Part shown: piece after piece, positions 1-64,000 of the stretch
Position numbering within the stretch: the stretch's first letter is position 1
How the letters are laid out: each line of letters begins with the position of its first letter
From: a bacterium
Lineage (GTDB): Bacteria > Zhuqueibacterota > QNDG01 > JAGLOF01
NCBI GenBank assembly: GCA_023139105.1
Contig: JAGLOF010000016.1
Coordinates: 959 to 64,958 of the forward strand
Reading direction: 5' to 3'
Length of the DNA stretch: 64,000 nucleotides
Notes under the pieces: model-generated
The model's input: only the letters and a program-made list of their open reading frames with translations
Told to the model about the DNA's origin: nothing
Database searches by the model: none
Made by a program: the position numbers and the translations under genes

Positions 1-149
1 TGAGTGGCAACGATTAATGCTTCTTGAGCCTCTTCAATCCAATAATCACGAACAACTTGAAAATCAAAAATATTTATATTTTTATTTGGCATAGAGCCTT
101 TAAATCCTTTAATGCAGATTTCTTCCATTCAATTCTATAAATAGCCATT
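1..149 (-). CDS. RelE/ParE-like toxin, N-terminal part only (continues beyond left edge)
   Basis: Hand translation from ATG at 149: MAIYRIEWKKICIKGFKGSMPNKNINIFDFQVVRDYWIEEAQEALIVAT... This is a short-toxin style N-terminus. Its ATG overlaps the stop of the upstream antitoxin-like frame (ATGGCTATTTATAG), the usual TA coupling. It is absent from the ORF track because fewer than 60 codons lie inside the window. Confidence 0.35.
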
Positions 150-311
150 TTTTTTCAATTGTTTAATTACATCATCATGCGAAATCGTATCCTCGTCTCT
201 TCACTCAGCAACTATAGCCAGATCATGTAAATCTTCCAACAAGTGATCATATACACCAATAGGTAAGATTACAGACCGTCTATTACCTTTGTCGTCTGTA
301 ATATAATTCAT
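136..311 (-). pseudogene. Phd/RelB-type antitoxin remnant (frame disruption near the 5' end plus in-frame TGA)
   Basis: Hand translation: the ATG at 311 reads MNYIQTTKVIDGL*. The conserved-looking frame (..TDDKGNRRSVILPIGVYDHLLEDLHDLAIVAE*RDEDTISHDDVIKQLKKNGYL*) has no start codon and is shifted relative to that ATG. It is also interrupted by TGA at 202-204, where an Arg codon (CGA) would be expected. The TAG at 136-138 overlaps the toxin start. Confidence 0.4.
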
Positions 312-355
312 TTGTTTAACGCTAGACATATCTTGCTCCTGTCTGGTTTCACTTC

Positions 356-589
356 CTACAAAATCACATACGATCTCATACCATTTTTTAAAAGTATATT
401 AAATATAATGTAAACTGTACAATGGCTAATTTTTTTATAGCTCTGAGCGGCATCGGCTTCAACAGCATTTGCCCCGATAGATGTCGCGGAGCGTAAAAGC
501 TGTTTAGACATAACAAATTCTTTCTTATGGTAAATCAGATATTTATATGTTTCAATAACCTTTAAGGAAAAATCAAAAGTCTTTTCCAA
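356..589 (-). pseudogene. four-helix-bundle protein (23S rRNA intervening-sequence / Avd-like family), C-terminally truncated
   Basis: The first ~53 aa (..FSLKVIETYKYLIYHKKEFVMSKQLLRSATSIGANAVEADAAQSYKK) carry the family hallmark LLRS.TSIGAN..EA. The remaining 24 aa (ISHCTVYIIFNILLKNGMRSYVIL) are unrelated, and the ORF is about half the usual length. Confidence 0.6.
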
Positions 590-604
590 TATTATATTTT
601 ACTT

Positions 605-643
605 TTCATCATTCATCATTCATCATTCATTATTCATTATTCC
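605..643. repeat. 7-bp tandem array A1 (TTCATCA x3, TTCATTA x2, partial unit)
   Basis: Counted directly. It overlaps the last codons of 630..827 and ends 16 nt from the start of 356..589. Confidence 0.95.
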
Positions 644-827
644 TAACCTGCATTGCTGCTTTGCTGACACCTTCAACAGATAAATTTTGAAATAAAGTTC
701 TCTGCCATTTGGTATAATCAAATGGTTCTTTTAATAAAAGAGATATAAATTTTTCAGCATCCACACTACCCAACTCTCTGGAAAGTGCATCTAAACCTTT
801 TATTTTAATTTCCATCTCAGTTAACAT
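630..827 (-). CDS. small helical protein, probable antitoxin-type partner of the upstream PIN-like ORF
   Basis: From the ORF track. Its ATG lies 3 nt after the stop of 831..962. KGLDALSRELGSVDAEKFISLL...DYTKW resembles small partners encoded next to PIN-like toxins (from memory, not searched). Confidence 0.45.
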   Translation of the reverse strand: MLTEMEIKIKGLDALSRELGSVDAEKFISLLLKEPFDYTKWQRTLFQNLSVEGVSKAAMQVRNNE

Positions 828-830
828 TGA

Positions 831-962
831 TCAACCCTCAATTTCATCGTTAAAGATTTTTTCTTGTATATATAACTTTGCTTCCGTTTCAATACGAATC
901 CTGATCTGTCGTTGATCATCAAAAGGTCTATTTAAACAACCATTATCCAAATAAATTCTCAT
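831..962 (-). pseudogene. 43-codon ORF matching only the N-terminus of PIN-like toxins (stub)
   Basis: Hand translation: MRIYLDNGCLNRPFDDQRQIRIRIETEAKLYIQEKIFNDEIEG*. The D-x-x-C-L-N-R-P-F-D-D-Q start is typical of a ~150-aa PIN-like family (from memory). Here the ORF ends after 43 aa. Confidence 0.35.
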
Positions 963-1022
963 GTACTCTTTCCAATAGAAGTCACTGATTATTTAATAAA
1001 TAAAGTCTGATTCAGCATAGGA

Positions 1023-1277
1023 TTAATCCTCTATTTCAGAAAACTCATCAACAGGCATCAAAATTGACTTTTTGGGTTGACGCGTTGATCCTTGCAAAGC
1101 CAAGAAATCATTCTCAATTTTTTTTAATACTTTGCTTTGAAAGTATTGCTCTCCGCAATAGTCACACTCTTCGCAAGGAACATCATTGACCAATAAAAAG
1201 TGATTATCATGTTTATAGATGTATTGCGTCTTTTTTTCACTGATATTTTTATTACCGCAAAAACTACAGACTTTCAT
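1023..1277 (-). CDS. YgiT-type zinc-finger protein (MqsA-family antitoxin-like)
   Basis: Two CxxC pairs (CSFCG ... CEECDYCGEQYF), 84 aa. It overlaps the upstream DUF4258 gene by 4 nt. Confidence 0.75.
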   Translation of the reverse strand: MKVCSFCGNKNISEKKTQYIYKHDNHFLLVNDVPCEECDYCGEQYFQSKVLKKIENDFLALQGSTRQPKKSILMPVDEFSEIED

Positions 1278-1621
1278 TGTTCACCTCTTTCATATATATT
1301 TTTAAACTTGGGAGGTGTGGGTATATAGACGGTAATAATCACGAGGCAATTATCTCTTACTCCGCATACAACATGAACTGGCACGCCGCTTTCAGTAAAA
1401 CCGCCAAGTAAACAACTTATCCCCCTGCCAGTATCTTCATAAGACTCAATAATCCTGCCGTTTACTATCGCCTCTTCAATATCTGTAATATACAGATTAT
1501 CATTTTGTCTTTCAAGGTCGCCATGCTTTGAAAACCAATAATCGTTGTCCCTGACACAATTTTTGATCCAGTCAATGTCTAAAGTCCTGTCCATAAAATC
1601 CTTCAAAAAACGACAGATCAA
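1274..1621 (-). CDS. DUF4258-family toxin-like protein
   Basis: FSKHGDLERQ...ITDIEEAIVNGRIIESYEDTGRG..PVHVVCG...LVIITVYIP matches the DUF4258 pattern, and the gene is coupled to the zinc-finger gene. An alternative start lies at 1594 (MDRTLD). Confidence 0.7.
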   Translation of the reverse strand: MICRFLKDFMDRTLDIDWIKNCVRDNDYWFSKHGDLERQNDNLYITDIEEAIVNGRIIESYEDTGRGISCLLGGFTESGVPVHVVCGVRDNCLVIITVYIPTPPKFKNIYERGEQ

Positions 1622-1873
1622 TAAAGATCAATGAAAAGGTAAGTGTGTCCATATTTTTCTATAATACTATTATTGACAAGTGAGGCAAGTGCCTTTTGAG
1701 TAGTAGAAACCGCTGAAAGGCGGAATCTGCGAGCATATTGATTCGAAAAAATATTTTGCCCGCTAATTGCCAACACTTATAAATAAATTTCTGATAAGCA
1801 GTCTAACGATCAAACAATTCAAAATGGATAATTAAACACCCCCAACACAAACATCAAGCACCTTCAAAAATTA

Positions 1874-1901
1874 TTCATCATTCATCATTCATCATTCATT
1901 A
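1874..1901. repeat. 7-bp tandem array A2 (TTCATCA x3, TTCATTA x1)
   Basis: Counted directly. It uses the same units and orientation as A1 and ends 5 nt from the hicB stop. Confidence 0.95.
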
Positions 1902-1905
1902 TAAA

Positions 1906-2118
1906 TTATGCAAAAACCAATCGCTTACCACGCGGTTCCGGAACCATATCTCCATAGGCGATTGCAGTATCAATCAATAACCGAATAGCCTCTTCAATAT
2001 TTTTCAGCGCGGTTTCATATGAATCTCCATGGGCACAGCATCCCGGCAGCTCCGGAACCTCTGCAATAAAGAGATTGTCCTCTTCACTCCAATAGATGAT
2101 AATCTCATATTTCCCCAT
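1906..2118 (-). CDS. hicB: HicB-family antitoxin
   Basis: YEIIIYWSEEDNLFIAEVPELPGCCAHGDSYETALKNIEEAI is the classic HicB/UPF0150 N-domain. No intact hicA lies upstream. Confidence 0.8.
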   Translation of the reverse strand: MGKYEIIIYWSEEDNLFIAEVPELPGCCAHGDSYETALKNIEEAIRLLIDTAIAYGDMVPEPRGKRLVFA

Positions 2119-2211
2119 AAGTTTTCATATCCCGGATGTAAAGTTGAGTAGGGAGCTGGCTCATCGCACCTTCTTTGTATGACTGTTAATGGCTTTTGAA
2201 CGTTTTACTCC

Positions 2212-2335
2212 GGTTCTTTTAATAAAAGAGATATAAATTTTTCAGCATCCACACTACCCAACTCTCTGGAAAGTGCATTTAAACCTTTTATTTTTATTTC
2301 CATCTCAGTTAACATTGATCAATCCTCAATTTCAT
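2212..2335. repeat. 124-bp duplicate of 724..847 (5' half of the 65-aa gene plus the end of the PIN-like stub)
   Basis: Hand alignment gives 121/124 identical, in the same orientation. Confidence 0.9.
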
Positions 2336-2353
2336 TAATAAATGCAACCGGAT

Positions 2354-2491
2354 TCAATATAATAATTTTTTACCAATTTCATCATAGGTGGTGCCATCTG
2401 CCATACAACCAGGTAATTCCGGCACTTCTACAACAAAAAATTTATCCTCATCACTCCAATAAATAATCATTTCATAGCGAGTATTAATCAC
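2354..2491 (-). pseudogene. HicB-like N-terminal fragment
   Basis: Hand translation: (V)INTRYEMIIYWSDEDKFFVVEVPELPGCMADGTTYDEIGKKLLY*. It parallels hicB 1906..2118 but stops after ~45 aa. Confidence 0.5.
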
Positions 2492-2495
2492 AAAT

Positions 2496-2807
2496 TTAAT
2501 GACATCTCTTAAAAATCACCTGCCCCTCATCATCAATATGCTTTCTCAGGGCCTTATTCTTTATTTCATGATAGATCAGCACATCAACACAATAGGGGAC
2601 TGGTCCCTTCTCATTCATCAGGATAGAAACAGTACGTGCATCATTAAGGGTCAATTTTTTTCCAAATAAAGCCAAATCAATATCAGAACCCTTCCTGGCA
2701 TTTCCCATAGCCCGCGACCCAAAAAGAACTACTTTTTCAACGGCCTGCTGTGCATGCATGACTGACATCATATAATTATAGCTCTTAGCTGAGATTCCAT
2801 ATTCCAT
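2496..2807 (-). CDS. minimal nucleotidyltransferase (MNT) of an MNT/HEPN pair
   Basis: Contains the GSRAMGNARKGSDIDLAL motif (GS-x-G-x-SD-x-DL). Confidence 0.8.
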   Translation of the reverse strand: MEYGISAKSYNYMMSVMHAQQAVEKVVLFGSRAMGNARKGSDIDLALFGKKLTLNDARTVSILMNEKGPVPYCVDVLIYHEIKNKALRKHIDDEGQVIFKRCH

Positions 2808-3208
2808 TATTGCATCTTCAACAATTGATTATATAGCACCTTCAGCAATGGGAAATAAGTAGTACGGATATCACTCTCAACTCGCAACATGATAGCTTCA
2901 TCGTATACATGGACAGTCAAATTTCTGTCATTGAGCGCTTCCAGCCAATTTTCACCGTCCTCAATCAAATCAATTTGAAAGGCCTGCTTGATTACGTCCC
3001 GGGGCGTTTTCACAAGAAACCCCTCTGATTCCAGGTAATCTTTCAAAGTTTTCCAACCCAATTCAAAGGTAATTTCATAGAATTGTATTAACCCGCCCCG
3101 CTCAGCCTCCGAGGGCTCTGCAATGGACATAGTTCTTTCCAATAAATGGAAAGATTTCTTAAAATTCTCAAATCGCTGTTTCCAACGGATAATCTTAAAA
3201 TTGTCCAT
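2807..3208 (-). CDS. HI0074-family nucleotidyltransferase substrate-binding (HEPN) protein
   Basis: WKQRFENFKKSF..L......E..GLIQ.FE.T.EL.WKTLKDYL fits the family. The likely start is MDNFKII at 3208 rather than the ORF-track start at 3241. Confidence 0.8.
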   Translation of the reverse strand: MDNFKIIRWKQRFENFKKSFHLLERTMSIAEPSEAERGGLIQFYEITFELGWKTLKDYLESEGFLVKTPRDVIKQAFQIDLIEDGENWLEALNDRNLTVHVYDEAIMLRVESDIRTTYFPLLKVLYNQLLKMQ

Positions 3209-3288
3209 GATAGTCCAGGAGCAAATGAAAAGTTTATACACAAAAAGTAACGATTTAGCATCTTTTACAGGACGGACTCTTTACCCTT

Positions 3289-3702
3289 CTAAACATACAA
3301 AGTATAAATAACTGAATAATATTCCTCAAGATCCTTCAGGTGTTTCTCCATAATACTCTTCAGAATATCCAGATCAATTTGCTGATAATCATGTACCGCG
3401 ATATTCCGAAACCCAACCATGCTCGACATCTTATTAAAAATCTCTTTCTCAATCAAACCATTGGTGTGCAGAACATGAAAACATTCCCTGTAAGTAGCAG
3501 GCAACTTCAAACCACGTTCACTGATTACAATATTGGCCATGTCAATTGCCGCTTGAATAGCCCGCTGAAGATTGAGAACAAAAACATCCTGTATCATTAC
3601 ATCATCAAGGCTGGACACATTGAGAGCAGTAACCTTGTGAATAGTGTTCAGACAGTTTTTTATAATAGAAATTTTGGAGAGAATCACATCTTTTTCAAGC
3701 AT
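3289..3702 (-). CDS. hepT: DUF86/HepT HEPN toxin
   Basis: Carries the R-x4-H motif FRNIAVHDYQQID. The likely start MLEKD at 3702 overlaps the end of mntA. Confidence 0.8.
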   Translation of the reverse strand: MLEKDVILSKISIIKNCLNTIHKVTALNVSSLDDVMIQDVFVLNLQRAIQAAIDMANIVISERGLKLPATYRECFHVLHTNGLIEKEIFNKMSSMVGFRNIAVHDYQQIDLDILKSIMEKHLKDLEEYYSVIYTLYV

Positions 3703-4096
3703 AAATCCGCCCATTAAGCATATGCTCTTCAATAATTTTTCGGCTTATCTTAAAATCAATGTATTGAGTGATTATACCTGCCTTATAACTGATAAAAACT
3801 ACCGGATCGTTGTTCACTAAAAGGCGACCATTGGCCAGGGCTTGCATGGAAATGATCAAATCCGCATCATTCAGGAACACAATGTCACATTCATAGGGCG
3901 ATACATCCCAAAACGAACGACGAAAGGCCATTTTATCATCCCATGAAGGGGGCTGAGAAAGATAGACGGCCAGATCAATATCGCTCTCGGCATTGAAACT
4001 ATTGCCAAGAATAGAGCCAAAGGCCAAGGCAAACACGGTCCTAGCTTCAAGAATAGGCGTGACGATTGAGAGAATATGTGATTGATTTTGAGTCAT
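3695..4096 (-). CDS. mntA: MntA-type nucleotidyltransferase antitoxin
   Basis: Contains the FGSILGNSFNAESDIDLAVY motif. The likely start is MTQNQ at 4096. Confidence 0.75.
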   Translation of the reverse strand: MTQNQSHILSIVTPILEARTVFALAFGSILGNSFNAESDIDLAVYLSQPPSWDDKMAFRRSFWDVSPYECDIVFLNDADLIISMQALANGRLLVNNDPVVFISYKAGIITQYIDFKISRKIIEEHMLNGRIYA

Positions 4097-4305
4097 TAAA
4101 ATAAACAACCTATAAATAGAACGGAAGACACTAAGAAATACAAGAACTATTTATTTATACTGGCTCTTCTCCGTGGTTCTCCGTGTGCTTAGTGGGCTAA
4201 TCTTTTAATCTCTTAGGAAATTGAAGAGCACCGCCCACGAGGACACTTAAAGACAATGAAAAATGAATATTGATTTATTGGACATATTGATTAAAATAGA
4301 AGCAT

Positions 4306-4503
4306 CTATTTCAACGTAGCTTCAATCTGTACTAAAAACTGTTCAACATCACTCAGATTCCGAATCATGGCCTGACATATTTGCTCATAATCGATTTTAT
4401 CGTAATCATATACCCATGACCGCCTTTCTCTGGGCCAGGAAATCAAATGCGCTATGACGTATAGATATCTCATATTGATGCCGCATCTCCAGGTCCGAAT
4501 CAC
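4306..4503 (-). pseudogene. HepT/DUF86 tail remnant
   Basis: RRSWVYDYDKIDYEQICQAMIRNLSDVEQFLVQI aligns with RNIAVHDYQQIDLDILKSIMEKHLKDLEEYYSVI of the intact hepT, but with His replaced by Tyr. The N-terminal ~100 aa are missing, and the rest of the ORF overlaps the MNT gene out of frame. Confidence 0.45.
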
Positions 4504-4810
4504 AGAGAATTACGCCTTCACAGACAATTGTGTCGGCCAGCACCAGGTTTTGCAGTGTATTCAGTATGATCACATCAACCTTGTTACACTTTAATGCACG
4601 CATGCAATCGGCAATTAATTGTAACCTGAATTCTAAATTGATACATACGCTATTCACGTAAAAAGCCAAATCTGTATCAGAGACCATTGATCTCTCACCG
4701 GTAACTGTGGAACCAAAACAATAGGCAAAAAGAATTTGGCCTTGATATTTTTTGAATACCGGCTGTAGTTGGATCTGAATTTTTTCGACATCAGAAGAAG
4801 GCATCAGCAT
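4406..4810 (-). CDS. MntA-like nucleotidyltransferase (partner HEPN decayed)
   Basis: Contains the FGSTVTGERSMVSDTDLAFYV motif. The likely start is at 4810 or 4804 (MLMPSSD); the longer ORF-track start adds a hydrophobic artefact. Confidence 0.7.
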   Translation of the reverse strand: MLMPSSDVEKIQIQLQPVFKKYQGQILFAYCFGSTVTGERSMVSDTDLAFYVNSVCINLEFRLQLIADCMRALKCNKVDVIILNTLQNLVLADTIVCEGVILCDSDLEMRHQYEISIRHSAFDFLAQRKAVMGI

Positions 4811-5102
4811 AAATTCTAAAGTTAGAAAATTAAAAAACATAATCAAAGGCAGAGCCCAAGCAATGCTCTGCCAACTCAGTCCCATATCCGGACCGTGCGG
4901 GAGAAAAATAATATTTGTATTGCCAAAGAGATGTGCATTACAAAGTGCTAAAAAAATAATCCACTAAATACACAGTGCTGAATTATTGGCGAATTTAAAA
5001 TCACATGATAATGGATTAGTGGGCTGTAAAAAGATAATAAATTATTCGGTAAAAATCAAGAGCGAATTCTGAATTAATTATATATAACACATCAGCCCAT
5101 TG

Positions 5103-5687
5103 TTATTTTAGATTGACAACAAGTTCATCCTTAAGATATTTCAAGCTACATTTCGGACATATAGCATCAGCACTATTTGAAAAATCCAACCTGGCACCAC
5201 ATTCACATACCCAGCCGACTATGCGTGCAGGATTACCAACTACCAGGGCGTAATCCGGCACATCTCTGATAACAGTGGAACCTGCACCAACAAAACAGTG
5301 CCTGCCAAGTGTATGTCCGCAAACAATGGTAGCATTGGCTCCAATAGAAGCACCTTCCTTGACCAGTGTGTCCAGGTAAAACTTAGAACCACGCTGTGGA
5401 TACTTACATCTGGGGTTCATAATATTTGTAAATACCATTGACGGGCCACAAAATACATAATCCTCAAGAGTGACACCTTCGTAGATTGAAACATTGTTCT
5501 GAATCTTGACATAATTACCGATGGCAACATTATTGGCAACGTTGACATTCTGACCAAGAGTGCAAACTTTACCAATTTTTGTACCGGACTGCACATGAGA
5601 AAAGTGCCAGATACCCGTGCCTTCGCCTATCTCTACATTATCATCCACATAAGCGGATTCGTGAACTCTATATTTTTTTTCACTCAT
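5103..5687 (-). CDS. hexapeptide-repeat N-acetyltransferase, WbpD/WlbB-like
   Basis: Left-handed beta-helix repeats (IG.G..I..F..V...) followed by a C-terminal GNPARIVGWVCECG tail. It sits next to the oxidoreductase and aminotransferase genes. Confidence 0.8.
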   Translation of the reverse strand: MSEKKYRVHESAYVDDNVEIGEGTGIWHFSHVQSGTKIGKVCTLGQNVNVANNVAIGNYVKIQNNVSIYEGVTLEDYVFCGPSMVFTNIMNPRCKYPQRGSKFYLDTLVKEGASIGANATIVCGHTLGRHCFVGAGSTVIRDVPDYALVVGNPARIVGWVCECGARLDFSNSADAICPKCSLKYLKDELVVNLK

Positions 5688-5710
5688 AACTAAACCTTTT
5701 ATTAAAGAAA

Positions 5711-5911
5711 TGGCACACGGATGACACGGATTTGATAGATAAAAGCGGATTAAATATTATAACTCTAAAATAAAAAATTACGTTTATTCCATATTCTGCG
5801 TGTCACTACTATTACTTGAAATTTCATGCATGAAGAATATCCATGCTTTTATTAAAAAAGTTATATTTTTATCAGTGACTATCGCTCTCAATCCGTTCTT
5901 TCCGTGTGCCA
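5711..5911. repeat. inverted pair of CACGGAT-type modules (arms 5711-5732 and 5890-5911) around a 157-nt AT-rich spacer
   Basis: The left arm is TGGCACACGGATGACACGGATT. The reverse complement of the right arm is TGGCACACGGAAAGAACGGATT. They match at 18/22 positions. The pair fills the spacer between 5918..6871 and 5103..5687. Confidence 0.8.
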
Positions 5912-5917
5912 ATGGTT

Positions 5918-6871
5918 TTATAGCTCTTCTGACGCTTTTTCAAGAATCTCCAGCACATCAACGGCATTACGACTATTGGCAATTTCAATGGGCCGGCCGT
6001 CCAGATGCTCAACAAAATAACGCAACTCAGCAGTAAGCGGAGCGTCACCATGGTAGGGAATGACATCACTGGGGCCGTCGCGCTTTACTGGCGCGCCCTG
6101 AATCCAATCTATCCCCTTCTCATAGAATAACAGTTCCTTTTCTTTGGTGGAATCCTCAAAAGAAAGCATACCCTTGGAACCGATTATTACAAGACGCTGC
6201 TCCTTGAAAGGGTGCAGCCAGGAGACAAATATATGGCCGACTATATTATCGGGATACTCCAGAATAGTCATAGTGGAATCATGTATATGGGGTTGTACAA
6301 AAGCACCGCCACGACTGGTAACCGACATAGGTCTATCTTCAATTAAGTACTGAAATATGGCAATATCATGAGGTGCAAAACTCCAGAGAATATTCTCCTC
6401 AGTGCGTACAGTGCCCAGATTAAGGCGATTGGAATAAATATATTGAAGCTTCCCAATCTTCCCCGATCCCAAAAGTTCTTTAATCTTTAAAATAGCAGGA
6501 TGAAAAAGCAGCACATGACCCACCATAAGATTGACACCCTTTTCATCAGCCAAATTTTTCAGAGTATGGGCATCAGCAGCTGTAAGTGTAATGGGTTTCT
6601 CCACCATTACATGATGACCGGCGGTTATAATCTTAAAAGCAAGCTCAAAGTGCGTCTCTGCGGGCGTGGCTACGGTGTAGCCGTCAAAACCGTGCTTAAG
6701 AGCCTCATCCAAAGTCTCAAAGATGCGAAGATCAGGGTAGACCGACTGAAGCTCGGAACACGTGCGTGGATTGGCCTCAACCACACCGCCAAGAGCCTCT
6801 AGTCCGATCAATGTTTTTATATGATTTTTACCCCAACGACCAGCACCGACAACACATACTTTGTAATTCAT
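5918..6871 (-). CDS. Gfo/Idh/MocA-family sugar-nucleotide oxidoreductase, WbpB-like
   Basis: Rossmann start MNYKVCVVGAGRWGKNH. The start at 6871 is preferred: the 22 extra codons of the ORF-track call read through the repeat module (IRVISV). Confidence 0.8.
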   Translation of the reverse strand: MNYKVCVVGAGRWGKNHIKTLIGLEALGGVVEANPRTCSELQSVYPDLRIFETLDEALKHGFDGYTVATPAETHFELAFKIITAGHHVMVEKPITLTAADAHTLKNLADEKGVNLMVGHVLLFHPAILKIKELLGSGKIGKLQYIYSNRLNLGTVRTEENILWSFAPHDIAIFQYLIEDRPMSVTSRGGAFVQPHIHDSTMTILEYPDNIVGHIFVSWLHPFKEQRLVIIGSKGMLSFEDSTKEKELLFYEKGIDWIQGAPVKRDGPSDVIPYHGDAPLTAELRYFVEHLDGRPIEIANSRNAVDVLEILEKASEEL

Positions 6872-6897
6872 AGGATTTCCTTTTAACGAAACAAAGA

Positions 6898-7001
6898 GCA
6901 ATCGCACACTGATGACACGGATTAAATGGATGACCACAGTCTAATTAATTATAAAAAATCCGCTTTGATCCGTTAAATCCGTGGTATCCGTGTTCCATTG
7001 C
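6898..7001. repeat. imperfect inverted repeat of CACGGAT-type modules (arms 6898-6939 and 6960-7001)
   Basis: Hand alignment of the left arm with the reverse complement of the right arm gives 30 of 42 positions complementary. The loop is TCTAATTAATTATAAAAAAT. It lies between 7013..8149 and 5918..6871. Confidence 0.7.
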
Positions 7002-7012
7002 CTTTAATATTT

Positions 7013-8149
7013 TTATCTATAGAACTCACCTATCTTCTGAATAATATAATCCTGCATCTCTGTGGTGAGTTCAGGATAAATAGGCAGAGCAATGGTGCTG
7101 TTGGCAGCTTTTTCTGATTCGGGAAAGTCACCCACTTCATAACCCAGATATTTAAAACATTCCTGTTCATGGAAGGATACAGGATAGTAAACCTCACAGC
7201 CTATACCCGCATCGTTGAGATAGCGGCGAAGATCATCACGATTACCAGGTACTTTGACAATATACTGATTATAAATATGTGATTCACGATTGTAAGCTAT
7301 GTGGGGTTTTAAAAGACCCTCAACATTGAGATGTTCATCGTAGTATGCGGCATTCTGCTGACGTCCCTTGTGCCAGTCATCCAGATGCGGAAGTTTGACA
7401 AGTAAAATAGCAGCCTGCATGGCATCTAACCTGAAGTTACCGCCTACCATTTGATGATAATATTTTGGATGAGCACCATGATTCCGCAATTTTTGAATTT
7501 TATCTGCAAAGGCCTTATCATTGGTCACCACCATACCGCCATCACCCATACAGCCAAGGTTTTTGGATGGAAAGAAGCTGAAACATCCGGCAAGCCCCAT
7601 AGAGCCTGCACGTTTCTCACCGGCTTTGGAAGGATAACGAGACCCAATTGCCTGGGCAGCATCTTCTATAACAGGGATATTATGGCTATCTGCAATCGCC
7701 AAGATGGCATCCATATCAGCACACTGACCGTAGAGATGAACTGGTATTATCGCCTTAACCTTGCTGATCTTATCCTGATTATCATTAAACCAGGCTGAAA
7801 GTTTGGTCGGATCAAGATTATAAGTTAACGGATCAATTCCTACAAAAACAGGTGTAGCACAGAGTCTTGAGATGACACCTGCAGTGGCAAAAAATGAATA
7901 CGGTGTGGTAATAACAATATCACCGTGACCAACACCTATACCCATGAGCGATACAAGAAGAGCATCTGTGCCGCTGGTAACACCAATAGCATATGCAGCA
8001 CCGCAATAATCGGCGACAGCCTCTTCAAGAGCAGTTATTTTAGGGCCGCCAATATATCGCGTTGAATCAATAACATCATTAACAGCAGCCTTAATCTCAT
8101 CACGCAAAGGATCAAGCTGTGCATTTAAATCAAGCAAAGGAACATTCAT
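7013..8149 (-). CDS. DegT/DnrJ/EryC1-family PLP aminotransferase, WbpE-like
   Basis: MNVPLLDLNAQLDPLRDEI.. and FFPSKNLGCMGDGG (PLP-lysine region). The preferred start is at 8149. Confidence 0.85.
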   Translation of the reverse strand: MNVPLLDLNAQLDPLRDEIKAAVNDVIDSTRYIGGPKITALEEAVADYCGAAYAIGVTSGTDALLVSLMGIGVGHGDIVITTPYSFFATAGVISRLCATPVFVGIDPLTYNLDPTKLSAWFNDNQDKISKVKAIIPVHLYGQCADMDAILAIADSHNIPVIEDAAQAIGSRYPSKAGEKRAGSMGLAGCFSFFPSKNLGCMGDGGMVVTNDKAFADKIQKLRNHGAHPKYYHQMVGGNFRLDAMQAAILLVKLPHLDDWHKGRQQNAAYYDEHLNVEGLLKPHIAYNRESHIYNQYIVKVPGNRDDLRRYLNDAGIGCEVYYPVSFHEQECFKYLGYEVGDFPESEKAANSTIALPIYPELTTEMQDYIIQKIGEFYR

Positions 8150-8303
8150 TGTAAATCCTTTCAAAAAAGCCGGTAATATATCAGATAAAGTGATTATTTT
8201 TAAGAGCTTGGCCAACGGAGAAGACGAAAAAGAGCGGAGCAAAGGCAAAAAACAAAAGAAATCATTCCAATCCTACGAAATGTATCTGTTAATATGGCGA
8301 ATG

Positions 8304-8383
8304 AACGAGGGTATAATTGTATTATTATTTAAATCTCTGAGCTTCTTCCCTGTTTTGATCCGCTCTTATCCGTGTTCCATTGC
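8304..8383. repeat. direct repeat copy 1 (TATAAT-containing leader plus CCGTG module)
   Basis: Aligns with 8585..8673. About 70 of 80 positions are identical by hand count. Confidence 0.8.
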
Positions 8384-8584
8384 TCCTGCTCTTCTTCGTA
8401 TCTTTCGTATCCTTCGTAGGCGATGCTCTTTGTTCTTAAGCATGTACTTTTTCCCTTGAACCAGGATGCAGCTCCGCCATGTAAGTCCCATTTTAACGGA
8501 ACCACATGGTGTTTTTTAATGTGCAAAAAATAAATCTCACACTATCTCTATGTCAACAAATCCACAGCAACCGGATTTAAAATA

Positions 8585-8673
8585 AACGAGAGTATAATTA
8601 TATTATTATCTAAATCTCTTCTCTTCTTCCCTGCTTTGATCCACTCTTATCCGTATAATCCGTGTCCCATTGC
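8585..8673. repeat. direct repeat copy 2 (one extra 9-nt ATAATCCGT unit)
   Basis: Aligns with 8304..8383. Confidence 0.8.
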
Positions 8674-8705
8674 ACTCAATCTTCCCGGTAGACTTCAAGC
8701 TCTCA

Positions 8706-8779
8706 ACTTTTTACTTTTTACTTTTTACTTTTGCCCTTTTACTTCCTACTCCCTACTTCCTACTTTCTACTTTCCACTT
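8706..8779. repeat. 7-bp tandem array A3 (ACTTTTT drifting to ACTTCCT / ACTTTCT / ACTTTCC)
   Basis: The AC dinucleotide falls on a 7-nt grid at 8706, 8713, 8720, 8727, 8741, 8748, 8755, 8762, 8769 and 8776. The array ends 6 nt from the upxY stop. Confidence 0.95.
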
Positions 8780-8785
8780 GACCTT

Positions 8786-9316
8786 CTACAAAGCCTTCAC
8801 ATCACTTCTCGAGACACTAAATCGAATCCCCTGCTGCACAGCTTCGAGGCGGATAACAAGACGGGCAGCACCGGCAGTCTCCAAAAAGAGACCACGCAAT
8901 CCCATTAAAGGCCCTCTTATAATCTCAACAGGATCTCCCCGAGAAAAATAATCTACTGCCTCAACTTCAGGCACAGCTTTCAATACACGCTGTATTCTCT
9001 CTATCTCGGAATGCGGAACTTTAATTGGTTGGCCGTGTATATGTACAACGCACAGAGCACCTGTGGCCTGCACTGCCCGATATCGTTCTTTCGCATCAGA
9101 ATTAATAAAAATATATGATCTGAACAAAGGTTCATTGATCCACTTACGCCTGTCAGACCACTGCTTTAATACACGCTGTATTGGCAAATAAAATTCTATA
9201 TCTTTCTGGCGCAGCTGATCGCTGACTTTAAACTCATGACGCGGCCTGGTATAAAGCGCAAACCAGTGACGTTCATCACAGGGTAGTCCAGAAATATCTT
9301 CACGTAAAACTCTCAT
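8786..9316 (-). CDS. upxY: UpxY-family (NusG-like) transcription antiterminator
   Basis: HWFALYTRPRHEFKV.. NGN-like N-domain with a KOW-like C-terminus (GDPVEIIRGPLMGLRG), inside a polysaccharide locus. Confidence 0.8.
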   Translation of the reverse strand: MRVLREDISGLPCDERHWFALYTRPRHEFKVSDQLRQKDIEFYLPIQRVLKQWSDRRKWINEPLFRSYIFINSDAKERYRAVQATGALCVVHIHGQPIKVPHSEIERIQRVLKAVPEVEAVDYFSRGDPVEIIRGPLMGLRGLFLETAGAARLVIRLEAVQQGIRFSVSRSDVKAL

Positions 9317-9433
9317 AATGAATCCAAAAAAACAAGTTATAAGTTTAAAGGCAAAAGGAAAAAGTGAAGAGCAAACGTTTCGTGACTGAAACCCGCGTAC
9401 AAATGGAGTACAGTCTGTTACTACTATTTTTTT

Positions 9434-9534
9434 GCCTTTTGCCTTTTGCCTTTTGCTTTTGCCTTTTTACTTTCTACTTTTGCCTTTTGCTTTTCTACTT
9501 TCTACTTTTACCTTTTACCTTTTACCTTTTACTT
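9434..9534. repeat. 7-bp tandem array A4 (GCCTTTT / ACTTTCT / ACCTTTT, ~14 units)
   Basis: Counted directly. Most units are 7 nt, a few are 6 or 8 nt. It overlaps the wecB stop codon and lies ~118 nt upstream of the upxY start. Confidence 0.95.
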
Positions 9535-10638
9535 AATCTCTTCTTTAAAATACTGTTCCAACACTTTTAAAATTCTATGGCTTACCTTATCATCCCATAG
9601 TTCAGGGATCTTTCCGATCTTTTTATCACCGGCTAATATCTTTAAGGCCTCTGCATAGACTTTGTCAGGGTCAGTACCTGCCAGGACATTACTTCCCTCA
9701 GTAATTGTGACAGGACGTTCCGTATTCTCTCTCACTGTAATACACGGCACGCCAAAAAACGTAGTCTCTTCCTGTATACCACCGGAATCTGTCAATACCA
9801 GTGCAGCATCACGCTGTAGAGCCATGAACTCCAGATAACCTATGGGATCACAAAGCCTGAAACCTTCATTCTCACTGAGATTAAAAAGCTTTGCCATTTT
9901 TCGTGTCCTGGGATGTATGGGAAACAGAATTGGCAGGGTCCCGGCAAGACGATTGAGCATGGCCCAAAGGCCTTTTAGAGACTCGGGATTATCAACATTT
10001 GAGGGACGATGCAAGGTGACAAGCACATAATTGGACTTTGAGAGTTGATGCCGTGTAAGGATTGTACCAGCATCAAAACGATGCTGATGCTGCACCAGAG
10101 ACTCTATCATAAGATTGCCTGTAAAGTGCACCTTATGGGCCGCTATACCCTCCTTGGCCAGATGTTCATGAGCATCCCGACTGGTTGTAAAAAGCAGATC
10201 AGAAAGTTGGTCAGTTAAAATTCTATTTATTTCCTCAGGCATTCTGCGATCTCCACTGCGAAGCCCTGCCTCAACATGTACAAGAGGAATATTAAGTTTG
10301 GCCGCAACAAGCCCTGCGGCAATAGTGGAATTCACATCACCCACTACAAGCACCATATCAGGCTTGCGCTCATGCACTACGGTCTCAACTTCAATCATAA
10401 TTTGAGCCGTCTGCACTGCATGGCTGGCCGAACCCACTCCAAGATACACATCAGGTTCAGGCATACCCAAATCAGTGAAAAACACATCACTCATAGCAGC
10501 ATCATAGTGCTGCCCCGTATGCACCAGGAAAGCATCCAGCAGAGAGGATTCAGCACGAATCCTCTTTAGCAGAGGGGCTACCTTCATAAAATTGGGCCTT
10601 GCACCCGCAACAAGACAAATTGTTTTTTTCAAAGGCAT
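9529..10638 (-). CDS. wecB: UDP-N-acetylglucosamine 2-epimerase (non-hydrolysing), WecB/WbpI-like
   Basis: Full-length match to the family pattern (GARPNFMK..P......HTGQHYD...S..FF..L; DSGGIQEE). Confidence 0.9.
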   Translation of the reverse strand: MPLKKTICLVAGARPNFMKVAPLLKRIRAESSLLDAFLVHTGQHYDAAMSDVFFTDLGMPEPDVYLGVGSASHAVQTAQIMIEVETVVHERKPDMVLVVGDVNSTIAAGLVAAKLNIPLVHVEAGLRSGDRRMPEEINRILTDQLSDLLFTTSRDAHEHLAKEGIAAHKVHFTGNLMIESLVQHQHRFDAGTILTRHQLSKSNYVLVTLHRPSNVDNPESLKGLWAMLNRLAGTLPILFPIHPRTRKMAKLFNLSENEGFRLCDPIGYLEFMALQRDAALVLTDSGGIQEETTFFGVPCITVRENTERPVTITEGSNVLAGTDPDKVYAEALKILAGDKKIGKIPELWDDKVSHRILKVLEQYFKEEIK

Positions 10639-10681
10639 ATTTACTTTCGAGAATATAAAATTATAATTGCTACAGTATTAA

Positions 10682-12994
10682 TCAAACCTTAATTCCCGGA
10701 ATCCTCGGCATACGGCGTTTTTTCTTATTATTCTCTCCATAATAATAATAATGATAATAATAATAATATGACCCATACATGTTTTCAATATTTACGCCAT
10801 TAACAGTGACACCAAGTAATTTAGCATTTACATTATCGAGTAATTGTTTGGCACGCAGCAGAGCATCACGATTCGTTGATCCTGATTTCATTACCAGAAC
10901 CACACCATCAAGCTTGCGGCCAAGTACAGTAGCATCGGTTACAGCAATGACCGGTGGTGTGTCAAACAGTATCATCTCATAACGTCCGCGTGCCTCTTCA
11001 ATAAAGCGGTCCATGGATTTTGAAGCAAGAAGCTCAGATGGATTAGGCGGAAGCACACCGGCTGTAATCAAATCCAGATTATCTACCTTTGTCGTGCGTA
11101 CAATCTCATCAAAAGAGGCCTTGCCTGCCAGATAATTTGTAATACCTACGCCCCGTTTCTCACTGAAAATACCATGCATTACCGGGCGTCTCAAATCACA
11201 ATCCACAATTACCGTTTTTGCCCCTGTCTGTGCCATGGTAATAGCCAGGTTGGATATAGTTGTAGATTTACCCTCTCCAGGCCCTGAACTTGTAACAACT
11301 GCTGTTTGTATGGGCTCGTCCGGACGACAGTATTGAATATTGGTCCTTAAACTGCGATAGGCCTCGGAAACAGGTGACTTGGGCGCAAAATGAGATATCA
11401 ATCTGGATTGAATCTGTTTGACATCACCATTACCATTGTCCTTTACCTGATGTGCCATTGCCTGAGAGGCTATAAAAGGAATCGAACCCAGGACAGGAAA
11501 ACCCATGTGTTCTACATCTTCAATAGTCTTCAAAGAAGTATCAAGATATTCACGGCCAAACGTCAGCCCTACACCAAGACCGAGACCAAGCATCAGGCCC
11601 AGAAGGAGATTCATCTTCTTTTTCGGCGATGTAGGGAATTCAGGTTTTTTTGCATAATCTATTATACGAACAGAACCAATCTGTCCGGCTTCTGCAATAC
11701 GGTTCTCTTCAAATTTCTCACGGAGCATAATATAGATTGTATTATTAACCCGGGCCTCTCTCTGCAGGTTGGCCAGTTGAAGGCTCTTGCCAGGCAATTG
11801 ATTAAGTTCACGTTTATACTGCTTTACAATATCATCAAGAGCGCTTGTTTTCTCTTTAAGATAATCGTTTTCAGCTTGAATAGTAAGAAGGTTCGTAAAA
11901 AGAGCATCATTGACTTTTTCTGCATTAATAGCACCGCCAGCTGCAATGAGTTTCTTCTTCTCCAGAATAATCTTCTCCTGAATACCCTCCAGTTGAGCCA
12001 TCTTCTCTTCAAGGCCGCTGCGCATGGAAGCATTGTTAAAATATCCGGCTGCTTTGAGCTGTTTCTCTTCTTTGGCAATGCCGCCGGCTAGCCGCGCTCT
12101 CTCTATTTCCAATGCACCAATCATCTCAGATGAAGCACTTGAGGCATTATTCAACATAATTTTCTGCGCCTCATCAAGCTGGACGTTCATGGCCTGAATA
12201 CGTTTCTGATTAGCCTCATAGTCAGTTTTGGCAGATTGATACAGAGATTCAAACTCAGCAGTTCGTTCAATAAGGGCCTGGGTTTCGGCAGTCAGCTCTG
12301 TAACTCCCTCAGTCTCCTTAAAGTTTTTCAGCCGCTGTTCAGACCTGTAAAGGCTGTCTTCAACGGCTACCAGTTTTTCTTCAAGAAACTTTCTAACCTT
12401 GCCCACTTCCCCGGTTGACTCTGCAATATCCAGATCCTGATAAGCCTTCATCCATGTATTGGCAATTAGTGCAGCTTCACTGGGGCTAAAGGCACTGCTG
12501 CGCAGTTCAATAACATCAGTATCACGCTGAGGAGCCACAGAAATTGAACCTTGTCTGAAATTTTTAACAAGTTCATCAAAAAGAGGGCCAGCACCTTGAG
12601 CCTCCCCGGGAAGCAATTTTTTAATCCATGTCATAATAGAAAAGCGCCTGTCAGCCTCACGATTACCAAGAATCCATAGAGAGTCGGCATATGGCGAATC
12701 CTGAAGATCACGAACCACAGCTTCCGCAAGACGCCGGCTCTTGAGTATAACTACCTGGTTGTTGATCATAGTCTCTTTTTTCATGAAGCTGGACATATCA
12801 AAAACCTGTGTCTGCACACGATCTTCTTTAATCAGGACAGTGGCTGCGGATTCATATACAGGTTGAGTTGTAAAAGTAAAATATACGGTTGCTGCCATTA
12901 CAATAATAAAAGAGATAGCTATTATCCATCGCCCACGGTATAAAACTCGCAAGTAATCACTCAAAGTGACCTGTTGCTCTCTTAGTTCGTCCAA
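10682..12994 (-). CDS. polysaccharide co-polymerase / BY-type tyrosine autokinase (Wzc/GumC-like)
   Basis: Wzz-like N-terminus with a TM segment, a long coiled-coil, a Walker A motif (SSGPGEGKST) and a C-terminal tyrosine cluster YGSYYYYYHYYYYG. Apparent TTG start with AAGGGAG upstream. Confidence 0.85.
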   Translation of the reverse strand: MDELREQQVTLSDYLRVLYRGRWIIAISFIIVMAATVYFTFTTQPVYESAATVLIKEDRVQTQVFDMSSFMKKETMINNQVVILKSRRLAEAVVRDLQDSPYADSLWILGNREADRRFSIMTWIKKLLPGEAQGAGPLFDELVKNFRQGSISVAPQRDTDVIELRSSAFSPSEAALIANTWMKAYQDLDIAESTGEVGKVRKFLEEKLVAVEDSLYRSEQRLKNFKETEGVTELTAETQALIERTAEFESLYQSAKTDYEANQKRIQAMNVQLDEAQKIMLNNASSASSEMIGALEIERARLAGGIAKEEKQLKAAGYFNNASMRSGLEEKMAQLEGIQEKIILEKKKLIAAGGAINAEKVNDALFTNLLTIQAENDYLKEKTSALDDIVKQYKRELNQLPGKSLQLANLQREARVNNTIYIMLREKFEENRIAEAGQIGSVRIIDYAKKPEFPTSPKKKMNLLLGLMLGLGLGVGLTFGREYLDTSLKTIEDVEHMGFPVLGSIPFIASQAMAHQVKDNGNGDVKQIQSRLISHFAPKSPVSEAYRSLRTNIQYCRPDEPIQTAVVTSSGPGEGKSTTISNLAITMAQTGAKTVIVDCDLRRPVMHGIFSEKRGVGITNYLAGKASFDEIVRTTKVDNLDLITAGVLPPNPSELLASKSMDRFIEEARGRYEMILFDTPPVIAVTDATVLGRKLDGVVLVMKSGSTNRDALLRAKQLLDNVNAKLLGVTVNGVNIENMYGSYYYYYHYYYYGENNKKKRRMPRIPGIKV

Positions 12995-13195
12995 GAGAAA
13001 CTCCCTTCGGCATCAGCAAATGTTATTTGAAATAGATAAAAATATTTATAAATGCAAAAGACATGCCATCACTACCAATATAATGTAATGATGCTTCCAA
13101 ACAACTATTAAACAATGCCTTAAGTGCTTATTCACTTCAATACTAATTGTTGTTTTTACTACAGAATCAATGTTACTGTATCATTTTTGATACAT

Positions 13196-13834
13196 CTATA
13201 CTCTAAGATCTATAACTTCTGCACCATCAGGCATCTGAAATTCAAAATCCTTTGGTAAATGTGGCTTATCAATCTCAATCGATTTTAATCTGTAGACACT
13301 CTCATTATCATCGAAATCTATCTGCAAAAGCTTGACTGGAAGCCATGTCTTCAAATTTATCCATAATTCGGTTTTAGGATAGAGTACGGCTTCGGTTTTT
13401 GCAGTAAAAACCAGATGCGCGCACTCTATTTTATCAAGCAGTTCTTTGCCGACAGATTGGACATCATAATCATCGGAATACTGAAAAAGCATTTTATATG
13501 GTGCCATCTGGACATCATTTTCACCAATCTCATCAATAAGCACACGATTGTCAGGTTTAATATATGTCCATACTGTAGTACCATCGGAGACCATGATTTG
13601 ATCGGCAGTCTTAATTTTAAACTGCCGCTCTCCCTTCATCAACACAATACCATCAACAGTTGATGTCTCACCGGCAAGCTTCCAAATATAAGTCTCTGAG
13701 AAAGCAATATCCAGTGTTTTCGCTTGTTTTAATGTTTTTTTCAATTTATTTATTATATAATCAGGCGACATATTTTGTGCAGACGCAGCTATGCTCCAAA
13801 GAATCAACATTGATATAAGTAATAATTTTCTCAT
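13196..13834 (-). CDS. lolA: LolA-like outer-membrane lipoprotein carrier
   Basis: Signal peptide ending AASAQ and a LolA-fold-like sequence. The ftsK-lolA synteny is classic. Confidence 0.7.
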   Translation of the reverse strand: MRKLLLISMLILWSIAASAQNMSPDYIINKLKKTLKQAKTLDIAFSETYIWKLAGETSTVDGIVLMKGERQFKIKTADQIMVSDGTTVWTYIKPDNRVLIDEIGENDVQMAPYKMLFQYSDDYDVQSVGKELLDKIECAHLVFTAKTEAVLYPKTELWINLKTWLPVKLLQIDFDDNESVYRLKSIEIDKPHLPKDFEFQMPDGAEVIDLRV

Positions 13835-16170
13835 TAAAAATCCTCCAGACCCAGTTCATCATCTTGCCGCTCTGCTTGTTCAAGCACCTCAAGATAAGCT
13901 TCATCAACAAGAACTTCACGCGCCTTACTACCAGTGAAAGGGCCTAAAATTCCTGCTTCTTCCAATTCATCTACAATACGGCCTGCCCTGGCATAACCAA
14001 CTCTCAGGCGGCGCTGAAGCAGTGAAGCCGAACCCTGGCCATGACGTACAACTAATTTAGCCGCTTCCTTATACAATTCATCCCGCTCAGAGGGATCACT
14101 GGCAATACCACCTGCGGATGAAGGGGGCGGAGCACCCTTTAAGAGCCATCCCTCAGGTTTTGGTTGGACAGCAATATGTCCCATCATTTTCTGCACTTCA
14201 TCTGTAGTGATGAATGCACCATGCACACGTATGGGTTCCGGCTCACGGGGATGCATAAATAACATATCGCCGCGGCCAAGAAGCTTCTCTGCACCATTAC
14301 GGTCTAAAATTGTCCTTGAATCTGTCTTTGATGCTACCTGAAAAGCAATACGCGCAGGAAAATTAGCCTTTATCACACCTGTTATAACATCAACAGAAGG
14401 ACGCTGTGTGGCAAGAATAAGATGTATGCCAACTGCACGGGCCATCTGAGCCAGGCGCGCAATAGGTTCTTCCACTTCTCTGGCACCTGTCATCATCAAG
14501 TCTGCCAATTCATCTACAATTAATACAATATAAGGCATGGGATCAGGAAGTTTAACCTCAGGATCAGCTTCTGCTTTGCGCTTGGCCAGGAAATCATGAT
14601 AGTCAACAAGGTTGCGTACGCCCAGGCGGGCCAATATCCTGTAACGCTTATCCATCTCCTTTTCAAGACTACGCAGAGCAGTAATTGCATTTGCAGCCGT
14701 AGTTATAACATCTTCATCCATGCCCTCTATCGTGACAAGATGACGATCTTTTAGTTCACGATAGAGACTCATCTCCAATTTTTTAGGATCAATAAGAACT
14801 AATTTAACTTCATCAGGCTTGGCTTTATAAAGTATGCTGGCCAATATTGTATTCAAGCATACTGACTTACCCGATCCTGTAGCACCGGCAACCAAAAGAT
14901 GCGGCATCTCAGCCAAATCCGTTACATATGGTTTGCCTTCAATTGTAAGCCCCAGAGCCAATGAAAGTTTAGATGAATGCCGCTGATAATTATCAGATTC
15001 CAGAACACCTCTCAGGCTGACAATAGCCGGGTGTTGGTTTGGAATTTCTATACCGACAGCGGCTTTGCCAGGAATGGGTGCCACTACACGTACACGTTGA
15101 GCTCTCATAACCAGAGCCAAATCATCTTGCGCATTTACAAAACGAGAAATTTTTACACCCGGATTAGGCCTTATCTCATAACGCGTAATCACCGGCCCCG
15201 GCCTGATGCCTACTACATGCCCTCTAATATCAAATTCCTTAAGCCGCTCTTCAAGAAAATGTGCGTTCTCTTCAAGAGCACGCCGGTCAACCTGCAATCC
15301 ATTGGCTGACTGTGGTGCAAGCAGCTCAAAAGATGGTTTAACATAAGGCCCGGGAGGAATTTCCGGTGTAGCCTGAACAGATTTTGTTCCAGGATTTGCC
15401 GTATGCGGCCGTCTTTCTATAACCACCCTCTCCGGCTGCACTGGCATAGCAGAAGACCTTGGAAGCTCGGGAATAGCAACTTCAATTGGTGGCCTTGGAC
15501 GCTCTTCAGCTGCCTTGGCTGAAGCAGACTGTAAAGGAGATTGAATAGTTGGCTGAGGCTTTTTCTTCTCATGTTTAACGCGATTTTCATACTTGTTCGA
15601 GATAGTCTTGAAAAGGGCCGCCAAATCTTCCTTGAAACCCAGCAGAGATTCTCTCATGCTCCACGATGTGGCTGTAATCAATATCACCAACAATGTTGTC
15701 AACAGAACAACAATACTTCCAACAGCACCCAGATAGCGTGACAGCATATCGGCTATGAATCCACCCAGGAGACCACTTAGCCGGAAACCGAACTTGCTGC
15801 CGGCATCACTCACAGCCTCCGGCATGGCCAATGCCGTAGATAGAAAGAGAGATATAGCCAAAAGATAGGCTGAAAATCTGAAATATGGGCGCAAGGGCTG
15901 CTGCAGGAAGAGATTCCAGCCCATCACCAAAAGAAGGAAAGGGAATACCAGACAGGGATAGCCAATTGTATATACATATAGATAATGACTTATGTGTGCA
16001 CCCATGAGGCCAAGCCAGTTTTGAACCTGGGCCGGAGATCCCGCATTGGGGAAATCTTCAGGATGATAAGAAATCAGACCCAGCAAAATCAGTATTGCAA
16101 AAGCCATCAATAAAATGCCCAAAATCTCGGGGCGTCTGTCAGCAGATTTATTCTTCTTCTGTTTAGCCAT
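13834..16170 (-). CDS. ftsK: DNA translocase FtsK
   Basis: N-terminal TM domain, a P/Q-rich linker, a motor with the VAGATGSGKS Walker A motif, and a gamma domain (SASLLQRRLRVGYARAGRIVD). Confidence 0.95.
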   Translation of the reverse strand: MAKQKKNKSADRRPEILGILLMAFAILILLGLISYHPEDFPNAGSPAQVQNWLGLMGAHISHYLYVYTIGYPCLVFPFLLLVMGWNLFLQQPLRPYFRFSAYLLAISLFLSTALAMPEAVSDAGSKFGFRLSGLLGGFIADMLSRYLGAVGSIVVLLTTLLVILITATSWSMRESLLGFKEDLAALFKTISNKYENRVKHEKKKPQPTIQSPLQSASAKAAEERPRPPIEVAIPELPRSSAMPVQPERVVIERRPHTANPGTKSVQATPEIPPGPYVKPSFELLAPQSANGLQVDRRALEENAHFLEERLKEFDIRGHVVGIRPGPVITRYEIRPNPGVKISRFVNAQDDLALVMRAQRVRVVAPIPGKAAVGIEIPNQHPAIVSLRGVLESDNYQRHSSKLSLALGLTIEGKPYVTDLAEMPHLLVAGATGSGKSVCLNTILASILYKAKPDEVKLVLIDPKKLEMSLYRELKDRHLVTIEGMDEDVITTAANAITALRSLEKEMDKRYRILARLGVRNLVDYHDFLAKRKAEADPEVKLPDPMPYIVLIVDELADLMMTGAREVEEPIARLAQMARAVGIHLILATQRPSVDVITGVIKANFPARIAFQVASKTDSRTILDRNGAEKLLGRGDMLFMHPREPEPIRVHGAFITTDEVQKMMGHIAVQPKPEGWLLKGAPPPSSAGGIASDPSERDELYKEAAKLVVRHGQGSASLLQRRLRVGYARAGRIVDELEEAGILGPFTGSKAREVLVDEAYLEVLEQAERQDDELGLEDF

Positions 16171-16176
16171 TATTCT

Positions 16177-17316
16177 CTATTTCAATTCATCAACAAAATT
16201 ACTGAGTTTTTTTCTGGAAGTAGGACGTACAAAGGGAATAGCTACAATATGGCCATCCATTGTGTGGTCACGACCGGGCTGCCTGAACTGTATAGTAGCA
16301 TCCTGTTCCAGTGCTGTATTAATACCGATAAATCCAATGGGCGTATTCTCCATAGTGGGTGCTATTACACCACTTAGAACAAGCCCTGCAAGCTTGCCGT
16401 CTACCAGGACTTCCCAGCCGGGCATGGCCTTGCGGCGCCCCTCCATTATAAATGGACACACATGATAATCAATACCGTCAGCTTTCCTGGTTTCCAGAGC
16501 AGCCTTACCGATAAAATCCGTATCAAAGTCCATTGCAAACATCCAGGGATGAGCCAGCGCAGGTTTGTCAGCCATGAGTTCATGACCGTACAGCGGTAGG
16601 CCTGCTTCTGTGCGCAAAGTATCTCTGGCTGCCAGACCACAGGGCATGCAGCCTAGTTGTGTGCCTTCTTCAAGCAATAAATTCCATAGCTTTACCGCAT
16701 TATCGGAATGCGTGTAAATTTCAAAACCAACCTCCCCGGTATAACCGGTTCTGGAGAGAAGAACTTCCATTCCATGGATCTGAACTCCTGGCCTGAAACG
16801 GAAAAACTTCAATCCTCTGATTGATTCCAATCCGGCAACCTTGGCAATTAAACCGGGTGCAGCCGGCCCCTGTAGGTCAATCTTGGCTATTTCATCGGAA
16901 ATATCAGCCAAGGCCAAGTTCTCAGGAGCATTCTTTTTTAGCCATTCAAAATCTCCGGCAATGTCACCGGCATTTACAACCAACATAAAATACTCTTCAT
17001 CATAACGGTATAGAATGCAATCATCAACTACACCGCCTTGTTCATTCAACATAAAATTATACATAGCCTGACCATCTTGTAATTTTTCGATATTATTGGT
17101 CAGGAGACGACTCAAAAAGGGCAAAGCCTCAGCACCGCGAATTTCAAACTCACCCATATGACAAATGTCAAAAAGACCACAGGCATTGCGTGTTGCATGA
17201 TGTTCCTTTGACTGACCGCCAGCATACCACAGAGGCATATTCCAGCCTGCAAAATCAGCCATCTTGCCGCCAAGTTCAATATGCTCATCATAGAGCAGCG
17301 TTTTTTTTGCTTCCAC
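16177..17316 (-). CDS. gcvT: glycine cleavage system aminomethyltransferase
   Basis: LYDEHIELGGKMADFAGWNMPLWY... with full-length family similarity. Confidence 0.9.
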   Translation of the reverse strand: MEAKKTLLYDEHIELGGKMADFAGWNMPLWYAGGQSKEHHATRNACGLFDICHMGEFEIRGAEALPFLSRLLTNNIEKLQDGQAMYNFMLNEQGGVVDDCILYRYDEEYFMLVVNAGDIAGDFEWLKKNAPENLALADISDEIAKIDLQGPAAPGLIAKVAGLESIRGLKFFRFRPGVQIHGMEVLLSRTGYTGEVGFEIYTHSDNAVKLWNLLLEEGTQLGCMPCGLAARDTLRTEAGLPLYGHELMADKPALAHPWMFAMDFDTDFIGKAALETRKADGIDYHVCPFIMEGRRKAMPGWEVLVDGKLAGLVLSGVIAPTMENTPIGFIGINTALEQDATIQFRQPGRDHTMDGHIVAIPFVRPTSRKKLSNFVDELK

Positions 17317-17760
17317 AATATCCTCACTATGTTAAATAGTAAATAGAGTAATGTTGCTCATTTGATTAGAATTGTTATACTTAAACGCCAATTATTTCAA
17401 TTTCAAATGAGGAGAATCTGTCCGGCATTAAGCCGGAAAATATCATGAAATTTATGTTCAGGTAATTAAATGTCAACTTACAGTTAATTTATTGACTTAT
17501 GAGTCATTTGTCAACCTTTTTTTCAAGGTTGAAGCTAATATATTATTAAATTTTATCTCATTTACAGAGTACAAATTTCCACTTTGTCAACTTTATACAT
17601 CACTGCAATTTCGCTTCTATTACATACTATAGCCCCAAAAGGACTGACGTCAGAAAATAAATTGTGTGATTGTTACAGAAAACAATGGGTAATATAGAAT
17701 GAAAAATGTTGATATCAAGGAATTCTTATGATCCTGTCCTGCTCTTTTTTTATCTGTGTA

Positions 17761-17888
17761 GGGCAGGGAGGTTCCGTGTATTCCGTGAAGAAATGCTTTT
17801 TCTTTTGGGCTCTTCCGGGTATTCTATGGATTAATAACATATATACCAACATGCTGTGCTCATCTGCGCTCAATCTGCGTTATCTGCG
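17761..17888. repeat. GGGCAGGG + (TTCCGTG)x2 ... (ATCTGCG)x3 module cluster
   Basis: TTCCGTG at 17772 and 17781 (period 9). ATCTGCG at 17862, 17873 and 17882 (periods 11 and 9). The grammar matches 45301-45330. Confidence 0.8.
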
Positions 17889-17982
17889 GATTTATAATTC
17901 CACACTATTGCCGGAAAAGCCTTAAAATAAAAAGAACAATGGGCCTTTTAATCCTGGAAGGATAGCATATCTATTGGCTGCA

Positions 17983-19053
17983 CTATTTAAAAACACGAAT
18001 AACATCGTTATAAATAACAAAAATCATAAACACCAGGAGAACAGCCATGCCCACCTGCTGGATTATCATCTTCACCTTTAAGGGAATATCCCGGCGTATA
18101 ATACCTTCAATTGTCAGAAAGAACATATGACCGCCATCCAGAACGGGTATGGGCATAAGATTAAGTATAGCAAGATTAAGACTTAAAAGTGCCATGAAAG
18201 ATATCAATGTCGCCCATCCTGCTCTTGCAGAGTCACCGGCCATTTTGGCAATGCCAACCGGGCCGGCTAAATTTTTAATTGACTCTTTTCCTGTAACAAG
18301 CTTGACAACAGCTTCTACTATAAACCGGCCCAGAGCCCATGTGGCTTTTATTGAACGTCCTGCTGATTCAACCGGATTGATATGCCTGATTGTAAAATCC
18401 CGCTCAATACCAATCTGCGGCCAGCGCACGGTCTGCCCGTCTTGTTCCTGCTCATGCACAAGCGGAGTGATTGTCAGTTGAAATGCAGAATCAGCCCTGA
18501 CAACATTTATATCAATAGTCTCACCACCACTGGACCTGATGAGGCGTGTCATATCATCCCATGTGGTGACAGGTTGTTCATTAATAGATGTAATTTTGTC
18601 ACCCGGCAAGAGCCCCGCTTCTACAGCAGGCAAATTTTCTACCAGACTGCCGACAACAGAACCCTCATTGTAAACGGCCTCACCTGAAATCATTCCAGCT
18701 GCCCAGATAACGGCAAATGTGAAAAAGATATTCATGAAAGGGCCTGCAAATATCACCAGCATTCTCTGTATCCATGGATGGGCTCTGAATTCCCATGGTT
18801 TGGGTGCTGCCTCAAGTGTGTCTGTGTCCATAGACTCATCTATCATTCCCGTAATCTTCACATATCCACCAAAAGGAATCCAGCTAAGGCAGTAATCCGT
18901 ATCTCCAACTTTTTTACCGATCATGCGTGGAGGATAACCCAGGGAAAAACGCTCAACCCGTATATGAAACAACTTTGCACAGAGAAAGTGACCCAATTCA
19001 TGGATGAAGACCAGAACGCCTAAAACAAAAACAGTTGAAAGCAGCGTAATCAT
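17983..19053 (-). CDS. rseP: RIP metalloprotease RseP (site-2 protease)
   Basis: HELGHF zinc motif in TM1, a PDZ region and the NLMPIPVLDGG motif. Confidence 0.9.
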   Translation of the reverse strand: MITLLSTVFVLGVLVFIHELGHFLCAKLFHIRVERFSLGYPPRMIGKKVGDTDYCLSWIPFGGYVKITGMIDESMDTDTLEAAPKPWEFRAHPWIQRMLVIFAGPFMNIFFTFAVIWAAGMISGEAVYNEGSVVGSLVENLPAVEAGLLPGDKITSINEQPVTTWDDMTRLIRSSGGETIDINVVRADSAFQLTITPLVHEQEQDGQTVRWPQIGIERDFTIRHINPVESAGRSIKATWALGRFIVEAVVKLVTGKESIKNLAGPVGIAKMAGDSARAGWATLISFMALLSLNLAILNLMPIPVLDGGHMFFLTIEGIIRRDIPLKVKMIIQQVGMAVLLVFMIFVIYNDVIRVFK

Positions 19054-19074
19054 AAAATATCCCTTTTAATTTAT

Positions 19075-20238
19075 CTATCTACCCATTTCCAAATGCCTGT
19101 TCAGCCAGACACGAACATCCCGGTCAATCTCCAGAATGGCGGGCAGATCAACAGCACCGCTTTTAGCAAACTCGTGAAGTGCCATCTCAATATATCGTGA
19201 AATATCTGTAAATTTAATCTGTCCCCGGATAAAAGCTTCCACAGCTATTTCATCTGCAGCATTAAGCACAGCAGGAGCTGTTCCACCTGTTTTTAATGCA
19301 TCAAAGGCCAGAGCCAAAGCCGGAAATTTGTGCAGATCCGGCGGCTCAAAATTGAGAGCAAATGTATCAGACCAATCCATCCGTCTAAAACTACCTCCCA
19401 GACGATGCGGAAAACCAAGTGCATAGGCTATTGGTATACGCATATCCGGTTCACCAAGTTGAGCCTTTACAGAACCATCGATAAACAAAATCATTGAATG
19501 TACAATTGACTGAGGATGAACAACAACCTCAATTTGATCAGGCCCCACTCCAAATAACCAACGGGCTTCAATTACTTCCAGGCCTTTATTCAGGAGTGTC
19601 GCAGAATCAATAGTTACTTTTCTGCCCATAGACCAATTAGGATGAGCCAGAGCCTGCTCAACAGTTACGCCGGCCAAGTCTTCTTTGGCAGTCTCTCTGA
19701 AAGGCCCGCCTGATGCCGTTAAAATCAACTTTTCAACTGATTCGGCCCTCTCTCCCACCAGGCATTGAAACAGTGCTGAGTGCTCTGAATCAATAGGAAG
19801 TATGGAAAGATTACGTTTTGCAGCCATGCCCATAATCAATTCACCGGCCATAACCAGAACTTCTTTATTGGCCAAAGCTATCGGCCGATTTGCCTCAAGA
19901 GCAGTGACTGTCGCCTCAAGCCCCACAGCTCCTACCAGAGCATTTACTACAAGATCAGCAGCATCATATGCTGCTGCATCCAGAAGGCCCTGCCTGCCAA
20001 AAAGCAGATTGACACCAATATCGTGGAAACGGCTGCGCCAGTGAGTCCGATCAACATCACCTGTCAGAACGGCCAGGGCAGGACGCCACTTCCGTGCAAT
20101 ATCGTAGAGACTTTCCGCTCCGGAGTGTGCAGTTATAACTTTCAATTCAAAGAGATCTTCATGCTGACTCATGACATCAAGAGTCTGAAGACCAATAGAA
20201 CCTGTTGCTCCCCACAATGCAATGCGTTTTCTAGCCAT
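19075..20238 (-). CDS. dxr: 1-deoxy-D-xylulose-5-phosphate reductoisomerase
   Basis: GATGSIG NADPH motif, LANKE and HPNWSMG motifs. Confidence 0.95.
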   Translation of the reverse strand: MARKRIALWGATGSIGLQTLDVMSQHEDLFELKVITAHSGAESLYDIARKWRPALAVLTGDVDRTHWRSRFHDIGVNLLFGRQGLLDAAAYDAADLVVNALVGAVGLEATVTALEANRPIALANKEVLVMAGELIMGMAAKRNLSILPIDSEHSALFQCLVGERAESVEKLILTASGGPFRETAKEDLAGVTVEQALAHPNWSMGRKVTIDSATLLNKGLEVIEARWLFGVGPDQIEVVVHPQSIVHSMILFIDGSVKAQLGEPDMRIPIAYALGFPHRLGGSFRRMDWSDTFALNFEPPDLHKFPALALAFDALKTGGTAPAVLNAADEIAVEAFIRGQIKFTDISRYIEMALHEFAKSGAVDLPAILEIDRDVRVWLNRHLEMGR

Positions 20239-21061
20239 GTAGCTCCTCCGGACCTGGAAGCAAGGTAAAATCAGAACGCAATTCTTCTATTTTGCCTAGT
20301 TCCGAATCTGTAAGAGAGGCATCTGCAAAACAAATATTCAATTGCTCAGCCATACCTGCGCGCAGGTGAGGCGTCACTTCATCATACTCTACTGTTCTTC
20401 CCAGGCATGCGCCTATTGATGACGTCTTGGATTCAATAGCGCGTCTGAGCCTGGTCTTTTCCCGTTCTGTTCCGCCGGAGAGAAACTTGGGTAGATCAAG
20501 ATGTGCATCACCGATAAGAATGGAACCATGTTGCAACATGCCTTCAGCCAGATGACGTTGAGCTGAACCAACAAGTTTTTTCCCATCTACTAAAATTTCA
20601 TGTCGTGCCGCTGCAGAAAAACAGGACACGGACAGATCTTTTTTATAGTGTTCATGCAGGTCTACAGATCGTTTTTCCAGTTCAGCCGGCACATCCATAC
20701 GCCTGATACCACGGGCAAGCCCCTGGCTCAGTGTCATATACAGAGCAGCTACATTATCCAGGTACTGCGTATTAGACTTGGGAATTATCACTGAGTAAGT
20801 AACCTCTTCCGCATGAAATACTGCCCGCCCGCCTGTAGGCCTGCGAACAACATGTATACCCGCATCCTTACATGCAGCTACATCTATGCTGTCAAGTTTC
20901 TGATGATAACCAAGAGAGATGCAGTAGGGGGCCCATCTATACATCCGCATTGTTGGCATGCCAACTTCTTCTGAACATGCAAGAATAGCCTGGTCCATGG
21001 CCATTTGTCGTGCCCCGTCGGAAAAGCCCGTATCTATCCAGCGCCATGTATTAATACTCAT
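20231..21061 (-). CDS. biotin/lipoate A/B protein ligase family protein (LplA/LipB-like)
   Basis: BPL_LplA_LipB-type core (RRPTGGRAVFH, KKLVGSAQR). The likely start is MSINTW at 21061. Confidence 0.7.
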   Translation of the reverse strand: MSINTWRWIDTGFSDGARQMAMDQAILACSEEVGMPTMRMYRWAPYCISLGYHQKLDSIDVAACKDAGIHVVRRPTGGRAVFHAEEVTYSVIIPKSNTQYLDNVAALYMTLSQGLARGIRRMDVPAELEKRSVDLHEHYKKDLSVSCFSAAARHEILVDGKKLVGSAQRHLAEGMLQHGSILIGDAHLDLPKFLSGGTEREKTRLRRAIESKTSSIGACLGRTVEYDEVTPHLRAGMAEQLNICFADASLTDSELGKIEELRSDFTLLPGPEELHG

Positions 21062-21062
21062 A

Positions 21063-21842
21063 TCAGCGTACAATCCCACGTTTGGAGTTGTCCATAAACT
21101 GCATAACATTTTCAATAACAGGCGTTATCTCAAGCTCGGAACGGATACGCTGAAATGCCTGGCTTGTATTGAGTTTGGAGCGATAGATGATTCGATATGA
21201 TTGCCGCAGTAAACGTATCTCCGCCTTATCAAAACCACGTCTCTTTAATCCAACGGCATTTAAACCATTATATGCCAGGGGCTCACCTGCAGCCAGAATA
21301 TATGGAGGCACATCCTGTACAACACGGAAACCGCCTCCGATAAATGAGTGCTGACCCACAGTACAAAACTGATGCACAGGTGTGAGACCTCCAATAATCA
21401 CCCAGTCTTCCAAGGTGACATGACCGGCCAGTTGAACGCCATTCGCCAGGATAACTCTATCTCCAACCACACAATCATGTGCAACATGACTGTAGGCCAT
21501 AAGCAGACAATGAGCACCTACACTGGTTTTATTAGTACTGACCGTTCCCCTGTTAAGATCGGCATACTCACGGATGACCGTAAAATCGCCAATCTCCAGT
21601 GTCGTTGGTTCACCTGCATACTTCAAATCCTGTGGAGGCGAACCAATAACAGCGCCGTGATGAATATCGCAGGAGCGGCCGATACGTGCACCATCATCCA
21701 CTAAAACATGTGAATGAATTACAGTATCTTCTGCAATTTTAACATCACCGCGAATTATTGAAAATGCTCCAACACTGACTGAATCAGCAAGTTCTGCTTT
21801 GGGATCTATAATTGCTGTTGGATGAATTTTAGCCAACGGCAA
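21063..21842 (-). CDS. lpxA: acyl-ACP--UDP-GlcNAc O-acyltransferase
   Basis: Hexapeptide repeats followed by an LpxA C-terminal helical domain (GLNAVGLKRRGF). Confidence 0.95.
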   Translation of the reverse strand: MPLAKIHPTAIIDPKAELADSVSVGAFSIIRGDVKIAEDTVIHSHVLVDDGARIGRSCDIHHGAVIGSPPQDLKYAGEPTTLEIGDFTVIREYADLNRGTVSTNKTSVGAHCLLMAYSHVAHDCVVGDRVILANGVQLAGHVTLEDWVIIGGLTPVHQFCTVGQHSFIGGGFRVVQDVPPYILAAGEPLAYNGLNAVGLKRRGFDKAEIRLLRQSYRIIYRSKLNTSQAFQRIRSELEITPVIENVMQFMDNSKRGIVR

Positions 21843-21848
21843 GTCTCC

Positions 21849-23252
21849 TTATTCTCTATCTACAATTGCGCACATCAATTCGGATTCACATACAAGTTCA
21901 TCATCTACAAAGGCCTTACAAGCCATTTTGCAGGAACTTGCCCTCTGACGCAGCAATGTAATGTCTAAAATTAACTGATCTCCCGGTACAACCGGCTTAC
22001 GGAAGCGTACTTTATCAATTGTCATGAAATAAGCTATCTTTGACTCGGGATCTTCCAGACTGTTCAGAAGAAGCACAGCACCAGCCTGAGCCATACACTC
22101 CAATTGCAATACACCTGGCATTACAGGGTGGTCAGGAAAATGACCCGGGAAAAACGGCTCATTCATCGTAACATTTTTCAAACCCACAACCCTCGTACCC
22201 GGATCCAGTTCAATAATCCGGTCAACAAGAAGGAAGGGATAACGATGAGGAAGTATCCTGGCAATGGCCTCACTGTCAAAAATTACTCCACGTTTTGTGG
22301 GTTTTTTCTGGTATTTAGAAGTAAGTTTTTTCTTTTGATAGAGCTGACGTATCTTCTTCACCAATTCTACATGAGCAGCATGCCCGGAGCGTGCTGCCAT
22401 AACATGGGCCTTTAGCGGAACTCCCAAAAGCGCAAGATCTCCAATTAAATCCAGGGTTTTATGCCTCACTGGCTCATTGGCAAAACGCAGCTCTTTATTA
22501 CCGAGTATTTCACCATGATGCCCTACCGACACTTCACCCTTGAGCCCAAACCTTTTGGTCAGTCCGGCCATCTCTTCAGTGGATACTTCACGGTCAACTA
22601 TTACCACAGCATTGTCCAGATTACCGCCTTGTATCAGACCTTTATCATGCAGCATCTCTACTTCTGTCAAAAAACAAAAAGTACGCGTAGGTGCATAGTC
22701 TGTCACAAATTCATCAGATAATGAATACATTGACGTATACTGTGTACCTAGTGCAGGATTTTTATAATCTACCATAAAAGTAATACGCAGTTCATCAGAG
22801 GGAAAGACAACCATATCAATGCCATTTTCAGGATCAGTATATGTAATTGTCTCATCTATTTCAAGATACTGTCTCTCGGCATCCTGCTCAACAATACCTG
22901 CTTCCTGTAGAATTTTTACAAACGGCATAGCACTGCCGTCACCGACAGGCGGTTCATTTGAATCAACTTCTACACGAACATTGTCAATCTCCATACCATA
23001 GAGAGCGGCCAAAACATGTTCAACCTGCCTTATGCGTACATCACCAATGCCAATTGTTGTGTCCCGTGAATTATCAACGACATGATCGATATCAGCCTGT
23101 ATCTCCGGGCAATTTTCAATATCAGTCCTTACAAATCTAATGCCGGTATTGGGTTCAGCAGGCCAGAAAGTAATTGTAACTTTATTGCCTGTATGCAAAC
23201 CTGTTCCGGAATCCGAAACCGGTTTGCCGATAGTGCGTTGTTGTGTAATCAT
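21849..23252 (-). CDS. lpxC/fabZ: bifunctional UDP-3-O-acyl-GlcNAc deacetylase / 3-hydroxyacyl-ACP dehydratase
   Basis: LpxC N-terminal half (GTGLHTG..., HKTLDLIGDL) fused to FabZ (LPHRYPFLLVDRI, FFPGHFP..PVMPGVL). Confidence 0.95.
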   Translation of the reverse strand: MITQQRTIGKPVSDSGTGLHTGNKVTITFWPAEPNTGIRFVRTDIENCPEIQADIDHVVDNSRDTTIGIGDVRIRQVEHVLAALYGMEIDNVRVEVDSNEPPVGDGSAMPFVKILQEAGIVEQDAERQYLEIDETITYTDPENGIDMVVFPSDELRITFMVDYKNPALGTQYTSMYSLSDEFVTDYAPTRTFCFLTEVEMLHDKGLIQGGNLDNAVVIVDREVSTEEMAGLTKRFGLKGEVSVGHHGEILGNKELRFANEPVRHKTLDLIGDLALLGVPLKAHVMAARSGHAAHVELVKKIRQLYQKKKLTSKYQKKPTKRGVIFDSEAIARILPHRYPFLLVDRIIELDPGTRVVGLKNVTMNEPFFPGHFPDHPVMPGVLQLECMAQAGAVLLLNSLEDPESKIAYFMTIDKVRFRKPVVPGDQLILDITLLRQRASSCKMACKAFVDDELVCESELMCAIVDRE

Positions 23253-23352
23253 AAATTCCTCTTTATAATTTCAACTTAAATGCTGTCTCATAAGCCCGAA
23301 TGAATCTCATAAAAAATTTTGAAATCATCATGACAACACCTGTCTATTCAGA

Positions 23353-24393
23353 TCAGGAACCTACCGAACGGGAGGCCGACAAATCATCTAACTTAGCTTT
23401 AATTTCCTTAATATCCTTTAATGCCTTAGGCAGTTGCCTTTTAGCTGCATCCAGGCGCATCTCCTGTCTATGCGGCCCCGCAGGCGAACCAACTACTACT
23501 TCATTATCCTTTAGAGATTTGGACACGCCGGATTGAGCCATAATTGCCACATTATCACCAATGGAAATATGTCCGGCAAAACCAACCTGCCCGCCTACAC
23601 GGCACCAGCCTTTAATATTCGTGCTGCCTGAAAGGCCTGTCTGTGCTGCAATTACAGTATGCGGCCCTATGGAACAATTATGTGCCACTTGTATCAGGTT
23701 ATCCAACTTGGTGCCGCATAGTATACGTGTTTCACCCATGGTTGCCCGGTCGATTGTGACATTCGCACCAATTTCCACATCATCTTCAATTACAACTGTG
23801 CCTATCTGAGGAATTTTGTGATAGGCTCCATTATGAGGTACAAATCCAAAACCGTCACAACCAATTACAGTCCCATCATATATTACAACACGATCACCAA
23901 GAATTACAGCTTCCCGCAGACTGACATTTGCATGAATAATACAGTCATCACCAATCTTTACACCATCTCCAACAACGGTATTGGGCAATATCTGTGTATT
24001 GGCGCCGATAGAACAATTACTGCCTATTACGACATGTGCGCCTACTGCTGCTCCCCTGCCCAGATCTGTGCCTTCTCCGATAATTGCAGAAGCGTGAACT
24101 CCTGCTGGTATAAATGGTCTTACTGGAAAAAACATACGAATAGTCTGCATAAACGCAAAATATGAGTTTTTACATCTGATAACCGGCAGCTGTGTTGGCA
24201 CTTCCACATCAAGGGGTATAATAACTGCAGATGCCCCTGTATTCTCCAGATGTTTCACATATTTGGTATTTGCTAAAAATGAAATACTGCCTTCTTTACC
24301 CTCTTCAATTTTAGACACGCCATTTATGATCATATCCGGAGGGCCGACAAGCTCTCCATCGACCAGCTCGGCGATAGATTGCAATGTAAACAT
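23353..24393 (-). CDS. lpxD: UDP-3-O-acylglucosamine N-acyltransferase
   Basis: LpxD N-domain followed by long hexapeptide repeats. Confidence 0.95.
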   Translation of the reverse strand: MFTLQSIAELVDGELVGPPDMIINGVSKIEEGKEGSISFLANTKYVKHLENTGASAVIIPLDVEVPTQLPVIRCKNSYFAFMQTIRMFFPVRPFIPAGVHASAIIGEGTDLGRGAAVGAHVVIGSNCSIGANTQILPNTVVGDGVKIGDDCIIHANVSLREAVILGDRVVIYDGTVIGCDGFGFVPHNGAYHKIPQIGTVVIEDDVEIGANVTIDRATMGETRILCGTKLDNLIQVAHNCSIGPHTVIAAQTGLSGSTNIKGWCRVGGQVGFAGHISIGDNVAIMAQSGVSKSLKDNEVVVGSPAGPHRQEMRLDAAKRQLPKALKDIKEIKAKLDDLSASRSVGS

Positions 24394-24941
24394 CAGCGAC
24401 CTCGATTAGTATTTTTCTTTTTCGGGGATTGACGCCGTAAAAGCTCTATCACATCTTCAGTGATATCCATATTCTCTTTGGCAAAAAGTATATTACCCTC
24501 AATGGAGTCGAAGACAATATCCAATCCCCGGTCATCGGCAATCTCATCGACAGCGACCTTAATATTTTCATATATTGGCCTCAGCAGTTCTTCCTGCTTT
24601 TTAAAATATTGGCCGGCATCACCCCAAACTTGTTTCTGAAACTGCTGAATCTCCTGGTGAAGCGCAGAGATTTCATCCGTTCTCTCTTTTTTCCGTGCGT
24701 TACTCAGAAGCAGGCTATAGGTTTCAAGCTCTTTCTCCATCTTATCCAAATTCCGATTCTTCTCCGAGAGTTCCTGTTCCCACTTACGGTTCTCCTCATT
24801 CAATAGTTTTTCAGCATCTCTGACAGCCTCATAACTATCTCTTATCTTCTTGGAATCCACATAGCCGATTTTAGATTGTGCCTGTATAGCGGACGAAAAA
24901 AGCAGTATTAGAGCCATACTCAATGCAATGTAAAATCTCAC
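24393..24941 (-). CDS. skp: OmpH/Skp-family periplasmic chaperone
   Basis: AAGGAGG lies 5 nt upstream of the GTG at 24941. Signal peptide ..LLFSSAIQAQS and a K/E/Q-rich coiled-coil. The longer ORF-track start is unlikely. Confidence 0.8.
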   Translation of the reverse strand: MRFYIALSMALILLFSSAIQAQSKIGYVDSKKIRDSYEAVRDAEKLLNEENRKWEQELSEKNRNLDKMEKELETYSLLLSNARKKERTDEISALHQEIQQFQKQVWGDAGQYFKKQEELLRPIYENIKVAVDEIADDRGLDIVFDSIEGNILFAKENMDITEDVIELLRRQSPKKKNTNRGR

Positions 24942-25112
24942 TTCATCCTCCTTAAAGCCGCAAAAACGACTATTGTTACAGGTAAGAGAACCAACCCTCT
25001 CAAAACAATAAAACATCCATGGCCTCTTCAAGGTGGATGTCTAATTGAAAACTGTGCCGGCCACTGACAAAGAGACCGGCACACTATCAGAACAATGCTC
25101 TTGAAATAATTA

Positions 25113-25646
25113 CTATTTCGTGGCAGTGCCTTTATCCTTCTGCAGTTCCTCAAGCACTTTTTCCGTAATATTAATAGAATCTTTTGCAAAAAGCAGTGCT
25201 TCTGATTTCAAAACAAAATCATAACCATTTTCATCACCGACATTCTTTATTGCTGTATCCACTTCTTCAACTATCGGCCCCAGAAGTTCATCACGCCGTT
25301 TATTGAACTCCTGATCTTTAACCTGTGCCTGTTGCTGCAACTGTTGATACAGAGTCTGAAGCTCTTCATACTGTTGACGTTTTTTCTCTTCACTGAGCAT
25401 AAGGCTCTGCTGTTCAAGTTTTTTCTGACGGTCAACAAGATCTTTTTCCATCGTCTGGAGCTCTGAGGCAATAACCGCTCTCTCACTCTCAAGTTGTTTG
25501 GCAATATCAATAGAACCTTGATACTTGGCCATGATGTACTGAGTATCTACATAACCGACTTTCAATTGAGCCATAACAGGCATTGCTACAAATACAAGCA
25601 ATAAAGCCAGAACTACAAATAAACGTTGAATTTTTTGAATAGACAA
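25113..25646 (-). CDS. skp: OmpH/Skp-family periplasmic chaperone (second copy)
   Basis: Signal peptide ..AMPVMAQ, then LKVGYVD and a coiled-coil. Confidence 0.8.
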   Translation of the reverse strand: MSIQKIQRLFVVLALLLVFVAMPVMAQLKVGYVDTQYIMAKYQGSIDIAKQLESERAVIASELQTMEKDLVDRQKKLEQQSLMLSEEKKRQQYEELQTLYQQLQQQAQVKDQEFNKRRDELLGPIVEEVDTAIKNVGDENGYDFVLKSEALLFAKDSINITEKVLEELQKDKGTATK

Positions 25647-25688
25647 TTTTTCCTCCTGATATAAATGATCTTACATTTTTTTATATTA

Positions 25689-28043
25689 TTAAAAACTTCT
25701 ACCAAAGACAAAATGAGGTTTCCATTTAGCAGTTTTCAAACCTGCCTCATCAATATTATCAAAACCATATGCATAATCAAAACCTAACATGCCTACCATT
25801 GGCATAAATATACGTGCACCTATACCCACAGAACGTCTTAAGTTAAACGGGTCCATGGCTCCGACATCAAACCAGGTATTACCTGCTTCGGCAAAAATAA
25901 TTCCAAAAGCTACAGGATTATTGATTAAGGGGAAGCGCAGTTCAAACGTTGTCTTAAGCATGGCACGTCCACCCTCACTGCGATACTGGCCTCCTGCCAG
26001 AGGATCATCATAACCACGCAAAGGAATAGAACGGGACATACCGCTTCCGCCCATAAAATAATAATCAGTATATTGAATATGACTATCCTCTGAAAGCAGT
26101 TCCATAAAACCCATACTTGCGCGTGCCAGAAATACTATACGGGGTGAAAGCGCAGGCAGGAAAAACTCTGCATTAAACTCATGTTTATGATAGCCTACAT
26201 TGCCACCCAGAGGGCCTCCGGCTAAAGTAGCCGTATAGCTTACTTTTGATCCGCGTGTAGGAAATTCAGGGTTATCCAGACTATTACGGCTGAATATCTG
26301 AGTTATACTGCTGGTAGTCAAAGGCCAATCTTCATTTACAATATTATTCGGATTATATTGAATAATATATTCGGCAAAATCTGAAAGTTCTGTCTCATCG
26401 TAACGATAGATCAAGTCTGATCTGAAATAATTATCAGGCCATGAGAGGCGGCGGCCGGAACGGATAGAGAATCCACGGCTTCTCTGAGAGTAACCGATAT
26501 AATAAGCATCACGTTTTATGTCATGGACAGAAAAACCCAGCAGTGTCGGAGTGTTCATGAACCATGGCTCATTAAAACTAAGGCTGAATGAGCGGTAGTA
26601 TCGGCCAAAATTCCAGTCCAGACTCAACGCCTGACCATTTCCAAAAAGATTATTCATACCCAGACCGATACTGCCAATTAACTTATCCAGTTCGCTCCAA
26701 CCAATGGACAAGTTTGCGGTCTGTGTTGATTTTTCATCTACCTGAAAAGAAAGATCCATCTTTGCCTGATCACCAACAGGAACGGCGTTAGGCACAACAT
26801 TGGAAAAGAAGTTAAGCATCATTAAATCCCGTGCGCTTCGCATCAGTAACTCTTTACTGAAGACATCACCGGGATGAATACGGAGCTGACGCCGTATGAC
26901 TCTTTCTTTTGTAGATGTATTACCGGATATATGTATTTTCCTGATAGTTACGGGATTAGCCTCTTCAATCAGGAATGTCACATCCAGAGTATCAGCCCCG
27001 CGGAGCTTCTCAACAGGATTTATCTGTGCATAGATATATCCGCGATCCCAATAAGCACCCTGAATTTTTTCATAAATGGATTCGGTGAATTTTTTCTCAC
27101 TAAATTGATCACCTTCTTTAAATGTAACCAGTGTTGCCAATTCAGTCTCATCAAGCAAGGCATTACCTTCCCATTCCAGCTTGCCGAAATAGTACTTTAC
27201 ACCTTCACTAACCCACAGATCGATAAACATGTCTGTTCTAGCGTCATCATAATAAAGAGAATCTCTGAGTACGGCAGCATCACGATAACCCTCATTATGG
27301 TAAAATTCTAAAATCTTCTCTTTATCAGCAACGAACTTTTCCTTATCAAAGTTACCACCGCGCCACCATCTGTCTTCCTTGGTTTTCTTTAATTGCTTGC
27401 GCAATTTTCCATCGGAAAAATTCTGATTGCCAAAGAATCGAATGCGCTTAATCTGAACTTTGCTGCCTTCATTGATCTTTATCTTTAATATTACACGACC
27501 CTGGGTATCGGAATCAATTACCTCAGGTTCTACCTCAGCCAATGTATAACCTTTTTCAGCGTACATTTCAATTATGCTACGCCTGGCCTTGGCAACATCG
27601 CTCATATTCAATACCTGTCCGCGATAAAAACCAATATCTTCTTCCAGTTCCCTGGTCTTGATCTTATCATTTCCCTCAATGACTACTTTTTCCAGTTTCG
27701 GGTATTCTTTCACATGGATTGTCAGGTAGACACCATCACCGACTTGCCGGTCCAGTGTAACCCGGACATCGGAAAAAACACCAAGTGCCCAAACCTGACG
27801 GATAGCTTTCTGCATATCATCCCATGTAATCGTCTTTCCTTCACGCAGGCCGGAACTCAACCTCACAACGCTGGCCGCAGCGTTTTTATTTCCGGATACA
27901 GACACACCCAATACTTTGGCAGGCAGGACATTTTGTGCATGCAGAGAAGAGACTGTAAGCAAAAGTCCAATAAAAATTCGTATGAAATTAATGTAATACC
28001 GCTTCAAAAAACAAGACCTCCAATAAAAATTATCTTTTAACAT
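25689..28043 (-). CDS. bamA: outer membrane protein assembly factor BamA
   Basis: POTRA repeats and a C-terminal barrel ending ..FVFGRSF. It sits upstream of skp-skp-lpxD. Confidence 0.9.
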   Translation of the reverse strand: MLKDNFYWRSCFLKRYYINFIRIFIGLLLTVSSLHAQNVLPAKVLGVSVSGNKNAAASVVRLSSGLREGKTITWDDMQKAIRQVWALGVFSDVRVTLDRQVGDGVYLTIHVKEYPKLEKVVIEGNDKIKTRELEEDIGFYRGQVLNMSDVAKARRSIIEMYAEKGYTLAEVEPEVIDSDTQGRVILKIKINEGSKVQIKRIRFFGNQNFSDGKLRKQLKKTKEDRWWRGGNFDKEKFVADKEKILEFYHNEGYRDAAVLRDSLYYDDARTDMFIDLWVSEGVKYYFGKLEWEGNALLDETELATLVTFKEGDQFSEKKFTESIYEKIQGAYWDRGYIYAQINPVEKLRGADTLDVTFLIEEANPVTIRKIHISGNTSTKERVIRRQLRIHPGDVFSKELLMRSARDLMMLNFFSNVVPNAVPVGDQAKMDLSFQVDEKSTQTANLSIGWSELDKLIGSIGLGMNNLFGNGQALSLDWNFGRYYRSFSLSFNEPWFMNTPTLLGFSVHDIKRDAYYIGYSQRSRGFSIRSGRRLSWPDNYFRSDLIYRYDETELSDFAEYIIQYNPNNIVNEDWPLTTSSITQIFSRNSLDNPEFPTRGSKVSYTATLAGGPLGGNVGYHKHEFNAEFFLPALSPRIVFLARASMGFMELLSEDSHIQYTDYYFMGGSGMSRSIPLRGYDDPLAGGQYRSEGGRAMLKTTFELRFPLINNPVAFGIIFAEAGNTWFDVGAMDPFNLRRSVGIGARIFMPMVGMLGFDYAYGFDNIDEAGLKTAKWKPHFVFGRSF

Positions 28044-28078
28044 ACAAAAATTTAGTTTTCTTGTAAAGCAAAAACAAT

Positions 28079-31000
28079 TTAAAACGGGAAAACATGTCTC
28101 AACCAGATACGTTTATCCTCTCTCCGTTCAGATAATAGTTGAGTATCGTACATATATTCCATCTCTAAAAACAAATCCGGCTTGATTGTATATTCCAAAA
28201 TCAAAGCATGACGCATTCCAATTCTACCCTCAATAGGATAGTGATATCTGTAACCATCATGAATCTGTCCCGAATAAGAGATGAAGAAACCGGGAGAAAA
28301 GTATTTGCCCAATGTTAACTTTGTACTCCGCAACAACGCCCAGGGATCCCATTCTCTTTGAGAAAGTCTGTTTAATTGAAAAATATTTCGACTGAACATA
28401 GAAGAAACATGTACGACATCGAGACCAAGATGTCTTCTTAAACCTTTCTCAATAGGACGAAAAATAGGCCGAAAGACTCTATTTTCCACCTGCATGCCAA
28501 GGGCCTTATATGCCCTTTCACGAAAATGTGCAGTTGAATAACCAAGAGAAGCCATTAGATCTGCCTCTGTGCGGCCCATATTAGGATTATCCGTAGAAAA
28601 ACGAAAACGCACTTTCTCCCAGGGCCCGCCGGACTTCTCAATTCCCGTCTCATCGTCCACAGATGTAATATTCAGCCATACGGTTGAAGGTACTCCCAGG
28701 GAATCGATAATCGTTGTAAAAGCCCTTCCGGAGATAAAGGGGCTATCAGCTCCTCTGGGAAATTCAAATACAATTCGCTCCGGCCTGAAAAGATGGTCAA
28801 GAATTTCTATGGTGCCCCCTGTAGATACCAGATGGCCATAAACCGACAGATCTCCATCATCGATGATACCATTTAAACTCAGGCTGCCCAGACGCTCTCT
28901 CAATTGGAGATCGACATATACATTGCCTACCGGATTATTAATACGCTTGAAATAACGAACATCTTTCATTGGGACTATAGACACATCAAGGTCAAGCTCT
29001 TTGAGAAAATCTACATTCGCGCCTTTTCCATCTCCGCCAAGGCTCAGAAAAGGATATGTCAACCTCTGTCCGGAGACTTCAAATTTTCCGTGAACCAGCG
29101 GATTAGATGATGGGCCCGTCAACATGAAATCAACATCCTCGGTCTTGCCACAGAAAGAGAACCAGCCTCTCTCATCTTTCTCCATAAGACCGGGTATATG
29201 AAGACGTATTCCTCTGTCATCAGTAATAAAATGAATTCTGCCCAGTCCGATATTCAAATTCGGGATTGTCAATGGTGGTGCAGCAACATCCATCTCATTA
29301 AAGACTTGCAGGCGCCCACCGCCAATATCAGCTTCAAATTGTTCTATATGTAAAAAACGCCTCTCCTGCTCCAGCTTCCCACGCCCGGCGATGTTTTTGA
29401 TCCGGCGTGCAACATCTGCAAGCTCCAATGCACCATCGTTAAAAGAAAAACGCGTACTGCCCAGCGTCCAACCCTCACGTATCTTACCCCACCTCATCAT
29501 CAACTCACCATTACTCTTCGCAGATTTTACAAATGAAGTAACATCTGTAAGCAGTCCCAGCACATTACCGCGAGCCAGCACGGAAATATCAGACTGATCA
29601 AGACCTCCATGGGCTACCTGTCCCCAGAAAAGTATCTCCAGATCATCATCACGTTCTATCAGGCCACGTTTTATTGAGAGTAATCCCGAAGGAAAAGCAT
29701 GCTCCTTTGAAGTAGTATCAGCAAGCTCCATCACCAGACGCTTGAATCCAAAAGGCCCTACTGCACCATTCTCAAGTGAAAGTTCCCCATTAATTACCGG
29801 AGTGTCTATGGCACCGCCAACATTGAGACGCACACTGCCACGTCCCTTTAAAACATTCTTTTTTCCTGTCAATGCGTAGACAAGGTCTCCCCAGTCAACG
29901 CGTTCACCAACAATGGTACCTGAAAGACTGTCCGATTTCTGCCGCGTTACCAAACCTGAAAACAAACGCTCATCATTTCGACGTAATTCAAAATCAAATT
30001 TTTTAAAAGTACCATTCTCTCGCAGGAACCCGGCTTCTCCCTCATATAAGTTTTCTGAATAAAAACTTCCATTTCCAAGTTTTAAATCAACACGTATTCT
30101 TGGATTGTCTATGTCTCCCGACCATGTAATACCACCATCCAGATCGCCGGAATACGGAAGTAATTCTGAAAAAGCTCCATGCAGATCACTGAGTTTAAAA
30201 TCATTTAAAGCAAGTGTTCCCAGCTGCGGAACCCTGGTACTCAAGGGAAGCTCACCTTTAAATTTAATAAAATCTTCTATACCTGCTTTATGGATAACAA
30301 TACGCCCATCTTTATTCACTGCATTAATATGCCAATGGACAGGTTGATTATCGTCTCCATAGTAGCGACCACTTAGATTAAAGGGGCGCAAAGAATCCTC
30401 ATAAGAATTCAACGAAAAGTCAACAACAGTCCTTAGCCCCATCTCTCCGGGTCTATCACCTTGCCCCTCAACTCTCCAATTTTCCGGTATACCGGAAAAA
30501 CTTCCTGCCATTCTAACATTTTCAAGATACGTGGCAACGCCTTCACCTGTGAGCGGAAGTAGCAACCGCTCAATACCCTGTGCAGAGACCTGCCATGCAA
30601 GCTCTTCAGAGTAGAGGTTGATTATTTCTCCATGTGCCTCAAACGGCCCGTTTGAATGAACGGTTAAATGAGCCGAACGATCTTGATAGTTTAAACGCGG
30701 AAATATTTTTAAACTGTCACCGGAAGTAAAATGCGGTACAACACATCCGTCTCCAATGCCGTGCATATGTTTAATCGGCCCTTTTAGGGCAATACCCCAA
30801 TCGAGGCGACAATAAGGAATAAGCTCACTGACCGCAGACGGAAAGAGCCTTGATGCATCTCCATTGAGCCTGACCTCTACATTTGTATAAAGCGAGTCCG
30901 AATGCAGGTCTATCGCACCATCCATAATCAGACTGATACTGCCAATTTGTTTTCCGGCGCCGGAAAATGACAGCTGACCGCCGGACAAATCAACATGAGA

Positions 31001-32143
31001 TTTAAAACTATCCATCGGGATTGAATAAATAGAAAGCCCCTGCCCTGAAAGCGATGCACTTACTTGAGGAGAGGTAATAGGACCGACTACAGAGACCCGA
31101 ACATTGGCATTACCATAAATGCGGGGAGCACCCTCGTTCATGAGTACAGAGAAAAATGGTTGAAGGTGGAATTCCGGTATAGAAATCTCTGCATCAATAA
31201 TCGGATCAAGAATAGAGCTAATCCGGCCCTCCAGAGTCACCCGTGAATTATTAAACCTGTCAACAGTTGCAGAAACAGCCAGGCCTCCATCTATGATACG
31301 GGCATCCATCTGAATGGATTCAAATACCAAATTTGCCTGGGCCAGTCTGAAATCAGCATCACGCAATCTGATGAATCCACCTGCACCAACACTTTTTTCA
31401 TAGGTAATTTCACCATCAAGACGACCGCTGCTCACCTGGATATAATCGGGCAGAATAAAGGGGAGTTGCTCTGCCGGTTCTGAATCCAAAACCTCTGCAT
31501 TACACCATATCATGCGACCGGCAAGCAGATTCACTCTTCCGTCAATCTTGACATTTTCATCAGGTGAATTAAAAATATGACCATCCAGCCTGATCTGAGC
31601 AGAATCCGGCGGCGCAGCATGCATCCAGCCGTTTAAGTCATGGCCAAGACGTGTTCTCCTGCCGGTCGAATCTTCGACGATAATTCTGGCGTCAACCAAG
31701 GTAATTCGCCGCACACCCAACACTTCTGCGGCAATTGATTGAAGATCAACAACTGCTGTTGATGTATCTGATACACTTGAGGTTGTTTTATATGGTCTGA
31801 TTATCAAAGAGGGCCGTATAATAATGGCATCATGGGGAATACGGTGAGGGACAAAACCATAACGTATTAAATTGAACAGACTATAACCAAGACAGATTTC
31901 ATCTATCTCTAGACGGAAAGAATTATCCTTGGGCACTACCGTAACATCCCTGAAATGAATGCTGGACAACCTGACATCCATATTAACGATCTGTGTCTCT
32001 TCAGAGAGATAGGGACGCACTCCATCCAGAATGAGCGTTTTTATACGCTCATTGGCTGCTGTCAACCGCCAGCTGACATAACCTGCGGCTACAAAAGCGA
32101 CTAATGAACCTGCCAGGATAAGAATCCATTTACGAGTACGCAT
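28079..32143 (-). CDS. tamB: TamB/AsmA-like translocation and assembly module protein
   Basis: 1354 aa with an N-terminal anchor WILILAGSLVAFVAAGYVSW. It is beta-rich with a C-terminal DUF490-like end (..RIWLRHVFPF), adjacent to bamA. Confidence 0.65.
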   Translation of the reverse strand: MRTRKWILILAGSLVAFVAAGYVSWRLTAANERIKTLILDGVRPYLSEETQIVNMDVRLSSIHFRDVTVVPKDNSFRLEIDEICLGYSLFNLIRYGFVPHRIPHDAIIIRPSLIIRPYKTTSSVSDTSTAVVDLQSIAAEVLGVRRITLVDARIIVEDSTGRRTRLGHDLNGWMHAAPPDSAQIRLDGHIFNSPDENVKIDGRVNLLAGRMIWCNAEVLDSEPAEQLPFILPDYIQVSSGRLDGEITYEKSVGAGGFIRLRDADFRLAQANLVFESIQMDARIIDGGLAVSATVDRFNNSRVTLEGRISSILDPIIDAEISIPEFHLQPFFSVLMNEGAPRIYGNANVRVSVVGPITSPQVSASLSGQGLSIYSIPMDSFKSHVDLSGGQLSFSGAGKQIGSISLIMDGAIDLHSDSLYTNVEVRLNGDASRLFPSAVSELIPYCRLDWGIALKGPIKHMHGIGDGCVVPHFTSGDSLKIFPRLNYQDRSAHLTVHSNGPFEAHGEIINLYSEELAWQVSAQGIERLLLPLTGEGVATYLENVRMAGSFSGIPENWRVEGQGDRPGEMGLRTVVDFSLNSYEDSLRPFNLSGRYYGDDNQPVHWHINAVNKDGRIVIHKAGIEDFIKFKGELPLSTRVPQLGTLALNDFKLSDLHGAFSELLPYSGDLDGGITWSGDIDNPRIRVDLKLGNGSFYSENLYEGEAGFLRENGTFKKFDFELRRNDERLFSGLVTRQKSDSLSGTIVGERVDWGDLVYALTGKKNVLKGRGSVRLNVGGAIDTPVINGELSLENGAVGPFGFKRLVMELADTTSKEHAFPSGLLSIKRGLIERDDDLEILFWGQVAHGGLDQSDISVLARGNVLGLLTDVTSFVKSAKSNGELMMRWGKIREGWTLGSTRFSFNDGALELADVARRIKNIAGRGKLEQERRFLHIEQFEADIGGGRLQVFNEMDVAAPPLTIPNLNIGLGRIHFITDDRGIRLHIPGLMEKDERGWFSFCGKTEDVDFMLTGPSSNPLVHGKFEVSGQRLTYPFLSLGGDGKGANVDFLKELDLDVSIVPMKDVRYFKRINNPVGNVYVDLQLRERLGSLSLNGIIDDGDLSVYGHLVSTGGTIEILDHLFRPERIVFEFPRGADSPFISGRAFTTIIDSLGVPSTVWLNITSVDDETGIEKSGGPWEKVRFRFSTDNPNMGRTEADLMASLGYSTAHFRERAYKALGMQVENRVFRPIFRPIEKGLRRHLGLDVVHVSSMFSRNIFQLNRLSQREWDPWALLRSTKLTLGKYFSPGFFISYSGQIHDGYRYHYPIEGRIGMRHALILEYTIKPDLFLEMEYMYDTQLLSERREDKRIWLRHVFPF

Positions 32144-32419
32144 TTTTATATATGAGATTACGGTCTTTAATAGATTTACCGTCTATCTCATTTAACTCCT
32201 GCTGTAATTCATATTATTGAAAACTATACTAACTTAACCTGCGGTTTGCAAAGTGAAATGCATTAAGGAGAGACAAACTGTTATCATCCCCAAATACTTC
32301 AATCGGGGATCTGTAAAATTAAATACTCTGGCTTATATTATAGTCCCCGAAAACATCTACTATGTTCTTGTATAGTATTAGACGTTCGGAACAACTTGTA
32401 GTTCCCTCAAACAGCCTAT

Positions 32420-33184
32420 TTACCGTCCTTGAGTGACTTGATCACCCACAAGCCCAAATCGTCGCTCTCTATCTTGAAAAGCATTAATTGCTTTTAACAG
32501 ATCAGCCTTTTTAAAATCAGGCCAGAAGACAGGGGTAGCATATAGTTCGGTATATGCCAATTGCCACAGAAGAAAATTTGATAATCTTAATTCACCGCTG
32601 GTACGAATAAGCAGATCGGGATCCGGCAGGCCGGCAGTATAAAGTGCATCTGAAAAAACATCTTCATTAATATCATCCAAAGACAGACTGCCGTCTTTAA
32701 CCTTCCCGGCTATGCTGCGTACTGCATGAATCATCTCTTGACGGCTTCCATAATTTAAAGCCAGGTTCAAAGATAGTCCGGTATTGGCCGATGTCTTGAC
32801 AACACCGTCTCTCATGGCCTTGGCTGCATCAGGGGGCAGTCTGTCCAAATCGCCTAAAATACGCAGCCTGACATTATTCTTCATGAGATCATTTATCTCT
32901 TTCCGCAAAGTCATGAGTAATAACTTCATTAAAGCAGAGACCTCGTCAGCAGGCCGCCGCCAATTTTCCGTTGAAAATGTGTAGAGAGTGAGGGCGTCAA
33001 TATTCATTTCACCACAGAGTTCAACAATTCGCCTGACAGCTTTTACCCCTTCTCTATGACCGGCAACACGTGGTAGGCCTCTGCTCTTGGCCCAGCGCCC
33101 ATTACCATCCATAATTATTGCAATATGTCGAGGCAAATTTTCCGGCTCAAACTTCGGAGAATCTACGGTATTTTTTGATGTCAC
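32420..33184 (-). CDS. uppS: isoprenyl transferase (undecaprenyl-diphosphate synthase)
   Basis: HIAIIMDGNGRWA, FSTENW.RP and RTSGE.RLSNFLLWQ motifs. Confidence 0.95.
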   Translation of the reverse strand: MTSKNTVDSPKFEPENLPRHIAIIMDGNGRWAKSRGLPRVAGHREGVKAVRRIVELCGEMNIDALTLYTFSTENWRRPADEVSALMKLLLMTLRKEINDLMKNNVRLRILGDLDRLPPDAAKAMRDGVVKTSANTGLSLNLALNYGSRQEMIHAVRSIAGKVKDGSLSLDDINEDVFSDALYTAGLPDPDLLIRTSGELRLSNFLLWQLAYTELYATPVFWPDFKKADLLKAINAFQDRERRFGLVGDQVTQGR

Positions 33185-33261
33185 CTTCTGCTCCCAATCC
33201 TATGAAAAACAAAATATAAAGTACAATTAACCTTCAAAAAAGTCAAGAACTTGTTTAGCTA

Positions 33262-33290
33262 TTGACAAGTCTGTTAAAGTTGCGTATTTT
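33262..33290 (+). promoter_or_regulatory. candidate sigma70-type promoter for moxR
   Basis: TTGACA (33262-33267), a 17-nt spacer, then TATTTT (33285-33290). Confidence 0.3.
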
Positions 33291-33327
33291 CAAATTCTAT
33301 TTCATGCTAATTAAGCTGTGGTATTCT

Positions 33328-34326
33328 ATGTCTGATAATCCATCTAAATCTTCTGATGCCCATCTGCTCCAATCACTCTGTGATGCCAGGGAAACTCTGT
33401 CATCACAGATCGCTAAAAAGATAATCGGGCAACAAAAAATAATTGACAATCTACTCATTGCCCTGTTTGCAAGAGGGCACTGTCTGCTTATCGGAGTTCC
33501 CGGCCTTGCAAAAACACTATTGATCTCCACACTTGCTCAAGCTCTGGATATGAAATTTAACAGAATTCAATTTACGCCTGACCTGATGCCCTCTGATATC
33601 ACAGGAACAGAAATACTGGAAGAAGACAGGTCAACGGGACAAAAATATTTTCGTTTTATCAAAGGTCCTGTTTTTTCACAGATACTCTTGGCAGATGAGA
33701 TCAACAGAACGCCTCCGAAAACGCAGGCCGCCCTCCTTCAGGCAATGCAGGAGTATCAGGTTAGTGCTGCTGGAGAGACTCATATTCTGGACAAACCCTT
33801 TTTTGTGCTGGCAACACAAAATCCAATAGAACAAGAAGGAACATACCCGCTACCCGAGGCACAATTAGATCGCTTCTTCTTTAGCCTTTGGATTGACTAT
33901 CCCCAAAGAGACGAAGAAGTACAAATTGTCAGCTCCACGACAAAAGAAGAGACTGCGGCAGTCAAGGCTGTACTTAACGGAGAGACTATAGTGCGGCTTC
34001 AGGAGCTGGTGAGAAGAATTCCTGTGGCTCAACCTGTTGTGGAATATGCCGTTGATCTGGTCAGAAAAACACGCCCCCATGAACATAACACTCCAGCATT
34101 CATTCGTAAAGGTATTCGATGGGGTGCAGGGCCCAGAGCGGCTCAATCTCTCATTTTGGCCGCAAAAAGCCGTGCAGCACTAAACGGAAGAGGCACACCT
34201 GATATAGATGATGTACGTGAAGCGGCAATTCCTGTTCTTCGCCATAGACTTGTACTTACATTCAGCGCAGAGGCCGATGGCATGAGTGCTGTAGACATGG
34301 TCAATAATCTGCTCAGCACCACATAA
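33328..34326 (+). CDS. moxR: MoxR-family AAA+ ATPase
   Basis: GVPGLAKT Walker A, FNRIQFTPDLMPSDITG and LLADEINR motifs. The ATG at 33328 is preferred over the TTG at 33262. Confidence 0.9.
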   Translation: MSDNPSKSSDAHLLQSLCDARETLSSQIAKKIIGQQKIIDNLLIALFARGHCLLIGVPGLAKTLLISTLAQALDMKFNRIQFTPDLMPSDITGTEILEEDRSTGQKYFRFIKGPVFSQILLADEINRTPPKTQAALLQAMQEYQVSAAGETHILDKPFFVLATQNPIEQEGTYPLPEAQLDRFFFSLWIDYPQRDEEVQIVSSTTKEETAAVKAVLNGETIVRLQELVRRIPVAQPVVEYAVDLVRKTRPHEHNTPAFIRKGIRWGAGPRAAQSLILAAKSRAALNGRGTPDIDDVREAAIPVLRHRLVLTFSAEADGMSAVDMVNNLLSTT

Positions 34327-34344
34327 TTTTGAAAGGATTTACAA

Positions 34345-34800
34345 ATGGGCTTTTGGAAAAATTTTACCGCTGATCTGACCGCTCCGGCTCAAGACAGTTC
34401 TGTTCCGGTTAAAATTGATAAAAAACTGGCTGCATGTGTGCTGCTTTTGGAGATGGCATATGCAGATGATGACTTTGGCAGCGAAGAGGAGACGGCTCTC
34501 ATACAAATATTAATGAATGATTTCAATCTCAGTCAGGAGGAGGCGGATGCACTTCACCGTGACAGTATAAAAGCACGCAAAGATGCTCTTGATTTATACT
34601 CCTTCACCGAAGCTCTCAATAAGCAGATGAGCAAGGCTGATAGAATTGGCATTGTTGAAAGGCTGTGGGAAATTGTATATGCAGACGGTCGTCTTGACGG
34701 CCATGAAGACCATTTGATACACAGACTGGCAGAACTGCTCCACCTTGAACACAGCCATTTGATAAACGCAAAACTTAAAGTGAAGCAGATGCATCAATAG
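34345..34800 (+). CDS. TerB-family (tellurite-resistance-like) protein
   Basis: ..LLLEMAYADDDFGSEEE.. and RLWEIVYADGRLDGHEDHLIHRLAELL are TerB-type repeats. Confidence 0.7.
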   Translation: MGFWKNFTADLTAPAQDSSVPVKIDKKLAACVLLLEMAYADDDFGSEEETALIQILMNDFNLSQEEADALHRDSIKARKDALDLYSFTEALNKQMSKADRIGIVERLWEIVYADGRLDGHEDHLIHRLAELLHLEHSHLINAKLKVKQMHQ

Positions 34801-34811
34801 CAGCTATTCTT

Positions 34812-36245
34812 ATGGAGAATGTAATGCATAGAAAGACAAAAATTGTCTGTACTATCGGCCCGGCTACACGTTCGACCCGGCAGATCGAAGCACTGATAAA
34901 AGCAGGAATGAATGTTGCACGTCTGAATTTTTCTCATGAAGATCATGAGGCGCACGGCAAGGCCATCACCATAATACGCCAAAAAGCAAAAGAACTTGGC
35001 AAATCTGTAGCAATATTACAAGATCTTGCAGGCCCAAAAATACGAACAGGTAAGCTACTCAACGGACCAATCCTGCTTAAGGCCGGTGCATCTTTCATAC
35101 TTACCAGCCGCCAGGTTGATGGAGACATAAATGAAGTTGGCTTGACTTACAAGGGTCTTCCGGGAGATGTTAATCGTGGCGACACACTACTTCTGGCCGA
35201 TGGCGCAATTGAGCTGGAAATTTCAGATATTAAAGATACTGACATTCACTGCAAGGTCATTGTTGGCGGTTCCATGGGTTCAAACAAGGGAATTAACTTG
35301 CCGGACTCTACTATAGCCGCACCTATTCTCAGCAGCAAGGACAAGGCAGACCTGGCCTACGGACTTTCGCAGGATGTCGACTATATTGCACTCTCTTTTG
35401 TCAGAAACGCGGCAGATGTTATTTCCGTGCGAAAAATTTTAGATGAAGCTGATTCTGATACCCGTCTGATTGCTAAAATAGAAAAGCACGAGGCATTAAA
35501 CAGCATTGACGAGATACTGCCCCACGTTGATGCCATAATGGTTGCACGGGGTGACCTGGGCGTAGAAATCCCCATAGAACAGATACCTCGCAGTCAAAAA
35601 TATTTAATTGCCAAGGCTAATGCAGCCGGCAAACCCGTAATTACAGCGACACAAATGCTCATGTCCATGGTATCCAGCCCCAGACCTACACGGGCCGAAG
35701 TTACAGATGTTGCAAATGCTATTTTAGACGGTGCCGATGCAGTAATGCTCTCAGAGGAATCTGCTGTAGGTAAATACCCCATATTAGCGGTAGAAATGCT
35801 GAACAAGATAGCTCGCCAGACAGAGGCAACTTTCCCATTTACAAAATTCAGAGAGAGATACGACAAGACCGAACTTCTCACTCATCAGGAAGCAGTAGCA
35901 TCGTCTGCCTGCCGGTTGGCCGAGGCAATAGGTGCATCGGCAATTGCTACCTCAACCATGTCAGGCAGCACAACATGCATGGTTGCCAAATATAGACCTA
36001 AAGCCCCAATTCTTGCCTTAACACCAAATAGCCGCACCTTCCAACGCCTGGCATTGGTATGGGGAGCGGTTCCACTCTTGATGAAAACAGTTAATAACGA
36101 TGAAGACCTGGAAGCGCAATGCCTGGATCTGGCTGTAAAAGGTCGCTATATAAAACCTGGCCAGAACATAGTAATCACAGCCGGCATGCCGCTTAATGTT
36201 ACAGGTACAACAAATCTGATTAAAATTGTCACTGCCAAAAAATAA
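34812..36245 (+). CDS. pyk: pyruvate kinase
   Basis: KIVCTIGPA, NFSHE and MVARGDLGVEIP motifs. Confidence 0.95.
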   Translation: MENVMHRKTKIVCTIGPATRSTRQIEALIKAGMNVARLNFSHEDHEAHGKAITIIRQKAKELGKSVAILQDLAGPKIRTGKLLNGPILLKAGASFILTSRQVDGDINEVGLTYKGLPGDVNRGDTLLLADGAIELEISDIKDTDIHCKVIVGGSMGSNKGINLPDSTIAAPILSSKDKADLAYGLSQDVDYIALSFVRNAADVISVRKILDEADSDTRLIAKIEKHEALNSIDEILPHVDAIMVARGDLGVEIPIEQIPRSQKYLIAKANAAGKPVITATQMLMSMVSSPRPTRAEVTDVANAILDGADAVMLSEESAVGKYPILAVEMLNKIARQTEATFPFTKFRERYDKTELLTHQEAVASSACRLAEAIGASAIATSTMSGSTTCMVAKYRPKAPILALTPNSRTFQRLALVWGAVPLLMKTVNNDEDLEAQCLDLAVKGRYIKPGQNIVITAGMPLNVTGTTNLIKIVTAKK

Positions 36246-36263
36246 AAACCATAAGAGCTTAGA

Positions 36264-36320
36264 ATTTGTAATTTGTTATTTGTTATTTGTTATTTGTTAT
36301 TTGTTATTTGTGCTTTGTGC
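36264..36320. repeat. 7-bp tandem array A5 (ATTTGTT, 8 units)
   Basis: G recurs every 7 nt from 36268 to 36317. The array is 18 nt after the pyk stop and 43 nt before the M28 ATG. Confidence 0.95.
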
Positions 36321-36362
36321 ATATTATTTATAATTTTTATACTCGTAAGTGAGGCATATAAA

Positions 36363-37742
36363 ATGAAACGAAATTATATGATCCCTGCTATACTAATCAT
36401 ACTCTCTTTCTGCTTTGCACCGCTTGTGTCTGCCCCTGCACCACAAGATCTACAGACAGTGATACAAGATGTAAATATTGATTCTTTGATGCTCTATGTA
36501 GCTCATTTAAGTGGTCATACTACATACATGAATAACGGTGTTGCAGATACCATACTCACGCGATATAGTTATAGTCCTGAAATAATTAAGGCCAAAGACT
36601 ACCTGGTGAATCGCCTGGAACAATGTGGATATACAGTAGATCTACATGAATTCAGTTTAACCGGCAAGGCTAATCCCTCAGAGACAGGCGAAATGTGCCA
36701 GGGCTGGCCGCCAATAAATTCTGACTACCATGAGGAAAACACGGGCGCATTATATAAAACTGCGCTTGTTTTGGACAACATTATCGCTGAAAAGATTGGC
36801 ACAACATACCCGGAGCAATACTACTATTTCATCGCACATTATGATTCTCGTGCTGAAAATCACACCAATGGGATGCTCTACGCACCCGGAGCAGATGACA
36901 ATGCCAGCGGTACGGCCACTGTACTGGAAGCTGCCAGACTATTGGCCGAGTCCGACATACTCTATTCAATAAAATTTATTCTCTTTTCAGGGGAAGAGCA
37001 AGGGCTATGGGGCAGTAAAGCATATGCCGCATGGGCCAGAGATAATAATGAAGATATCATGGCTGTAATAAATATTGACATGATCGCCTACAACATAATC
37101 AGCGATAATTTTGTTAATTGTCAACTACATGCCGGTTACTATAACTCCTCTTTTGAACTGGCCGAAAAGATGAGCCAGAACATCCATTCATGGAGTATAG
37201 ATCTAGGCTCCATAATTCTCACAGATGACGCTGCATCAGACAGGAGCGACCACGCCCCGTTTTGGGACATCGGCAAGACGGCTGTCTTTGTCTCCGAAGA
37301 CTGGCAGTGGAGCTATAATCCCAACTATCATACGGTGAGAGACGAGTACTCTACTTTAAATCCTTCATACTTCCATAAAAATGCACAACTTTGTATTGGA
37401 ACGCTCTACCAACTTGCTACATCCAGTCCTCAAACCGGTGTACGCTCTACTCTTAAGCCTTCGGCATCATTCTCCCTTGATGAACCATATCCCAATCCTT
37501 TTAATCCGCAAGTGAATATTTCCTGGACCAAGACAGGCAATTCCCGTGTTGAGATTAGAATATATGATATTTTAGGAAGGCTTATAAAAAAACTGGAAAG
37601 TGACTCCGGAGAATCAGGAATAAGCAACACAACCTGGAATGGCATAGGCGGAGATGGCGTAGATGCAGCATCCGGAATTTACTTTGTAAAAGCGACATCA
37701 GATGGTTACACACAGATCAAAAAAATATTGCTAAATCGATAA
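36363..37742 (+). CDS. secreted M28-family aminopeptidase with T9SS-type/FlgD-Ig-like C-terminal domain
   Basis: Signal peptide MKRNYMIPAILIILSFCFAPLVSA, M28 metal-ligand region (HYDS...GADDNASG...EEQGLWGS), and a C-terminus (YPNPFNP...IRIYDILGRLIK....SG.YFVK). The ATG at 36363 is preferred because the ORF-track start reads through array A5. Confidence 0.8.
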   Translation: MKRNYMIPAILIILSFCFAPLVSAPAPQDLQTVIQDVNIDSLMLYVAHLSGHTTYMNNGVADTILTRYSYSPEIIKAKDYLVNRLEQCGYTVDLHEFSLTGKANPSETGEMCQGWPPINSDYHEENTGALYKTALVLDNIIAEKIGTTYPEQYYYFIAHYDSRAENHTNGMLYAPGADDNASGTATVLEAARLLAESDILYSIKFILFSGEEQGLWGSKAYAAWARDNNEDIMAVINIDMIAYNIISDNFVNCQLHAGYYNSSFELAEKMSQNIHSWSIDLGSIILTDDAASDRSDHAPFWDIGKTAVFVSEDWQWSYNPNYHTVRDEYSTLNPSYFHKNAQLCIGTLYQLATSSPQTGVRSTLKPSASFSLDEPYPNPFNPQVNISWTKTGNSRVEIRIYDILGRLIKKLESDSGESGISNTTWNGIGGDGVDAASGIYFVKATSDGYTQIKKILLNR

Positions 37743-37888
37743 TAAATAAACGACCAAACCCCGGAGAGGCTTATTAAGTAGCTATTTCTCTCATTTTGCC
37801 CGAAAGGTATTTTAGTGCCAATAGTATTGATTCTCAAATTAAGTTCGATACATCACCATATGAGGATACTAGCTCCCCCTTTTTTTTA

Positions 37889-38099
37889 AAGGGGGTTGGG
37901 GGGATTTACTAATACTCCACTATAATTAACATAATAGAAACAAAGCATGCAGATTCAGAATCAATATGCCAAATGCAGAACGGAAGCTCTGGTCAGTTAT
38001 CCGTAAAAACAACTGTGCGGTTATCAGTTTCTCACACTAAACTTGATTGACTGGAATGTTGTTGCAAGTCTGATGATATGAAATCCCCCCAGCCCCCTT
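37889..38099. mobile_element. inverted-repeat-bounded remnant carrying a DUF559 stub
   Basis: AAGGGGGTTGGGGGGATTT (37889-37907) against the reverse complement of AAATCCCCCCAGCCCCCTT (38081-38099) matches at 18/19. Confidence 0.5.
37966..38040 (+). pseudogene. DUF559 (Vsr-like endonuclease) N-terminal stub, 24 codons
   Basis: Hand translation: MPNAERKLWSVIRKNNCAVISFSH*. The AERKLW..IR.. start is typical of DUF559, but the nuclease core is absent. Confidence 0.5.
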
Positions 38100-38251
38100 C
38101 TCAAAGGGAGCCAGATTGTTCGGAGATAATTAGATCTACACTGCTGCTTTTAAAGGTGATTGAGATTATTAATGTTGCAAAAAAGAGTTGACACTGCAGC
38201 ACCATGAAATCTCAATATTTATGCAAAGTATTTTATCGCCGAAGCAATAGC

Positions 38252-38300
38252 TTGTTATTTGGACTTTGCTTTTTGCTTTTTGCTTTTTGTTATTTGGAAT
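38252..38300. repeat. 7-bp tandem array A6 (TTGTTAT TTGGACT TTGCTTT x3 TTGTTAT TTGGAAT)
   Basis: G recurs every 7 nt from 38254 to 38296. The array ends 20 nt before the DUF58 ATG. Confidence 0.95.
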
Positions 38301-38319
38301 TTAAAAATTTGAGTCTATC

Positions 38320-39222
38320 ATGATCACTTCAGAGACAAAAAACTGGCTTAAACCCGAGACACTCAGCAAGCTGTCAGGATTAGATCTGATTGCCAGGCGT
38401 GTTGTAGAAGGATACATTACAGGCCTGCATAAAAGTCCATACCATGGATTTTCCGCTGAGTTCTCCGAGCATCACCCTTATCACCCTGGTGCACCTCTGA
38501 AAAGCATTGACTGGCGCGTACTTGGCAGAACCGAGAGATATTACATTAAATCCTATGAAGAAGAGACAAATTGCCGAGCAATGCTGATTATGGATACATC
38601 CGCTTCAATGGGATATTCTTCCGGCGCAATATCCAAGCAGTTATACGCCACATACCTTGCCGCAGCATTAGCCTTTCTACTCCTCAAACAGCGTGATGCT
38701 ACAGGTCTTGCCCTGGTTGATTCAGAGCTGCGGACACTTATCAGACCCCGATCGGTCATGAGCCATCTGAGTACACTTCTTACGCCACTTTCAAAACTGG
38801 AATCCCGGGGGAAAACCAGACTTGCGCCAGTGCTGAATAAATTGGCAGAACGTCTTAAAAGACGTACATTGATCTGTCTTTTTTCAGATTTGATGGATAG
38901 TGACAAAGAAGTAATTACTGCATTGAAAAATTTCCGTATCCGCGGGCACGAATTACTGGTCTTTCATATTCTGGATCCCATGGAGATCAATATGCAGCTC
39001 AAGCGGGATGCCATATTAATAGACATGGAGACAGACAAACGACTACCTGTCGATACACGTCACATAGCCCGAACCTATGCAGATCAGGTAGATGCATGGA
39101 CGCAAAAATTGAGACACTCCTGCCTCAATATGCAGGTGGATTATATCCGTTTAAGTACAGATACACCATATGACCAGGCCCTGTCCGCCTTTCTGGCAAA
39201 ACGTAAAAAATCCGGAGCCTAA
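38320..39222 (+). CDS. DUF58-domain protein (MoxR-associated, vWA-like)
   Basis: SPYHGFSAEFSEHHPYHPG...IDWRV..R......K.YEEE is the DUF58 signature. Confidence 0.85.
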   Translation: MITSETKNWLKPETLSKLSGLDLIARRVVEGYITGLHKSPYHGFSAEFSEHHPYHPGAPLKSIDWRVLGRTERYYIKSYEEETNCRAMLIMDTSASMGYSSGAISKQLYATYLAAALAFLLLKQRDATGLALVDSELRTLIRPRSVMSHLSTLLTPLSKLESRGKTRLAPVLNKLAERLKRRTLICLFSDLMDSDKEVITALKNFRIRGHELLVFHILDPMEINMQLKRDAILIDMETDKRLPVDTRHIARTYADQVDAWTQKLRHSCLNMQVDYIRLSTDTPYDQALSAFLAKRKKSGA

Positions 39223-39225
39223 ATA

Positions 39226-40785
39226 ATGACAATTTTCTGGATATGGATAATACTGCTGATAATCGGTTTTACAAGTTACTTCAGCATTCTCAAATTCAGG
39301 CATAAAGCCCATTCTCCTTTCCGTATCAGACTCACTATTTTCTTTCTACTTTTTGTGCTGCTACCCTCTATCCCATCGGCATTTCTAATATCTCAGCTTC
39401 TGACACAGAGTGCTGACATACTTATCATGCCGGGCATGGATGAAGCCCTGGATGCGGGCCTGGACGCCATACGACAGCAAGCGGAGACCAGAGGCAGAAT
39501 CTTCTTACAGGACCATGAAGATTCGGGGCAATGGACAGAGACTACTACAGACATTGCCAATCTACATCTGCTTGGGCATTACAGACTGCATTGCGACTCA
39601 GTCTTGACCATGAAAAATATCTGCCTCCCATCACTTGATCTATGGAAGCCGGCACCAGGTCAGATACAGGCCGCATGTTTTGGACATTACAGCCAAATTA
39701 TAGAAAAAGATCAAAAAGGACGGATAGCCGTTTTTCACTGCCTGGGCGACAGCTCTGTAACAGTGGCCATGTATGATGTAGCCTCACCGGTACTCAAGGC
39801 AAAAAATGAGATGACACGAGCTCTGCGTTTTTATGCATCGCTTTCACTTATCAAGGAATCCATGCTGGAGCAGGAAGTGATCTGGGCACTGGCTGTAGCT
39901 GCTATTTTTATATTGGCTATGACTGCTGCCGGTGCCGCTTCAACTATATCGCGTCATATCAGCCGGCCTGTACAGGATCTGGTTGCAGGCATGAACAAAG
40001 TGGCAGAGGGTGATCTATCCATACGTGTACATACACCTGCAAAAGATGAGTTCAGAAGACTGGTAGATGCCTTCAACCAGATGACGGCTGATCTTGCTGA
40101 GGGCCGCATCAAACTTATAAAAGCAGAAAAACTGGCTGCATGGCAGGGCGTAGCCCGCCAAATCTCTCATGAAATAAAGAATAGCCTTACACCTATTGCC
40201 ATCTCAATCAGGCGGCTCAGAGGACACTTTGGTACAGCGGAAATGCCGCTACGTGTAGCAGACAGCCTTCAGATTATTGAAGAAGAACTTAAATCTATGG
40301 AACTGATGGCCGGAGAGTTCAGTGAATTTGCACGCATGCCCAAGGCCAGTAAAACAGAAATAGAGATCAATATAATTATACAAAAAACCTGTGACTTATT
40401 ACGTTCCGGACTGGACGGACGAAGATTAGATCTTAATCTCGACCCTAACCTTCCCAACATAAAAGCCGACAGCGAACAGATCAAAAGAGTATTAAACAAT
40501 CTTATCAAAAATGCAATAGAAGCCACAAAATCAGGTGACATCATTACAATCAGCAGCACACAATCGATGTTGGCTGATAAAAATATACTTATTGAGATTA
40601 CAGACACAGGCATCGGCATGAACAAAGAGACTCTAATGAGAATCTTTGAACCCTACTTTACAAATAAAAAGCGTGGCACAGGGCTGGGTATGGCAATAGT
40701 ACAGCAGATCATTCAGCAGCATAATGGTCATATTGATCTTAGCTCTCAACCTGGTAGCGGCACTCAATTTCAAATACACCTCTAG
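39226..40785 (+). CDS. sensor histidine kinase (TM-HAMP-HisKA-HATPase), no cognate regulator adjacent
   Basis: HAMP region (RPVQDLVAGMNKVAEGDL), H-box SHEIKNSLTPI, N-box LNNLIKNAIEA and G-box GTGLGMAIV. Confidence 0.85.
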   Translation: MTIFWIWIILLIIGFTSYFSILKFRHKAHSPFRIRLTIFFLLFVLLPSIPSAFLISQLLTQSADILIMPGMDEALDAGLDAIRQQAETRGRIFLQDHEDSGQWTETTTDIANLHLLGHYRLHCDSVLTMKNICLPSLDLWKPAPGQIQAACFGHYSQIIEKDQKGRIAVFHCLGDSSVTVAMYDVASPVLKAKNEMTRALRFYASLSLIKESMLEQEVIWALAVAAIFILAMTAAGAASTISRHISRPVQDLVAGMNKVAEGDLSIRVHTPAKDEFRRLVDAFNQMTADLAEGRIKLIKAEKLAAWQGVARQISHEIKNSLTPIAISIRRLRGHFGTAEMPLRVADSLQIIEEELKSMELMAGEFSEFARMPKASKTEIEINIIIQKTCDLLRSGLDGRRLDLNLDPNLPNIKADSEQIKRVLNNLIKNAIEATKSGDIITISSTQSMLADKNILIEITDTGIGMNKETLMRIFEPYFTNKKRGTGLGMAIVQQIIQQHNGHIDLSSQPGSGTQFQIHL

Positions 40786-40787
40786 CA

Positions 40788-40811
40788 GCCTTAAGTCAGA
40801 CAGACTGCTAG
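40788..40811. repeat. 24-nt exact inverted copy of the left terminus of the 51671..51839 element
   Basis: GCCTTAAGTCAGACAGACTGCTAG is the reverse complement of 51671-51694. It is embedded in the hairpin CTAGCAG-N16-CTGCTAG, which overlaps the kinase stop codon (TAG at 40783-40785). Confidence 0.85.
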
Positions 40812-40833
40812 CCAGTACGCTTCTATAAATATC

Positions 40834-40862
40834 TTGACAATACCTATGTTTTTATCTATACT
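40834..40862 (+). promoter_or_regulatory. candidate sigma70-type promoter of the que operon
   Basis: TTGACA (40834-40839), a 17-nt spacer, then TATACT (40857-40862), 40 nt upstream of the queD start. Confidence 0.45.
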
Positions 40863-40902
40863 TAGATTGCTAAAATTAAAATGAAAAAAAGGAGTACATC
40901 TC

Positions 40903-41271
40903 TTGTTTCGCGTCTTTATTGATACACATTTTGCAGCAGCCCATCAGCTTCACGGCTATGACGGCGAATGCCGCGCCCTGCACGGCCACACCTGGAAAGT
41001 CCGTGTGGAAATTGAAACTGAACACCAGGATGAAATCGGTATCAGCTTTGACTTCAAGACATTAAAAGCACATGTAAATTCAATCATCGAAAAGCTGGAT
41101 CACCATAACGTCAACGAAGTCCCTCCATTCGACAAGATAAATCCAACCGCCGAAAATCTGGCCAAATACATATACAACGAAATCGCACGCGTTTTACCGG
41201 ATTATGCAAAACTCTCACAAACTGTGGTCTGGGAATCTGATCATTACGCAGTTTCATATTTTGAAAAATGA
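40903..41271 (+). CDS. queD: 6-carboxy-5,6,7,8-tetrahydropterin synthase
   Basis: FAAAHQL.GY.G.C..LHGHTW.V motif. TTG start with AGGAG upstream. Confidence 0.9.
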   Translation: MFRVFIDTHFAAAHQLHGYDGECRALHGHTWKVRVEIETEHQDEIGISFDFKTLKAHVNSIIEKLDHHNVNEVPPFDKINPTAENLAKYIYNEIARVLPDYAKLSQTVVWESDHYAVSYFEK

Positions 41272-41280
41272 TGAGGTTTT

Positions 41281-41919
41281 TTGCTTAAAGTCAACGAAAT
41301 TTTCTACTCAATCCAGGGTGAATCATCGTATGCCGGACACCCCTGCATCTTCATCCGGTTGACAGGCTGCAATATCCGCTGTAATTATTGTGATACTACA
41401 TATGCCTATGAAAAGGGCAAGCTCTTTTCAATAGAATTAATTCTTGAACACCTGGAACACTATAATTGCGGATTAGTGGAAATTACAGGCGGTGAACCGC
41501 TTATGCAATCGGAAACTTCCGATCTGGCCAGAACTCTGATAGCCTCCGGTTATACGGTTTTAGTTGAATCAAACGGTACGCTGGACATAGGTCTTCTTCC
41601 GCCCGGAACACATGTAATTATGGATATCAAATCTCCCGGCAGCGGCGTTTCGGAAATGATGAACTGGCAGAATATGGACAGGCTCACCGATGACGATGAA
41701 GTAAAATTAGTCTTATCTGACAGGGCTGACTATGAATGGGCACGCTCTATAATATATAAATATGCCCTGCACAAACGTTCTAATACCCTACTCTCTGTAG
41801 TAGCAGGCAGGCTTAATCCTGAAGATCTGGCAGCATGGATACTTGAAGATGAACTTGAAGTTCGACTTCAGTTGCAGATGCATAAAATTCTTTGGCCAAA
41901 TGATGAAAAAGGACGATAA
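41281..41919 (+). CDS. queE: 7-carboxy-7-deazaguanine synthase (radical SAM)
   Basis: IFYSIQGES...G.P..FIRL.GCN..C.YCDT motif. Confidence 0.9.
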
Positions 41920-42601
41920 ACAACGCGCCGTCGTGCTGTTGAGCGGCGGCCTGGACTCTGCTACCGTGCTGGCCATGGCCAGAGCCCGGGGGGTAGATTG
42001 CTATGCCCTCAGCTTTCGGTACGGTCAGCGCCACAGCCATGAACTGGCAGCTGCTAAAGTTGTAGCCGAGACCATGGGCGTTAAACGCCACCTCATCCTG
42101 GACCTCGATTTCCGGGCCATGGGTGGCTCAGCACTGACAGCGGATATCGATGTACCCAAGGACAGAGACACAGCCCGGATGGAAGATGAGATCCCCATCA
42201 CCTATGTGCCGGCCCGGAACATTGTGTTCTTGTCGATTGCCCTTGGCTGGGCCGAGACATTGCACGCACGACAGATCCACATCGGCGTCAACGCCATGGA
42301 CTACTCCGGTTACCCGGATTGCCGTCCGGATTTCATAGACGCCTTTCAGGCCATGGCCAACCAGGGTACCAAGGCGGGAGTGGAGGGCCATCCATTTACC
42401 ATTCACACGCCGCTGATGCAGATGACCAAGGCCCGAATCATTGCCGAGGGGATACGCCTGGGCGTGGATTATGCCATGACGCACAGTTGCTATGATCCGG
42501 CCGTCGATGGCCTGGCTTGCGGCTGTTGCGACAGTTGCCTGATCCGGAAAAAAGGCTTTGCCGAAGCCGGCGTGCCTGATCCGACAAAATACATGAAGTG
42601 A
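41900..42601 (+). CDS. queC: 7-cyano-7-deazaguanine synthase
   Basis: [13 protein letters not shown]-loop and a C-terminal zinc cluster C..C..C..R. The ATG at 41900 is preferred. Confidence 0.95.
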
Positions 42602-42648
42602 AGACCTGTTTAAGTGAATATCGAACAAGAATTAACGATTTTCAAATT

Positions 42649-42720
42649 CACTTTTTAACTTTTAACTTTTAACTTTTAACTTTTAACTTTTAACTTTTAA
42701 CTTTTTACTTTTTACTTATT
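42649..42720. repeat. 7-bp tandem array A7 (AACTTTT, ~10 units)
   Basis: C recurs every 7 nt from 42659 to 42715. The array lies between the queC stop (42601) and the queF ATG (42737). Confidence 0.95.
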
Positions 42721-42736
42721 TCATTTCGAGGCAATT

Positions 42737-43123
42737 ATGACTCAAGAAAAACCCGGAATCCTGGCTATTCGTGAGAATCAGCTCACACCGGTTAAAAACC
42801 ACTATCCTGACAGAGATTACGAAGTCGAGATCACGCTGCCTGAGTTCACCTGCCTCTGCCCCATCTCAGGCTATCCTGACTTTGGCGTGATTCACGTCAA
42901 ATATGTGCCTGACAACTCCATCATCGAGCTCAAGTCTATTAAACTCTACATCAATAAATTCCGCGATGAGGCCCATTTTCATGAAGCCGTGGTAAACAAA
43001 ATAATGGACGACCTCATTGAGGCCATCGATCCACGATGGATACGCGTGATCGGCGACTTCAACCCCCGCGGCAATGTCAAAACCGTGGTGACCGTGGAAC
43101 ACAGGAAAGGTGACACACCGTGA
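42737..43123 (+). CDS. queF: NADPH-dependent 7-cyano-7-deazaguanine reductase (unimodular type)
   Basis: EFTCLCPISGYPDFG and E.KS.KLY motifs. Confidence 0.9.
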   Translation: MTQEKPGILAIRENQLTPVKNHYPDRDYEVEITLPEFTCLCPISGYPDFGVIHVKYVPDNSIIELKSIKLYINKFRDEAHFHEAVVNKIMDDLIEAIDPRWIRVIGDFNPRGNVKTVVTVEHRKGDTP

Positions 43124-43884
43124 TCGATGTCCAGAATCAACCCGACACCCGGAACCTTCCCATCAACCGCGTGGGCGTCAAGGATCTCCGTTACCCCATC
43201 ACGGTGACCGACAGAGCCAACGATGTGCAGCAGACAGTGGCTTCCATCAACATGTATGTAAGCCTGCCCCGGCACTTCAGGGGCACGCACATGAGCCGCT
43301 TCATTGAAATCTTGAACGAAAAGCATCAGACACTGCATATCGACGGCATTGCAGATCTGCTAAAAACGATGAAGCAAAGACTGGAGGCCCATGAGGCTCA
43401 CATGGACGTGAGCTTCCCCTACTTCATCGAGAAGACTGCGCCGATCTCCGGAGCCAAGAGCCTCATGGAATACAAATGCTCCTACAGCGGCATTCTCAGC
43501 GATACGCTCGATTTTATCCTGCGTGTGGATGTGCCCGTAACCAGCCTCTGCCCTTGCTCCAAGGAGCTCTCCGATCGAGGAGCGCATAACCAACGCTCCA
43601 TTGTCTCCATCGCCATCAGATCCAGTGATTTTGTCTGGATTGAAGAATTAGTGGAAATTGCAGAAGCCGCCGCATCCAGCCCGGTCTATTCACTATTGAA
43701 GCGTAGTGATGAAAAAGCCGTAACCGAAGCTGCATATGATAATCCCCGTTTTGTGGAAGACCTGGTGCGTGAAGTAGCTGCCAAATTAAATGCCGACTCC
43801 CGCATCACCTGGTATAAAGTGGAATCCGAAAACTTTGAGTCAATCCATAATCACAGTGCATATGCCGCCATTGAGAAGGTATAA
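43120..43884 (+). CDS. folE2: GTP cyclohydrolase IB (FolE2/MptA family)
   Basis: RGTHMSRF, SLCPCSKE and HNQRS motifs. Confidence 0.9.
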   Translation: MIDVQNQPDTRNLPINRVGVKDLRYPITVTDRANDVQQTVASINMYVSLPRHFRGTHMSRFIEILNEKHQTLHIDGIADLLKTMKQRLEAHEAHMDVSFPYFIEKTAPISGAKSLMEYKCSYSGILSDTLDFILRVDVPVTSLCPCSKELSDRGAHNQRSIVSIAIRSSDFVWIEELVEIAEAAASSPVYSLLKRSDEKAVTEAAYDNPRFVEDLVREVAAKLNADSRITWYKVESENFESIHNHSAYAAIEKV

Positions 43885-43994
43885 TTATAAAACCCTTGCA
43901 ACCTGCTAAGATTCTTTACGTATATTTATAATGAAATCGCCCAAAACGGACTACCTCTCCCAACAGTCTGGTTTTAATGTTTAAGGAGGGACAG

Positions 43995-44702
43995 ATGAAC
44001 CCTAAACCCACACCTTTTCTCTTCGGACTATTTTTCATCCTCTTTGGTGGCTTCTTGCTGCTCGGTACTACAGGGATAGTACAAATAGACGAAGAAATTA
44101 CAGTGGCCTCTATTTTTGCAATTGCCGGCCTTGTCATGATTCAAGCACACTTCCTGCAAAAAAAGCCCATATGGATGCTAATTGTCGGAGGCATCAGTCT
44201 ATTTATAGGTACTGCTGTTTTCATTGAAAACACAAGAATAATTCCCGAGGAATCAATAGGTGTTCTCTTATTTGTAATAGCTGCAGCAATATTTCTTTTG
44301 CAACTACGCAAAGGCAAAGAAGCCTGGTGGGCCATTATTCCTGGTGGCTTCTGCCTTGTAATGGCCGGACATGTATTGCTCAGTCTTACTATGTGGCACC
44401 CGGAAGAACTGCATGGAGCACTTTTCTTTGGTGGTATGGGGGCAATATTCGGTATAATTTATTTATTGAAAGATGAAAACTACAATCTAGGCTGGGCAAA
44501 ATGGCCGGCACTTTCCGCATTGATCATGAGTGCTTTTATACTATTTGTTAATAACGACCAAACAATTGGAAAATTATTTTTTCCACTCATATTAATCTTC
44601 TTTGGCGGGATAATTCTGTTTAAATCTATGCATCGTCAACATAATCAAGACATTGACTCCTCTTCTGTATCTACTACTGAAAATGAAGATATAGTTCAGT
44701 AG
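43995..44702 (+). CDS. multi-pass membrane protein of unknown function, last gene of the que transcription unit
   Basis: AAGGAGG lies upstream of the ATG at 43995. There are about 7 hydrophobic segments with recurring FGG/GG motifs, followed by a strong terminator. Confidence 0.6.
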   Translation: MNPKPTPFLFGLFFILFGGFLLLGTTGIVQIDEEITVASIFAIAGLVMIQAHFLQKKPIWMLIVGGISLFIGTAVFIENTRIIPEESIGVLLFVIAAAIFLLQLRKGKEAWWAIIPGGFCLVMAGHVLLSLTMWHPEELHGALFFGGMGAIFGIIYLLKDENYNLGWAKWPALSALIMSAFILFVNNDQTIGKLFFPLILIFFGGIILFKSMHRQHNQDIDSSSVSTTENEDIVQ

Positions 44703-44731
44703 TCAATAATCCATAGACTTTTTTCTTTAAA

Positions 44732-44767
44732 TCCCGGTACTCTAAAATAGAGTGCCGGGATTTTTTT
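44732..44767 (+). terminator. rho-independent terminator
   Basis: TCCCGGTACTCT-AAAAT-AGAGTGCCGGGA (12-bp stem with one G-U pair) followed by T7. Confidence 0.8.
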
Positions 44768-45175
44768 ACTGTTTTTAACACTTTTCAATTGACCTCCGGT
44801 CGGCGTTAAAACTTCAGGAGTGACAAGCTTTATGAAGGTTTGTGTCATCCCTAAAAAACTGTCATCTCCCGTACAGAACCGGGACTCAGCCTGTATGCTC
44901 CTGGCAGGGATCTATCATTCAAAGGTTCACCTGCTAATAACAGTAACGGACTCTATATTTTAAAAATCCTCAATTGTAGACTACTGACAAAGACATTCAT
45001 TTCGTAGCGGCGTATGCCCTTCGCCCACACTACTTGACATTTACAATTACGAGGTGTTCTGTTAAACACAGCATGTTGATGTGGTTTTATTAATCCATAA
45101 AACATCCGGAGGCGCATCGCAAAAGCCTCATCAAACATCAGCGGGAACTGTAGGTTACACGAGTATAGCGCAAGG

Positions 45176-45408
45176 AGATTGCCACGGCACAGAACGCCTC
45201 GCAATGACACATACGGACTTAACGCTCTGCCGGGGAGCCGTTTGTGCAGGCAACAGCGGCAGTCCCATCAAGGCTCCACCAGCATTCATCAATATCTTTC
45301 AGGCAGGGCAGGGCGGCTTCGTGGTCTTCGTGTTCTCTGTGCGAGTGCTCTTTTTCGTTTTTTTCGCTCTTTTCCGTAGGCAATGTTCCTGCTCTTCTTT
45401 CATTTTAA
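45176..45408. repeat. left copy of the ~235-bp direct repeat flanking the ABC island (empty site for the MITE-like element)
   Basis: Colinear with 51574..51968. The first 49 nt differ at 1 position. There are a few small indels and the 169-bp insertion is absent. Confidence 0.9.
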
Positions 45409-45790
45409 ATTTTATATCCGTACGCATCTGTGATAAGCTCTGGCAAAATTTAGTATTTACCCACACGATTCAACAGAGCCTTTATTCTATTAAAATTAGA
45501 ATACCACATAAGAAAGAAACTATCATTGTGAGACTTTTTTTACCGAAGCAATCTTTTAGTCAGGACTTTCGTCCAATATACCCGTTATCAAGATCCCCGA
45601 TAAAAACATTCGAGGATGACAAACTTAGAGACTTACAGCAAACACAATTAATTGTGCAACTCCTCAATTTCAACATAAAATCTTTTTACTTGACATTGAA
45701 ACTTACGATCACTATCTTTCGTACGAATACTGTAAGAACAAACATAAATCGTATATTTTTAACAGTTTCGTCTAATCAGGATATCATTAA

Positions 45791-46369
45791 ATGCCCGAGA
45801 ACAGCAGCAAAGCCCAACAGATTCTTATCACCGCCAAAGATCTCTTCTATCGATACGGCTTCAAACGCGTCTCTATTGAAGAAGTCTGCCGCGAGGCCGG
45901 AGTCAGTAAAATGACATTTTACAAATACTTTAAAAATAAAAATGGGCTGATCATTCATATGATGAATACGTTGAGCAGGGATGCCTGGGAGATTTACGAA
46001 TCCATCATGAGCCGGCAAATTCCCTACAAAGAAAAAGTGGCTGGCATGCTCCGCCTCAAAGCCGACAGCACAAAGGGACTGAGCCCGGAACTGCTTCAGG
46101 AAATCCACAACAGTGATGATGAAGAGCTCAAAGCCTACTTTCAGAAACACACAATAACCAATTTGAAACGCATCATGAAAGACCTGACCAAAGCACAGCA
46201 AGACGGAGAACTCAGGCAAGACATGAAAATTGGATTTATCCTCTACTTCATGAACCACATGTTCGAAATGGCCAAAGACCAACAGCTCACAGCACTCTAT
46301 GCCACACCTCAGGATCTCATCATGGAGCTGAACAATTTCTTTTTTTACGGCATACTGCCCAGGGAATAA
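45791..46369 (+). CDS. TetR/AcrR-family transcriptional regulator
   Basis: HTH region LFYRYGFKRVSIEEVCREAGVSKMTFYKYF. Confidence 0.9.
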   Translation: MPENSSKAQQILITAKDLFYRYGFKRVSIEEVCREAGVSKMTFYKYFKNKNGLIIHMMNTLSRDAWEIYESIMSRQIPYKEKVAGMLRLKADSTKGLSPELLQEIHNSDDEELKAYFQKHTITNLKRIMKDLTKAQQDGELRQDMKIGFILYFMNHMFEMAKDQQLTALYATPQDLIMELNNFFFYGILPRE

Positions 46370-46372
46370 TCC

Positions 46373-47545
46373 ATGAGAATAAAAACGATTGTTATCTTCT
46401 GTACATTATTGGGCACGACGTGCTTACAGGGCCAAAGCGTCCGTTTCAGTGGCCAGGTAGATGCCTGGGGCGGCAGCCGCATCGAGGAGCTGGCATTGCC
46501 TGTGCTAGGATTACGCTATGTCCCTGAATTCTATGTGGAAAAAGCATCGGGCAGCAACTTGATCGATGCGCAAGCGTCATTCAATCTCTTTACCTCTCAT
46601 ATGAATGATGGAAATCAATGGTCAGACGACACGGATGTCAAACTCTATCGGACATGGTTGCGCTACAGCAATGCTCAGAGCGAACTACGTCTCGGGCTAC
46701 AGAAAATCAACTTCGGCTCAGCCAGTCTTATCCGACCGCTGATGTGGTTTGATCGTATTGATCCGAGAGACCCATTGCAGCTCACCGACGGGGTCTGGGG
46801 AATTCTCTATCGTCGATACTTCATAAATAACACCAACTTTTGGCTCTGGGCTCTCTGGGGAAATGAAAAAGTAAAAGGCTGGGAAGCCATCCCCACCCAT
46901 AAAACGACGCCTGAATTCGGCGGACGTATGCAATTCCCTGTACCGAGAGGCGAATTGGCGGCGACCTTTCACCACCGCCGGGCCGATCTGGATGAAGGCA
47001 TCAATGCCATCCGTGAGATGCTGGGTATCCCGCCCCATGCAGAGATCACCTTCGCTCCCCTTGGGCAGATTAATGAGAATCGATTCGGACTGGACGGGAA
47101 GTGGGACTTCACCATTGGATTCTGGGTCGAATCTGCATTCACACACCGGGACATCACACTGCTCCACACGCCATGGCAACGCATGACCGTCATTGGCGCC
47201 GATTACACTTTTGGACTGGGTAACGGCCTCCATGTGATGACCGAACACGCGCGTATTGAAATGAGTGAGGCGGCCTTCTCCAAAGCAGCCGAGGGCTTCG
47301 ATTTCACAGCCCTGTCACTGAATTACCCGCTTGGCCTGCTGGATACTGTCTCAGGCCTGCTCTACCGCGACTGGGACAGCGGCAGCTGGTATCGCTTCAT
47401 CCGCTGGCAGAGAACCTACGACGCCATTCAGCTCCACGCCATGGCGTTCTGGAATCCGGATCGTTTTGCCATGCTTCCGCAGATGGGATCGTCCCCGGCC
47501 ATGGCCGGAAAAGGCTTTCAACTGCTTTTTGTATTCAATCATTAA
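46373..47545 (+). CDS. hypothetical secreted / outer-membrane protein (beta-rich)
   Basis: Signal peptide MRIKTIVIFCTLLGTTCLQGQS and alternating aromatic/polar strands. I recognise no named domain. Confidence 0.5.
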   Translation: MRIKTIVIFCTLLGTTCLQGQSVRFSGQVDAWGGSRIEELALPVLGLRYVPEFYVEKASGSNLIDAQASFNLFTSHMNDGNQWSDDTDVKLYRTWLRYSNAQSELRLGLQKINFGSASLIRPLMWFDRIDPRDPLQLTDGVWGILYRRYFINNTNFWLWALWGNEKVKGWEAIPTHKTTPEFGGRMQFPVPRGELAATFHHRRADLDEGINAIREMLGIPPHAEITFAPLGQINENRFGLDGKWDFTIGFWVESAFTHRDITLLHTPWQRMTVIGADYTFGLGNGLHVMTEHARIEMSEAAFSKAAEGFDFTALSLNYPLGLLDTVSGLLYRDWDSGSWYRFIRWQRTYDAIQLHAMAFWNPDRFAMLPQMGSSPAMAGKGFQLLFVFNH

Positions 47546-47562
47546 CTATAAACGAGGTTGTC

Positions 47563-48261
47563 ATGGACAATAATCACCTCATTACGACTGAAAATCTGAC
47601 GAAGCGCTTTCCCATGGGACAGACAGAACTCACAGCCTTAAACAACATTAATCTGACCATCCGAAAGGGTGAGTTCATAGGTCTTGTAGGTCCGTCGGGA
47701 TCGGGCAAAACGACATTGCTGAATATACTCGGCACGCTGGATTCGCCCACTGAGGGCAGCGCTGTGGTCCTGGGAAATAATACCGCGGAGCTCTCTCACA
47801 AAAACTCAGCCAAATTAAGGAACCTGCAGATCGGATTTATCTTTCAGACTTTCAATCTACTGCCGGTCTATACAGTGTATGAAAATGTGGAATTCCCTTT
47901 ATTGCTTCAAAAACTCGGCAAATCTCAGCGACACGACATGGTCGTGGATGCCTTAAAATGGGTTGGCCTGGCAGATCGAGCCAAATCCAAACCAGCCCAA
48001 CTCTCCGGTGGTCAATGCCAGCGCGTAGCCATTGCCCGGGCCATTGTCAAGAAACCGGCTCTGGTTCTGGCCGATGAGCCCACAGCCAATTTGGACGCCA
48101 AGAATTCCCACCATATCCTTAAAACAATGGAAACGTTGAATAAAGAACTAGGCACTACATTCATCTTTGCCACACATGATGAAAAAGTCATCGGCTATCT
48201 CAAACGTCAGATCACTTTGGATGACGGGCAGATTGCCAATGACCAGGTACTCAAAGGTTAA
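47563..48261 (+). CDS. ABC transporter ATP-binding protein (MacB/LolD-type)
   Basis: Walker A GPSGSGKTT, signature LSGGQCQR and Walker B LVLADEPT. Confidence 0.95.
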   Translation: MDNNHLITTENLTKRFPMGQTELTALNNINLTIRKGEFIGLVGPSGSGKTTLLNILGTLDSPTEGSAVVLGNNTAELSHKNSAKLRNLQIGFIFQTFNLLPVYTVYENVEFPLLLQKLGKSQRHDMVVDALKWVGLADRAKSKPAQLSGGQCQRVAIARAIVKKPALVLADEPTANLDAKNSHHILKTMETLNKELGTTFIFATHDEKVIGYLKRQITLDDGQIANDQVLKG

Positions 48262-48279
48262 GGGGAAGGAGACAATAGC

Positions 48280-49452
48280 ATGTTGGCTTTCAAACTTGCA
48301 TTGCGCAATTTGTTCGGTGCCGGTCTTCGTACCTGGCTGACCGTTATAGTCCTGTCATTCTCCTATGTCATCATCATTTTTCAGCAGGGCATGCTGGACG
48401 GATGGAACAAGCAGGCACGACGGGATATGATGCACTGGGAACTTGGTGGCGGCCAATACTGGCATACCGCTTATGACCCTTATGATTTTTTCACGATTGA
48501 AGATGGCCGCGGCCCATTGGCTCCTGAACTTCAAAGCCGGGTCGATCAAGGGCAAGCCACCGATGTACTGATTTCCCAGGCCTCCATCTACCCCGATGGC
48601 CGGCTGATGAGCGTGCTGCTTAAAGGCATTGATCCTAATCAGACCATCCTGGATATGCCTACCGCACCGCTGGTCGAAAACATCACTGAAATCCCTGCCC
48701 TGATTGGGAGACGTATGGCTGAGGCCGCCAAACTGCGTAAAGGCGATGTGGTCACTGTTCGCTGGCGGGATGCCAACGGCACATTTGATGCCACTGAAAT
48801 CAAGATCGTCGAAGTGATGAAAACCAACGTGGGAAGCATAGATATGGGTCAGCTATGGTTGCCCAAATCCCGCCTTGAATCCATGTTGGGCGTTGAAAAT
48901 ATGACTACCTATCTGGTTTTAAAACGGGGCAGCAATGCAACGGATACAGTGAATGGATGGGTGTATCGTGATCACGCCTATCTCATGAAAGAACTCACCG
49001 AAATGATTAAAATGAAATCGGTGGGCGGCTCCATCATGTTTCTCGTTCTGCTGGCTCTGGCCTGGCTGGCCATCTTTGATACGCAGGTGCTTTCCATATT
49101 CCGGCGACGCAAAGAAATTGGTACAATGATCGCACTGGGAATGACAAGGCAGCGGGTGGTGCGCATCTTCACATTGGAAGGAGCCATGCACGGCATTCTG
49201 GCTGCGGCTGTGGCAGCACTCTACGGCGCGCCTCTCTTCATATGGATGGCCAGATCCGGATGGGCCATGCCCGAAATGACCGATGACATGGGAATGGCTA
49301 TTGCTGAACGCATCTACCCCAGCTACAGCCTGGGACTCATTGCCATGACCACGGCCATTGTGATGCTCTCGGTGATTGTTGTCAGTTTTATCCCGGCGCG
49401 CAACATCACCACGTTCAATCCCACCGACGCCATTAAAGGAAAAACATCATGA
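48280..49452 (+). CDS. ABC transporter permease, FtsX/MacB-type
   Basis: One N-terminal TM segment, a large periplasmic loop and a C-terminal FtsX-like 3-TM bundle. Confidence 0.85.
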   Translation: MLAFKLALRNLFGAGLRTWLTVIVLSFSYVIIIFQQGMLDGWNKQARRDMMHWELGGGQYWHTAYDPYDFFTIEDGRGPLAPELQSRVDQGQATDVLISQASIYPDGRLMSVLLKGIDPNQTILDMPTAPLVENITEIPALIGRRMAEAAKLRKGDVVTVRWRDANGTFDATEIKIVEVMKTNVGSIDMGQLWLPKSRLESMLGVENMTTYLVLKRGSNATDTVNGWVYRDHAYLMKELTEMIKMKSVGGSIMFLVLLALAWLAIFDTQVLSIFRRRKEIGTMIALGMTRQRVVRIFTLEGAMHGILAAAVAALYGAPLFIWMARSGWAMPEMTDDMGMAIAERIYPSYSLGLIAMTTAIVMLSVIVVSFIPARNITTFNPTDAIKGKTS

Positions 49453-50717
49453 TCCGCTTTTTACTCAAAGGACTGGTGCGGGACCGGCACCGCAGCCTGT
49501 TCCCCATATTGGTCGTTTCCATAGGTGTGATGCTGACGGTATTTGCCCATAGCTGGTTCAGCGGCATGATCAATGACATTATTGATTCCAATGCCAAGTT
49601 CGACACCGGGCACATCAAGATCATGAGTCGAAGCTATGCGGAGAATAAAGACCAGACGCCTAATGACCTGGCCCTGACCGGGATTAATGATCTGCTTCAG
49701 CAGTTGAGAGACGACATCCCGGAGATGGCCTGGACTCCCCGTATTAAATTCGGTGGCTTGATCGACATTCCCGATGAGGCAGGTGAAACCCGCTCTCAAT
49801 CACCAGCCATGGGTGTTGCTTTGGATTTTTACGGTCCCGGCGGTGAAGTCGAACGACTCAACATACAAAATGCCTTGGTCACAGGACGCCTCCCCCGGAA
49901 TCCCGGTGAGATTCTCATCAGTGACGAGCTGGCCCAGCGCCTGGAGACCAAGGTCGGCGATACGGCTACATTGATTGGGTCCACCATGTACGGTGCCATG
50001 GCTGTGCACAACTTCACAATCTCAGGAACGTTGAAATTCGGCATGAAGGCCATGGACCGCGGCGCCATGCTGGTCGATATTCATGACATACGACTGGCAT
50101 TGGATATGGATGATGCTGCCGGAGAGATTGTGGGCTATATGCACCCTATCTATAAAGATAACACCATACAGTCCATCAAGGCTGAATTCAATAGCCTTCA
50201 TACTGAGAACGATGACGAATTTGCACCCGTCATGCTCTCACTCCGTGATCAAAATGGATTGAACGACTATCTGGTGTATGCCGAGTCCATCTCCGGAATG
50301 CTAATCTTTGTTTTTGTCGGCATCATGTCTCTGGTGCTATGGAATACCGGCCTGATTGGTGGAATTCGGCGCTACGGTGAAATTGGTGTCCGCCTCGCCA
50401 TTGGTGAAAACAAAGGGGGCGTTTATCGCTCCATGGTGCTGGAATCTGCGGCCATCGGCTTTGCCGGTTCACTGATTGGCTCCATTCTTGGACTGGCCCT
50501 GGCCTATTGGATTCAGGTTAAAGGAATTAATTTGGGTGATATGATGGGCAACAGCTCACTACTGATCTCCAATATTGTCCGCACCCGCATCACCGAACAA
50601 ACCTACTATATTGGATTTATTCCCGGCCTGCTCTCCACGGTGCTGGGTTCCATGCTGGCCGGTATTGGAATCTATAAACGCCAGACCGCCCAGCTCTTTA
50701 AAGAATTAGAAGTTTGA
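49449..50717 (+). CDS. ABC transporter permease, FtsX/MacB-type (second)
   Basis: Same architecture as 48280..49452, with a 4-nt overlap with the upstream gene. Confidence 0.85.
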   Translation: MIRFLLKGLVRDRHRSLFPILVVSIGVMLTVFAHSWFSGMINDIIDSNAKFDTGHIKIMSRSYAENKDQTPNDLALTGINDLLQQLRDDIPEMAWTPRIKFGGLIDIPDEAGETRSQSPAMGVALDFYGPGGEVERLNIQNALVTGRLPRNPGEILISDELAQRLETKVGDTATLIGSTMYGAMAVHNFTISGTLKFGMKAMDRGAMLVDIHDIRLALDMDDAAGEIVGYMHPIYKDNTIQSIKAEFNSLHTENDDEFAPVMLSLRDQNGLNDYLVYAESISGMLIFVFVGIMSLVLWNTGLIGGIRRYGEIGVRLAIGENKGGVYRSMVLESAAIGFAGSLIGSILGLALAYWIQVKGINLGDMMGNSSLLISNIVRTRITEQTYYIGFIPGLLSTVLGSMLAGIGIYKRQTAQLFKELEV

Positions 50718-51463
50718 TGGAGGACGCCATGCGCGCACGTTTATTCATAATCTGTTTTCTCCTGGCTATGCCGATTGCCATACTGGCCCAGAACGGCAAT
50801 GAAATACTGAAACGGGTCGATGAGAACATGGGGGCCGAGTCCCGCATCCATGAATCGACCATGATCATACACGGAAGGCGGGGCACACGCACAGTCACAT
50901 CCAGGTCGTGGATTATCGGGATCGACAAATCCTTTACCGAATTCCTCTCACCGGCAAGGGAGCGCGGCACTAAGATGCTGAAGCTGGAGGATGAGCTTTG
51001 GACATACTCCCCCTCGACAGACCGTACGATTCGCATTGCCGGCCACATGCTGCGTCAGTCCGTCATGGGCTCAGACCTCTCCTACGAAGACGCCATGGAG
51101 GATCCGCATCTGCCTAATATCTACACAGCTGAAAAGGATGGTGAGGAGACCATACTCGAACGCAACTGCTGGATACTGAAGCTCACGGCTACAAAAAACG
51201 ACGTGGCCTATCACTCTCGCCGTCTCTGGGTGGACAAGACGCGTTATCTCGTACTGAAGGAAGAACGATTTGCAAAAAGCGGCAAACTGCTGAAAACAGC
51301 CGAAGTGAAAGCCGTCAAACGCATGGACAATCGCTGGGTGGCCACGCACATGGTGTTCAGAGACATGCTCAAGAAAGGCAAAGGAACCGAATTCAAACTC
51401 AACAAGGTAACATTCAATGCCAACATCCCTGCCCACCGCTTCTCCAAGGCTGCATTACGCTAA
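50714..51463 (+). CDS. LolA-like outer-membrane lipoprotein-sorting protein
   Basis: Signal peptide ..AMPIAILAQ, then ILKRVDEN......S.M.IH..RG.R and WTYSPS..R..RI. The start is uncertain (50714 TTG, 50717 ATG or 50732 ATG). Confidence 0.75.
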   Translation: MMEDAMRARLFIICFLLAMPIAILAQNGNEILKRVDENMGAESRIHESTMIIHGRRGTRTVTSRSWIIGIDKSFTEFLSPARERGTKMLKLEDELWTYSPSTDRTIRIAGHMLRQSVMGSDLSYEDAMEDPHLPNIYTAEKDGEETILERNCWILKLTATKNDVAYHSRRLWVDKTRYLVLKEERFAKSGKLLKTAEVKAVKRMDNRWVATHMVFRDMLKKGKGTEFKLNKVTFNANIPAHRFSKAALR

Positions 51464-51573
51464 ATAACTCTACAAGGGCATGCAGGAGTGACATAGAAAC
51501 CACAAAGTGATTTTGCCGGAGTAATCTATTCTGCGATAATCCGTATCATCTACGGGGCAGATCTCCACAAAGA

Positions 51574-51968
51574 AGATTGCCACGGCACAAAACGCCTCGC
51601 AATGACACATACGGACTTAACGTTGTCTCTGCCAGGGAAGCATTTGTGCAGGCGTCCCATCAAGGCTCCACTAGCAGTCTGTCTGACTTAAGGCTATTAG
51701 GCATGTTTTTAGAGATTTTTTTCCTATTCAAGGCGCGATTGAGGCGCATAAAGAGCTTTATGTAACGAGTGAGCAACGCAGAATAGGGGAAAAAGATCAA
51801 AAACAGGACAATATTGGCGTAAGTCCGACAGGCTGCTGGCATTCATCAATATCTTTCAGGCAGGGCAGGGCGGCTTCGTGGTCTTTGTGATCTCTGTGCG
51901 AGTGCTCTTTTTTTTATTTTTTCCGCTCTTTTTCGTAGGCAAATGTTCCTGCTCTTCTTTCATTTTAT
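51574..51968. repeat. right copy of the ~235-bp direct repeat (interrupted by the 169-bp insertion)
   Basis: Colinear with 45176..45408. Confidence 0.9.
51671..51839. mobile_element. MITE-like 169-bp insertion with 24-nt imperfect terminal inverted repeats
   Basis: CTAGCAGTCTGTCTGACTTAAGGC (51671-51694) against the reverse complement of 51816-51839 (CCAGCAGCCTGTCGGACTTACGCC) matches at 19/24. The element is absent from the paralogous site at ~45270. Confidence 0.55.
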
Positions 51969-52288
51969 AAAAATTTGGGTGTCCCTGTGTCGAAAACAGG
52001 GAAAAACTGTCATCCCTGCATGCTCCTGGCAGGGATCCATCATTTAAAGGCGCACATGTATTAACAGCAGCAGAATCTACATTTTTAATCCTCGCTATTG
52101 TAGACTCCTGACAAGGGCACTCAGGAGTGACATGCTTTTAAGGTTTATGTCATCCGTGTTCAATTTCTTTTCTATTAATCTCATTAATACATTAAATCCG
52201 GATTGCTTTTCAGGCTAAATTTTCGTAAAATGTAAGTTAATCTTCACGTCTTCAGAAAAAGGCACTTATCTGACGGAAAACTATTTTA

Positions 52289-52837
52289 ATGCCAAGATCA
52301 AGAAGTTGGACTCTCATCCCTTTATTTGCAGCTTTAACGGCTGTCGGCGGTTTCATTAGAATACCTGTACAACCGGCAGCATTTACCCTGCAGACACTCT
52401 TTGTCTATCTTGCAGGCTCCATGCTGCCTGCCAGATCAGCAGCAATGAGTCAAATATTATTTTTAGCCATAGGTCTGGCTGGTCTACCCATTTTTGCAGC
52501 GGGGGGCGGGCCCGGTTATATACTCCAGCCCACATTCGGATATTTACTGTCATTCCCCATTGCAGCATGGATAATTGCAAAATTCAGCGGACGCGTCCGG
52601 TACTGGCAATCCTGGATTACCGGTGTGATTCTGGCACTTGTATGCATTTTCAGCATAGGCGTATGTGGGATGTATTTCAACTTTGCACACATTGCCGGAA
52701 AACCGATACTCTTGAAACATGCCATCTGGAGCGGAGCCATTCTTTTTATTCCGGCTGAAATAGCTAAAATTACTCTGGCAGCAATAGTATTGAAACGCTG
52801 GCGGCTCTCAAATCCCGGAGAAGAGTTTAATGCCTAA
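52289..52837 (+). CDS. bioY: biotin transporter BioY
   Basis: The typical BioY pattern ..TAVGGFIRIP..P..FTLQTLFV.LAG... with 5-6 TM segments. Confidence 0.85.
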   Translation: MPRSRSWTLIPLFAALTAVGGFIRIPVQPAAFTLQTLFVYLAGSMLPARSAAMSQILFLAIGLAGLPIFAAGGGPGYILQPTFGYLLSFPIAAWIIAKFSGRVRYWQSWITGVILALVCIFSIGVCGMYFNFAHIAGKPILLKHAIWSGAILFIPAEIAKITLAAIVLKRWRLSNPGEEFNA

Positions 52838-53966
52838 AAGAATTATTATCTCTGTTATTATTTTATTTCTGACACTTCCTCTGACAGCTCAGAATAAACT
52901 TTCCAGTATACGTAATGAAATAAAGGAGCTGGAACAACAGATTCTGGATCAATCCAGGCGTGAAAAATCTACTCTGGAGACCTTACAAGGCCTGGAGCGT
53001 GAACTTGGTCTCAGAAAAAGGCTTGCCAATGAACTTAAAATTGAACAACGCAGAATAATCAGGCATATAAAGACGACCAGGACTCAGTTGACAAAAACAG
53101 AACAAGCTTTTAATAATCGTAAAGGAGTGATTTCAGACAGAATAATATCACTCTACAAACGGGGACGACTCTCTAACTGGGAAGCTCTACTCTCTTTAAA
53201 TTCTCTACATCAGCTCAGTGTATGGATTAAATACCAACAACGCATTTTGGATCACGATAAAAGAAATCTTTTAATCTTAAAAAGTCAACGTGATTCCATA
53301 CAGACTCAGCAGCAACGCCTGCTTCGCGCACGCAACAGGCAGCAACGTCTCATCACAGAAGCAGCCACGGAATCTGATCGAATTGCAACAAAAAAAACAC
53401 AGCACCAAAATCTGCTCACCCGTGTGCAACAGGACTCAAAATCTCTACAAAACAGACTACGTCAAAAACTTGCTGCTTTTGAAGAAATCAAGCGGATGAT
53501 AGCCAGACAGCAACGTCAAAAAAGCCGGGGACGAGAAATTCCATCAACACAGTTTGCAAGTAAAAAAGGCAGGCTCTCATGGCCGGTCAAAGGCAGAATT
53601 GTTGCCCACTTCGGCATTAATAGAGACCCAATTACAAGAGGCGAGTACGATAACTTTGGAATAGATATCAAAGCCGGAGATAATGACCTGGTACGCTCAG
53701 TTACAGGGGGCGTTGTCAAGGTTGTTACATGGCAGCGCAGCATGGGCAACATTGTAATGGTAGATCACGGTGATAACTTCATCACTGTCTACGGTCACCT
53801 TGAACAGGTACTGGTCGACGAAGAGGATATACTTGAATCAAAAGATATTATAGGCCGTGTAGGTATAAGTTCAAGTCTCTCAGGATCCATACTCCATTTT
53901 CAGGTATGGAAAGGTGAGCAGGAATACAACCCGGAATCATGGCTAAAAAAATCGGGTGGATCATGA
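52830..53966 (+). CDS. M23/LytM peptidase with long coiled-coil (EnvC-like murein hydrolase activator)
   Basis: Signal peptide, a Q/R/K-rich coiled-coil and a C-terminal GIDIKAG...V.AV..G.V......GN.VMVDHG....TVYGHL. Confidence 0.85.
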   Translation: MPKRIIISVIILFLTLPLTAQNKLSSIRNEIKELEQQILDQSRREKSTLETLQGLERELGLRKRLANELKIEQRRIIRHIKTTRTQLTKTEQAFNNRKGVISDRIISLYKRGRLSNWEALLSLNSLHQLSVWIKYQQRILDHDKRNLLILKSQRDSIQTQQQRLLRARNRQQRLITEAATESDRIATKKTQHQNLLTRVQQDSKSLQNRLRQKLAAFEEIKRMIARQQRQKSRGREIPSTQFASKKGRLSWPVKGRIVAHFGINRDPITRGEYDNFGIDIKAGDNDLVRSVTGGVVKVVTWQRSMGNIVMVDHGDNFITVYGHLEQVLVDEEDILESKDIIGRVGISSSLSGSILHFQVWKGEQEYNPESWLKKSGGS

Positions 53967-55063
53967 CAAATAGAATCATCGGGCAGGAGCGCATTCAGTC
54001 TCTATTAACTTCTGCTCTGGATAAACACAGACTGGCGCATGCATATCTATTTCATGGACAGCCGGGTACAGGCAAAGATGCTGTGGCCTTAGGCCTGGCC
54101 ATGCAACTTATCTGTAAGCAGAAAATGCCTTGGGGATGCCGCCAGTGCACTACCTGTCGTCAAATATTAAATCTTGAACATCCTGCATATCAGTTCATAC
54201 AACCTGTGCCTTCCCAGCCAAAGGCAATGAAAGAAGAAAAGTATCTGGAAATCCTGCGGGAGCGGGCACTGGAAAGAATAGCCAATCCATATTGGCCGGT
54301 AGACTACCATCCTGAACTTACAACCTTGCCTGTTATCAGTATCAATCAGGTTCGTGCAATAAAACAGTCTGTCATGCTCAAGCTCGGAGGATCGGCTTAC
54401 AGAATTTTTCATATCTCTCAAATTGATAAAATGACAGCACCGGCTTCAAACAGCCTTTTAAAAATTTTGGAAGAACCGCCGCCACGCACCTTACTCATTC
54501 TGACCACCTCTTTCCCGGGTCGGATACTTGCAACTATTCATTCTCGTTGCCAGAACCTTCACTTTCAAGGTATGGCCTCGGAAACTCTTCAATCTGCACT
54601 GGAGGATGATTGGAAAATTGAGACACAGCATGCTCAATTTCTATCAAAAATGGCTGGTGGAAGCCTGCAACGCGGACTTCAAATGGCTGACAAAGAGTTT
54701 GACACTCACAGACAAACGGCTATAGCTTTTCTGGAAGCAAGTTTTGATGATAATTACATACCTTTGCTGGACTGGGTTGATACAAATGCCATTAATAACA
54801 GCAAGGCAGATACTCTGGAAATGCTGGCATTATTGCAAGCACTGATCCGTGATTTAATGCAGATACAACTTGGCTTTGAGGATAGAGTAATAAACACTCA
54901 CACATTACCTGTCTTGCGGCAATTCATGGCAAAACACAATTCTTTCAAGGCCGACATAGGTATTGCCGTCATATCTCAAGCTATTGATTATATTGAAAAA
55001 AATGCTTACCTTCCCATGGCACTTTTTTCACTTTCAAGAAGGCTACGCGAGGCAGGCAAATAA
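53963..55063 (+). CDS. holB: DNA polymerase III subunit delta-prime
   Basis: HAYLFHGQPGTGK and a zinc module C..C..C. The ATGA overlap with the upstream stop favours a start at 53963. Confidence 0.8.
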   Translation: MTNRIIGQERIQSLLTSALDKHRLAHAYLFHGQPGTGKDAVALGLAMQLICKQKMPWGCRQCTTCRQILNLEHPAYQFIQPVPSQPKAMKEEKYLEILRERALERIANPYWPVDYHPELTTLPVISINQVRAIKQSVMLKLGGSAYRIFHISQIDKMTAPASNSLLKILEEPPPRTLLILTTSFPGRILATIHSRCQNLHFQGMASETLQSALEDDWKIETQHAQFLSKMAGGSLQRGLQMADKEFDTHRQTAIAFLEASFDDNYIPLLDWVDTNAINNSKADTLEMLALLQALIRDLMQIQLGFEDRVINTHTLPVLRQFMAKHNSFKADIGIAVISQAIDYIEKNAYLPMALFSLSRRLREAGK

Positions 55064-55126
55064 TTAAACATTAATGCCGTAAATATTGCAATGTACATAC
55101 ATCGATAACTTAGGATAGATAAGCCA

Positions 55127-56041
55127 ATGGCAAAAATTTTAGAGATAGAATTTAAAGGTGGGCGCAAAGCATTTTACGCCAATCCCCATGAATTCCCATT
55201 CCGCGTCAGTGACAGAGTAATTGTTGAAGTTGAAAAAGGCGAAGGAATGGGCACAGTCATCAACCTGGGAAGTCTTGTTGATAAACGAGCAGGAGATCAA
55301 ACACTACCGCAAATTCTCAGAAAACCTGAAAAATCAGATTTTGATTATCAGCTTGAAAATGATGATTTGGAAAAAGAAGCTTTTACTGACTGCAAGGAGA
55401 GAATTGAAGGTCACACACTTGACATGAAGCTTGTTGACGTTGAGTATCAGTTTGACCGGAAAAAAATAACCTTCTACTTCACTTCGGAAAATCGTGTTGA
55501 TTTCCGCGCACTGGTTCGTGATCTTGCCAGCCGCTATCGCACAAGAATTGAACTTCGCCAGATTGGAGTCAGAGACGAAGCCAAACGAATCGGCGGAATG
55601 GGCGTATGTGGAAGGAAACTATGCTGTTCCAGCTTCCTTCGTGAATTTGAACCTGTAATCACACAGTTGGCAAAAGACCAGAACCTGGCATTGAATCCCA
55701 CTAAATTGTCCGGTTGCTGTGGGCGTCTCATGTGCTGCCTTCGTTATGAAGCTGATATGTATATCGAATCTCAAAACCGTTTTCCATCGATTGGCACTAA
55801 AATAAAGACTGATAAAGGCCTGGGAGATCTTATAAAATTTGATATTTTCAAAGACGTATGTACTCTGCGTTATGAGAACGGCGAGACACAGGTCTTAACA
55901 TTAGAGGAAACAGAATCTTTCATAAAAGCGGCTAAAGAGAGAGAAAAAAACAGTCATCGTAAAAGCGGTAAAAATAGATTTAACAGAAGAAATAAACCAA
56001 AAAACCGGAAGCCCAGGGATACCAAGCCTAATGAAAACTAA
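55127..56041 (+). CDS. PSP1-domain protein (RicT/YaaT-like)
   Basis: PSP1 core with a cysteine cluster (GVCGRKLCCSSFL ... GCCGRLMCCLRYE). The holB-adjacent synteny is classic. Confidence 0.85.
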   Translation: MAKILEIEFKGGRKAFYANPHEFPFRVSDRVIVEVEKGEGMGTVINLGSLVDKRAGDQTLPQILRKPEKSDFDYQLENDDLEKEAFTDCKERIEGHTLDMKLVDVEYQFDRKKITFYFTSENRVDFRALVRDLASRYRTRIELRQIGVRDEAKRIGGMGVCGRKLCCSSFLREFEPVITQLAKDQNLALNPTKLSGCCGRLMCCLRYEADMYIESQNRFPSIGTKIKTDKGLGDLIKFDIFKDVCTLRYENGETQVLTLEETESFIKAAKEREKNSHRKSGKNRFNRRNKPKNRKPRDTKPNEN

Positions 56042-58052
56042 GAGAATTCTTGTAACAAGTGCTCTACCCTATGCTAATGGTCCCCTGCATCTTGGACATA
56101 TTGCCGGTGCATATCTTCCGGCGGACATATACGTTCGTTACCAACGCCTCATAGGTAGTGATATTGTATATATCTGCGGTTCTGACGAACACGGTGTACC
56201 CATAACCGTAACTGCAGATAAAGAGGGGATTGCACCCCAGGACGTAGTAGATCGATTTCACGGCATGAACAAGTCCTCTTTTGAAGATCTGGGCATCAGC
56301 TTTGATAATTACTCCAGGACCACCCTGCCGATTCACCATGAAACTGCCAGGGAATTCTTCACCAAGCTGCATAATGAGGGCCATCTTATTGTAAAAGAGT
56401 CTGAACAATACTTTAGTGAGTCAGCCCAAAAATTTCTTCCGGATAGATATGTTGAAGGCCAATGTCCACACTGTCAAGATGAGGGTGCCAGAGGTGATCA
56501 ATGTGATAACTGCGGAAAGTGGCTGGAACCGGGTGAGCTGCTGAAGCCCCGCTCTAAAATGGATGGTTCTGTCCCTGTCTTAAAAAATACACGACACTGG
56601 TATCTGCCCATGGGCAGTTTTTCCAAAGAGTGGAAAGAATGGTTTGACAGCCATGAATGGCCGCAAAATGTTCGTAATTACTGTCTGGGATGGTATAAAG
56701 AAGGACTTGGCGACAGGCCTATCACCCGTGATCTGAACTGGGGTATCGATGTGCCGCTGGAAGATGCCAATGGCAAAGTCTTATACGTATGGTTTGATGC
56801 TCCTATCGGCTATATTTCATCCACCAAGGAGTGGGCACAGAACAAAGGTCAGCCGGAGAAATGGAAAGAATACTGGCTAGACCAGGAGACTGAGCTTGTA
56901 CATTTTATTGGCAAAGACAATATTGTATTTCACGCCATTCTCTTCCCCATGATGCTCAAAGAAATGGGCGGATATATTCGCCCCACGGCCATTCCGGCTA
57001 ATGAGTATCTGACAATAGAAGGCAGGAAAATCTCCACCAGTCGGAATTATGCAATCTGGGTGAAAGACTACTTGCAGATCTTTGAACCCGATCCTTTAAG
57101 ATTTACACTTGCGGCCAATGCACCCGAGACAAAGGACACCGACTTCTCCTGGAAGCAGCTTCAGTCACGCAATAATGATGAATTGGCAGACATTCTCGGT
57201 AACTTCATCAATCGAACCATGACTTTTATTCATAAATATTATGACGGCATAGTCCCGGGTAAACACGCTCTCTCGGATATGGACAGAGAGATGCTGGCAG
57301 TACTTCACGATGCGCCGGACACTATGGCCGCCCTGTTTGAGTCATTTCAGGTACGCAAAGCAGTGAAAGCATTTATGGATATATGCCGCTCTGCCAACAA
57401 ATACTTTAATGACAAGGCGCCCTGGGAGGCACGAAAGAATGACCTGGAGTCATGTGCCACAACATTGACAATTTGTGTAGAAATTGCCCAGGCGTTGGCT
57501 ACATTGATGTCTCCCATCGTACCATTCTCTTCTGAAAAACTCCTTCCAATGCTTGGTTTGACAAAACCACTGGATTGGAATGCAATAAAATCATCTGATG
57601 TCAAAAAAGGCCATAAACTTGGCGCACCCGGCATACTCTTCCCAAAGATTGAAGATGATGTAATACAAATTGAAATCGAAAAACTAAAAGCCATGGCCGA
57701 ACCTAAAATTGAATTTGAAGCAATTGCAGATACTATTGACTTTGATCAGTTCAAGGCTGTAGATCTGCGAACTGCCAAAGTTATACATGCCGAAAAAATT
57801 AAAAAAGCAAATAAACTTCTGCGGCTGGAAGTCGATATAGCAGGCGAGAAGCGTCAGATTGTTGCCGGAATAGCCCGCAGCTACAAACCTGAGGCCCTCA
57901 TAGGCAAGACAATATTGGTAGTGGCCAATCTGGCTACTGTCAAAATACGAGGCGTGGAATCACAGGGAATGGTACTGGCTCTGGCAACAGGTGACAATTT
58001 CACTCTACTCACACCCGACGGCGACATGCCATCGGGAATCCGTGTGGAATGA
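56031..58052 (+). CDS. metG: methionine--tRNA ligase
   Basis: YANGPLHLGH (HIGH), a zinc knuckle CPHC..C..CG, KISTS (KMSKS) and a C-terminal tRNA-binding domain. Confidence 0.97.
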   Translation: MKTKRILVTSALPYANGPLHLGHIAGAYLPADIYVRYQRLIGSDIVYICGSDEHGVPITVTADKEGIAPQDVVDRFHGMNKSSFEDLGISFDNYSRTTLPIHHETAREFFTKLHNEGHLIVKESEQYFSESAQKFLPDRYVEGQCPHCQDEGARGDQCDNCGKWLEPGELLKPRSKMDGSVPVLKNTRHWYLPMGSFSKEWKEWFDSHEWPQNVRNYCLGWYKEGLGDRPITRDLNWGIDVPLEDANGKVLYVWFDAPIGYISSTKEWAQNKGQPEKWKEYWLDQETELVHFIGKDNIVFHAILFPMMLKEMGGYIRPTAIPANEYLTIEGRKISTSRNYAIWVKDYLQIFEPDPLRFTLAANAPETKDTDFSWKQLQSRNNDELADILGNFINRTMTFIHKYYDGIVPGKHALSDMDREMLAVLHDAPDTMAALFESFQVRKAVKAFMDICRSANKYFNDKAPWEARKNDLESCATTLTICVEIAQALATLMSPIVPFSSEKLLPMLGLTKPLDWNAIKSSDVKKGHKLGAPGILFPKIEDDVIQIEIEKLKAMAEPKIEFEAIADTIDFDQFKAVDLRTAKVIHAEKIKKANKLLRLEVDIAGEKRQIVAGIARSYKPEALIGKTILVVANLATVKIRGVESQGMVLALATGDNFTLLTPDGDMPSGIRVE

Positions 58053-58825
58053 GTATGTGGATAGATACGCATGCCCATTTGGACATGGCTGCTTTCAATG
58101 ACGACCTTGATTCTGTACTCAAACGTGCAGAAGATGAAGGTGTTAAGCGCATTATCACCATTGGTATAGACATTGAATCCAGCCGCAAGGCATTGGAACT
58201 TGCTGAAAAACACCTCAATGTATTTGCATCTGTGGGAATTCATCCTCATGAAGCTGGCAAAGCATCAGAGGAAGATCTTGAAACGCTGATCGGCCTTCTG
58301 GCTCATCCAAAATGTGTCGCTCTAGGTGAAGCCGGTCTTGATTATCACTATGATTATTCTCCCCGGGATGTACAGCATTCTATCTTCAAAACGCAACTCA
58401 GGCTGGCCAATGCCTTAAAAAAACCGCTTATCATTCATGTCCGTGAAGCCATGGAAGATGCGCTGAACATCATCGACTCTGTTAGTACGCAGCAATGGAA
58501 CGGAGTTTTTCACTGTTACGGCGGTGAAGCATACGAAGTACCGGAAGTAATAAAAAGAGGTTTTCACATAGGCTTTACCGGTGTAGTGACATTTAAGAAT
58601 TTCAAAAATGCCGATACCGTGCGTCAGGTGCCCATTAACCGCTTATTGGTAGAGACAGATGCACCATATATGGCACCTACACCGTTTAGAGGGAAACGGA
58701 GTGAGCCTATGCATGTAGCAACAACAGGCACAGCATTAGCAGAACTGCTGGAAATGGATGTTGACATACTAGCCGCTCAGACCAGCAGAAACGCCAAATC
58801 ACTCTTCAGATTGACGGTAGACTAA
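58049..58825 (+). CDS. tatD: TatD-family metal-dependent hydrolase/DNase
   Basis: IDTHAHLD, GE.GLDY and ETD.PY motifs. Confidence 0.9.
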   Translation: MSMWIDTHAHLDMAAFNDDLDSVLKRAEDEGVKRIITIGIDIESSRKALELAEKHLNVFASVGIHPHEAGKASEEDLETLIGLLAHPKCVALGEAGLDYHYDYSPRDVQHSIFKTQLRLANALKKPLIIHVREAMEDALNIIDSVSTQQWNGVFHCYGGEAYEVPEVIKRGFHIGFTGVVTFKNFKNADTVRQVPINRLLVETDAPYMAPTPFRGKRSEPMHVATTGTALAELLEMDVDILAAQTSRNAKSLFRLTVD

Positions 58826-59604
58826 TGGGCATCAAACCAATAAAATCACTTAGTCAGCATTTTCTGATCGATGATATTATCTCAGATCAGATCGTTGACT
58901 CTATGGATATTCAAGCAGGTGAGCATATTCTGGAGATCGGACCTGGCGAAGGTGTTCTGACAGACCGCATAATGAATACTCCGGCAGCTCGTTTGACTGC
59001 TGTGGAACTGGATCGACGGCTCTCAATGTTCCTGCGGGTCAGGCATGAAAGTGATAGCCGTTTTACCTTGATTGAAGATGATTTTTTAAATGTTGATCTC
59101 AATGATCTTGCTGCCGGCAACAAGATGCGGATAATTGGCAACTTGCCATATTCCATCACATCTCCCATACTCTTCCGGCTGCTTGATTGCCGTGAGATCA
59201 TTAGCGACATCACAGTAATGGTACAAAAAGAAGTAGCTGACAGACTAACGTCTATGCCTAATTGTAAGGCATACGGCATTCCGTCAGTATTATTTCAGCT
59301 GCTGGCAAAAGTTGAACATATATGTGACGTGGCTCCCAATGCTTTCAGGCCACCGCCCAAGGTGCACTCTGCCGTAATACGCATTAGTATTTTAGATACA
59401 CCGAAAGCCCATGTTCAGGACTTTGAGGAATTCAGAACGCTGGTACGCACGGCATTTGGTCAACGTCGAAAAATGCTGCGTAATTCAATCAGAGCCTGGC
59501 TACCTGAAAATGAAAACATTGAATTGCCTGTTGCATTAACCCGCAGACCGGAATCTTTGAGCGTATTGGAATGGGCCCAGCTCTCCAATACCTTGTGTAA
59601 ATAA
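58825..59604 (+). CDS. rsmA: 16S rRNA (adenine1518/1519-N6)-dimethyltransferase
   Basis: SQHFL, EIGPG.G.LT and GNLPY.I motifs. Confidence 0.95.
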   Translation: MGIKPIKSLSQHFLIDDIISDQIVDSMDIQAGEHILEIGPGEGVLTDRIMNTPAARLTAVELDRRLSMFLRVRHESDSRFTLIEDDFLNVDLNDLAAGNKMRIIGNLPYSITSPILFRLLDCREIISDITVMVQKEVADRLTSMPNCKAYGIPSVLFQLLAKVEHICDVAPNAFRPPPKVHSAVIRISILDTPKAHVQDFEEFRTLVRTAFGQRRKMLRNSIRAWLPENENIELPVALTRRPESLSVLEWAQLSNTLCK

Positions 59605-59629
59605 AAATTATACTAAACCGGATTTTACT

Positions 59630-60991
59630 ATGGATGAAATACATCTGAAAACATCGTTTGCCGATATCATCTCCGATAATATAGAAGGGGGCCGTCTCAA
59701 CAAGGTACGCGCCCTGGTGGATGATCTCCATCCCGCAGATATTGCGGAGGCAATTGACCGCCTGGATCCCGACTACGGTTTGCAGGTCTTTGGATATCTG
59801 GAGACCGAGACTGCCGCCGAAGTGCTGATTGAATTGGATGAATCAGTACGGCAGCGCATTGTAGCACCACTCACAGAAGAACTTTTGGTTGCAATTATCG
59901 CCGAAATGGATTCTGATGATGCAGCCGATGTTCTCTACGAACTGGACGAGAAGCGTCAACAGCTGATTCTGGCAGCCATGCCCGGCAAGGATCAGCGTGA
60001 AGTCCGCACACTGCTCCGTCACGATGAAGAGTCTGCCGGTGGACTGATGGCCCTTGAGATTGTGGCGGTTAATCAACATCGCACCGCTGAAGAGGCCCTG
60101 GAAGTTCTAAGACGTAAATCCGATGAAATTGACGATGTATACAATATATATGCTGTGGATAGCCGTGGGCACTTGCGCGGTGCAGTTTCTCTGAAAGACG
60201 TGGTTCTGGCAGAACCGAAAACCAAACTTCTGGAATTGATCGAAGATGATGTAATTGCCATACGTCCGGAGATGGATCAGGAAGAAGTAGCTCATCTCTT
60301 TCAAAAATATGATTTGGTTGCTGCACCTGTCGTTGATGAAAACAACAAGCTTGTTGGCCGTATTACTGTTGATGATGTGCTGGATGTTGTTGAAGAAGAG
60401 GCCAGCGAAGATATGTCCATGATGGCCGGTATTACAGATGAAGCCATACGCGAAAGGTCTATTTTCCGCCGCGCCTGGGTACGTCTTCCATGGCTGCTTG
60501 TAGCCTTTGCCGGTGAGATGGTCTCTGCTTTGATTATGAGCAGTTTTTCTGATAGAATTGAATTTATAATAACATCCGCCTTCTTCATACCTCTGATCAT
60601 GGCCATGGGAGGCAATACTGGCATTCAATCGGCAACAATTGTAATCCGCGGCCTTGCAACAGGAGAATTCAATACATCGGATACCAAGAAACGACTTTTT
60701 TCAGAACTCTCTGTGGCCCTCTTCAACGGACTCATTATTGGCTTGCTTGTAATGGGCGTTGTCACAGCCTGGCTCCATACATGGAAGCTGGGGCTAGTCT
60801 TGTCCGGAGCCCTCATCGCAGTTATTATTAATGCGACTCTCATGGGCACACTGATACCCTTTGTTTTGAAACGATTTAAAATTGACCCTGCTGTTGCCAC
60901 AGGACCATTTATCACAACATCCAATGATATTCTGGGACTACTGATATATTTCAGTATGATATTCATATTTAAGGGCTGGTTACAGTCATAA
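59630..60991 (+). CDS. mgtE: magnesium transporter MgtE
   Basis: MgtE N-domain, tandem CBS domains and a TM domain with GGN.G.Q and PF.T...D motifs. Confidence 0.95.
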   Translation: MDEIHLKTSFADIISDNIEGGRLNKVRALVDDLHPADIAEAIDRLDPDYGLQVFGYLETETAAEVLIELDESVRQRIVAPLTEELLVAIIAEMDSDDAADVLYELDEKRQQLILAAMPGKDQREVRTLLRHDEESAGGLMALEIVAVNQHRTAEEALEVLRRKSDEIDDVYNIYAVDSRGHLRGAVSLKDVVLAEPKTKLLELIEDDVIAIRPEMDQEEVAHLFQKYDLVAAPVVDENNKLVGRITVDDVLDVVEEEASEDMSMMAGITDEAIRERSIFRRAWVRLPWLLVAFAGEMVSALIMSSFSDRIEFIITSAFFIPLIMAMGGNTGIQSATIVIRGLATGEFNTSDTKKRLFSELSVALFNGLIIGLLVMGVVTAWLHTWKLGLVLSGALIAVIINATLMGTLIPFVLKRFKIDPAVATGPFITTSNDILGLLIYFSMIFIFKGWLQS

Positions 60992-60995
60992 GTTT

Positions 60996-61754
60996 ATGGC
61001 TATTTTAAATACAGAAGCAATTATCCTCAAAGGATGGAAGCTTAGAGAAACATCAAAAATTCTCCAGCTATATACCAGAGATTACGGTAAGGTCAGGGTT
61101 GTGGCAAAAGGCGGCAGAGATCCTAAAAGTCCATTTAAAGGCTGCCTTGAACCAATGACACACCTAAACATTATTTACTATGACAAACGAACTCGTGATC
61201 TTCAGCTTTTAAGTAAGGTTGATTTAATTGATCCGCACTATCATATTATTGGCGATATGCCCAGGACAACACTGGGCCTGGCAGTTGCCGAACTTACAGA
61301 CAAGGCCGTAGCAGGTGAAGAGTCTTTCCCTGAAGTTTTTGACCTGCTTTCAGGGACACTCTCTGCGCTGGACAGGATGGATGACTTCCTGGAAGCCTAT
61401 ATATGGTACTTTCAGACACACTTCATAGGACTTATGGGGTATAAACCAATATGGGATTCATGCCTGCACTGCGGCACCTCCCTGGGGCTTGAAGGTGGTG
61501 CCTTTCATCCTGAGAGCGGCGGCCTGATATGCCGCAACTGTGGAGGCGGCGGTCTATGGGTATCAAGCGATACACTGGAGATACTCTTTTTTCTGCAACG
61601 CTGTAACCAGGACGAGGCCGGCAGCCTGAAACCGGGTAAAGCACAAAAATTTGAGATTCGTAAACTCTTTGATCTATATTTTAGGGCCCATATCGAACAT
61701 ATGAAAAGGATAGAATCCCTGAGACTATATTACTCTCTGTGTGATGCAGAATGA
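60996..61754 (+). CDS. recO: DNA repair protein RecO
   Basis: OB-fold N-terminus (EAIILKGWKLRETSKIL.LYTR.YGK) and a zinc finger C.HCG...C..CG. Confidence 0.85.
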   Translation: MAILNTEAIILKGWKLRETSKILQLYTRDYGKVRVVAKGGRDPKSPFKGCLEPMTHLNIIYYDKRTRDLQLLSKVDLIDPHYHIIGDMPRTTLGLAVAELTDKAVAGEESFPEVFDLLSGTLSALDRMDDFLEAYIWYFQTHFIGLMGYKPIWDSCLHCGTSLGLEGGAFHPESGGLICRNCGGGGLWVSSDTLEILFFLQRCNQDEAGSLKPGKAQKFEIRKLFDLYFRAHIEHMKRIESLRLYYSLCDAE

Positions 61755-61836
61755 ATCAAACTTATATCAAATTGAAGACTTTGCATCATTAATCAGTAAA
61801 ACCAAGGCAGCACTGCGCCAATAAAAGGAGGTTTCT

Positions 61837-63159
61837 GTGTCAGTAACAATGGAAAAAATTGTCTCTTTATGTAAACGAAGAGGTTTCATATTTCAGTCAA
61901 GCGAGATCTATGGAGGCATTAATGCCTGCTATGACTATGGCCCGCTGGGTGTGGAATTAAAGAAAAACATCAAGGATTTTTGGTGGAAATCTATGGTATA
62001 CGACCATCGCAATATAGTTGGTCTTGATTCTGCCATTCTTATGCACCCCCGCATCTGGGAGGCCTCAGGCCATGTTGCAGGTTTTAACGACCCTATGGTC
62101 GATTGCCGCCAATGCAAGGCCCGTTTCCGCGAGGATGAAATCGATCCGAAAAAACTTGCAGCAGGTCAATGCCCACGCTGTGGCAACAAGGACGTCCTGA
62201 CAGAACCACGCCAGTTTAACCTTATGTTTAAGACTCATATGGGTCCGGTGGCTGAAGACGCATCGCAGATCTATCTTCGACCGGAAACCGCTCAGGGCAT
62301 ATATGTCAACTATAAAAATGTTCTGGATTCCTCACGTCAGAAAATACCCTTTGGCATTGCCCAGATTGGTAAGGCCTTCAGAAATGAGATCACACCGGGA
62401 AACTTTATATTCCGCACGCGGGAATTTGAACAGATGGAAATGCAATACTTTGTCCAGCCCGGCGATGATATTGAAGCACTTGAAATGTGGAAAGAACGCC
62501 GCATGGCCTATTATGACAAGCTTGGTCTTAATATGTCGAAATTACGCTTTGAAGAACACGGCCCTGATGAACTGGCCCACTATGCTAAAGCCGCATTTGA
62601 TGTGGAGTATGAATTCCCCATCGGCTGGAAAGAGCTGGAAGGCGTGCATAACAGAACAGATTTTGATCTTTCAGCTCATCAGGAGCACTCTGGCAAAGAT
62701 CTCAGGTATTTCAATGACCAGACGCGTGAGCGCTTTCTTCCCTACATCATCGAGACCTCTGCCGGTGTGGATCGCACTCTTTTAGCCTGTTTAGCAGATG
62801 CATATGAAGAGGAACAACTGGAGAAAGAGAAACGAACTGTTCTTCATCTTTCACCAGCCATTGCACCTTTCAAGGCAGCAATTTTCCCACTTGTAAAAAA
62901 AGAGGGTATGCCGGAAATTGCCTTAAAAATCTATGATGATCTGAGAGGCGACATGAACGTATTCTACGATGCTCAAGGTGCTGTTGGACGCCGTTACCGC
63001 CGCCAGGATGAGGCAGGAACACCTTTCTGCATTACCGTAGACTCTCAAACACTGGAAGATCAAACAGTGACTTTAAGAGACCGTGACTCCATGGAGCAAT
63101 TACGAATATCCATGTCTGCTCTAAAGCAGGCACTGCAGGATAAAATTAAAGGGGAATAA
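61837..63159 (+). CDS. glyQS: glycine--tRNA ligase (homodimeric GlyQS type)
   Basis: KRRGFIFQSSEIYGG, RPETAQG and FRNEI.P motifs. GTG start 5 nt after AAGGAGG, with an alternative ATG at 61849. Confidence 0.95.
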   Translation: MSVTMEKIVSLCKRRGFIFQSSEIYGGINACYDYGPLGVELKKNIKDFWWKSMVYDHRNIVGLDSAILMHPRIWEASGHVAGFNDPMVDCRQCKARFREDEIDPKKLAAGQCPRCGNKDVLTEPRQFNLMFKTHMGPVAEDASQIYLRPETAQGIYVNYKNVLDSSRQKIPFGIAQIGKAFRNEITPGNFIFRTREFEQMEMQYFVQPGDDIEALEMWKERRMAYYDKLGLNMSKLRFEEHGPDELAHYAKAAFDVEYEFPIGWKELEGVHNRTDFDLSAHQEHSGKDLRYFNDQTRERFLPYIIETSAGVDRTLLACLADAYEEEQLEKEKRTVLHLSPAIAPFKAAIFPLVKKEGMPEIALKIYDDLRGDMNVFYDAQGAVGRRYRRQDEAGTPFCITVDSQTLEDQTVTLRDRDSMEQLRISMSALKQALQDKIKGE

Positions 63160-63236
63160 GGCATTAGCATGGTAAAAGCTCCACGTAAATTAACATTTTT
63201 CATCTCTTTTTTATGAAATTTGTGAATACAATTCAT

Positions 63237-63266
63237 TTGACAGCAGCTAAAAAGTACAAGTATATT
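63237..63266 (+). promoter_or_regulatory. candidate sigma70-type promoter for ssb
   Basis: TTGACA (63237-63242), an 18-nt spacer, then TATATT (63261-63266). Confidence 0.3.
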
Positions 63267-63306
63267 TAGAGATCGATATAATTTAATACTATAAAAGGAG
63301 GCTCCA

Positions 63307-63729
63307 ATGGCCAGAGGAAAAGGCACAATAAACAAAGTTACTTTAATTGGAAGACTGGGTGCAGATCCACAACTTAGATACACACCTTCAGGCAGAGCAA
63401 GTGCTACTTTCAATATTGCCACTAATTACGGTTGGAAAGATAATGACGGCAATCCACAAGAACGAACCGATTGGCATCGCATTGTAGCCTGGGGAAAACT
63501 AGCCGAAATTATGGGCGAATGGTTAAAAAAAGGCAGCCTGGTATATCTGGATGGACGTCTTCAAACCAGAAATTATGAAGATAACGGTGTTAAAAAATAT
63601 ATTACCGAAGTTGTTGTCACAGATATGGAAATGTTGGGACGTAAGGGTGAAAGCGGCGGATCAGGCGGATCTGAACCTCTACCTGAAGAGCCTCCGGTAA
63701 TTGATCAGAATGATGATTTGCCATTCTAA
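63307..63729 (+). CDS. ssb: single-stranded DNA-binding protein
   Basis: NKVTLIGRLG.DP.LRYT..G OB fold and an acidic tail ending DDLPF. Confidence 0.95.
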   Translation: MARGKGTINKVTLIGRLGADPQLRYTPSGRASATFNIATNYGWKDNDGNPQERTDWHRIVAWGKLAEIMGEWLKKGSLVYLDGRLQTRNYEDNGVKKYITEVVVTDMEMLGRKGESGGSGGSEPLPEEPPVIDQNDDLPF

Positions 63730-63751
63730 TTTAATTTTATGATTAATCAGG

Positions 63752-63782
63752 AAAGGCCGGAACTTAATGTTCCGGCCTTTTC
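63752..63782 (+). terminator. rho-independent terminator after ssb
   Basis: AAAGGCCGGAAC-TTAAT-GTTCCGGCCTTT, a perfect 12-bp stem. The short T-run is partly inside the stem. Confidence 0.6.
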
Positions 63783-63791
63783 AAGCCACAC

Positions 63792-64000
63792 ATGAGGATT
63801 ATTATGAATTGGGATCTATTAATTCAAAAGGCTATAGAAGTGCGGGAGAACGCCTATGCCCCATATTCTAAATTTAAAGTAGGTGCCGCTCTCTTGACAG
63901 ATGACAATTCTATTATAACCGGCTGTAATGTGGAAAATGTCTCCTATGGCCTTACCACCTGTGCTGAACGTAATGCCGTTTATAAGGCAATGTCCAACGG
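63792..64000 (+). CDS. cdd: cytidine deaminase, N-terminal part (runs off the right edge)
   Basis: AYAPYSKFKVGAALL...G.NVEN.SYGLT.CAERNA (CAE zinc motif). Start at 63792 or 63804. Confidence 0.85.
   Translation, partial: MRIIMNWDLLIQKAIEVRENAYAPYSKFKVGAALLTDDNSIITGCNVENVSYGLTTCAERNAVYKAMSN

Follow-up and report, generated by a model that had tools for sequence, protein, structure and literature searches.

Exactly seven tandem arrays with a period of 7 nt, and none with another period between 4 and 15 nt, lie in the 64,000-nt window (the whole stretch of DNA analysed here), and they are probably hypermutable heptanucleotide SSRs generated by slippage in gene spacers: a bacterial counterpart of microsatellites, recent to its lineage and placed relative to genes. 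The arrays belong to an already known repeat class; the lineage that carries them is new. Across phyla, arrays of this kind follow a placement rule, in which the purine-rich strand is the sense strand and the array begins right after a stop codon.

The arrays (Table 1) were recovered with Tandem Repeats Finder as 4-15 units each at 81-100% match, and with a lag scan that returned arrays at lag 7 and its multiple 14 only, with zero at lags 4-6, 8-13 and 15; ten dinucleotide shuffles of the window, which served as the control, contained none. The seven 7-bp arrays described in an earlier sequence-only reading are thereby borne out, as is its remark that unit sequence varies between arrays while the period is common to all, and the 6- and 8-nt units that it described in A4 can be seen in the sequence. 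Its single-base grids hold for G from 36268 to 36317, G from 38254 to 38296 and C from 42659 to 42715, but the supposedly strict AC grid from 8706 to 8776 is interrupted by a CC at 8734. Pyrimidine content of the + strand is 62-88% across all seven arrays, and the units lack runs of G. Copies are contiguous, with no spacers between them and no palindromes within units, which sets them apart from CRISPR, REP and MITE-type repeats. A1 and A2 share their units, and the flanks of A2 are unlike those of A1.

Table 1. Heptamer arrays and the short segment of opposite polarity, with positions in the window (extents from Tandem Repeats Finder, TRF, in the third column).
Feature	Positions	TRF extent	Strand	Units and remarks
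A1	605-643	605-642	-	sense strand (TAATGAA)2(TGATGAA)3
A2	1874-1901	1873-1899	-	units as in A1
A3	8706-8779	same	-	sense strand GTAGGAA/GTAGAAA drifting to (GTAAAAA)3
A4	9430-9534	9430-9530	-	about 15 units, sense strand GGTAAAA/GTAGAAA/GGCAAAA; a few units of 6 or 8 nt
A5	36264-36320	36264-36318	+	(ATTTGTT)n
A6	38252-38300	38265-38296	+	(TTGCTTT)3; 16-nt direct repeat at both sides, spacing 35 nt = 5 units
A7	42649-42720	42653-42717	+	(TTTTAAC)7(TTTTTAC)2
Opposite-polarity segment	9347-9371		+	AAAGGCA AAAGGAA AAAGTGA; degenerate, 3 units, 60 nt from A4

There is only a vanishingly small prospect that the arrays were created by misassembly of low-complexity reads. Compared between independent assemblies, they are present and identical in two different MAG assemblies, and both of these agree with a Logan contig on A3 and A4. 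The organism is carried by one sample only (SRR13892605), and in the Logan k=31 contigs of this run both A3 and A4 are unbroken, while the ends of A5-A7 are present with their unique flanks. Similar arrays are also found in hundreds of other genomes, isolates among them. What speaks for an artefact is that these short-read contigs break exactly within the perfect arrays A5, A6 and A7, so that the exact number of units there depends on the assemblers. One Logan contig starts with a k-mer absent from the assembled A7, reading TTTTTAC where the window has TTTTAAC.

All seven arrays are intergenic in a window of which 12.2% is intergenic, with coding overlap confined to the last codons and stop at A1 and A4, and every array lies at a distance of -14 to 19 nt from its closest gene end. 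Under random insertion into the intergenic DNA of the window, a gap of 19 nt or less has a probability of 0.20 per array and of about 1e-5 for all seven, and the preference for gene boundaries noticed by the sequence-only reading is therefore statistically real. A1 overlaps the 3' end of a 65-aa gene (630-827, - strand), taking in its final 14 nt and stop codon, and occupies the 40-nt spacer preceding the next gene (356-589), and A2 starts 4 nt past the stop of a HicB-like antitoxin gene (1906-2118, -). Within a polysaccharide locus, A3 starts 6 nt past the stop of a UpxY-family NusG-like gene (8786-9316, -), with the next gene 556 nt away, and A4, whose first unit contains the TAA stop of a UDP-GlcNAc 2-epimerase gene (9529-10638, -), lies 113 nt upstream of where the UpxY-like gene starts. 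A5 separates the pyruvate kinase gene, whose stop precedes it by 18 nt, from the gene of an M28 peptidase with a T9SS sorting tail, whose ATG follows after 42 nt; A6 ends 19 nt before the ATG of a DUF58 gene, at the end of a 577-nt spacer that is absent in relatives; and A7, which follows the QueC stop at 47 nt, extends to 16 nt from the QueF ATG, where it adjoins a GAGG ribosome-binding site. The purine-rich strand is thus the sense strand at A1-A4, -14 to 6 nt after stops, and antisense at A5-A7, 16-42 nt before starts. F/L-rich ORFs called on the + strand over A3 and A4 (8636-8908, 8670-8951 and 9364-9570) either run across Pfam-supported genes of the minus strand or fall in spacers and are therefore artefacts, as had been proposed; the arrays are non-coding. 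Rfam 15 gave no match at gathering score in the window or in the loci of two relatives, and no consistent terminator was found adjoining the arrays.

Syntenic relatives at 72-75% amino-acid identity have a GC content of 56%, against 43% here. Their spacers between pyruvate kinase and M28 peptidase and between QueC and QueF contain no arrays, their M28 and DUF58 genes are adjacent, and no period-7 arrays occur in 21 kb of each. Comparison of orthologous spacers, suggested from the sequence as a check, thus found no arrays at this distance, and from their distribution they appear to be young and lineage-specific.

The two precedents named by the sequence-only reading, STRR repeats and the hmw heptamers, are of the right kind. 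Cyanobacterial STRRs, with the units CCCCAGT, TTGGTCA and CAACAGT, are likewise tandem heptanucleotide arrays in non-coding DNA; the host here is not a cyanobacterium, and tandem dimers of these three units are absent from either strand of the window. More broadly, heptanucleotides are the commonest class of long SSRs (units of 5-11 nt) in many free-living bacteria (Mrazek 2007, as cited in PMC4679880 and PMC4692102), with described examples that include STRR, TAACTGA and GGGAATC, and polymerase slippage has been proposed as their cause (Mrazek 2007, as cited in PMC4679880). Cyanothece strains differ by indels in 7-nt steps (PMC4679880). As in the LSSRs of Mrazek, Guo and Shah (2007), so far as these are known from later accounts, variable 7-nt units stand head-to-tail in intergenic DNA of a free-living bacterium over lengths beyond chance; the copies here are near-perfect, their non-triplet units are confined to non-coding DNA, and their absence from the syntenic spacers of relatives matches rapid turnover. 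They differ from those LSSRs in having T/A-rich rather than GC-rich units and in their new, uncultured lineage.

Closer in geometry are the GGGAATC and GGGGAYT repeats of Xanthomonas and Nostoc (Rehm et al. 2015, PMC4692102), which lie nearer to the ORF 5' of their purine strand and differ in length between relatives; their purine strand is the coding strand at 0-50 nt after a stop or the non-coding strand just upstream of an ORF. The arrays here share this geometry, the first case at A1-A4 and the second at A5-A7. Unlike the present arrays, those repeats showed no preference for a chromosomal strand; the units here lack G runs and so have no G-quadruplex potential; tandem GGGAATC or GGGGATT is absent from the window, and whereas the Xanthomonas repeats are kept between the same genes in related species (PMC4692102), the relatives here are without arrays. 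The TAACTGA repeats of marine Beggiatoaceae, cyanobacteria and some Bacteroidetes (MacGregor 2015, PMC4679880) are also intergenic heptamers near gene boundaries, within which contigs end and in place of which relatives have shorter, repeat-free spacers, as here. Unlike the present arrays, they lie mostly a few nucleotides upstream of start codons in forward orientation, and the window contains no TAACTGA tandem dimer.

The placement rule emerged from a survey in which one genome per species was scanned with the pattern (TTTTNNC)n; the pattern was found in at least 119 loci, and 119 loci from many phyla were analysed. These contained 205 arrays at lag 7, compared with 0-11 at lags 5, 6 and 8-11. 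The sequence-only reading had argued that slippage cannot explain a conserved period, an argument that finds no support in these numbers or in the shared 7-nt step with varying units already known for long SSRs. Of 72 purine-sense arrays, 32 start no more than 10 nt from a stop codon, against 1 of 56 pyrimidine-sense arrays; among arrays not ascertained by the search pattern, 10/23 versus 0/21 lie within 15 nt of a stop (p = 6e-4). Boundary position, which the sequence-only reading had counted as conserved, follows this gene-relative orientation rule, already reported by Rehm et al. (2015) for G-rich heptamers; A1-A4 obey it and A5-A7 are in 5' leaders. Stop triplets in the unit, an adjoining terminator, polar unit purity and background strand skew were each tested as the cause of the orientation rule, and each failed.

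A second regularity concerns strand polarity. Every array is T/C-rich on the + strand, whether it lies before or after the transcription switch at 33.2 kb, and since background intergenic DNA shows no excess of T over A on + (-0.02), this polarity is specific to the arrays. It could mean that the T-rich strand is always the same replication strand, either because slippage is specific to the lagging or the leading strand or because a binding lattice is strand-specific; polarity would then be indifferent to the switch, and a GC skew that is negative or zero over the window is compatible with a single replication direction. For the seven arrays the shared polarity is only nominally significant (p of 1/64, or 1/32 if A1 and A2 are linked), and the short segment near A4 has the opposite polarity. 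As a general property it does not survive the survey, where neighbouring arrays in other genomes are co-polar in 26 cases and anti-polar in 32 (about half). G-rich heptamers have no leading or lagging preference (Rehm 2015, PMC4692102), and the gene-relative rule already explains A1-A4, all of which makes a replication-polar feature very unlikely.

Could the arrays instead be contingency (phase-variation) loci, in which changes of unit number are selected because they tune the expression of flanking genes? We think this unlikely, while recognising its clearest candidates in A3 and A4, which follow and precede the UpxY-family antiterminator gene of the polysaccharide locus, and in A5-A7, in the leaders of the secreted peptidase, DUF58 and queF genes. 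The Haemophilus influenzae hmw1A/hmw2A repeats (ATCTTTC)n are likewise pyrimidine-rich heptamers that sit downstream of the promoter and ahead of the start codon, within the transcribed 5' UTR, and they vary in copy number, in inverse relation to expression, with RNase III processing (PMC12721329, PMC8262952); the hmw1A repeat acts through a hairpin and RNase III, and copy-number change of the hmw heptamer requires transcription (PMC12721329). The opposite-polarity segment, which precedes the UpxY-like ATG by 23-47 nt, shows 94% complementarity over 17-18 nt with units of A4 and could pair with that array as one arm of a comparable 5'-UTR hairpin. The k-mer variant at A7 hints at heterogeneity within the sample. 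Against selection on unit number stand the agreement of assemblies at A3 and A4, with no copy-number variation seen, and a fold of A4 with its partner that is not significantly more stable than shuffles (z = -1.4). In hmw one arm of the hairpin consists of repeats, as would be so for A4 and its inverted partner; a complementary partner was found for none of the other arrays. Some of the flanking genes also serve housekeeping functions (queF, and a toxin-antitoxin module downstream), and arrays across genomes favour gene 3' ends over promoters.

Strand specificity across phyla is what would be expected of a feature at the level of the transcript, and the arrays might therefore be RNA cis elements: a 7-nt lattice for a single-strand binding protein (S1, cold-shock or similar), or a 3'-UTR stability or termination element that starts from the stop codon. 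S1, Csp or CsrA have been proposed as binders of TAACTGA repeats (MacGregor 2015, PMC4679880). In Nostoc PCC 7120, T-rich heptamers of other units, (TTTTGAA)3-4 and GAC(C/T)AAT upstream of recF/recO, lie within 100 nt of start codons or promoters of many genes, and deletion altered recO/recF regulation, a regulatory effect measured in that system only (bioRxiv 10.1101/2022.06.06.494920). Unit sequences that differ between arrays, transcripts that are purine-rich at A1-A4 and U-rich at A5-A7, relatives that have the same genes without the arrays, and the lack of an Rfam match or consistent neighbouring terminator render this improbable here. Similarly doubtful is the broader proposal that the arrays are the product of one conserved, strand-specific, cross-phylum process acting on transcribed but untranslated DNA, with a chromosome-wide polarity (T-rich on one strand) in this organism; such a process could be R-loop-driven expansion of purine RNA from the stop codon onwards, or the reading of a 7-nt lattice by some conserved factor.

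Under the preferred reading of slippage-generated SSRs, the arrays would have originated recently by slipped-strand mispairing in the non-coding spacers of an AT-drifting lineage, in keeping with the preference of many free-living bacteria for a 7-nt step in long repeats; as units of 7 nt do not preserve a reading frame, they would persist only outside ORFs. Neutral slippage alone does not predict the proximity to gene ends or the shared polarity. Purine-sense arrays begin at or just after the stop codon, where RNA is transcribed and untranslated, and A5-A7 occupy 5' leader or promoter-proximal DNA, pressed against a ribosome-binding site or promoter. Expansion is perhaps favoured where purine-rich RNA lacks ribosome cover, as transcription-dependent instability, an R-loop or transcription step that we purely infer. 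The arrays may then act as unstructured A/U-rich spacers that alter UTR and spacer length; a sequence-specific function seems unnecessary to explain them, and any regulatory role is hypothetical.

In practice, such arrays fragment short-read assemblies and give rise to spurious F/L-rich ORFs. The window offers a clean example of an under-studied phenomenon, the 7-nt repeat step of free-living bacteria, and extends an orientation rule previously reported only for G-rich heptamers in three strains; that the rule persists after simple explanations are excluded provides a concrete, testable handle on mechanism. For the organism, the arrays mark fast-evolving spacers, one of which, the leader of the antiterminator gene in a capsule locus, is potentially phase-variable.

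The window carries seven tandem arrays of 7-bp units (A1-A7), which are heptanucleotide simple-sequence repeats. Tandem Repeats Finder recovered a period-7 array at every place named in an earlier, sequence-only reading of this DNA, with 3.6-14.6 copies per array and matches of 81-100%. A second, independent lag-autocorrelation scan of the window gave arrays at just two lags, 7 and its multiple 14; lags 4-6, 8-13 and 15 were empty, and so were shuffles of the window that preserve dinucleotides. The phase grids of that reading proved correct base by base, with one exception (CC at 8734), and the units of 6 and 8 nt it described in A4 are present. Pyrimidines make up 62-88% of the + strand in all seven arrays, as claimed. 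The F/L-rich plus-strand ORFs over A3 and A4 are indeed artefacts; within these two arrays every + strand frame is free of stops, and every minus-strand frame contains them. Units of the STRR, TAACTGA, hmw, GGGAATC and Nostoc types do not occur in tandem within the window, nor does the window match any known RNA family in Rfam.

Arrays A1-A7 and other features (positions in the window unless a locus is named)
Feature	Position	Associated gene(s)	Description
A1	605-643	65-aa minus-strand gene (630-827)	covers the gene's last 14 nt and stop
A2	1874-1901	HicB-like antitoxin gene (minus)	starts 4 nt past stop
A3	8706-8779	NCBI "UpxY family transcription antiterminator" (8786-9316, Pfam NusG)	starts 6 nt past stop
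A4	9430-9534	UDP-GlcNAc 2-epimerase gene; UpxY-like gene	epimerase TAA stop within first array unit; ends 113 nt ahead of UpxY-like start
A5	36264-36320	pyruvate kinase; M28 peptidase with T9SS tail	18 nt past kinase stop, 42 nt before peptidase ATG
A6	38252-38300	DUF58	ends 19 nt ahead of ATG
A7	42649-42720	QueC; QueF	ends 16 nt ahead of QueF ATG; adjoins QueF ribosome-binding site
Inverted heptamer segment	9347-9371	UpxY-like gene	23-47 nt upstream of ATG
Direct duplication	724-854 / 2212-2342	65-aa gene; its truncated 36-aa paralogue	131 nt, 95% identical; spans 5' part of both genes
Perfect (ATA)10 repeat	10739-10768	Wzz/GNVR/P-loop protein (10682-12994, minus)	coding strand (TAT)n; encodes YYYYYHYYYY tail
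M28-DUF58 spacer	37743-38319	M28; DUF58	577 nt
Inverted repeats of MITE-like segment	37889-37907 / 38081-38099		19 nt, 95% complementary, rich in G/C runs
QueC-QueF spacer of relatives	L005 17191-17272 / L006 17232-17313	QueC; QueF	82 nt

The arrays are no assembly artefact. The window is part of a 66,146-nt NCBI MAG contig, and the arrays, whose reality the sequence-only reading had made to hinge on independent assemblies, are identical in GCA_030635125.1, where the region is split over two contigs. Logan k=31 contigs of the same sequencing run (SRR13892605) contain A3 and A4 whole and stop exactly within the perfect arrays A5, A6 and A7. One contig of this run (L001, positions 1-31) starts TTTTTAC where both MAG assemblies read TTTTAAC in A7 (window 42674-42704). 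This variant is no more than a hint that A7 is heterogeneous; it may reflect sequence variation within the sample or an array interior left unresolved.

Intergenic DNA forms 12.2% of the window, holds all seven arrays and consists of them to 5.4%; the arrays are kept out of ORFs and lie close to gene boundaries, with the nearest gene end at most 19 nt away in every case, bearing out the earlier reading. Such proximity might be the trivial result of short spacers. Simulated random insertion into array-free spacers, giving P = 0.20 per array and ~1e-5 for all seven, rules this out, which makes the preference for boundaries a real one. Of the seven arrays, six are closer to the right-hand gene, that is, the gene 3' of the T-rich strand. 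Genes run on the minus strand until 33.2 kb and on the plus strand beyond; given their flanking genes and positions, A1-A4 have a purine-rich sense strand, with units TGATGAA, GTAGGAA/GTAAAAA and GGTAAAA/GGCAAAA.

The window holds other repeats besides. The 131-nt direct duplication sits in an island of small genes of toxin-antitoxin type (HicB-like, DUF4258, RelB-like, Polbeta/HepT-like/NTase_sub_bind and a 23S rRNA IVS protein), and A1 and A2, which share the same units, occupy non-equivalent positions relative to its two copies. The protein tail encoded by the perfect trinucleotide repeat is what we take to be the tyrosine cluster at the C-terminus of a BY-kinase, in this case spelled out by a slippage-prone repeat.

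The arrays are missing from syntenic relatives. Among 5.8 billion proteins, no relative of the pyruvate kinase falls between 75% and 100% identity, and in the contigs of the nearest relatives (72-75% identity) gene order is kept over 20 kb. The comparison of orthologous spacers proposed in the earlier reading was possible at the pyruvate kinase-M28 and QueC-QueF spacers, which in these relatives carry no repeats; M28 there adjoins or overlaps DUF58, and no period-7 array occurs in 21 kb per locus. GC content is 56% in the relatives' syntenic loci (L005-L008) as against ~43% in the window and 33-38% in its spacers. Together, the relatives' repeat-free spacers and higher GC imply that the window's lineage has drifted to AT and had its spacers remodelled; compared with the arrayless relatives, the arrays appear to be young, lineage-specific and recent in an AT-drifting lineage. 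The drift to AT is strong.

Two spacers of the window differ from their counterparts in further ways. Between M28 and DUF58, genes that abut in relatives, the window has a MITE-like segment bounded by inverted repeats and enclosing a short ORF fragment that by eye resembles a DUF559-type endonuclease (MPNAERKLWSVIRKNN...). Between QueC and QueF, the spacer, with ACCGTGAAACCC.AGGAGGCACCGGGTATGCTGG in it, is well conserved between two relatives and has no Rfam match; a conserved leader element of queF may lie here. The window has unrelated sequence and A7 in its place.

Beyond this lineage, a scan of one-genome-per-species contigs with (TTTTNNC)3TTTT returned at least 119 loci, those listed coming from Bacteroidota, Cyanobacteria, Acidobacteriota, Chloroflexota, Nitrospirota, Proteobacteria and others. 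In the 810 kb of the loci listed there are 205 arrays at lag 7 against 0-11 at lags 5, 6 and 8-11, so that a shared period with variable units is the norm. An orientation rule relative to genes is widespread across these phyla: the purine-rich strand is the sense strand, and the array starts at or just after a stop codon. Measured among the loci listed as array distance to the facing stop codon (ORFs of at least 100 aa), 32 of 72 arrays with purine-rich sense lie within 10 nt of a stop and 43 of 72 within 30 nt (median 16 nt), as against 1 of 56 within 10 nt for pyrimidine-rich sense (median 116 nt). The asymmetry is found both in arrays matching the seed (25/49 within 15 nt of a stop, median 13 nt, versus 2/35, median 101 nt; Fisher's test, p = 1e-5) and in those that do not match it (10/23, median 18 nt, versus 0/21, median 119 nt; p = 6e-4), and it holds again with ORFs of at least 150 aa. 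The same loci show no such closeness to start codons (median distances 87-175 nt), and in them the gene lying 3' of the pyrimidine strand is the closer one in 72 cases versus 32.

The strongest claim of the sequence-only reading was that array polarity ignores transcription, and hence that the arrays serve a function that slippage does not account for. Its basis is seven arrays; for all of them to share a strand, the nominal two-sided p is 1/64, or 1/32 if A1 and A2, with the same unit order in different flanks, are not independent. Background strand skew is not the source, (T-A)/(T+A) being -0.02 on the + strand of intergenic DNA minus arrays, and the sequence next to the window, 9 kb past its end and 1 kb ahead of its start, has no more arrays. 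The claim is nonetheless weakened, because a degenerate three-unit heptamer segment ahead of the UpxY-like gene has the opposite polarity and because other genomes show no local co-polarity: adjacent arrays in the same 8-kb locus, among the loci listed, agree in 26 cases and oppose each other in 32, so chromosome-arm polarity is not general.

Several candidate causes of the gene-relative rule fail. Units with stop triplets in all three frames are no commoner in stop-hugging arrays (16/35) than in others (49/109; loci listed). Expansion of the A-tracts of intrinsic terminators is not favoured either, since only 7 of 42 downstream 70-nt segments fold with z < -2 among the loci listed, and what follows several of the arrays is an inverted array; no terminator-like site adjoins any array in the window. 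Polar growth or treadmilling toward the gene finds no support in the unit purity of array halves (25 vs 38, p = 0.13). Selection against pyrimidine-rich arrays that load Rho is unlikely as a general cause, because cyanobacterial loci follow the rule and cyanobacteria are not known to have Rho. In other genomes (loci L025, L026, L029, L038, L094), purine-sense arrays past a stop often have the same units inverted within the next tens of nucleotides; the pair forms long A-rich/U-rich hairpins, typically between convergent genes.

The arrays fit what is known of heptamer repeats. In the work of Mrazek et al. 2007, as represented in PMC4679880 and PMC4692102, heptanucleotides are the commonest class among the long simple-sequence repeats of many genomes, and ~7 nt is proposed to be the length of DNA in polymerase contact, favouring slippage. 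[quoted passage not shown] 2015, PMC4692102); all seven window arrays share this geometry. For TAACTGA arrays, relatives' spacers are shorter and repeat-free, contigs end in repeats, Cyanothece strains differ by 7-nt indels and, in a small mapped sample from Microcystis, the repeat sets between stop codons are co-oriented (MacGregor 2015, PMC4679880).

Regulatory roles have precedents as well. The (ATCTTTC)n repeat of H. influenzae hmw1A lies in the transcribed 5' UTR, where it makes up one arm of a hairpin that RNase III cuts, and its copy-number change depends on transcription (PMC12721329). In Nostoc, recF and about twenty further genes have (TTTTGAA)3-4 repeats upstream of them, and regulation changes when heptamers are deleted (bioRxiv 10.1101/2022.06.06.494920). 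A4 and the inverted segment, 94% complementary to A4 units over 17-18 nt, recall the repeat-armed hmw1A hairpin; the fold that the two could form in the UpxY leader has no significant predicted stability (z = -1.4). The most plausible candidate for a regulatory role, possibly through phase variation, is A4 together with this inverted segment. More generally, the arrays were probably generated by slippage, the reason for the orientation rule would lie in transcription of purine-rich, ribosome-free RNA, and the arrays may affect expression.

Follow-up and report, generated by a model that had tools for sequence, protein, structure and literature searches.

The wbp-like operon and its spacers

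The window, i.e. the whole 64-kb stretch of DNA that was analysed, contains three minus-strand genes at 5103-8149 whose junctions are overlapping or fused in relatives. NCBIfam matches and gene calls assign these as a DegT/WbpE-like aminotransferase (wbpE-like, 8149-7013), a GFO/WbpB-like oxidoreductase (wbpB-like, 6871-5918) and a hexapeptide WbpD-like acetyltransferase (wbpD-like, 5687-5103). Two untranslated spacers are present in the operon, with spacer 1 at the wbpE-wbpB junction (7012-6872, 141 nt) and spacer 2 at the wbpB-wbpD junction (5917-5688, 230 nt). Both lie downstream of the NusG/RfaH paralog upxY, as the first-pass annotation had stated, this gene being located at 9316-8786 of the minus strand (NF033644, E 1.7e-41). 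The spacer between upxY and the wbpE-like gene measures 636 nt, and a conserved ops-like block (8452-8479) is located upstream of spacers 1 and 2. The start regions that follow the two spacers are alike, with the form TAAAAGG-N7-9-ATG.

Both spacers were found to contain the long imperfect inverted repeats that had been described for them. A repeat search places the spacer 1 arms at 6898-6931 and 6968-7001 (inverted repeat I2; 34 nt, 79% complementary, 36 nt between them), and those of spacer 2 at 5700-5732 and 5890-5922 (I3; 33 nt, 76% complementary, 157 nt between them). Hence, the spacer 2 pair originally drawn at 5711-5732 and 5890-5911 is real, but its extent required correction, as the arms are slightly longer and take in the wbpB stop codon.

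The proposed module grammar also holds, all arms consisting of 9-10 nt "nnCACGGAT" modules. The 5' arm of spacer 1 (6951-7001, minus strand) comprises four modules of 9-10 nt, GCAATGGAACACGGAT ACCACGGAT TTAACGGAT CAAAGCGGAT, followed by TTTTT. Its 3' arm (6898-6940, minus strand) has the reverse complement GCAATCGCACACTGAT GACACGGAT TAAATGGAT, and is paired in the minimum free energy (MFE) fold (z -4.14). The 5' arm of spacer 2 (5881-5922, minus strand), TATAAAACCATTGGCACACGGAA AGAACGGAT TGAGAGCGAT, is likewise paired in the fold and contains the TAA stop of wbpB, and the 3' arm (5700-5756, minus strand) has the reverse complement GAAATGGCACACGGAT GACACGGAT TTGATAGAT AAAAGCGGAT TAAAT. The AT-rich centre located between these arms (5757-5880) contains no ORF remnant recognisable by tblastn.

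Two additional 5'-arm copies, overlooked in the first reading, are located in the upxY-to-wbpE spacer. U1 (8643-8684, minus strand; direct repeat D2/D4) reads GCAATGGGACACGGAT TATACGGAT AAGAGTGGAT, and U2 reads GCAATGGAACACGGAT AAGAGCGGAT at 8366-8394, within a unit that spans 8220-8394 (minus strand). The partner arm of U2 is degenerate (8220-8243) and lies 110 nt away (I6; 24 nt, 83% complementary). The U1 and U2 units share direct repeat D2 (8300-8373 and 8581-8654), which is 74 nt in length and 88% identical between the two.

An arm HMM was built solely from copies in other genomes and run on the 64 kb using nhmmer. Exactly six arms were matched, all within 5.7-8.7 kb and therefore clustered in 3 kb. 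These correspond to 7000-6951 (E 2.1e-11), 5707-5756 (E 3.1e-11) and 8673-8643 (E 1.9e-6), with weaker matches at 6905-6940 (E 7e-4), 8382-8366 (E 0.013) and 5911-5881 (E 0.03). The window arms fit a profile of AATGGnACACGGAT followed by two to three nnnnCGGAT words with a 9-10 nt period, arranged in inverted pairs. In the window, 13 copies of CACGGAT are present where 5.8 ± 2.3 are expected, and four of the pair ACGGAT-N3-20-ACGGAT where 0.09 are expected.

Folding and arm complementarity

The suggestion that each spacer could fold as a hairpin is borne out by the predicted sense RNAs. For spacer 1 a folding energy of -39.7 kcal/mol was obtained (z -4.14, equalled by none of 200 shuffles), and for spacer 2 -56.4 kcal/mol (z -4.01, equalled by one of 200 shuffles). 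No difference between sense and antisense folding was found for either spacer, and the family members among the matches listed have a mean sense minus antisense MFE of +0.95 kcal/mol (p 0.26). The 636-nt upxY-wbpE spacer has a large sense/antisense difference, but this is compositional, with a z of only -1.55.

RNAalifold applied to 26 compact copies retained the outer helix alone, as the inner modules do not stay in register across the copies aligned. Covariation in these copies was seen at one variable terminal pair (AU in 8, GC in 8, CG in 3 and broken in 6). In place of the RNAalifold test, we compared the complementarity of arms within an element to that between elements, which yielded 62% for arms of the same element versus 56% for arms of unrelated elements. 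The 62% versus 56% result comes close to the independent divergence of arms that the first-pass annotation had named as a refutation of its view.

A palindromic repeat family dispersed across phyla

The exact pattern ATGGNACACGGATNNNACGGAT, which consists of 18 specified bases taken from the window arms, occurs at at least 119 loci in 596 Gb, compared to 17.3 expected by chance. Among the matches listed, these loci belong to Bacteroidota, Chloroflexota, Planctomycetota, Acidobacteriota, Desulfobacterota, Methylococcales, Methanoperedens and other groups, with two archaeal MAGs represented and several assemblies contributing two to three loci each. Inverted arm pairs are present at 69 of the at least 119 loci (95 pairs, modal length 85 nt). 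Most family members among the matches listed are compact hairpins of ~85 nt with a loop of 5-20 nt, and in long members from other genomes the central position is taken up by a GxxExxY ORF or by nested palindromes. The arm consensus is AATGG-N-ACACGGAT nnnACGGAT nnnnCGGAT nnCACGGAT, followed by an A/T tract. Across 132 aligned copies, conservation ends sharply at (A)ATGG with nothing conserved beyond this point; a T directly follows CCAT in 59% of copies, with no conservation further out. No consistent direct repeat indicative of a target-site duplication was detected outside ATGG...CCAT, and the repeat could not be linked to any known transposase or recombinase.

The 67 classifiable gene contexts among the matches listed comprise 40 tandem, 16 divergent and 11 convergent cases. 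The 130 flanking ORFs among these matches are unrelated genes spread over 190 Pfam families, and neither a transposase family nor any one functional class is enriched among them. In Bacteroidales with UpxY systems the copies adjoin housekeeping genes, and the family is also present in archaea and in phyla without UpxY. The "REP-like" part of the initial interpretation was therefore near the mark, the arms belonging to a dispersed, multi-copy family of intergenic palindromes.

The CACGGAT repeat family itself appears to be undescribed. Rfam searches at the gathering threshold gave no match, either in the window or in 20 loci whose copies are near-perfect. Under lenient settings, the sole spacer match within 5400-9700 was BTnc060, which is at chance level (22 bits versus 229). 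A literature search using arm variants as literal strings also gave no match. A phage element was rejected, as the pattern is present in just 2 out of 2.9 million contigs of viral origin. Integron attC sites were likewise set aside, since no GTTRRRY/RYYYAAC core sites could be seen by inspection.

The same arms bracket GxxExxY genes

Ten cases were examined, and in nine of these a GxxExxY (PDDEXK_3) gene is surrounded by such arms or hairpins (loci L003, L056, L035, L207, L208, L213, L214, L215 and L216). The exception, L211, encodes a GxxExxY protein of the same clade without arms. In the nine bracketed cases, CAC[G/A/T]GAT arms or hairpins abut both the start and stop codons, and flank inverted-repeat scores of 41-75 were obtained, compared to 29 at the 99th percentile of a control set of 1127 ORFs. 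GxxExxY proteins of the CACGGAT clade are 49-57% identical to each other across phyla, versus 29-30% identity to those GxxExxY proteins whose genes have other words at their flanks.

Genes for GxxExxY proteins (TIGR04256/PF13366) and for "four helix bundle" proteins (TIGR02436/PF05635) both rank with the most frequent small genes that lack an explanation in Bacteroidota, Chloroflexota, cyanobacteria and further groups. No activity is known for GxxExxY proteins (PMC3424549). The literature found on GxxExxY/PDDEXK_3 consists of passing mentions and an entry, labelled "unknown", in a catalogue of the superfamily.

The 64-kb window itself contains no GxxExxY gene, and no GxxExxY or IVP protein remnants were detected in the spacers by tblastn. 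This suggests the window copies are solo derivatives, similar to the 85-nt hairpins that make up the bulk of the family. A truncated IVP ORF is present elsewhere in the window (356-589), with (GAATGAT)n ahead of the ORF.

The same junctions in relatives

Comparison with 86 relatives reveals wbpB and wbpD as a single fused ORF in 66 of these, and separated by -42 to 23 nt in a further five. The wbpE and wbpB genes overlap by 7-10 nt in 20 of the relatives. Long spacers are confined to the clade of the window (81-87% identity), all members of which keep some hairpin at both junctions. The clade spacers contain analogous word-hairpins, based on CACCGAA in L122 and on CACGAA in L121, and the L121 spacer additionally carries a GxxExxY ORF. 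In L128 the spacers contain 23S_rRNA_IVP ORFs bordered by inverted heptamers (PF05635, E 1e-18 to 1e-22), and in the orthologous spacers of L152 and L180 the IVP ORFs are enclosed by inverted tracts of heptamers or octamers. The linkers of the fused WbpB-WbpD proteins of relatives are word repeats in translation. A second, independent assembly (Logan) is identical to the window, with orientation unchanged.

As a counterpoint, the presence of other words at the same junctions in relatives could mean that a structured spacer is needed there, with the sequence alone turning over.

Origin of the spacers and alternative explanations

From these sequence comparisons, we consider it on balance likely that both spacers arose as ORF-less insertions of the cross-phylum palindromic repeat family into once-compact junctions. 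The window copies are gene-less representatives of a widespread repeat and the junctions are compact in relatives, which argues for insertions rather than a purpose-built control device. The elements are best read as REP/MITE/IVS-like, selfish or neutral DNA residing in insertion-tolerant places, and the striking hairpins are probably passengers as opposed to regulators of the operon. In the original state, the wbpE stop would have overlapped the wbpB start, with wbpB and wbpD either fused or abutting; entry of repeat copies into these compact junctions would then have given rise to the present 141- and 230-nt untranslated spacers. The ORF-carrying form would consist of an arm pair, or a pair of complete hairpins, around a small GxxExxY gene with a PD-(D/E)XK fold, and the arms may be propagated by this nuclease-fold protein, acting as a partner able to recognise their periodic words. 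Following transcription, the imperfect stems of 35-45 bp may be cut by RNase III in the manner of IVS stems, thus separating the cistrons. It is possible that a NusG-type antiterminator such as UpxY, with the ops-like block upstream, makes long untranslated spacers tolerable. Rendering such gaps harmless would account for the accumulation of spacers in this operon.

The strength of the stems (z about -4), their position downstream of both upxY and the ops-like block, and the structured spacers at both junctions of same-clade relatives are compatible with pause or terminator hairpins dedicated to this operon, through which RNA polymerase modified by UpxY has to read, as the first-pass annotation had envisaged. 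We nevertheless regard this as very unlikely, given that the stems lack a U-tract and fold without strand asymmetry, that no terminator-like call was made at either spacer (the sole such site in 5000-9700 being located inside wbpB), and that most relatives do not possess any spacer. Furthermore, the family occurs in UpxY-less phyla and archaea, between divergent genes and beside unrelated genes. Less improbable, although still unlikely in our estimation, is the second model of the first-pass annotation, an exaptation of the hairpins, whatever their origin, as mRNA processing or stabiliser sites, with RNase III or exonuclease-blocking stems setting different levels of WbpE, WbpB and WbpD. Such effects are established for REP, ERIC and Correia elements, and IVS stems are RNase III substrates (PMC4990558). 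The similar start regions after both spacers and the hairpins kept by all clade members would also fit. However, the three enzymes belong to one pathway and two of these form a single polypeptide in about 66 relatives, arguing against a need for differential dosage, and arm pairing is weakly maintained. The dispersal of the repeat beside unrelated genes, together with the 62% versus 56% arm complementarity, similarly speaks against the earlier proposal that the hairpins are tuned expression setters of this particular operon.

A function at the DNA level can also be considered, in which words placed every 9-10 bp (approximately one helical turn) are bound cooperatively by a host nucleoid protein or locus regulator. 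This would explain the strict 9-10 nt period, and the fact that the word is conserved more than the arm complementarity. It appears very unlikely in view of the unrelated flanking genes, which share no neighbouring regulator, and of a tight association that is with GxxExxY genes rather than host functions. Finally, spacer 2, with 33-nt arms and 157 nt between them inside a capsule locus, has a geometry reminiscent of the B. fragilis capsule promoter invertons, and a recombinase might flip ~160-230 bp between the inverted repeats of such a Bacteroides-type invertible promoter. This is the least credible of the explanations considered here: the spacers contain no TTTG...TAnnTTTG promoter consensus, the independent second assembly differs from the window neither in sequence nor in orientation, and the arms are those of the family as opposed to an inverton consensus. 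The family loops, at mostly 5-20 nt, are too short to invert.

Beyond the insertion of repeat copies at this locus, we tentatively put forward a broader and rather doubtful idea. The CACGGAT hairpins could be the non-autonomous form of an undescribed class of mobile mini-cassettes that crosses phyla and domains, the words being recognised by the GxxExxY PD-(D/E)XK nuclease; a sister class would contain the 23S-IVS protein, with rRNA intervening sequences as a special case. If true, these mini-cassettes colonise gene junctions, split or fuse neighbours and donate linker peptides. To our knowledge, the 23S rRNA intervening sequences have had no origin story for 35 years. GxxExxY genes and 23S IVS proteins would gain a testable framework of protein and cognate repeat, akin to RAYT/REP, as each gene type is enclosed by inverted arrays whose words are short and periodic, and hairpins of a single word family that lack an ORF turn up in hosts as far apart as Flavobacterium and Methanoperedens. 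An annotation problem would also be accounted for, namely the long structured spacers and spurious ORFs in polysaccharide operons. An insertion of this kind can divide the gene of a bifunctional enzyme, or be read through and so become a protein linker.

Comparison with known systems

The window family resembles the REP/BIME/REPIN elements, which are short multi-copy intergenic palindromes located within operons and between genes in any orientation, are often clustered or nested mosaics, and have a dedicated small protein gene itself flanked by repeats. In contrast to REPs, which are species-specific single palindromes of 20-40 nt, the window family spans many phyla and has arms of 40-50 nt, each an array of 9-nt words repeated periodically. 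The REP GT[AG]G/CGTC tag is absent, the arms beginning at (A)ATGG in the 132 aligned copies, and the bracketed gene is GxxExxY/PDDEXK_3 whereas the REP partner RAYT (TnpA_REP) is a Y1 HUH transposase. Terminal inverted repeats are shared with MITEs, but neither a target duplication nor a parent IS transposase was found, and the ORF-carrying forms contain GxxExxY.

Correia/NEMIS (Neisseria) and ERIC (enterobacteria) are palindromic insertions of ~100-150 nt, which are co-transcribed as long hairpins and processed by RNases. The window elements are likewise probable palindromic insertions, predicted to fold as long hairpins. Correia/NEMIS and ERIC differ in being confined to a genus or family and in having defined terminal inverted repeats as well as target duplications (TA or others), and they are not known to have periodic words or an ORF-carrying form. 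The cyanobacterial STRR and small dispersed repeats consist of tandem 7-nt words that are intergenic and nest in palindromes. Tandem words and nested insertion into palindromes are shared with the window family, but these repeats are known from cyanobacteria only, and the literature searched on them held nothing applicable, with no link to GxxExxY, IVP or inverted arms. Rickettsia palindromic elements are tolerated inside coding regions, which recalls the translated WbpB-WbpD linkers of the relatives, but differ in sequence family and host range, the window copies being untranslated.

The 23S rRNA IVS of Coxiella, Leptospira and Salmonella also consist of an inverted-repeat stem around a small ORF or nothing, contain tandem short-period words beside the ORF (GACAGAT x3 in Coxiella), and are sporadic, horizontally transferred and regarded as selfish. 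They reside in rRNA helices, whereas the window elements are found in mRNA spacers and possess stem and words but no ORF. The CACGGAT word goes with GxxExxY genes, while the 23S rRNA IVS go with an S23p/23S_rRNA_IVP four-helix-bundle ORF. In Coxiella, the 23S IVS is a selfish element whose S23p ORF has tandem GACAGAT heptamers ahead of it and whose inverted-repeat stem is cut by RNase III (PMC4990558).

Inverted repeats in the spacers of a polysaccharide operon

A locus of the capsule or O-antigen type has its 5' part on the minus strand of the window. The source MAG has a G+C content of 43.6%, and UpxY together with a LolA1_Flavo match suggests Bacteroidota. The locus part comprises a Wzc-like kinase and wecB (10638-9529), upxY (9316-8786; NF033644, E 1.7e-41), a DegT/WbpE-like aminotransferase (8149-7013), a GFO/IDH/MocA WbpB-like oxidoreductase (6871-5918) and a hexapeptide WbpD-like acetyltransferase (5687-5103). 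Several toxin-antitoxin genes, MNT/HEPN and others, are also found in the region. Inside the polysaccharide locus, a run of this type follows immediately after wbpD (1000-4900, minus strand), with MntA-like and Polbeta nucleotidyltransferases, HepT-like, NTase_sub_bind and HicB-like members, and a DUF4258 protein with a YokU/MqsA-like partner.

The first-pass annotation had described long inverted repeats of CACGGAT-type modules in both spacers of the wbpE-wbpB-wbpD genes, and a repeat search bears this out. Arms were located at 6898-6931/6968-7001 in spacer 1 (wbpE-wbpB; 34 nt, 79% complementary) and at 5700-5732/5890-5922 in spacer 2 (wbpB-wbpD; 33 nt, 76% complementary, 157 nt apart). The arms are built of successive 9-10 nt units (AACACGGAT / ACCACGGAT / TTAACGGAT / CAAAGCGGAT), with an A/T tract behind them. 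The proposed module grammar is likewise non-random: the window contains 13 CACGGAT (5.8 expected) and four ACGGAT-N3-20-ACGGAT (0.09 expected). Two extra copies of the 5' arm lie within the 636-nt upxY-to-wbpE spacer, in a direct repeat (8300-8373/8581-8654, 88% identical), and a degenerate partner arm for one of them is present at 8220-8243. An HMM built solely from foreign copies recovered six arms, all at 5.7-8.7 kb, with no significant match elsewhere in the window.

As had been suggested, the spacer mRNA is predicted to fold into hairpins: compared with dinucleotide-shuffled sequence, folding of the sense RNA is better by about 4 sd (z -4.14 for spacer 1, -4.01 for spacer 2). Sense and antisense energies are approximately equal (-36.6 vs -35.0 for spacer 1; -56.0 vs -52.8 for spacer 2). 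Terminator and promoter scans found no terminator-like site and no Bacteroides promoter consensus at either spacer. Rfam gives an antisense match at chance level across spacer 1 (6898-7080, plus strand; 22 bits vs a gathering score of 229, E 2.5), to BTnc060, a Bacteroides sRNA that may contain a related repeat.

Operon junctions in relatives

Relatives of the WbpB-like protein were compared at 86 loci, and the comparison indicates that the operon junctions of the window were formerly compact, the long spacers being a derived state. wbpB and wbpD form a single ORF of about 520-555 aa in 66 of the 86, and the split in the window falls exactly at the variable linker of these fused relatives. A further five have a wbpB-wbpD gap of -42 to 23 nt, and the wbpE stop and wbpB start overlap by 7-10 nt in 20/86. 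Among these loci, only the clade nearest the window (L121, L122 and L127/L128; 81-87% identity) has long spacers at both junctions.

Spacer contents vary by genome: the hairpins of L122 are made of CACCGAA words; those of L121 are made of CACGAA words and are accompanied by a GxxExxY gene; and each L128 spacer holds one 23S_rRNA_IVP (four-helix-bundle) ORF, flanked by GTAAAAA/GGCAAAA heptamer tracts in inverted orientation. In more distant relatives the wbpE-wbpB junction contains IVP ORFs flanked by tracts of AAGCTGAT octamers (L152, L180), an AAAGGAT hairpin without an ORF (L129) or an MNT/HEPN pair (L169). Through sister word types, the CACGGAT family is also connected to the protein genes of 23S rRNA intervening sequences (IVS). 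In many fused relatives (L136, L137, L143, L146, L149-L154, L157-L159) the 30-190 nt WbpB-WbpD linker consists of translated purine-rich words of 8-9 nt, one after another and always on the sense strand (for example GGTCGGAG three times, or AGTCAGAG/GTCGGAAG runs), so sequences of this sort have been landing at the junction for a long time. The L130 and L146 linkers also hold an in-frame CCGGTTGAAT...ATTCAACTGG hairpin.

Other word elements were seen in the window. upxY is flanked by GGTAAAA/GGCAAAA/GTAGAAA heptamer tracts (9325-9545, an upstream hairpin, and 8700-8785) of the same kind as those around the L128 IVP genes, and the upstream tract is 74-94% complementary to its inverted partner at 9334-9375. 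A periodic-word element of another type, with CACGGAG/CCCACGAGG words, lies between two MNT genes (4119-4248, minus strand); it has GCCCACTAAGCACACGGAGAACCACGGAGAAG and inverted partners AAGTGTCCTCGTGGGC and TTAGTGTCTTCCGT, and resembles the L121 words. At 17760-17895 and 52148-52170 (plus strand) there are further word-like tracts (TTCCGTGTATTCCGTG; CATCTGCGCTCAATCTGCGTTATCTGCGGATTT) and a lone TGTCATCCGTGTTCAATTTC, which non-significantly resembles the outer end of the CACGGAT 3' arm (E 0.29).

Distribution and placement of the CACGGAT family

Scanning 596 Gb with the 18-base pattern ATGGNACACGGATNNNACGGAT, found in three window arms, returned at least 119 matching stretches (~17 expected by chance). 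Judged by sequence, the window arms belong to a family spread across phyla. The matches listed include isolates of Flavobacterium, Pinibacter, Terrimonas, Arcicella, Gracilimonas, Bacteroides nordii, Geomonas and Methylobacter; MAGs of Saprospiraceae, Ignavibacteriota, Calditrichota, Chloroflexota, Planctomycetota, Acidobacteriota, Nitrospinota, Latescibacterota, KSB1, Leptospirales and Defluviitaleaceae; and two archaea (Methanosarcinales/Methanoperedens). Mis-binning cannot account for this breadth, since some copies are on contigs >1 Mb. A viral contig search found the pattern in only two contigs.

In aligned copies, conservation starts sharply at (A)ATGG and runs through four modules. Inverted arm pairs occur in at least 69 of the loci listed (at least 95 pairs); their modal length is 85 nt, corresponding to a compact hairpin, and the loop of longer members holds further nested palindromes, so that these are mosaics. 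A second widespread palindrome, GTCATCCTGAGCGAAGTCGAAGGAC ... GTCCTTCGACTTCGCTCAGGATGAC, is nested in the hairpin loop of Flavobacterium copies (L013 6601-6832; L020 5927-6197; L097 4707-4939). In the archaea the hairpin itself forms part of a larger element, an inverted repeat of ~200 nt delimited by GTCATCGGTTAAGAG ... CTCCTTAACCGATGAC (L062 1100-1480 and 4200-4580; L095 3250-3630).

The spacer structures had been read as pauses or terminators overridden by UpxY, or as REP-like mRNA stabiliser or processing sites. This regulatory reading is mostly unsupported, although the REP-like intuition was right in kind. Among the matches listed, 67 classifiable pairs lie between 40 tandem, 16 divergent and 11 convergent genes, roughly the random intergenic expectation; terminators are expected to avoid divergent regions. 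The spacers lack a terminator site, and folding across the family shows no strand asymmetry (gene-sense vs antisense, mean difference +0.95 kcal/mol, p 0.26). The 130 ORFs adjoining elements represent 190 Pfam families without a dominant function and include no transposase, and in Bacteroidales with UpxY systems copies adjoin a TPR protein, prephenate dehydratase, FadL, thioredoxin and RtcB. Complementarity between the arms of an element exceeds that to arms from unrelated genomes only modestly (62% vs 56%, p 0.004), and a variable trinucleotide is identical in 9/16 in-register cases (3.9 expected), so that word conservation exceeds pairing conservation. The CACGGAT family therefore acts as a dispersed, orientation-neutral repeat rather than an operon device, and the interest lies in this family more than in the operon itself.

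Association with GxxExxY genes

Four PDDEXK_3 genes were found in the pattern-match loci listed (L003, L035, L056, L109) and a fifth in L121. On inspection, all five are wrapped in inverted periodic words: CACGGAT (L003, L056, L035), CACGAATT (L109) or CACGAA(G/A) (L121). The proteins belong to the GxxExxY family (TIGR04256). Those with CACGGAT flanks, from Bacteroidota and Chloroflexota, share 49-57% identity, compared with 29-30% to the L109 and L121 proteins; L035 and L109 are both Saprospiraceae, yet differ in words and protein to this extent.

The association was tested as a prediction on seven further L003-protein homologs (64-74% identity). In six (L207, L208, L213, L214, L215, L216) the gene lies between CAC[G/A/T]GAT arms or complete hairpins that directly adjoin its start and stop codons, and the L211 gene is not so bracketed. 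Together with L003, L035 and L056, 9/10 GxxExxY genes are bracketed in this way, with flank inverted-repeat scores of 41-75 (99th percentile of 1127 control ORFs, 29). A PD-(D/E)XK catalogue lists PDDEXK_3 as of unknown function, with multiple Bacteria-Archaea transfers (PMC3424549), matching the distribution of the hairpin.

Proposed mechanism and relation to known systems

We propose that the GxxExxY protein helps propagate the elements, and that it may bind the 9-10 bp periodic words at about one site per helical turn. Transcribed stems would be RNase III substrates, the polycistronic RNA being cut between cistrons. UpxY may suppress Rho-type polarity and make untranslated gaps of 140-640 nt tolerable, which would explain element build-up in antiterminated polysaccharide operons. 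The sole alignable part of the upxY-wbpE spacers of the window, L121 and L128 is a 25-nt conserved block, TGGGACTKACRTGGCGGAGCTGCRYC (window 8452-8479, minus strand; L121 1876-1902; L128 753-779). Its GGCGGAGCTG is faintly reminiscent of GGCGGTAGnnTG, the RfaH ops element, and as a lead the block could be a candidate UpxY loading site.

Rfam holds no family matching the CACGGAT hairpins, and the literal arm strings are absent from the searchable literature; these periodic-word palindromes, which cross domains and are tied to GxxExxY genes, are apparently undescribed. They do not belong to the MITEs, having no target duplication and no transposase parent. Functionally the nearest analogue is REP/RAYT, in which a repeat is paired with a cognate small gene, although membership fails for lack of a GTAG tag and a Y1 transposase. 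The closest precedent is the Coxiella burnetii 23S rRNA IVS, described as selfish, whose inverted-repeat stem is cut by RNase III and whose S23p ORF is preceded by three tandem GACAGAT heptamers, strain-variable in number (PMC4990558). The window itself has a truncated 23S_rRNA_IVP ORF (356-589, minus strand; PF05635, E 5e-9), directly preceded by tandem (GAATGAT)n heptamers (about 602-641), a layout that matches the Coxiella IVS. The IVP cassettes in the spacers of relatives share the same architecture.

Follow-up and report, generated by a model that had tools for sequence, protein, structure and literature searches.

As in Campbell-type islands and integrative elements, direct repeats at this locus surround a roughly 6-kb block of deviant composition, here an operon of six genes. 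The likeness ends there: no integrase, recombinase, tRNA, or att target accompanies the operon, relatives free of the repeats have the block at the orthologous site, and the repeats themselves (237 bp, with extra shuffled modules) are far longer than the att cores of integrative elements. The mosaic pbp genes of Streptococcus and Neisseria offer another comparison. They are products of orthologous replacement after transformation, and multi-tract imports from one donor molecule occur. Our locus shares with them a conserved gene order, foreign tracts with sharp edges, one intragenic edge, and two nearby tracts; it differs in that no donor or closer kinship to any lineage was found and in that the host is uncultured. 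Finally, like BIMEs, REP/REPIN sequences, and MITEs, the repeats are intergenic, non-coding modules in varied orders, with short hairpins and one nested palindromic insertion. Unlike those elements, the modules (R, B, and H) are not scattered over the window, the 64-kb stretch of DNA analyzed here, and their hairpins are thermodynamically weak; R lacks the clear terminal inverted repeats or target-site duplication of a MITE, and just a 169-bp insert looks like a true one.

In its products, the operon resembles LolCDE/MacB-type (type VII) ABC systems, combining a LolD-like ATPase, FtsX/MacB-fold permeases, a LolA-like protein, and a barrel. An analogous cluster of barrel, MacB-like ABC, and LolA-like genes is Borrelia BBJ23-BBJ29 (PMC13078400). 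The barrel is porin/AlgE-like rather than Omp85, and the operon departs from LolCDE/MacB-type systems in its two separate FtsX-type permeases, the lack of a MacA-type adaptor, and TetR control; its proteins missed every NCBIfam equivalog cutoff.

A putative export operon at its ancestral site

The operon comprises the following genes:

45791-46369, + strand: TetR-family regulator (Pfam TetR_N, E = 1.7e-13; GC3 0.59), opening the GC3-rich tract
46373-47545, + strand: outer-membrane beta-barrel of ~18 strands with a signal peptide
47563-48261, + strand: LolD/MacB-type ABC ATPase (Pfam ABC_tran, E = 1.9e-36)
48280-50717, + strand: two FtsX-type permeases (48280-49452 and 49449-50717; Pfam FtsX, MacB_PCD)
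50729-51463, + strand: LolA-like (TP_0789-like, PF17131) periplasmic protein (Pfam E = 5e-59), closing the GC3-rich tract

Judged by their protein families, the six genes appear to form a TetR-controlled envelope export operon of ATPase, two permeases, LolA-like carrier, and 18-strand barrel, which probably takes a hydrophobic or lipid-linked substrate from the inner membrane and delivers it to, or through, the outer one. The ATPase matches NCBIfam LolD at 5e-72, under the equivalog cutoff, and the second permease (49449-50717) carries the MacB periplasmic core domain (MacB_PCD). The barrel protein has no sequence match in Pfam, NCBIfam, or PDB; its AlphaFold2 model (mean pLDDT 90.8, pTM 0.84) resembles porins and AlgE in Foldseek (E about 1e-9, TM 0.5-0.58). 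The nearest non-self homologs of the LolA-like protein, whose stop codon ends at 51463, are 75-76% identical and include the syntenic proteins of L005 and L089. A separate, canonical LolA is encoded elsewhere in the genome (13196-13834).

L005 and L089 are the nearest relatives compared (51-90% protein identity, 57% GC). Both have the gene order HisK-queDECF-folE2-memb-tetR-barrel-ABC-FtsX-FtsX-LolA-bioY-M23 onward, with the six operon genes between the matching membrane-protein gene and bioY. Their two spacers are short (139-373 bp and about 160 bp) and free of R, B, and H; both relatives keep conserved versions of the tetR and bioY promoter segments and are uniform in composition, so the module is syntenic and compositionally normal there. 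In the more distant L010, the operon likewise lies downstream of folE2 and the membrane-protein gene, and the nearest homologs of one operon protein and one backbone protein both include the L005/L089 lineages. By synteny, the operon is shown to be a long-standing resident of the site between the membrane-protein gene and bioY and therefore not an inserted island. The initial annotation had read the layout as what Campbell-type integration of a circle, or repeat-mediated duplication and capture, would leave behind; we reject a Campbell-type insertion at a new site, because relatives hold the operon at this site without repeats and neither an integrase or transposase nor a tRNA or att-like feature lies in the 64-kb window.

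Repeat modules in the two flanking spacers

The spacers that bound the operon contain native segments and added modules:

44729-44763, + strand: intrinsic terminator (16-pair stem, then a T run) of the membrane-protein gene upstream (43995-44702)
44814-44851, + strand: module H, left copy, a weak hairpin CAGGAGTGACA..TGTCATCC, 33/36 identical to 52121-52156
44851-44999, + strand: module B, left copy, 85% identity to 52002-52123 with a 23-nt indel
45000-45171, + strand: segment X, only in the left spacer
45172-45408, + strand: repeat R, left copy (R-left), 237 nt, from alignment with the right copy
45683-45785, + strand: conserved tetR promoter/operator segment, ~81% identity to L005 4951-5028 and L089 10829-10927
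51470-51494, + strand: junction fragment, a partial copy of the B-end/H 5'-arm junction, 91% identity to 52111-52133
51570-51968, + strand: repeat R, right copy (R-right), 399 nt (230 nt plus a 169-bp insert), from alignment with the left copy
51674-51842, no strand assigned: 169-bp palindromic MITE-like insertion nested in R-right, seen as an alignment gap, with R-left as the empty site
52002-52156, + strand: modules B and H, right copies (B 52002-52123, H 52121-52156), matching the left copies
52200-52245, + strand: conserved bioY promoter segment, 85% identity with L005, L089, and sister contigs across 41 nt

The terminator is a native part of the left spacer, with a hairpin and T run at the equivalent position in L005 and L089. 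The tetR segment, which includes a promoter-like site at 45690-45718, is likewise native and orthologous, and the bioY segment is a native part of the right spacer. Between these lie the modules, and here the initial annotation was borne out: colinear direct repeats flank the operon, further blocks (B and H) outside them are common to both spacers, and the order is shuffled, H-B-X-R on the left and fragment-J-R-Y-B-H on the right, with every block direct. With the insert taken out, the R copies align with 210 matches, 13 mismatches, and 21 gap columns (94% identity). Their 49-nt heads (45176-45224 and 51574-51622) differ at 1 position, as claimed, their 129-nt tails match at a blastn E-value of 5e-45, and they share identical stretches of 47, 32, and 26 nt. 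The junction fragment is also real, although it starts at 51470 and not at 51469 as first given, 6-7 nt past the stop codon of the last operon gene; with 52008-52028 it makes a 21-nt inverted repeat (81%).

R has a weak 17-nt terminal inverted repeat (76% complementary), and neither clear terminal inverted repeats nor a target-site duplication was found; nor was a significant fold found in R-left. The minus strand of R-left holds a frame-broken orphan small ORF and then an imperfect hairpin, and its 54-aa ORF has only a self-match among 5.8 billion proteins. Both H copies are weak as hairpins (about -5 kcal/mol, z about -1.5; left copy -5.8 kcal/mol, z -1.5). In segment X, 22 nt (45031-45052) partly duplicate the -35 region of the tetR promoter (45687-45708), a marginal match whose alignment score is 29, where 200 shuffles gave at most 26. 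The insert in R-right is strongly palindromic, with a DNA fold of -33.5 kcal/mol (z -4.5) and 25-nt arms (80%), and its 25-nt terminus is found again at 40787-40811.

Among the window's 21 spacers of at least 60 bp, these two are the longest (1088 and 825 bp) and, with GC of 0.40 and 0.42, the richest except for one 81-bp spacer (0.43); the inserted modules have a GC of 0.41-0.52 versus about 0.3 in the native promoter parts. The flanking blocks could have been ubiquitous spacer repeats, but within the window R, B, and H occur in these two spacers and in none of the other 19, and an 18-nt B core, ATGCTCCTGGCAGGGATC, has just two sites, the left and right B copies. Small repeats of other kinds are generally plentiful in the window's spacers, and short repeats at 8354-8396 and 8635-8677 are similar to the R tail. 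R, B, and H were not found in 1.4 Mb of related loci, and searches of other genomes and metagenomes returned no R. There was no true match to the R head among genome representatives (the organism itself is missing from most sets searched), to the R core in JGI metagenomes, to the R head and insert terminus in viral contigs, or to one spacer each against plasmids or phages.

Two GC3-rich tracts

With normal backbone composition defined from the 64-kb window, the operon DNA is compositionally foreign to the present backbone. The six genes have a GC of 0.45-0.53 and a GC3 of 0.53-0.66, against a mean GC3 of 0.41 (sd 0.07) in the rest of the window, which upholds the GC-richness initially described. 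The same is true of long antisense ORFs: those of at least 120 aa number about 0.5 per kb in the operon and about 0.15 per kb elsewhere, as expected from the higher GC3. A second patch sits 2 kb upstream:

41900-43618, + strand: queC, queF, and the first ~166 codons (two-thirds) of folE2, GC3 0.60-0.68, no flanking repeats

Its edges are a sharp GC3 step at the queE/queC junction and a change point inside folE2 at about 43618 (codon ~166), where GC3 falls from 0.73 to 0.42 (2*deltaLL 23.9); folE2 of the relatives shows no such step. Sharp steps also occur at both operon spacers. Relative to the L005 ortholog, the GC3 gap is 0.00-0.21 in 9 patch genes versus 0.26-0.35 in 11 backbone genes (Mann-Whitney p = 2e-4), and the GC1+2 gap differs as well (p = 0.02).

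Misassembly does not explain the contrast: the junctions are the same in three assemblies, and a separate Logan contig crosses the folE2 breakpoint into the membrane-protein gene at 100% identity. One public assembly breaks at the palindromic insert. Against GCA_030635125.1, all three differences outside that insert fall in R-left, and two of the three make R-left equal to R-right, which fits conversion between the copies or cross-talk during assembly.

Origin of the tracts and repeats

The account that we lean toward, with some reserve, is patchy orthologous replacement of the operon and queC-folE2 by homologous recombination with a GC-richer relative, the repeats being lineage-specific local spacer expansions. 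The operon's former alleles would probably have given way to DNA from a clade member of higher GC; queC, queF, and the 5' part of folE2 would have been imported likewise, and the two patches may reflect one patchy event or two. The import is probable given the GC3 contrast, the sharp tract edges, and the edge inside a gene. Counting against it, no donor was found, and the nearest non-self operon homolog is only 76% identical; the operon proteins are not clearly nearer to GC-rich relatives than backbone proteins are; and the GC3-rich part of FolE2 is 79% similar to L005 versus 87.5% for the GC3-poor part. Recombination is, moreover, inefficient between partners 0.2 apart in GC3. The lack of a donor, together with patch genes that do not stand out in protein identity to relatives, might suggest that no transfer took place and that the contrast stems from selection or expression-linked codon usage or from a metagenome assembly chimera; all assemblies may come from the same reads. 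We consider this very improbable. Codon selection does not produce step-like edges, one of them inside folE2, around a 0.2 change in GC3, GC1+2 is shifted too, and the relatives show no such pattern in the equivalent genes; a chimera would need long exact k-mers common to organisms only about 70-80% identical, and three assemblies are identical across the junctions.

The repeats invite a more elaborate history, in which the operon was a repeat-bounded cassette, lost by recombination between R copies and regained at the ancestral site as R-cargo-R when a circle or fragment with one R from a GC-richer relative underwent Campbell-type integration at the remaining R. The R copies do bound the GC3-rich tract exactly and in direct orientation, and they are identical over stretches as long as 47 nt; within the 64 kb, the modules are found in these two spacers only; the DNA added to the spacers has a higher GC than native spacers; and the conserved promoters fit, that of tetR riding the circle and that of bioY staying on the chromosome. 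Nevertheless, relatives carry the operon at the site without any R, and the queC-folE2 patch reached a like composition without repeats, which are therefore not needed for import. With no recombinase, tRNA, or att site in the window, no assembly with an empty site or circle junction, and no R in the other genomes or metagenomes searched, loss and regain is improbable. Somewhat less doubtful, if still unlikely, is that R, B, H, and the palindromic insert are non-autonomous elements dispersed in multiple copies through the genome (a MITE, REP, or BIME-like mosaic), gathered in both spacers by chance and causally unlinked to the operon. Such elements would suit the shuffled mosaic, the true nested palindrome with its second terminus at 40787-40811, the breaks of public assemblies in or near the blocks, the confinement of inter-assembly differences to R-left and the insert, the likeness of the R tail to other short repeats, and the general abundance of small repeats in the spacers. 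Yet the window's other 19 spacers hold no R, B, or H, three distinct modules together in just two spacers are unlikely from independent insertions, the outside sets (most of them missing the organism) gave no true repeat matches, and R lacks clear terminal inverted repeats or a target-site duplication.

The repeats were added later to two spacers that already existed. Built of R, B, and H, the added orphan sequence is non-coding and relatively GC-rich, and it lengthened both spacers by about 0.7-0.9 kb; the modules may have travelled with the imported tract. That all three are confined to two spacers within the 64 kb, and are all in both, leads us to prefer duplication on the spot, or ectopic copying from one spacer to the other, to separate insertions of dispersed elements, although simple duplication would give the shuffled block order only with additional rearrangements. 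The R pair (94% identity) is younger than the B pair (85%) and the youngest of the modules, and the palindromic MITE-like element landed in R-right afterwards.

Replacement through recombination with a relative is an ordinary process. No deletion or amplification variant of the operon was seen; the clean, repeat-mediated deletion initially envisaged is nonetheless plausible as a RecA-type event, because the R copies share identical stretches of 47, 32, and 26 nt. RecA could thus potentially use the R pair to delete, tandemly amplify, or convert the operon.

The operon and its site in related genomes

The six genes between 45791 and 51463 (tetR, a barrel gene, an ABC ATPase gene, two ftsX genes and a lolA-like gene; hereafter the cargo operon) lie in a core chromosomal region that also encodes FtsK, BamA, TamB, LpxC/D, Dxr, MetRS, RecO and others. 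Two lineages, L005 (a 186-kb contig of a JGI metagenome) and L089 (from a seawater metagenome), both with a GC content of 57%, supply some of the nearest non-self homologs both of the LolA-like protein (75-76%) and of the membrane protein that flanks the operon (63-66%). Gene order in these loci is that of the window, HisK-queD-queE-queC-queF-folE2-memb-tetR-barrel-ABC-FtsX-FtsX-LolA-bioY-M23-holB-PSP1-metG and onward, where memb is the membrane-protein gene upstream of the operon. The cargo is compositionally normal there, with a GC3 of 0.59-0.80 like that of its neighbours. The bounding spacers are short (left 139-373 bp, right about 160 bp) and conserve the promoter-proximal parts 45683-45785 and 52200-52245; none of the segments that we term R, B, H, X and J in the window occurs in them. 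L010, a more distant species representative, retains the operon downstream of folE2-memb, and relatives still more distant lack it.

The initial annotation had read this layout as the outcome of Campbell-type integration or of repeat-mediated duplication and capture, to be abandoned if the module proved syntenic and of normal composition in relatives, as it does in L005 and L089. Campbell-type insertion at a new site is excluded: in both lineages the operon stands between memb and bioY without R, B or H. The locus does combine flanking direct repeats with deviant composition, as genomic islands do; the operon is nevertheless present, not absent, at the orthologous site of related genomes, and the flanking repeats are 237-bp non-coding blocks rather than short att repeats. 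Pfam searches of all ORFs at 39-63 kb and most larger ORFs at 2.8-33 kb returned housekeeping or transport functions and no integrase or recombinase, and the window yielded no transposase and no tRNA/tmRNA or Rfam match. Given the relatives' synteny, their short repeat-free spacers, the conserved promoters and a core region without integrase, the operon occupies its ancestral address, and the repeats were added later to two spacers that already existed. What survives of the annotation is foreign-like DNA with locus-specific repeats, as far as the window goes, and not the insertion.

Composition of the operon and of a second tract

GC3 in the six cargo genes is 0.53-0.66 against a mean of 0.41 (sd 0.07) in the other 46 ORFs listed, which bears out the GC-richer cargo of the annotation. 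The long antisense ORFs that it also pointed out are indeed in excess, as a by-product of the higher GC3. The sole other outliers are queC, queF and folE2 (0.60-0.68), 2 kb upstream, and they form a second tract:

41900-43618: second GC3-rich tract; queC, queF and the first ~166 codons of folE2; GC3 0.60-0.73

This tract has no flanking repeats. Sliding in-frame windows reveal step-like GC3 edges. At the queE/queC junction the value climbs from 0.33 to 0.72; it is high through the entire stretch from tetR to the lolA-like gene inclusive, and low in memb and bioY up to the spacers. Within folE2, GC3 drops from 0.73 to 0.42 at one change point (codon ~166, window ~43618; 2*deltaLL 23.9), a step that the folE2 orthologs of two relatives do not have.

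Relative to the L005 orthologs, the GC3 gap is highly uniform, at 0.26-0.35, in 11 backbone genes and far smaller, at 0.00-0.21, in the nine genes of the two tracts (Mann-Whitney p = 2e-4), and the gap at first and second positions runs in the same direction (p = 0.02). The nine genes have thus undergone less of the lineage's AT-ward drift. The smaller gap and the step-like edges, of which one falls within a gene, are what import of tracts from a GC-richer relative through homologous recombination would leave, gene order being unchanged; one patchy event could give both nearby tracts. Against such an import, no donor was found, the protein identities of the nine genes are not closer to L005 and L089, and FolE2 is even slightly less similar to them in its GC3-rich part. 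Donor closeness was also gauged by per-gene ratios of identity between the window, L005 and L089, which pointed in no clear direction. Independent contigs run across the junctions, which makes an assembly chimera unlikely. Contigs 35 and 19 of GCA_030635125.1 match the window, and 42674-44882 and 45463-51519 are each covered at 100% identity by a Logan contig of SRR13892605. The Logan contig ends (44882, 45463 and 51519) were rejected as structural variants since they do not coincide with repeat edges.

Repeat modules in the two bounding spacers

Three modules, R, B and H, are common to the spacers on either side of the operon.

Repeat modules and associated elements
45172-45408 (left, 237 nt) and 51570-51968 (right), direct: R
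44851-44999 and 52002-52123, direct: B, 85% identical
44814-44851 and 52121-52156, direct: H, 33/36 identical
51470-51494: copy of the B-end/H junction, 23 nt, 6-7 nt past the last cargo stop codon
51674-51842: MITE-like palindromic insert, 169 bp, nested in the right copy of R, of which the left copy is the empty site

Alignment upholds the colinear direct repeats that had been reported, including the single mismatch in their first 49 nt, and places the reported 169-bp insertion of the right copy at 51674-51842. With this insert removed, the two copies of R share 210 matches, with 13 mismatches and 21 gap columns (94% identity). The further blocks noted outside the main repeats, B and H, do belong to the same two spacers. 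The modules run H-B-X-R in the left spacer and fragment-J-R-Y-B-H in the right one, where X, J and Y are segments of one spacer each, and every block is direct.

No further copy of R, B or H occurs anywhere in the 64-kb window, R being present twice and both times at the cargo locus. Ubiquitous spacer repeats, which the annotation had named as an argument against a specific link to the module, are not what the window contains: none of its 19 other spacers of at least 60 bp carries the modules, as BIME or REP elements would. No spacer in the window is longer than the two bounding ones (1088 and 825 bp), whose GC contents (0.40 and 0.42) are also the highest among 21 spacers, barring one 81-bp spacer (0.43). 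The inserted modules reach 0.41-0.52, compared with about 0.3 in the native promoter parts. Of the terminal inverted repeats expected in a MITE, R shows only a 17-nt pair (76% complementary), and no duplication is visible where the homology ends. Its fold is not significant on either strand, and the H hairpins are weak (about -5 kcal/mol, z about -1.5); as R, B and H form no significant structure, a structured RNA or strong REP hairpins were dropped as candidates. An uptake sequence, TGTCATCC, was also rejected (5 copies versus 2.3 expected, 4 of the 5 at the cargo locus).

Searches beyond the window returned no relatives of the modules. A 21-mer from the head of R has no match in 185,579 species-representative genomes, a set that does not include the source species (best FolE2 there 74% identical), and a 22-mer from its core gave three chance matches in JGI metagenomes, all on contigs of 66% GC. 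The small ORF of R, compared with 5.8 billion proteins, matched the same ORF in a sister assembly alone. The head of R and the insert terminus had no match in viral contigs, the left spacer none among plasmids and the right spacer none among phages. Rfam (gathering and permissive thresholds) and tRNA scans gave nothing meaningful. In tblastx, the two spacers matched only the conserved tetR promoter region when compared with the remainder of the window and 1.4 Mb of related loci.

The palindromic insert has the features of a MITE, with a palindromic body (DNA fold z -4.5; arms of 25 nt, 80%) and a precise insertion relative to the uninterrupted left copy of R; the target duplication is at most 2-3 nt and ambiguous. 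Its 25-nt terminus recurs once, at 40787-40811, as a short hairpin directly after the histidine-kinase stop codon. The break between contigs 35 and 19 of GCA_030635125.1 falls inside the insert, and the contig end differs there at 10 bases. Fold-back was considered as the cause and is not a full explanation; the differences may come from another copy of the element, which hints at further genomic copies.

Within X, 45031-45052 nearly duplicates 22 nt of the tetR promoter -35 region (45687-45708), at a similarity barely above that of shuffled controls; this near-copy could be a decayed promoter duplicate or a second operator. A repeat at 8354-8396 is 77% similar to the tail of the right copy of R (51917-51959). 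In L005 the orthologous left spacer has a tandem duplication of its own, of a ~90-nt unit that includes a hairpin (4780-4950), and the left spacer therefore seems prone to small-repeat gain in more than one lineage.

Origin of the repeats and their possible consequences

R, B and H are each present in both spacers and absent from the rest of the 64 kb, a distribution that favours copying from one spacer to the other, or common ancestry of a composite block, over three independent landings of dispersed elements; that the modules belong to a dispersed repeat family is rated unlikely. On percent identity, R (94%) is the younger and B (85%) the older module, and the modules may have come along with the imported tract. 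Over 12.3 kb, the window differs from contig 35 at three positions in the left copy of R (45205, 45216 and 45280) and 10 in the insert, and nowhere else. At two of the three, the window agrees with the right copy, which suggests either conversion between copies or assembly cross-talk between them.

Two further explanations give R an active part. One, in which the operon was lost and then regained through R, we regard as very unlikely. The other, held to be just as improbable, is a cassette that flips out and re-enters without a recombinase: RecA exchange between the 237-bp repeats would delete the operon or free a circle, and related cells would take it up again through homology with the one R left in place. 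If true, the export operon would serve, across the population, as an accessory gene set with a fixed address in the chromosome; its foreign composition would also be explained. The copies of R share identical stretches of 47, 32 and 26 nt, so the pair could mediate deletion, amplification or conversion of the operon. Deletion by recombination between the flanks, as the annotation had envisaged, is plausible; no assembly examined carries a variant. We favour orthologous replacement with local growth of spacer repeats, and on this reading the locus is a new example of these known processes.

The cargo as a probable envelope export system

From what is known of its families, we take the cargo to be an envelope export system. 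Pfam and NCBIfam assign a TetR regulator, a LolD/MacB-type ATPase and two FtsX-type permeases, one with a MacB periplasmic core domain; the last protein is a PF17131 LolA-like protein (TP_0789-like) rather than a PF03548 LolA. The remaining 390-aa protein has no match to a named family. Its own family is well populated (774 representative clusters), and its high-confidence structural model (pLDDT 90.8) has a signal peptide and an 18-strand beta-barrel of porin/AlgE-like form. A comparable Borrelia cluster of barrel, MacB-like ABC and LolA-like proteins has been argued to export a non-polar ligand (PMC13078400).

The cargo differs from LolCDE in its PF17131 partner and in missing the curated equivalog cutoffs that LolCDE reaches (LolD model, 242 bits versus 308; lolCE model, about 32 bits versus 362). 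The system probably works in the manner of a MacB/Lol-type extractor; since these cutoffs are missed, it is not a LolCDE ortholog. A canonical LolA is encoded elsewhere in the window (13196-13834, adjoining ftsK); the cargo LolA-like protein is therefore a second, distinct paralog class in the genome.

Other repeats in the window

Many spacers contain tandem arrays of 7-nt units (TTCATCA, ACTTTTT, TTTTGCC, ATTTGTT, TTTTAAC) in 4-15 copies each, T-rich on the + strand irrespective of the direction of neighbouring genes.

Arrays of 7-nt units
605-642
1873-1899
8706-8773
9430-9530
36264-36311
38265-38289
42653-42717

Short repeats of the 'ATCCGTG / CACGGAT' type lie near gene starts in the polysaccharide-synthesis region (5706-5740, 6897-6931, 6972-7014, 8354-8396 and 8635-8677). 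A 131-nt direct repeat (95%; 724-854 and 2212-2342) overlaps the 5' part of a small minus-strand ORF (630-827). Beside it, small ORFs cluster with nucleotidyltransferase / NTase-substrate-binding genes (2807-4885) in the manner of toxin-antitoxin modules.

Implications

The locus calls for caution in naming islands. A repeat-cargo-repeat layout with deviant GC mimics an island, and what it marks here is a resident operon whose allele would have been swapped in place; the deciding test for such calls is synteny in relatives. The repeats are of local interest only, unless population data tie them to the operon's amplification or loss. Sharp-edged GC3 tracts, of which one stops within folE2, suggest that this uncultured lineage swaps core DNA with relatives of quite different base composition, which bears on how lineages represented only by MAGs evolve and on how composition-based island finders are to be read.

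Follow-up and report, generated by a model that had tools for sequence, protein, structure and literature searches.

The Correia elements of Neisseria, ERIC and RUP are multicopy intergenic MITEs of about 100 to 170 bp, quasi-palindromic in structure and inserted at short palindromic targets. In the IS1182 family, ISPse1 from Paracoccus seriniphilus, which was captured by functional transposition, is 1653 bp long, with inverted repeats that agree at 16/16 positions and a direct repeat (DR) of 4 bp (PMC3281130). In Methanosarcina acetivorans, ISMac2 (IS1182) has given rise to MITEs of 160 bp (14 copies, DR of 4 bp) and 169 bp (7 copies) (PMC3852290). The locus we describe here lies in a 64,000-nucleotide stretch of a bacterial genome, hereafter the window, and its positions 51675-51835 are very probably a MITE with the ends of the ISAzo1-like group of the IS1182 family. 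This MITE is a new family within an already described kind, the IS1182-derived MITEs of the same size and duplication.

The host genome is a metagenome-assembled genome (MAG) of 5.29 Mb in 223 contigs, with 41% GC and 87% completeness. A sequence-only reading of the window had proposed a MITE-like insertion of 169 bp, and this insertion is real, positions 51671-51839 being made up of a 4-bp flank, a 161-bp element and a second 4-bp flank. The filled site (51664-51847) reads GGCTCCA, CTAG, CAGTCTGTCTGACTTAAGG...CGTAAGTCCGACAGGCTG, CTGG, CATTCATC; the left copy of the target-site duplication is CTAG (51671-51674) and the right copy is CTGG (51836-51839), one change away from CTAG. The body of the element is a quasi-palindrome on the forward strand that opens with CAG and closes with CTG. 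The 16-nt family terminus is CAGYCTGTCGGACTTA, and its two representatives in the window are the left TIR core CAGTCTGTCTGACTTA (51675-51690, forward strand), which has T at position 10 where full-length IS1182-family elements have G, and the right TIR core CAGCCTGTCGGACTTA (51820-51835, minus-strand reading), which agrees with the full-length IS1182-family ends. The TIR cores match at 15/16 positions in the family consensus and at 14/16 in the window copy, and the terminus CAGYCTGTCKGACTTA has three occurrences in the window, where the expected number is 0.00. The terminal inverted repeat of 19/24 that had been read by eye was reproduced with CTAG/CCAG included and becomes 18/24 when counted from CAG. 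At 161 bp the element falls below the ~500 bp expected of a MITE and has no transposase gene. The earlier judgment that it holds no convincing ORF also stood: copies of the element differ by 1- and 2-nt indels that break its only ORFs of 60 aa, and the short ORFs are thus not conserved.

The arms of the MITE are imperfectly complementary over ~59 nt (76%), and folding, which the sequence-only reading had suggested as a check, brought the whole 161-bp unit into a single long hairpin (z = -6.5 as DNA and -7.3 as RNA) whose stability was reached by 0 of 200 shuffled controls. We considered that the hairpin, beyond its transposon origin, might also work as an RNA-level signal in the interval from the LolA-like gene to bioY, a role reported for Correia and ERIC elements; it might stabilise the transcript, offer a site to RNase III or attenuate transcription. 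The RNA fold is indeed very stable (-66.7 kcal/mol), the window MITE is intergenic between these two co-directional genes, and several copies of the family lie directly after stop codons. Against such a role, Rfam returned no match at E <= 1 across window positions 44500-52500, a scan for promoter-like and terminator-like sites found none inside the MITE and no T-run past the stem, and the full copies, all of them intergenic, occur in both orientations beside unrelated genes. We therefore regard recruitment as an RNA signal as improbable.

A BLAST search of the MAG recovered 11 full-length copies on 11 contigs, together with at least 7 further copies truncated where contigs end, several shorter fragments and two relics of 22 bp, so that the copy count proposed as a check on the MITE reading came out in its favor. 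The full copies share 88.8 to 99.4% pairwise identity (mean, 94.6%), with core copies at 97 to 99%, and their consensus reads CTAG, CAGTCTGTCGGACTTAAGGCTATTAGG ... GACGTAAGTCCGACAGGCTG, CTAG. The probable source run is a cold-seep metagenome; its contigs fork precisely at 51670-51674 and 51835-51837, and the unitig internal to the MITE has a depth of 139.5 compared with 14 for the unique flanks, a ratio of about 10. The MITE family accounts for part of the fragmentation of the MAG assembly. With other flanks, the family is also present in sediment and hydrothermal-vent metagenomes; it was found in none of the 40 nearest relatives. A scan of 167 species genomes of the phylum (100 genera) for the exact terminus gave 19 matches in this genome and 0 in the other 166, and the reversed-sequence control for the scan gave 0 to 1 matches. 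In a sister sample from the cold seep (run X8), a 1,623-nt contig of depth 12 ends in the right terminus of the MITE; its last ~38 nt are the right end of the element (window positions 51797-51834), and the adjoining 30 nt are absent from the MAG. This contig could represent the missing partner IS or a truncated MITE copy.

The sequence-only reading had left the target-site duplication to be defined from multiple insertions, and these define it as CTAG, 4 bp. Flanking 4-mers in the MAG are CTAG on both sides in 5/11 full copies, CTAA on both sides in one copy (on contig C13) and CAAG on both sides in another (C196), with the remaining 4/11 differing between their flanks at one or more positions; CTAG-type 4-mers are present on both sides in 11/11. 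CTAG is a rare target in this genome, with 1981 sites, or 0.10 times the number expected from base composition and 0.33 times the Markov expectation, and it is strongly avoided, having the lowest value of all 16 palindromic tetranucleotides in the MAG. Three of the 11 full copies, in addition to a relic in the window, lie on the TAG stop codon of a gene, and duplication of CTAG keeps the overlapped stop codons intact.

The link to a named IS group comes from public scans of species-representative genomes and of metagenome contigs with TAGCAGYCTGTCGGACTTA, which returned at least 120 loci in each of the two collections, compared with ~9 expected by chance according to our own estimate. Among the matches listed, the hosts include Alpha-, Beta- and Gammaproteobacteria, Verrucomicrobiota, Kiritimatiellota (Pontiella), Lentisphaerota and Desulfobacterota, and the matches are often at contig ends. 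Pairing of inverted termini, again among the matches listed, gave 22 elements of 1481 to 1741 bp with one long ORF each, and ~75 MITE-sized pairs of 68 to 362 bp. All 12 transposases tested from the full-length elements scored 312 to 368 bits on NCBIfam model NF033551 (IS1182 family transposase), for which the cut-off is 270 bits, and their Pfam domains are DUF772, DDE_Tnp_1 and DDE_Tnp_1_6. Compared with these full-length elements, the right end of the window MITE matches at 16/16 positions and the left end at all but position 10. CTAG is found on both flanks in 80 of 98 distinct elements among the matches listed, a count in which one end was fixed by the search pattern and only the other end is independent evidence. 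A 1545-bp copy on plasmid 2 of Aromatoleum aromaticum EbN1, which reads CTAG, CAGCGTGTCGGACT...AGTCCGACACGCTG, CTAG, is annotated as "IS1182-like element ISAzo1 family transposase." MITE-sized elements with the same 16-nt terminus (loci L019 to L258) measure ~103, 117, 122, 137, 145, 160, 192, 203 and 227 bp and reside in Proteobacteria, Verrucomicrobiota and others, and the ~160-bp MITEs from other phyla share no interior with the window MITE. Because these elements come in many lengths, with interiors unrelated to that of the window MITE, we conclude that the ISAzo1-like group repeatedly spawns MITEs.

A transposase of the IS630/Tc1-mariner type could also be proposed to mobilize the element, in which case only the central TA would be duplicated and the element itself would be GCAG...CTGC. 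Transposases of this type likewise prefer CTAG and duplicate only its central TA, the CTAG flanks fit a TA duplication equally well, and the end of contig C11 holds the one IS630-like DDE_3 transposase gene of the MAG. We nevertheless find this explanation very unlikely, since the MITE termini match those of the 22 full-length elements, whose tested transposases are all of the IS1182 family and not DDE_3, terminus-like sequence is absent near the DDE_3 gene on C11, and the copy with CTAA on both sides is more simply accounted for by a 4-bp duplication than by TA. On the basis of that CTAA/CTAA copy and of the IS1182 family literature, we favor a 4-bp duplication of CTAG over one of the TA inside it, two outcomes that sequence alone cannot formally separate.

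The insertion site itself lies in a dispersed repeat, Rep-B, of which the window contains an uninterrupted copy (45170-45410, forward strand), with modules of about 25 to 30 and 40 to 65 copies per genome, and the copy interrupted by the MITE (51570-51970, forward strand). The right-hand repeat reads ATCAAGGCTCCA, CTAG, CAGTCTGTCTGACTTAAGGC...GCGTAAGTCCGACAGGCTG, CTGG, CATTCATCAATATC, and the left-hand repeat reads ATCAAGGCTCCA, CCAG, CATTCATCAATATC. An empty site in the left copy had been placed at ~45268-45274; such a site does exist, although the true 4-mer, CCAG, is found a few bases to the right at 45279-45282, in the context GGCTCCA, CCAG, CATTCATC (45272-45290). When the flanks of the window insertion are joined through a single 4-mer they align without gaps to over 20 paralogues within the host-repeat family, and the joined flanks of the MITE insertion on contig C173 align in the same way to two paralogues. 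The host-repeat consensus at the insertion site is CCAG, and one copy (C169) has CTAG; the simplest history for the window is that the MITE inserted into a repeat with the CTAG variant, after which the right-hand CTAG underwent a single change from A to G. The MITE-bearing Rep-B lacks 10 bp (AACAGCGGCA) at 51653/51654, ~20 nt upstream of the insertion site, that nearly all other Rep-B copies have kept.

Rep-B belongs to an intergenic mosaic whose repeat modules, six or more in number, have ~8 to 65 copies each and stand in varying order, with many copies at contig ends. Positions 44790-45480 and 51470-52130 are intergenic and consist almost wholly of this mosaic, whose summed depth reaches ~2,000 to 2,600 in the source run, compared with 14 for unique flanks, and gave no Rfam match. 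The description of filled and empty sites in otherwise colinear flanks therefore needs qualification: the element is absent from the left copy and the repeat is present on both sides, but each flank belongs to a dispersed repeat family that has dozens of members and is not private to the locus, so that the sites are paralogous and not one locus in two states. A search of public runs for an allelic empty site yielded only paralogous joints (Logan contigs break at repeats). The dispersed nature of the repeat also corrects the view that private direct repeats bracket the ABC-exporter module. A shared block, ACGGACTTAACG (45213 and 51611), had been taken as a possible older solo end of the element; this suggestion is not supported, as the block is a conserved internal stretch of the host repeat, which fits only the inner 8 to 9 nt of the terminus and matches the outer 8 nt at 2/8 positions, the level of chance. 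We ruled out Rep-B as a small-protein gene, its indels not being multiples of three, which makes it noncoding. It was likewise ruled out as a conserved promoter of paralogous operons, since the genes downstream of its copies are unrelated (a tetR gene with a MacB/FtsX ABC exporter operon and the LolA-like gene in one case, and bioY in the other).

The claim that no transposition took place, and that the left copy suffered a deletion or that the 161-bp unit is a recombination-shuffled module of the mosaic repeat, can draw on the variable order of the surrounding modules but is almost certainly wrong, as the 10 other full copies have precise, identical ends and CTAG-type flanks in surroundings that are unrelated and for the most part unique, the more than 20 host-repeat copies without the unit have a single 4-mer at the site, and the source-run contigs branch exactly at the MITE termini, all in keeping with the insertion that the sequence-only reading had preferred to a left-copy deletion.

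The search for an autonomous partner led to a family, the ISAzo1-like group of IS1182, but only in other organisms. No IS1182-family transposase in the MAG exceeds the cut-off, the best match scoring 101.7 bits against 270, and a tblastn search of the MAG gave ~30% identity in the N-terminal domain only. Genes beside solo or odd termini in the MAG are ordinary ones, with no transposase among them, and no match to the MITE interior was found in any full-length IS that we fetched. The resident ISs, at five DDE_Tnp_1 loci and one DDE_3 locus, were rejected as partners because their ends, such as ACCCGTTGTG, GCCCCATAAGCG and AGGGGCTGTATC, are unrelated to those of the MITE. IS1182-family elements above the cut-off are encoded in 23 genomes of the phylum, and these native elements were also rejected as a source, their ends (GAGACTGTCGAAAAAC, GGGGCTGTATCAAAAG, CAGACTGTGTGAAAA and CAGGCTGTCGATTTAA) not being of the MITE type. 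Given that the MAG is 87% complete and divided among 223 contigs, assembly or binning could have left the partner out.

The 101.7-bit match is borne by a separate 954-bp, internally deleted IS1182-like element (C134:1003-1956) that keeps only N- and C-terminal fragments of the transposase. Its ends, AGGGGCTGTATCAAAAGC, match full-length IS1182 elements of three genomes of the phylum (G084, G083 and G006), and it is a second, unrelated non-autonomous derivative of IS1182.

We propose that an IS1182-family DDE transposase, acting in trans, would bind both termini of the MITE, excise or copy the element and integrate it at CTAG, where a cut with a 4-nt stagger would leave CTAG duplicated. The complementarity of the arms over ~59 nt suggests that the MITE was born by fold-back duplication of one IS end and not by simple internal deletion. 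Because the core copies are so alike, amplification in this lineage was likely fairly recent, and the MITE is now probably stranded, as the assembly contains no matching transposase. Horizontal entry of an ISAzo1-like element, or of the MITE itself, followed by amplification and then by loss of the partner or its absence from the assembly, is the most economical reading.

Copies of the MITE potentially also decay in place. The relic in the window (40782-40811, minus strand) is CTAG, 22 bp of CAGTCTGTCTGACTTAAGGCTG (40786-40807) and CTAG, and the TAG within its first CTAG is the stop codon of a 519-aa ORF that lies upstream. A second relic, on contig C48 (about 21389-21414), has a junction identical to that of the window relic, and both 22-bp sequences read CAG(T/C)CTGTC(T/G)GACTTAAGGCTG, each between CTAG-type 4-mers. 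AGGCT repeats are present near both ends of the full MITE and the relic junction fits a deletion between them, consistent with relics that would be left once the DNA between the AGGCT microhomologies, at the hairpin base, has been deleted. At C167:2961-3060, a terminus-like end that has diverged (CCAG, CCGACTGTAGGACTTAAGACTAATAGG) stands ~20 nt away from a host-repeat fragment in inverted orientation, and hints at an older or variant subfamily tied to the same repeat.

A 6.7-kb segment of contig C220 (C220:12896-19647, or L276:2397-9148) lies between two outward-facing MITE termini, both of the right-end type and inverted relative to each other, with flanks of CTAG and CTGG, as a single transposition event would give. 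The segment adjoins efp-accB-accC and encodes a 1277-aa T9SS-secreted beta-helix protein, a PorV-like protein and a 245-aa protein of unknown function, and in a synteny comparison with six relatives matches were confined to the generic T9SS sorting domain. The segment might form a cargo unit with MITE ends as its borders; alternatively, the two ends might be unrelated fragments. That ends of this family mobilize ordinary genes, with the C220 segment as a case, is an unlikely proposition, although if true it would make the segment a transposase-less cargo transposon built from MITE ends, with a terminus apparently imported from another phylum. Integron mobilization units and composite transposons flanked by MITEAba12 are known MITE-bounded units with which it can be compared. 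Unlike them, the C220 segment, a candidate mobile unit at most, has single truncated right-type ends and not two complete MITEs.

The MITE opens no new mechanism. What it provides is a new family in an uncultured cold-seep bacterium that is tied firmly to a named IS group, and an instance of one 16-nt terminus that is common to elements of many phyla and to MITE-sized derivatives of many lengths. Its interest is modest and lies in a terminus that recurs across phyla, an apparently missing partner, a very rare CTAG target that overlaps stop codons and the nesting of the element in another repeat.

The window MITE shares with the ISAzo1-like group the terminal motif CAG(C/T)(C/G)TGTCGGACT and CTAG on both flanks, and differs in that members of that group are full-length and carry a transposase, while the MITE is 161 bp long without one and has an interior unrelated to those of the fetched IS. 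The MITEs of M. acetivorans are alike by description, being of the IS1182 family and of nearly equal length, with inverted repeats of ~25 nt, a 4-bp DR and a similar copy number, but they reside in an archaeal host together with the partner IS, whereas the host here is a bacterium in which no partner was detected. With Correia, ERIC and RUP the window MITE has in common the size class, the hairpin, the intergenic multicopy state and a short palindromic target; it shows no sign of promoter, IHF-site or RNase III functions and is set apart from them by other termini and a different inferred transposase family.
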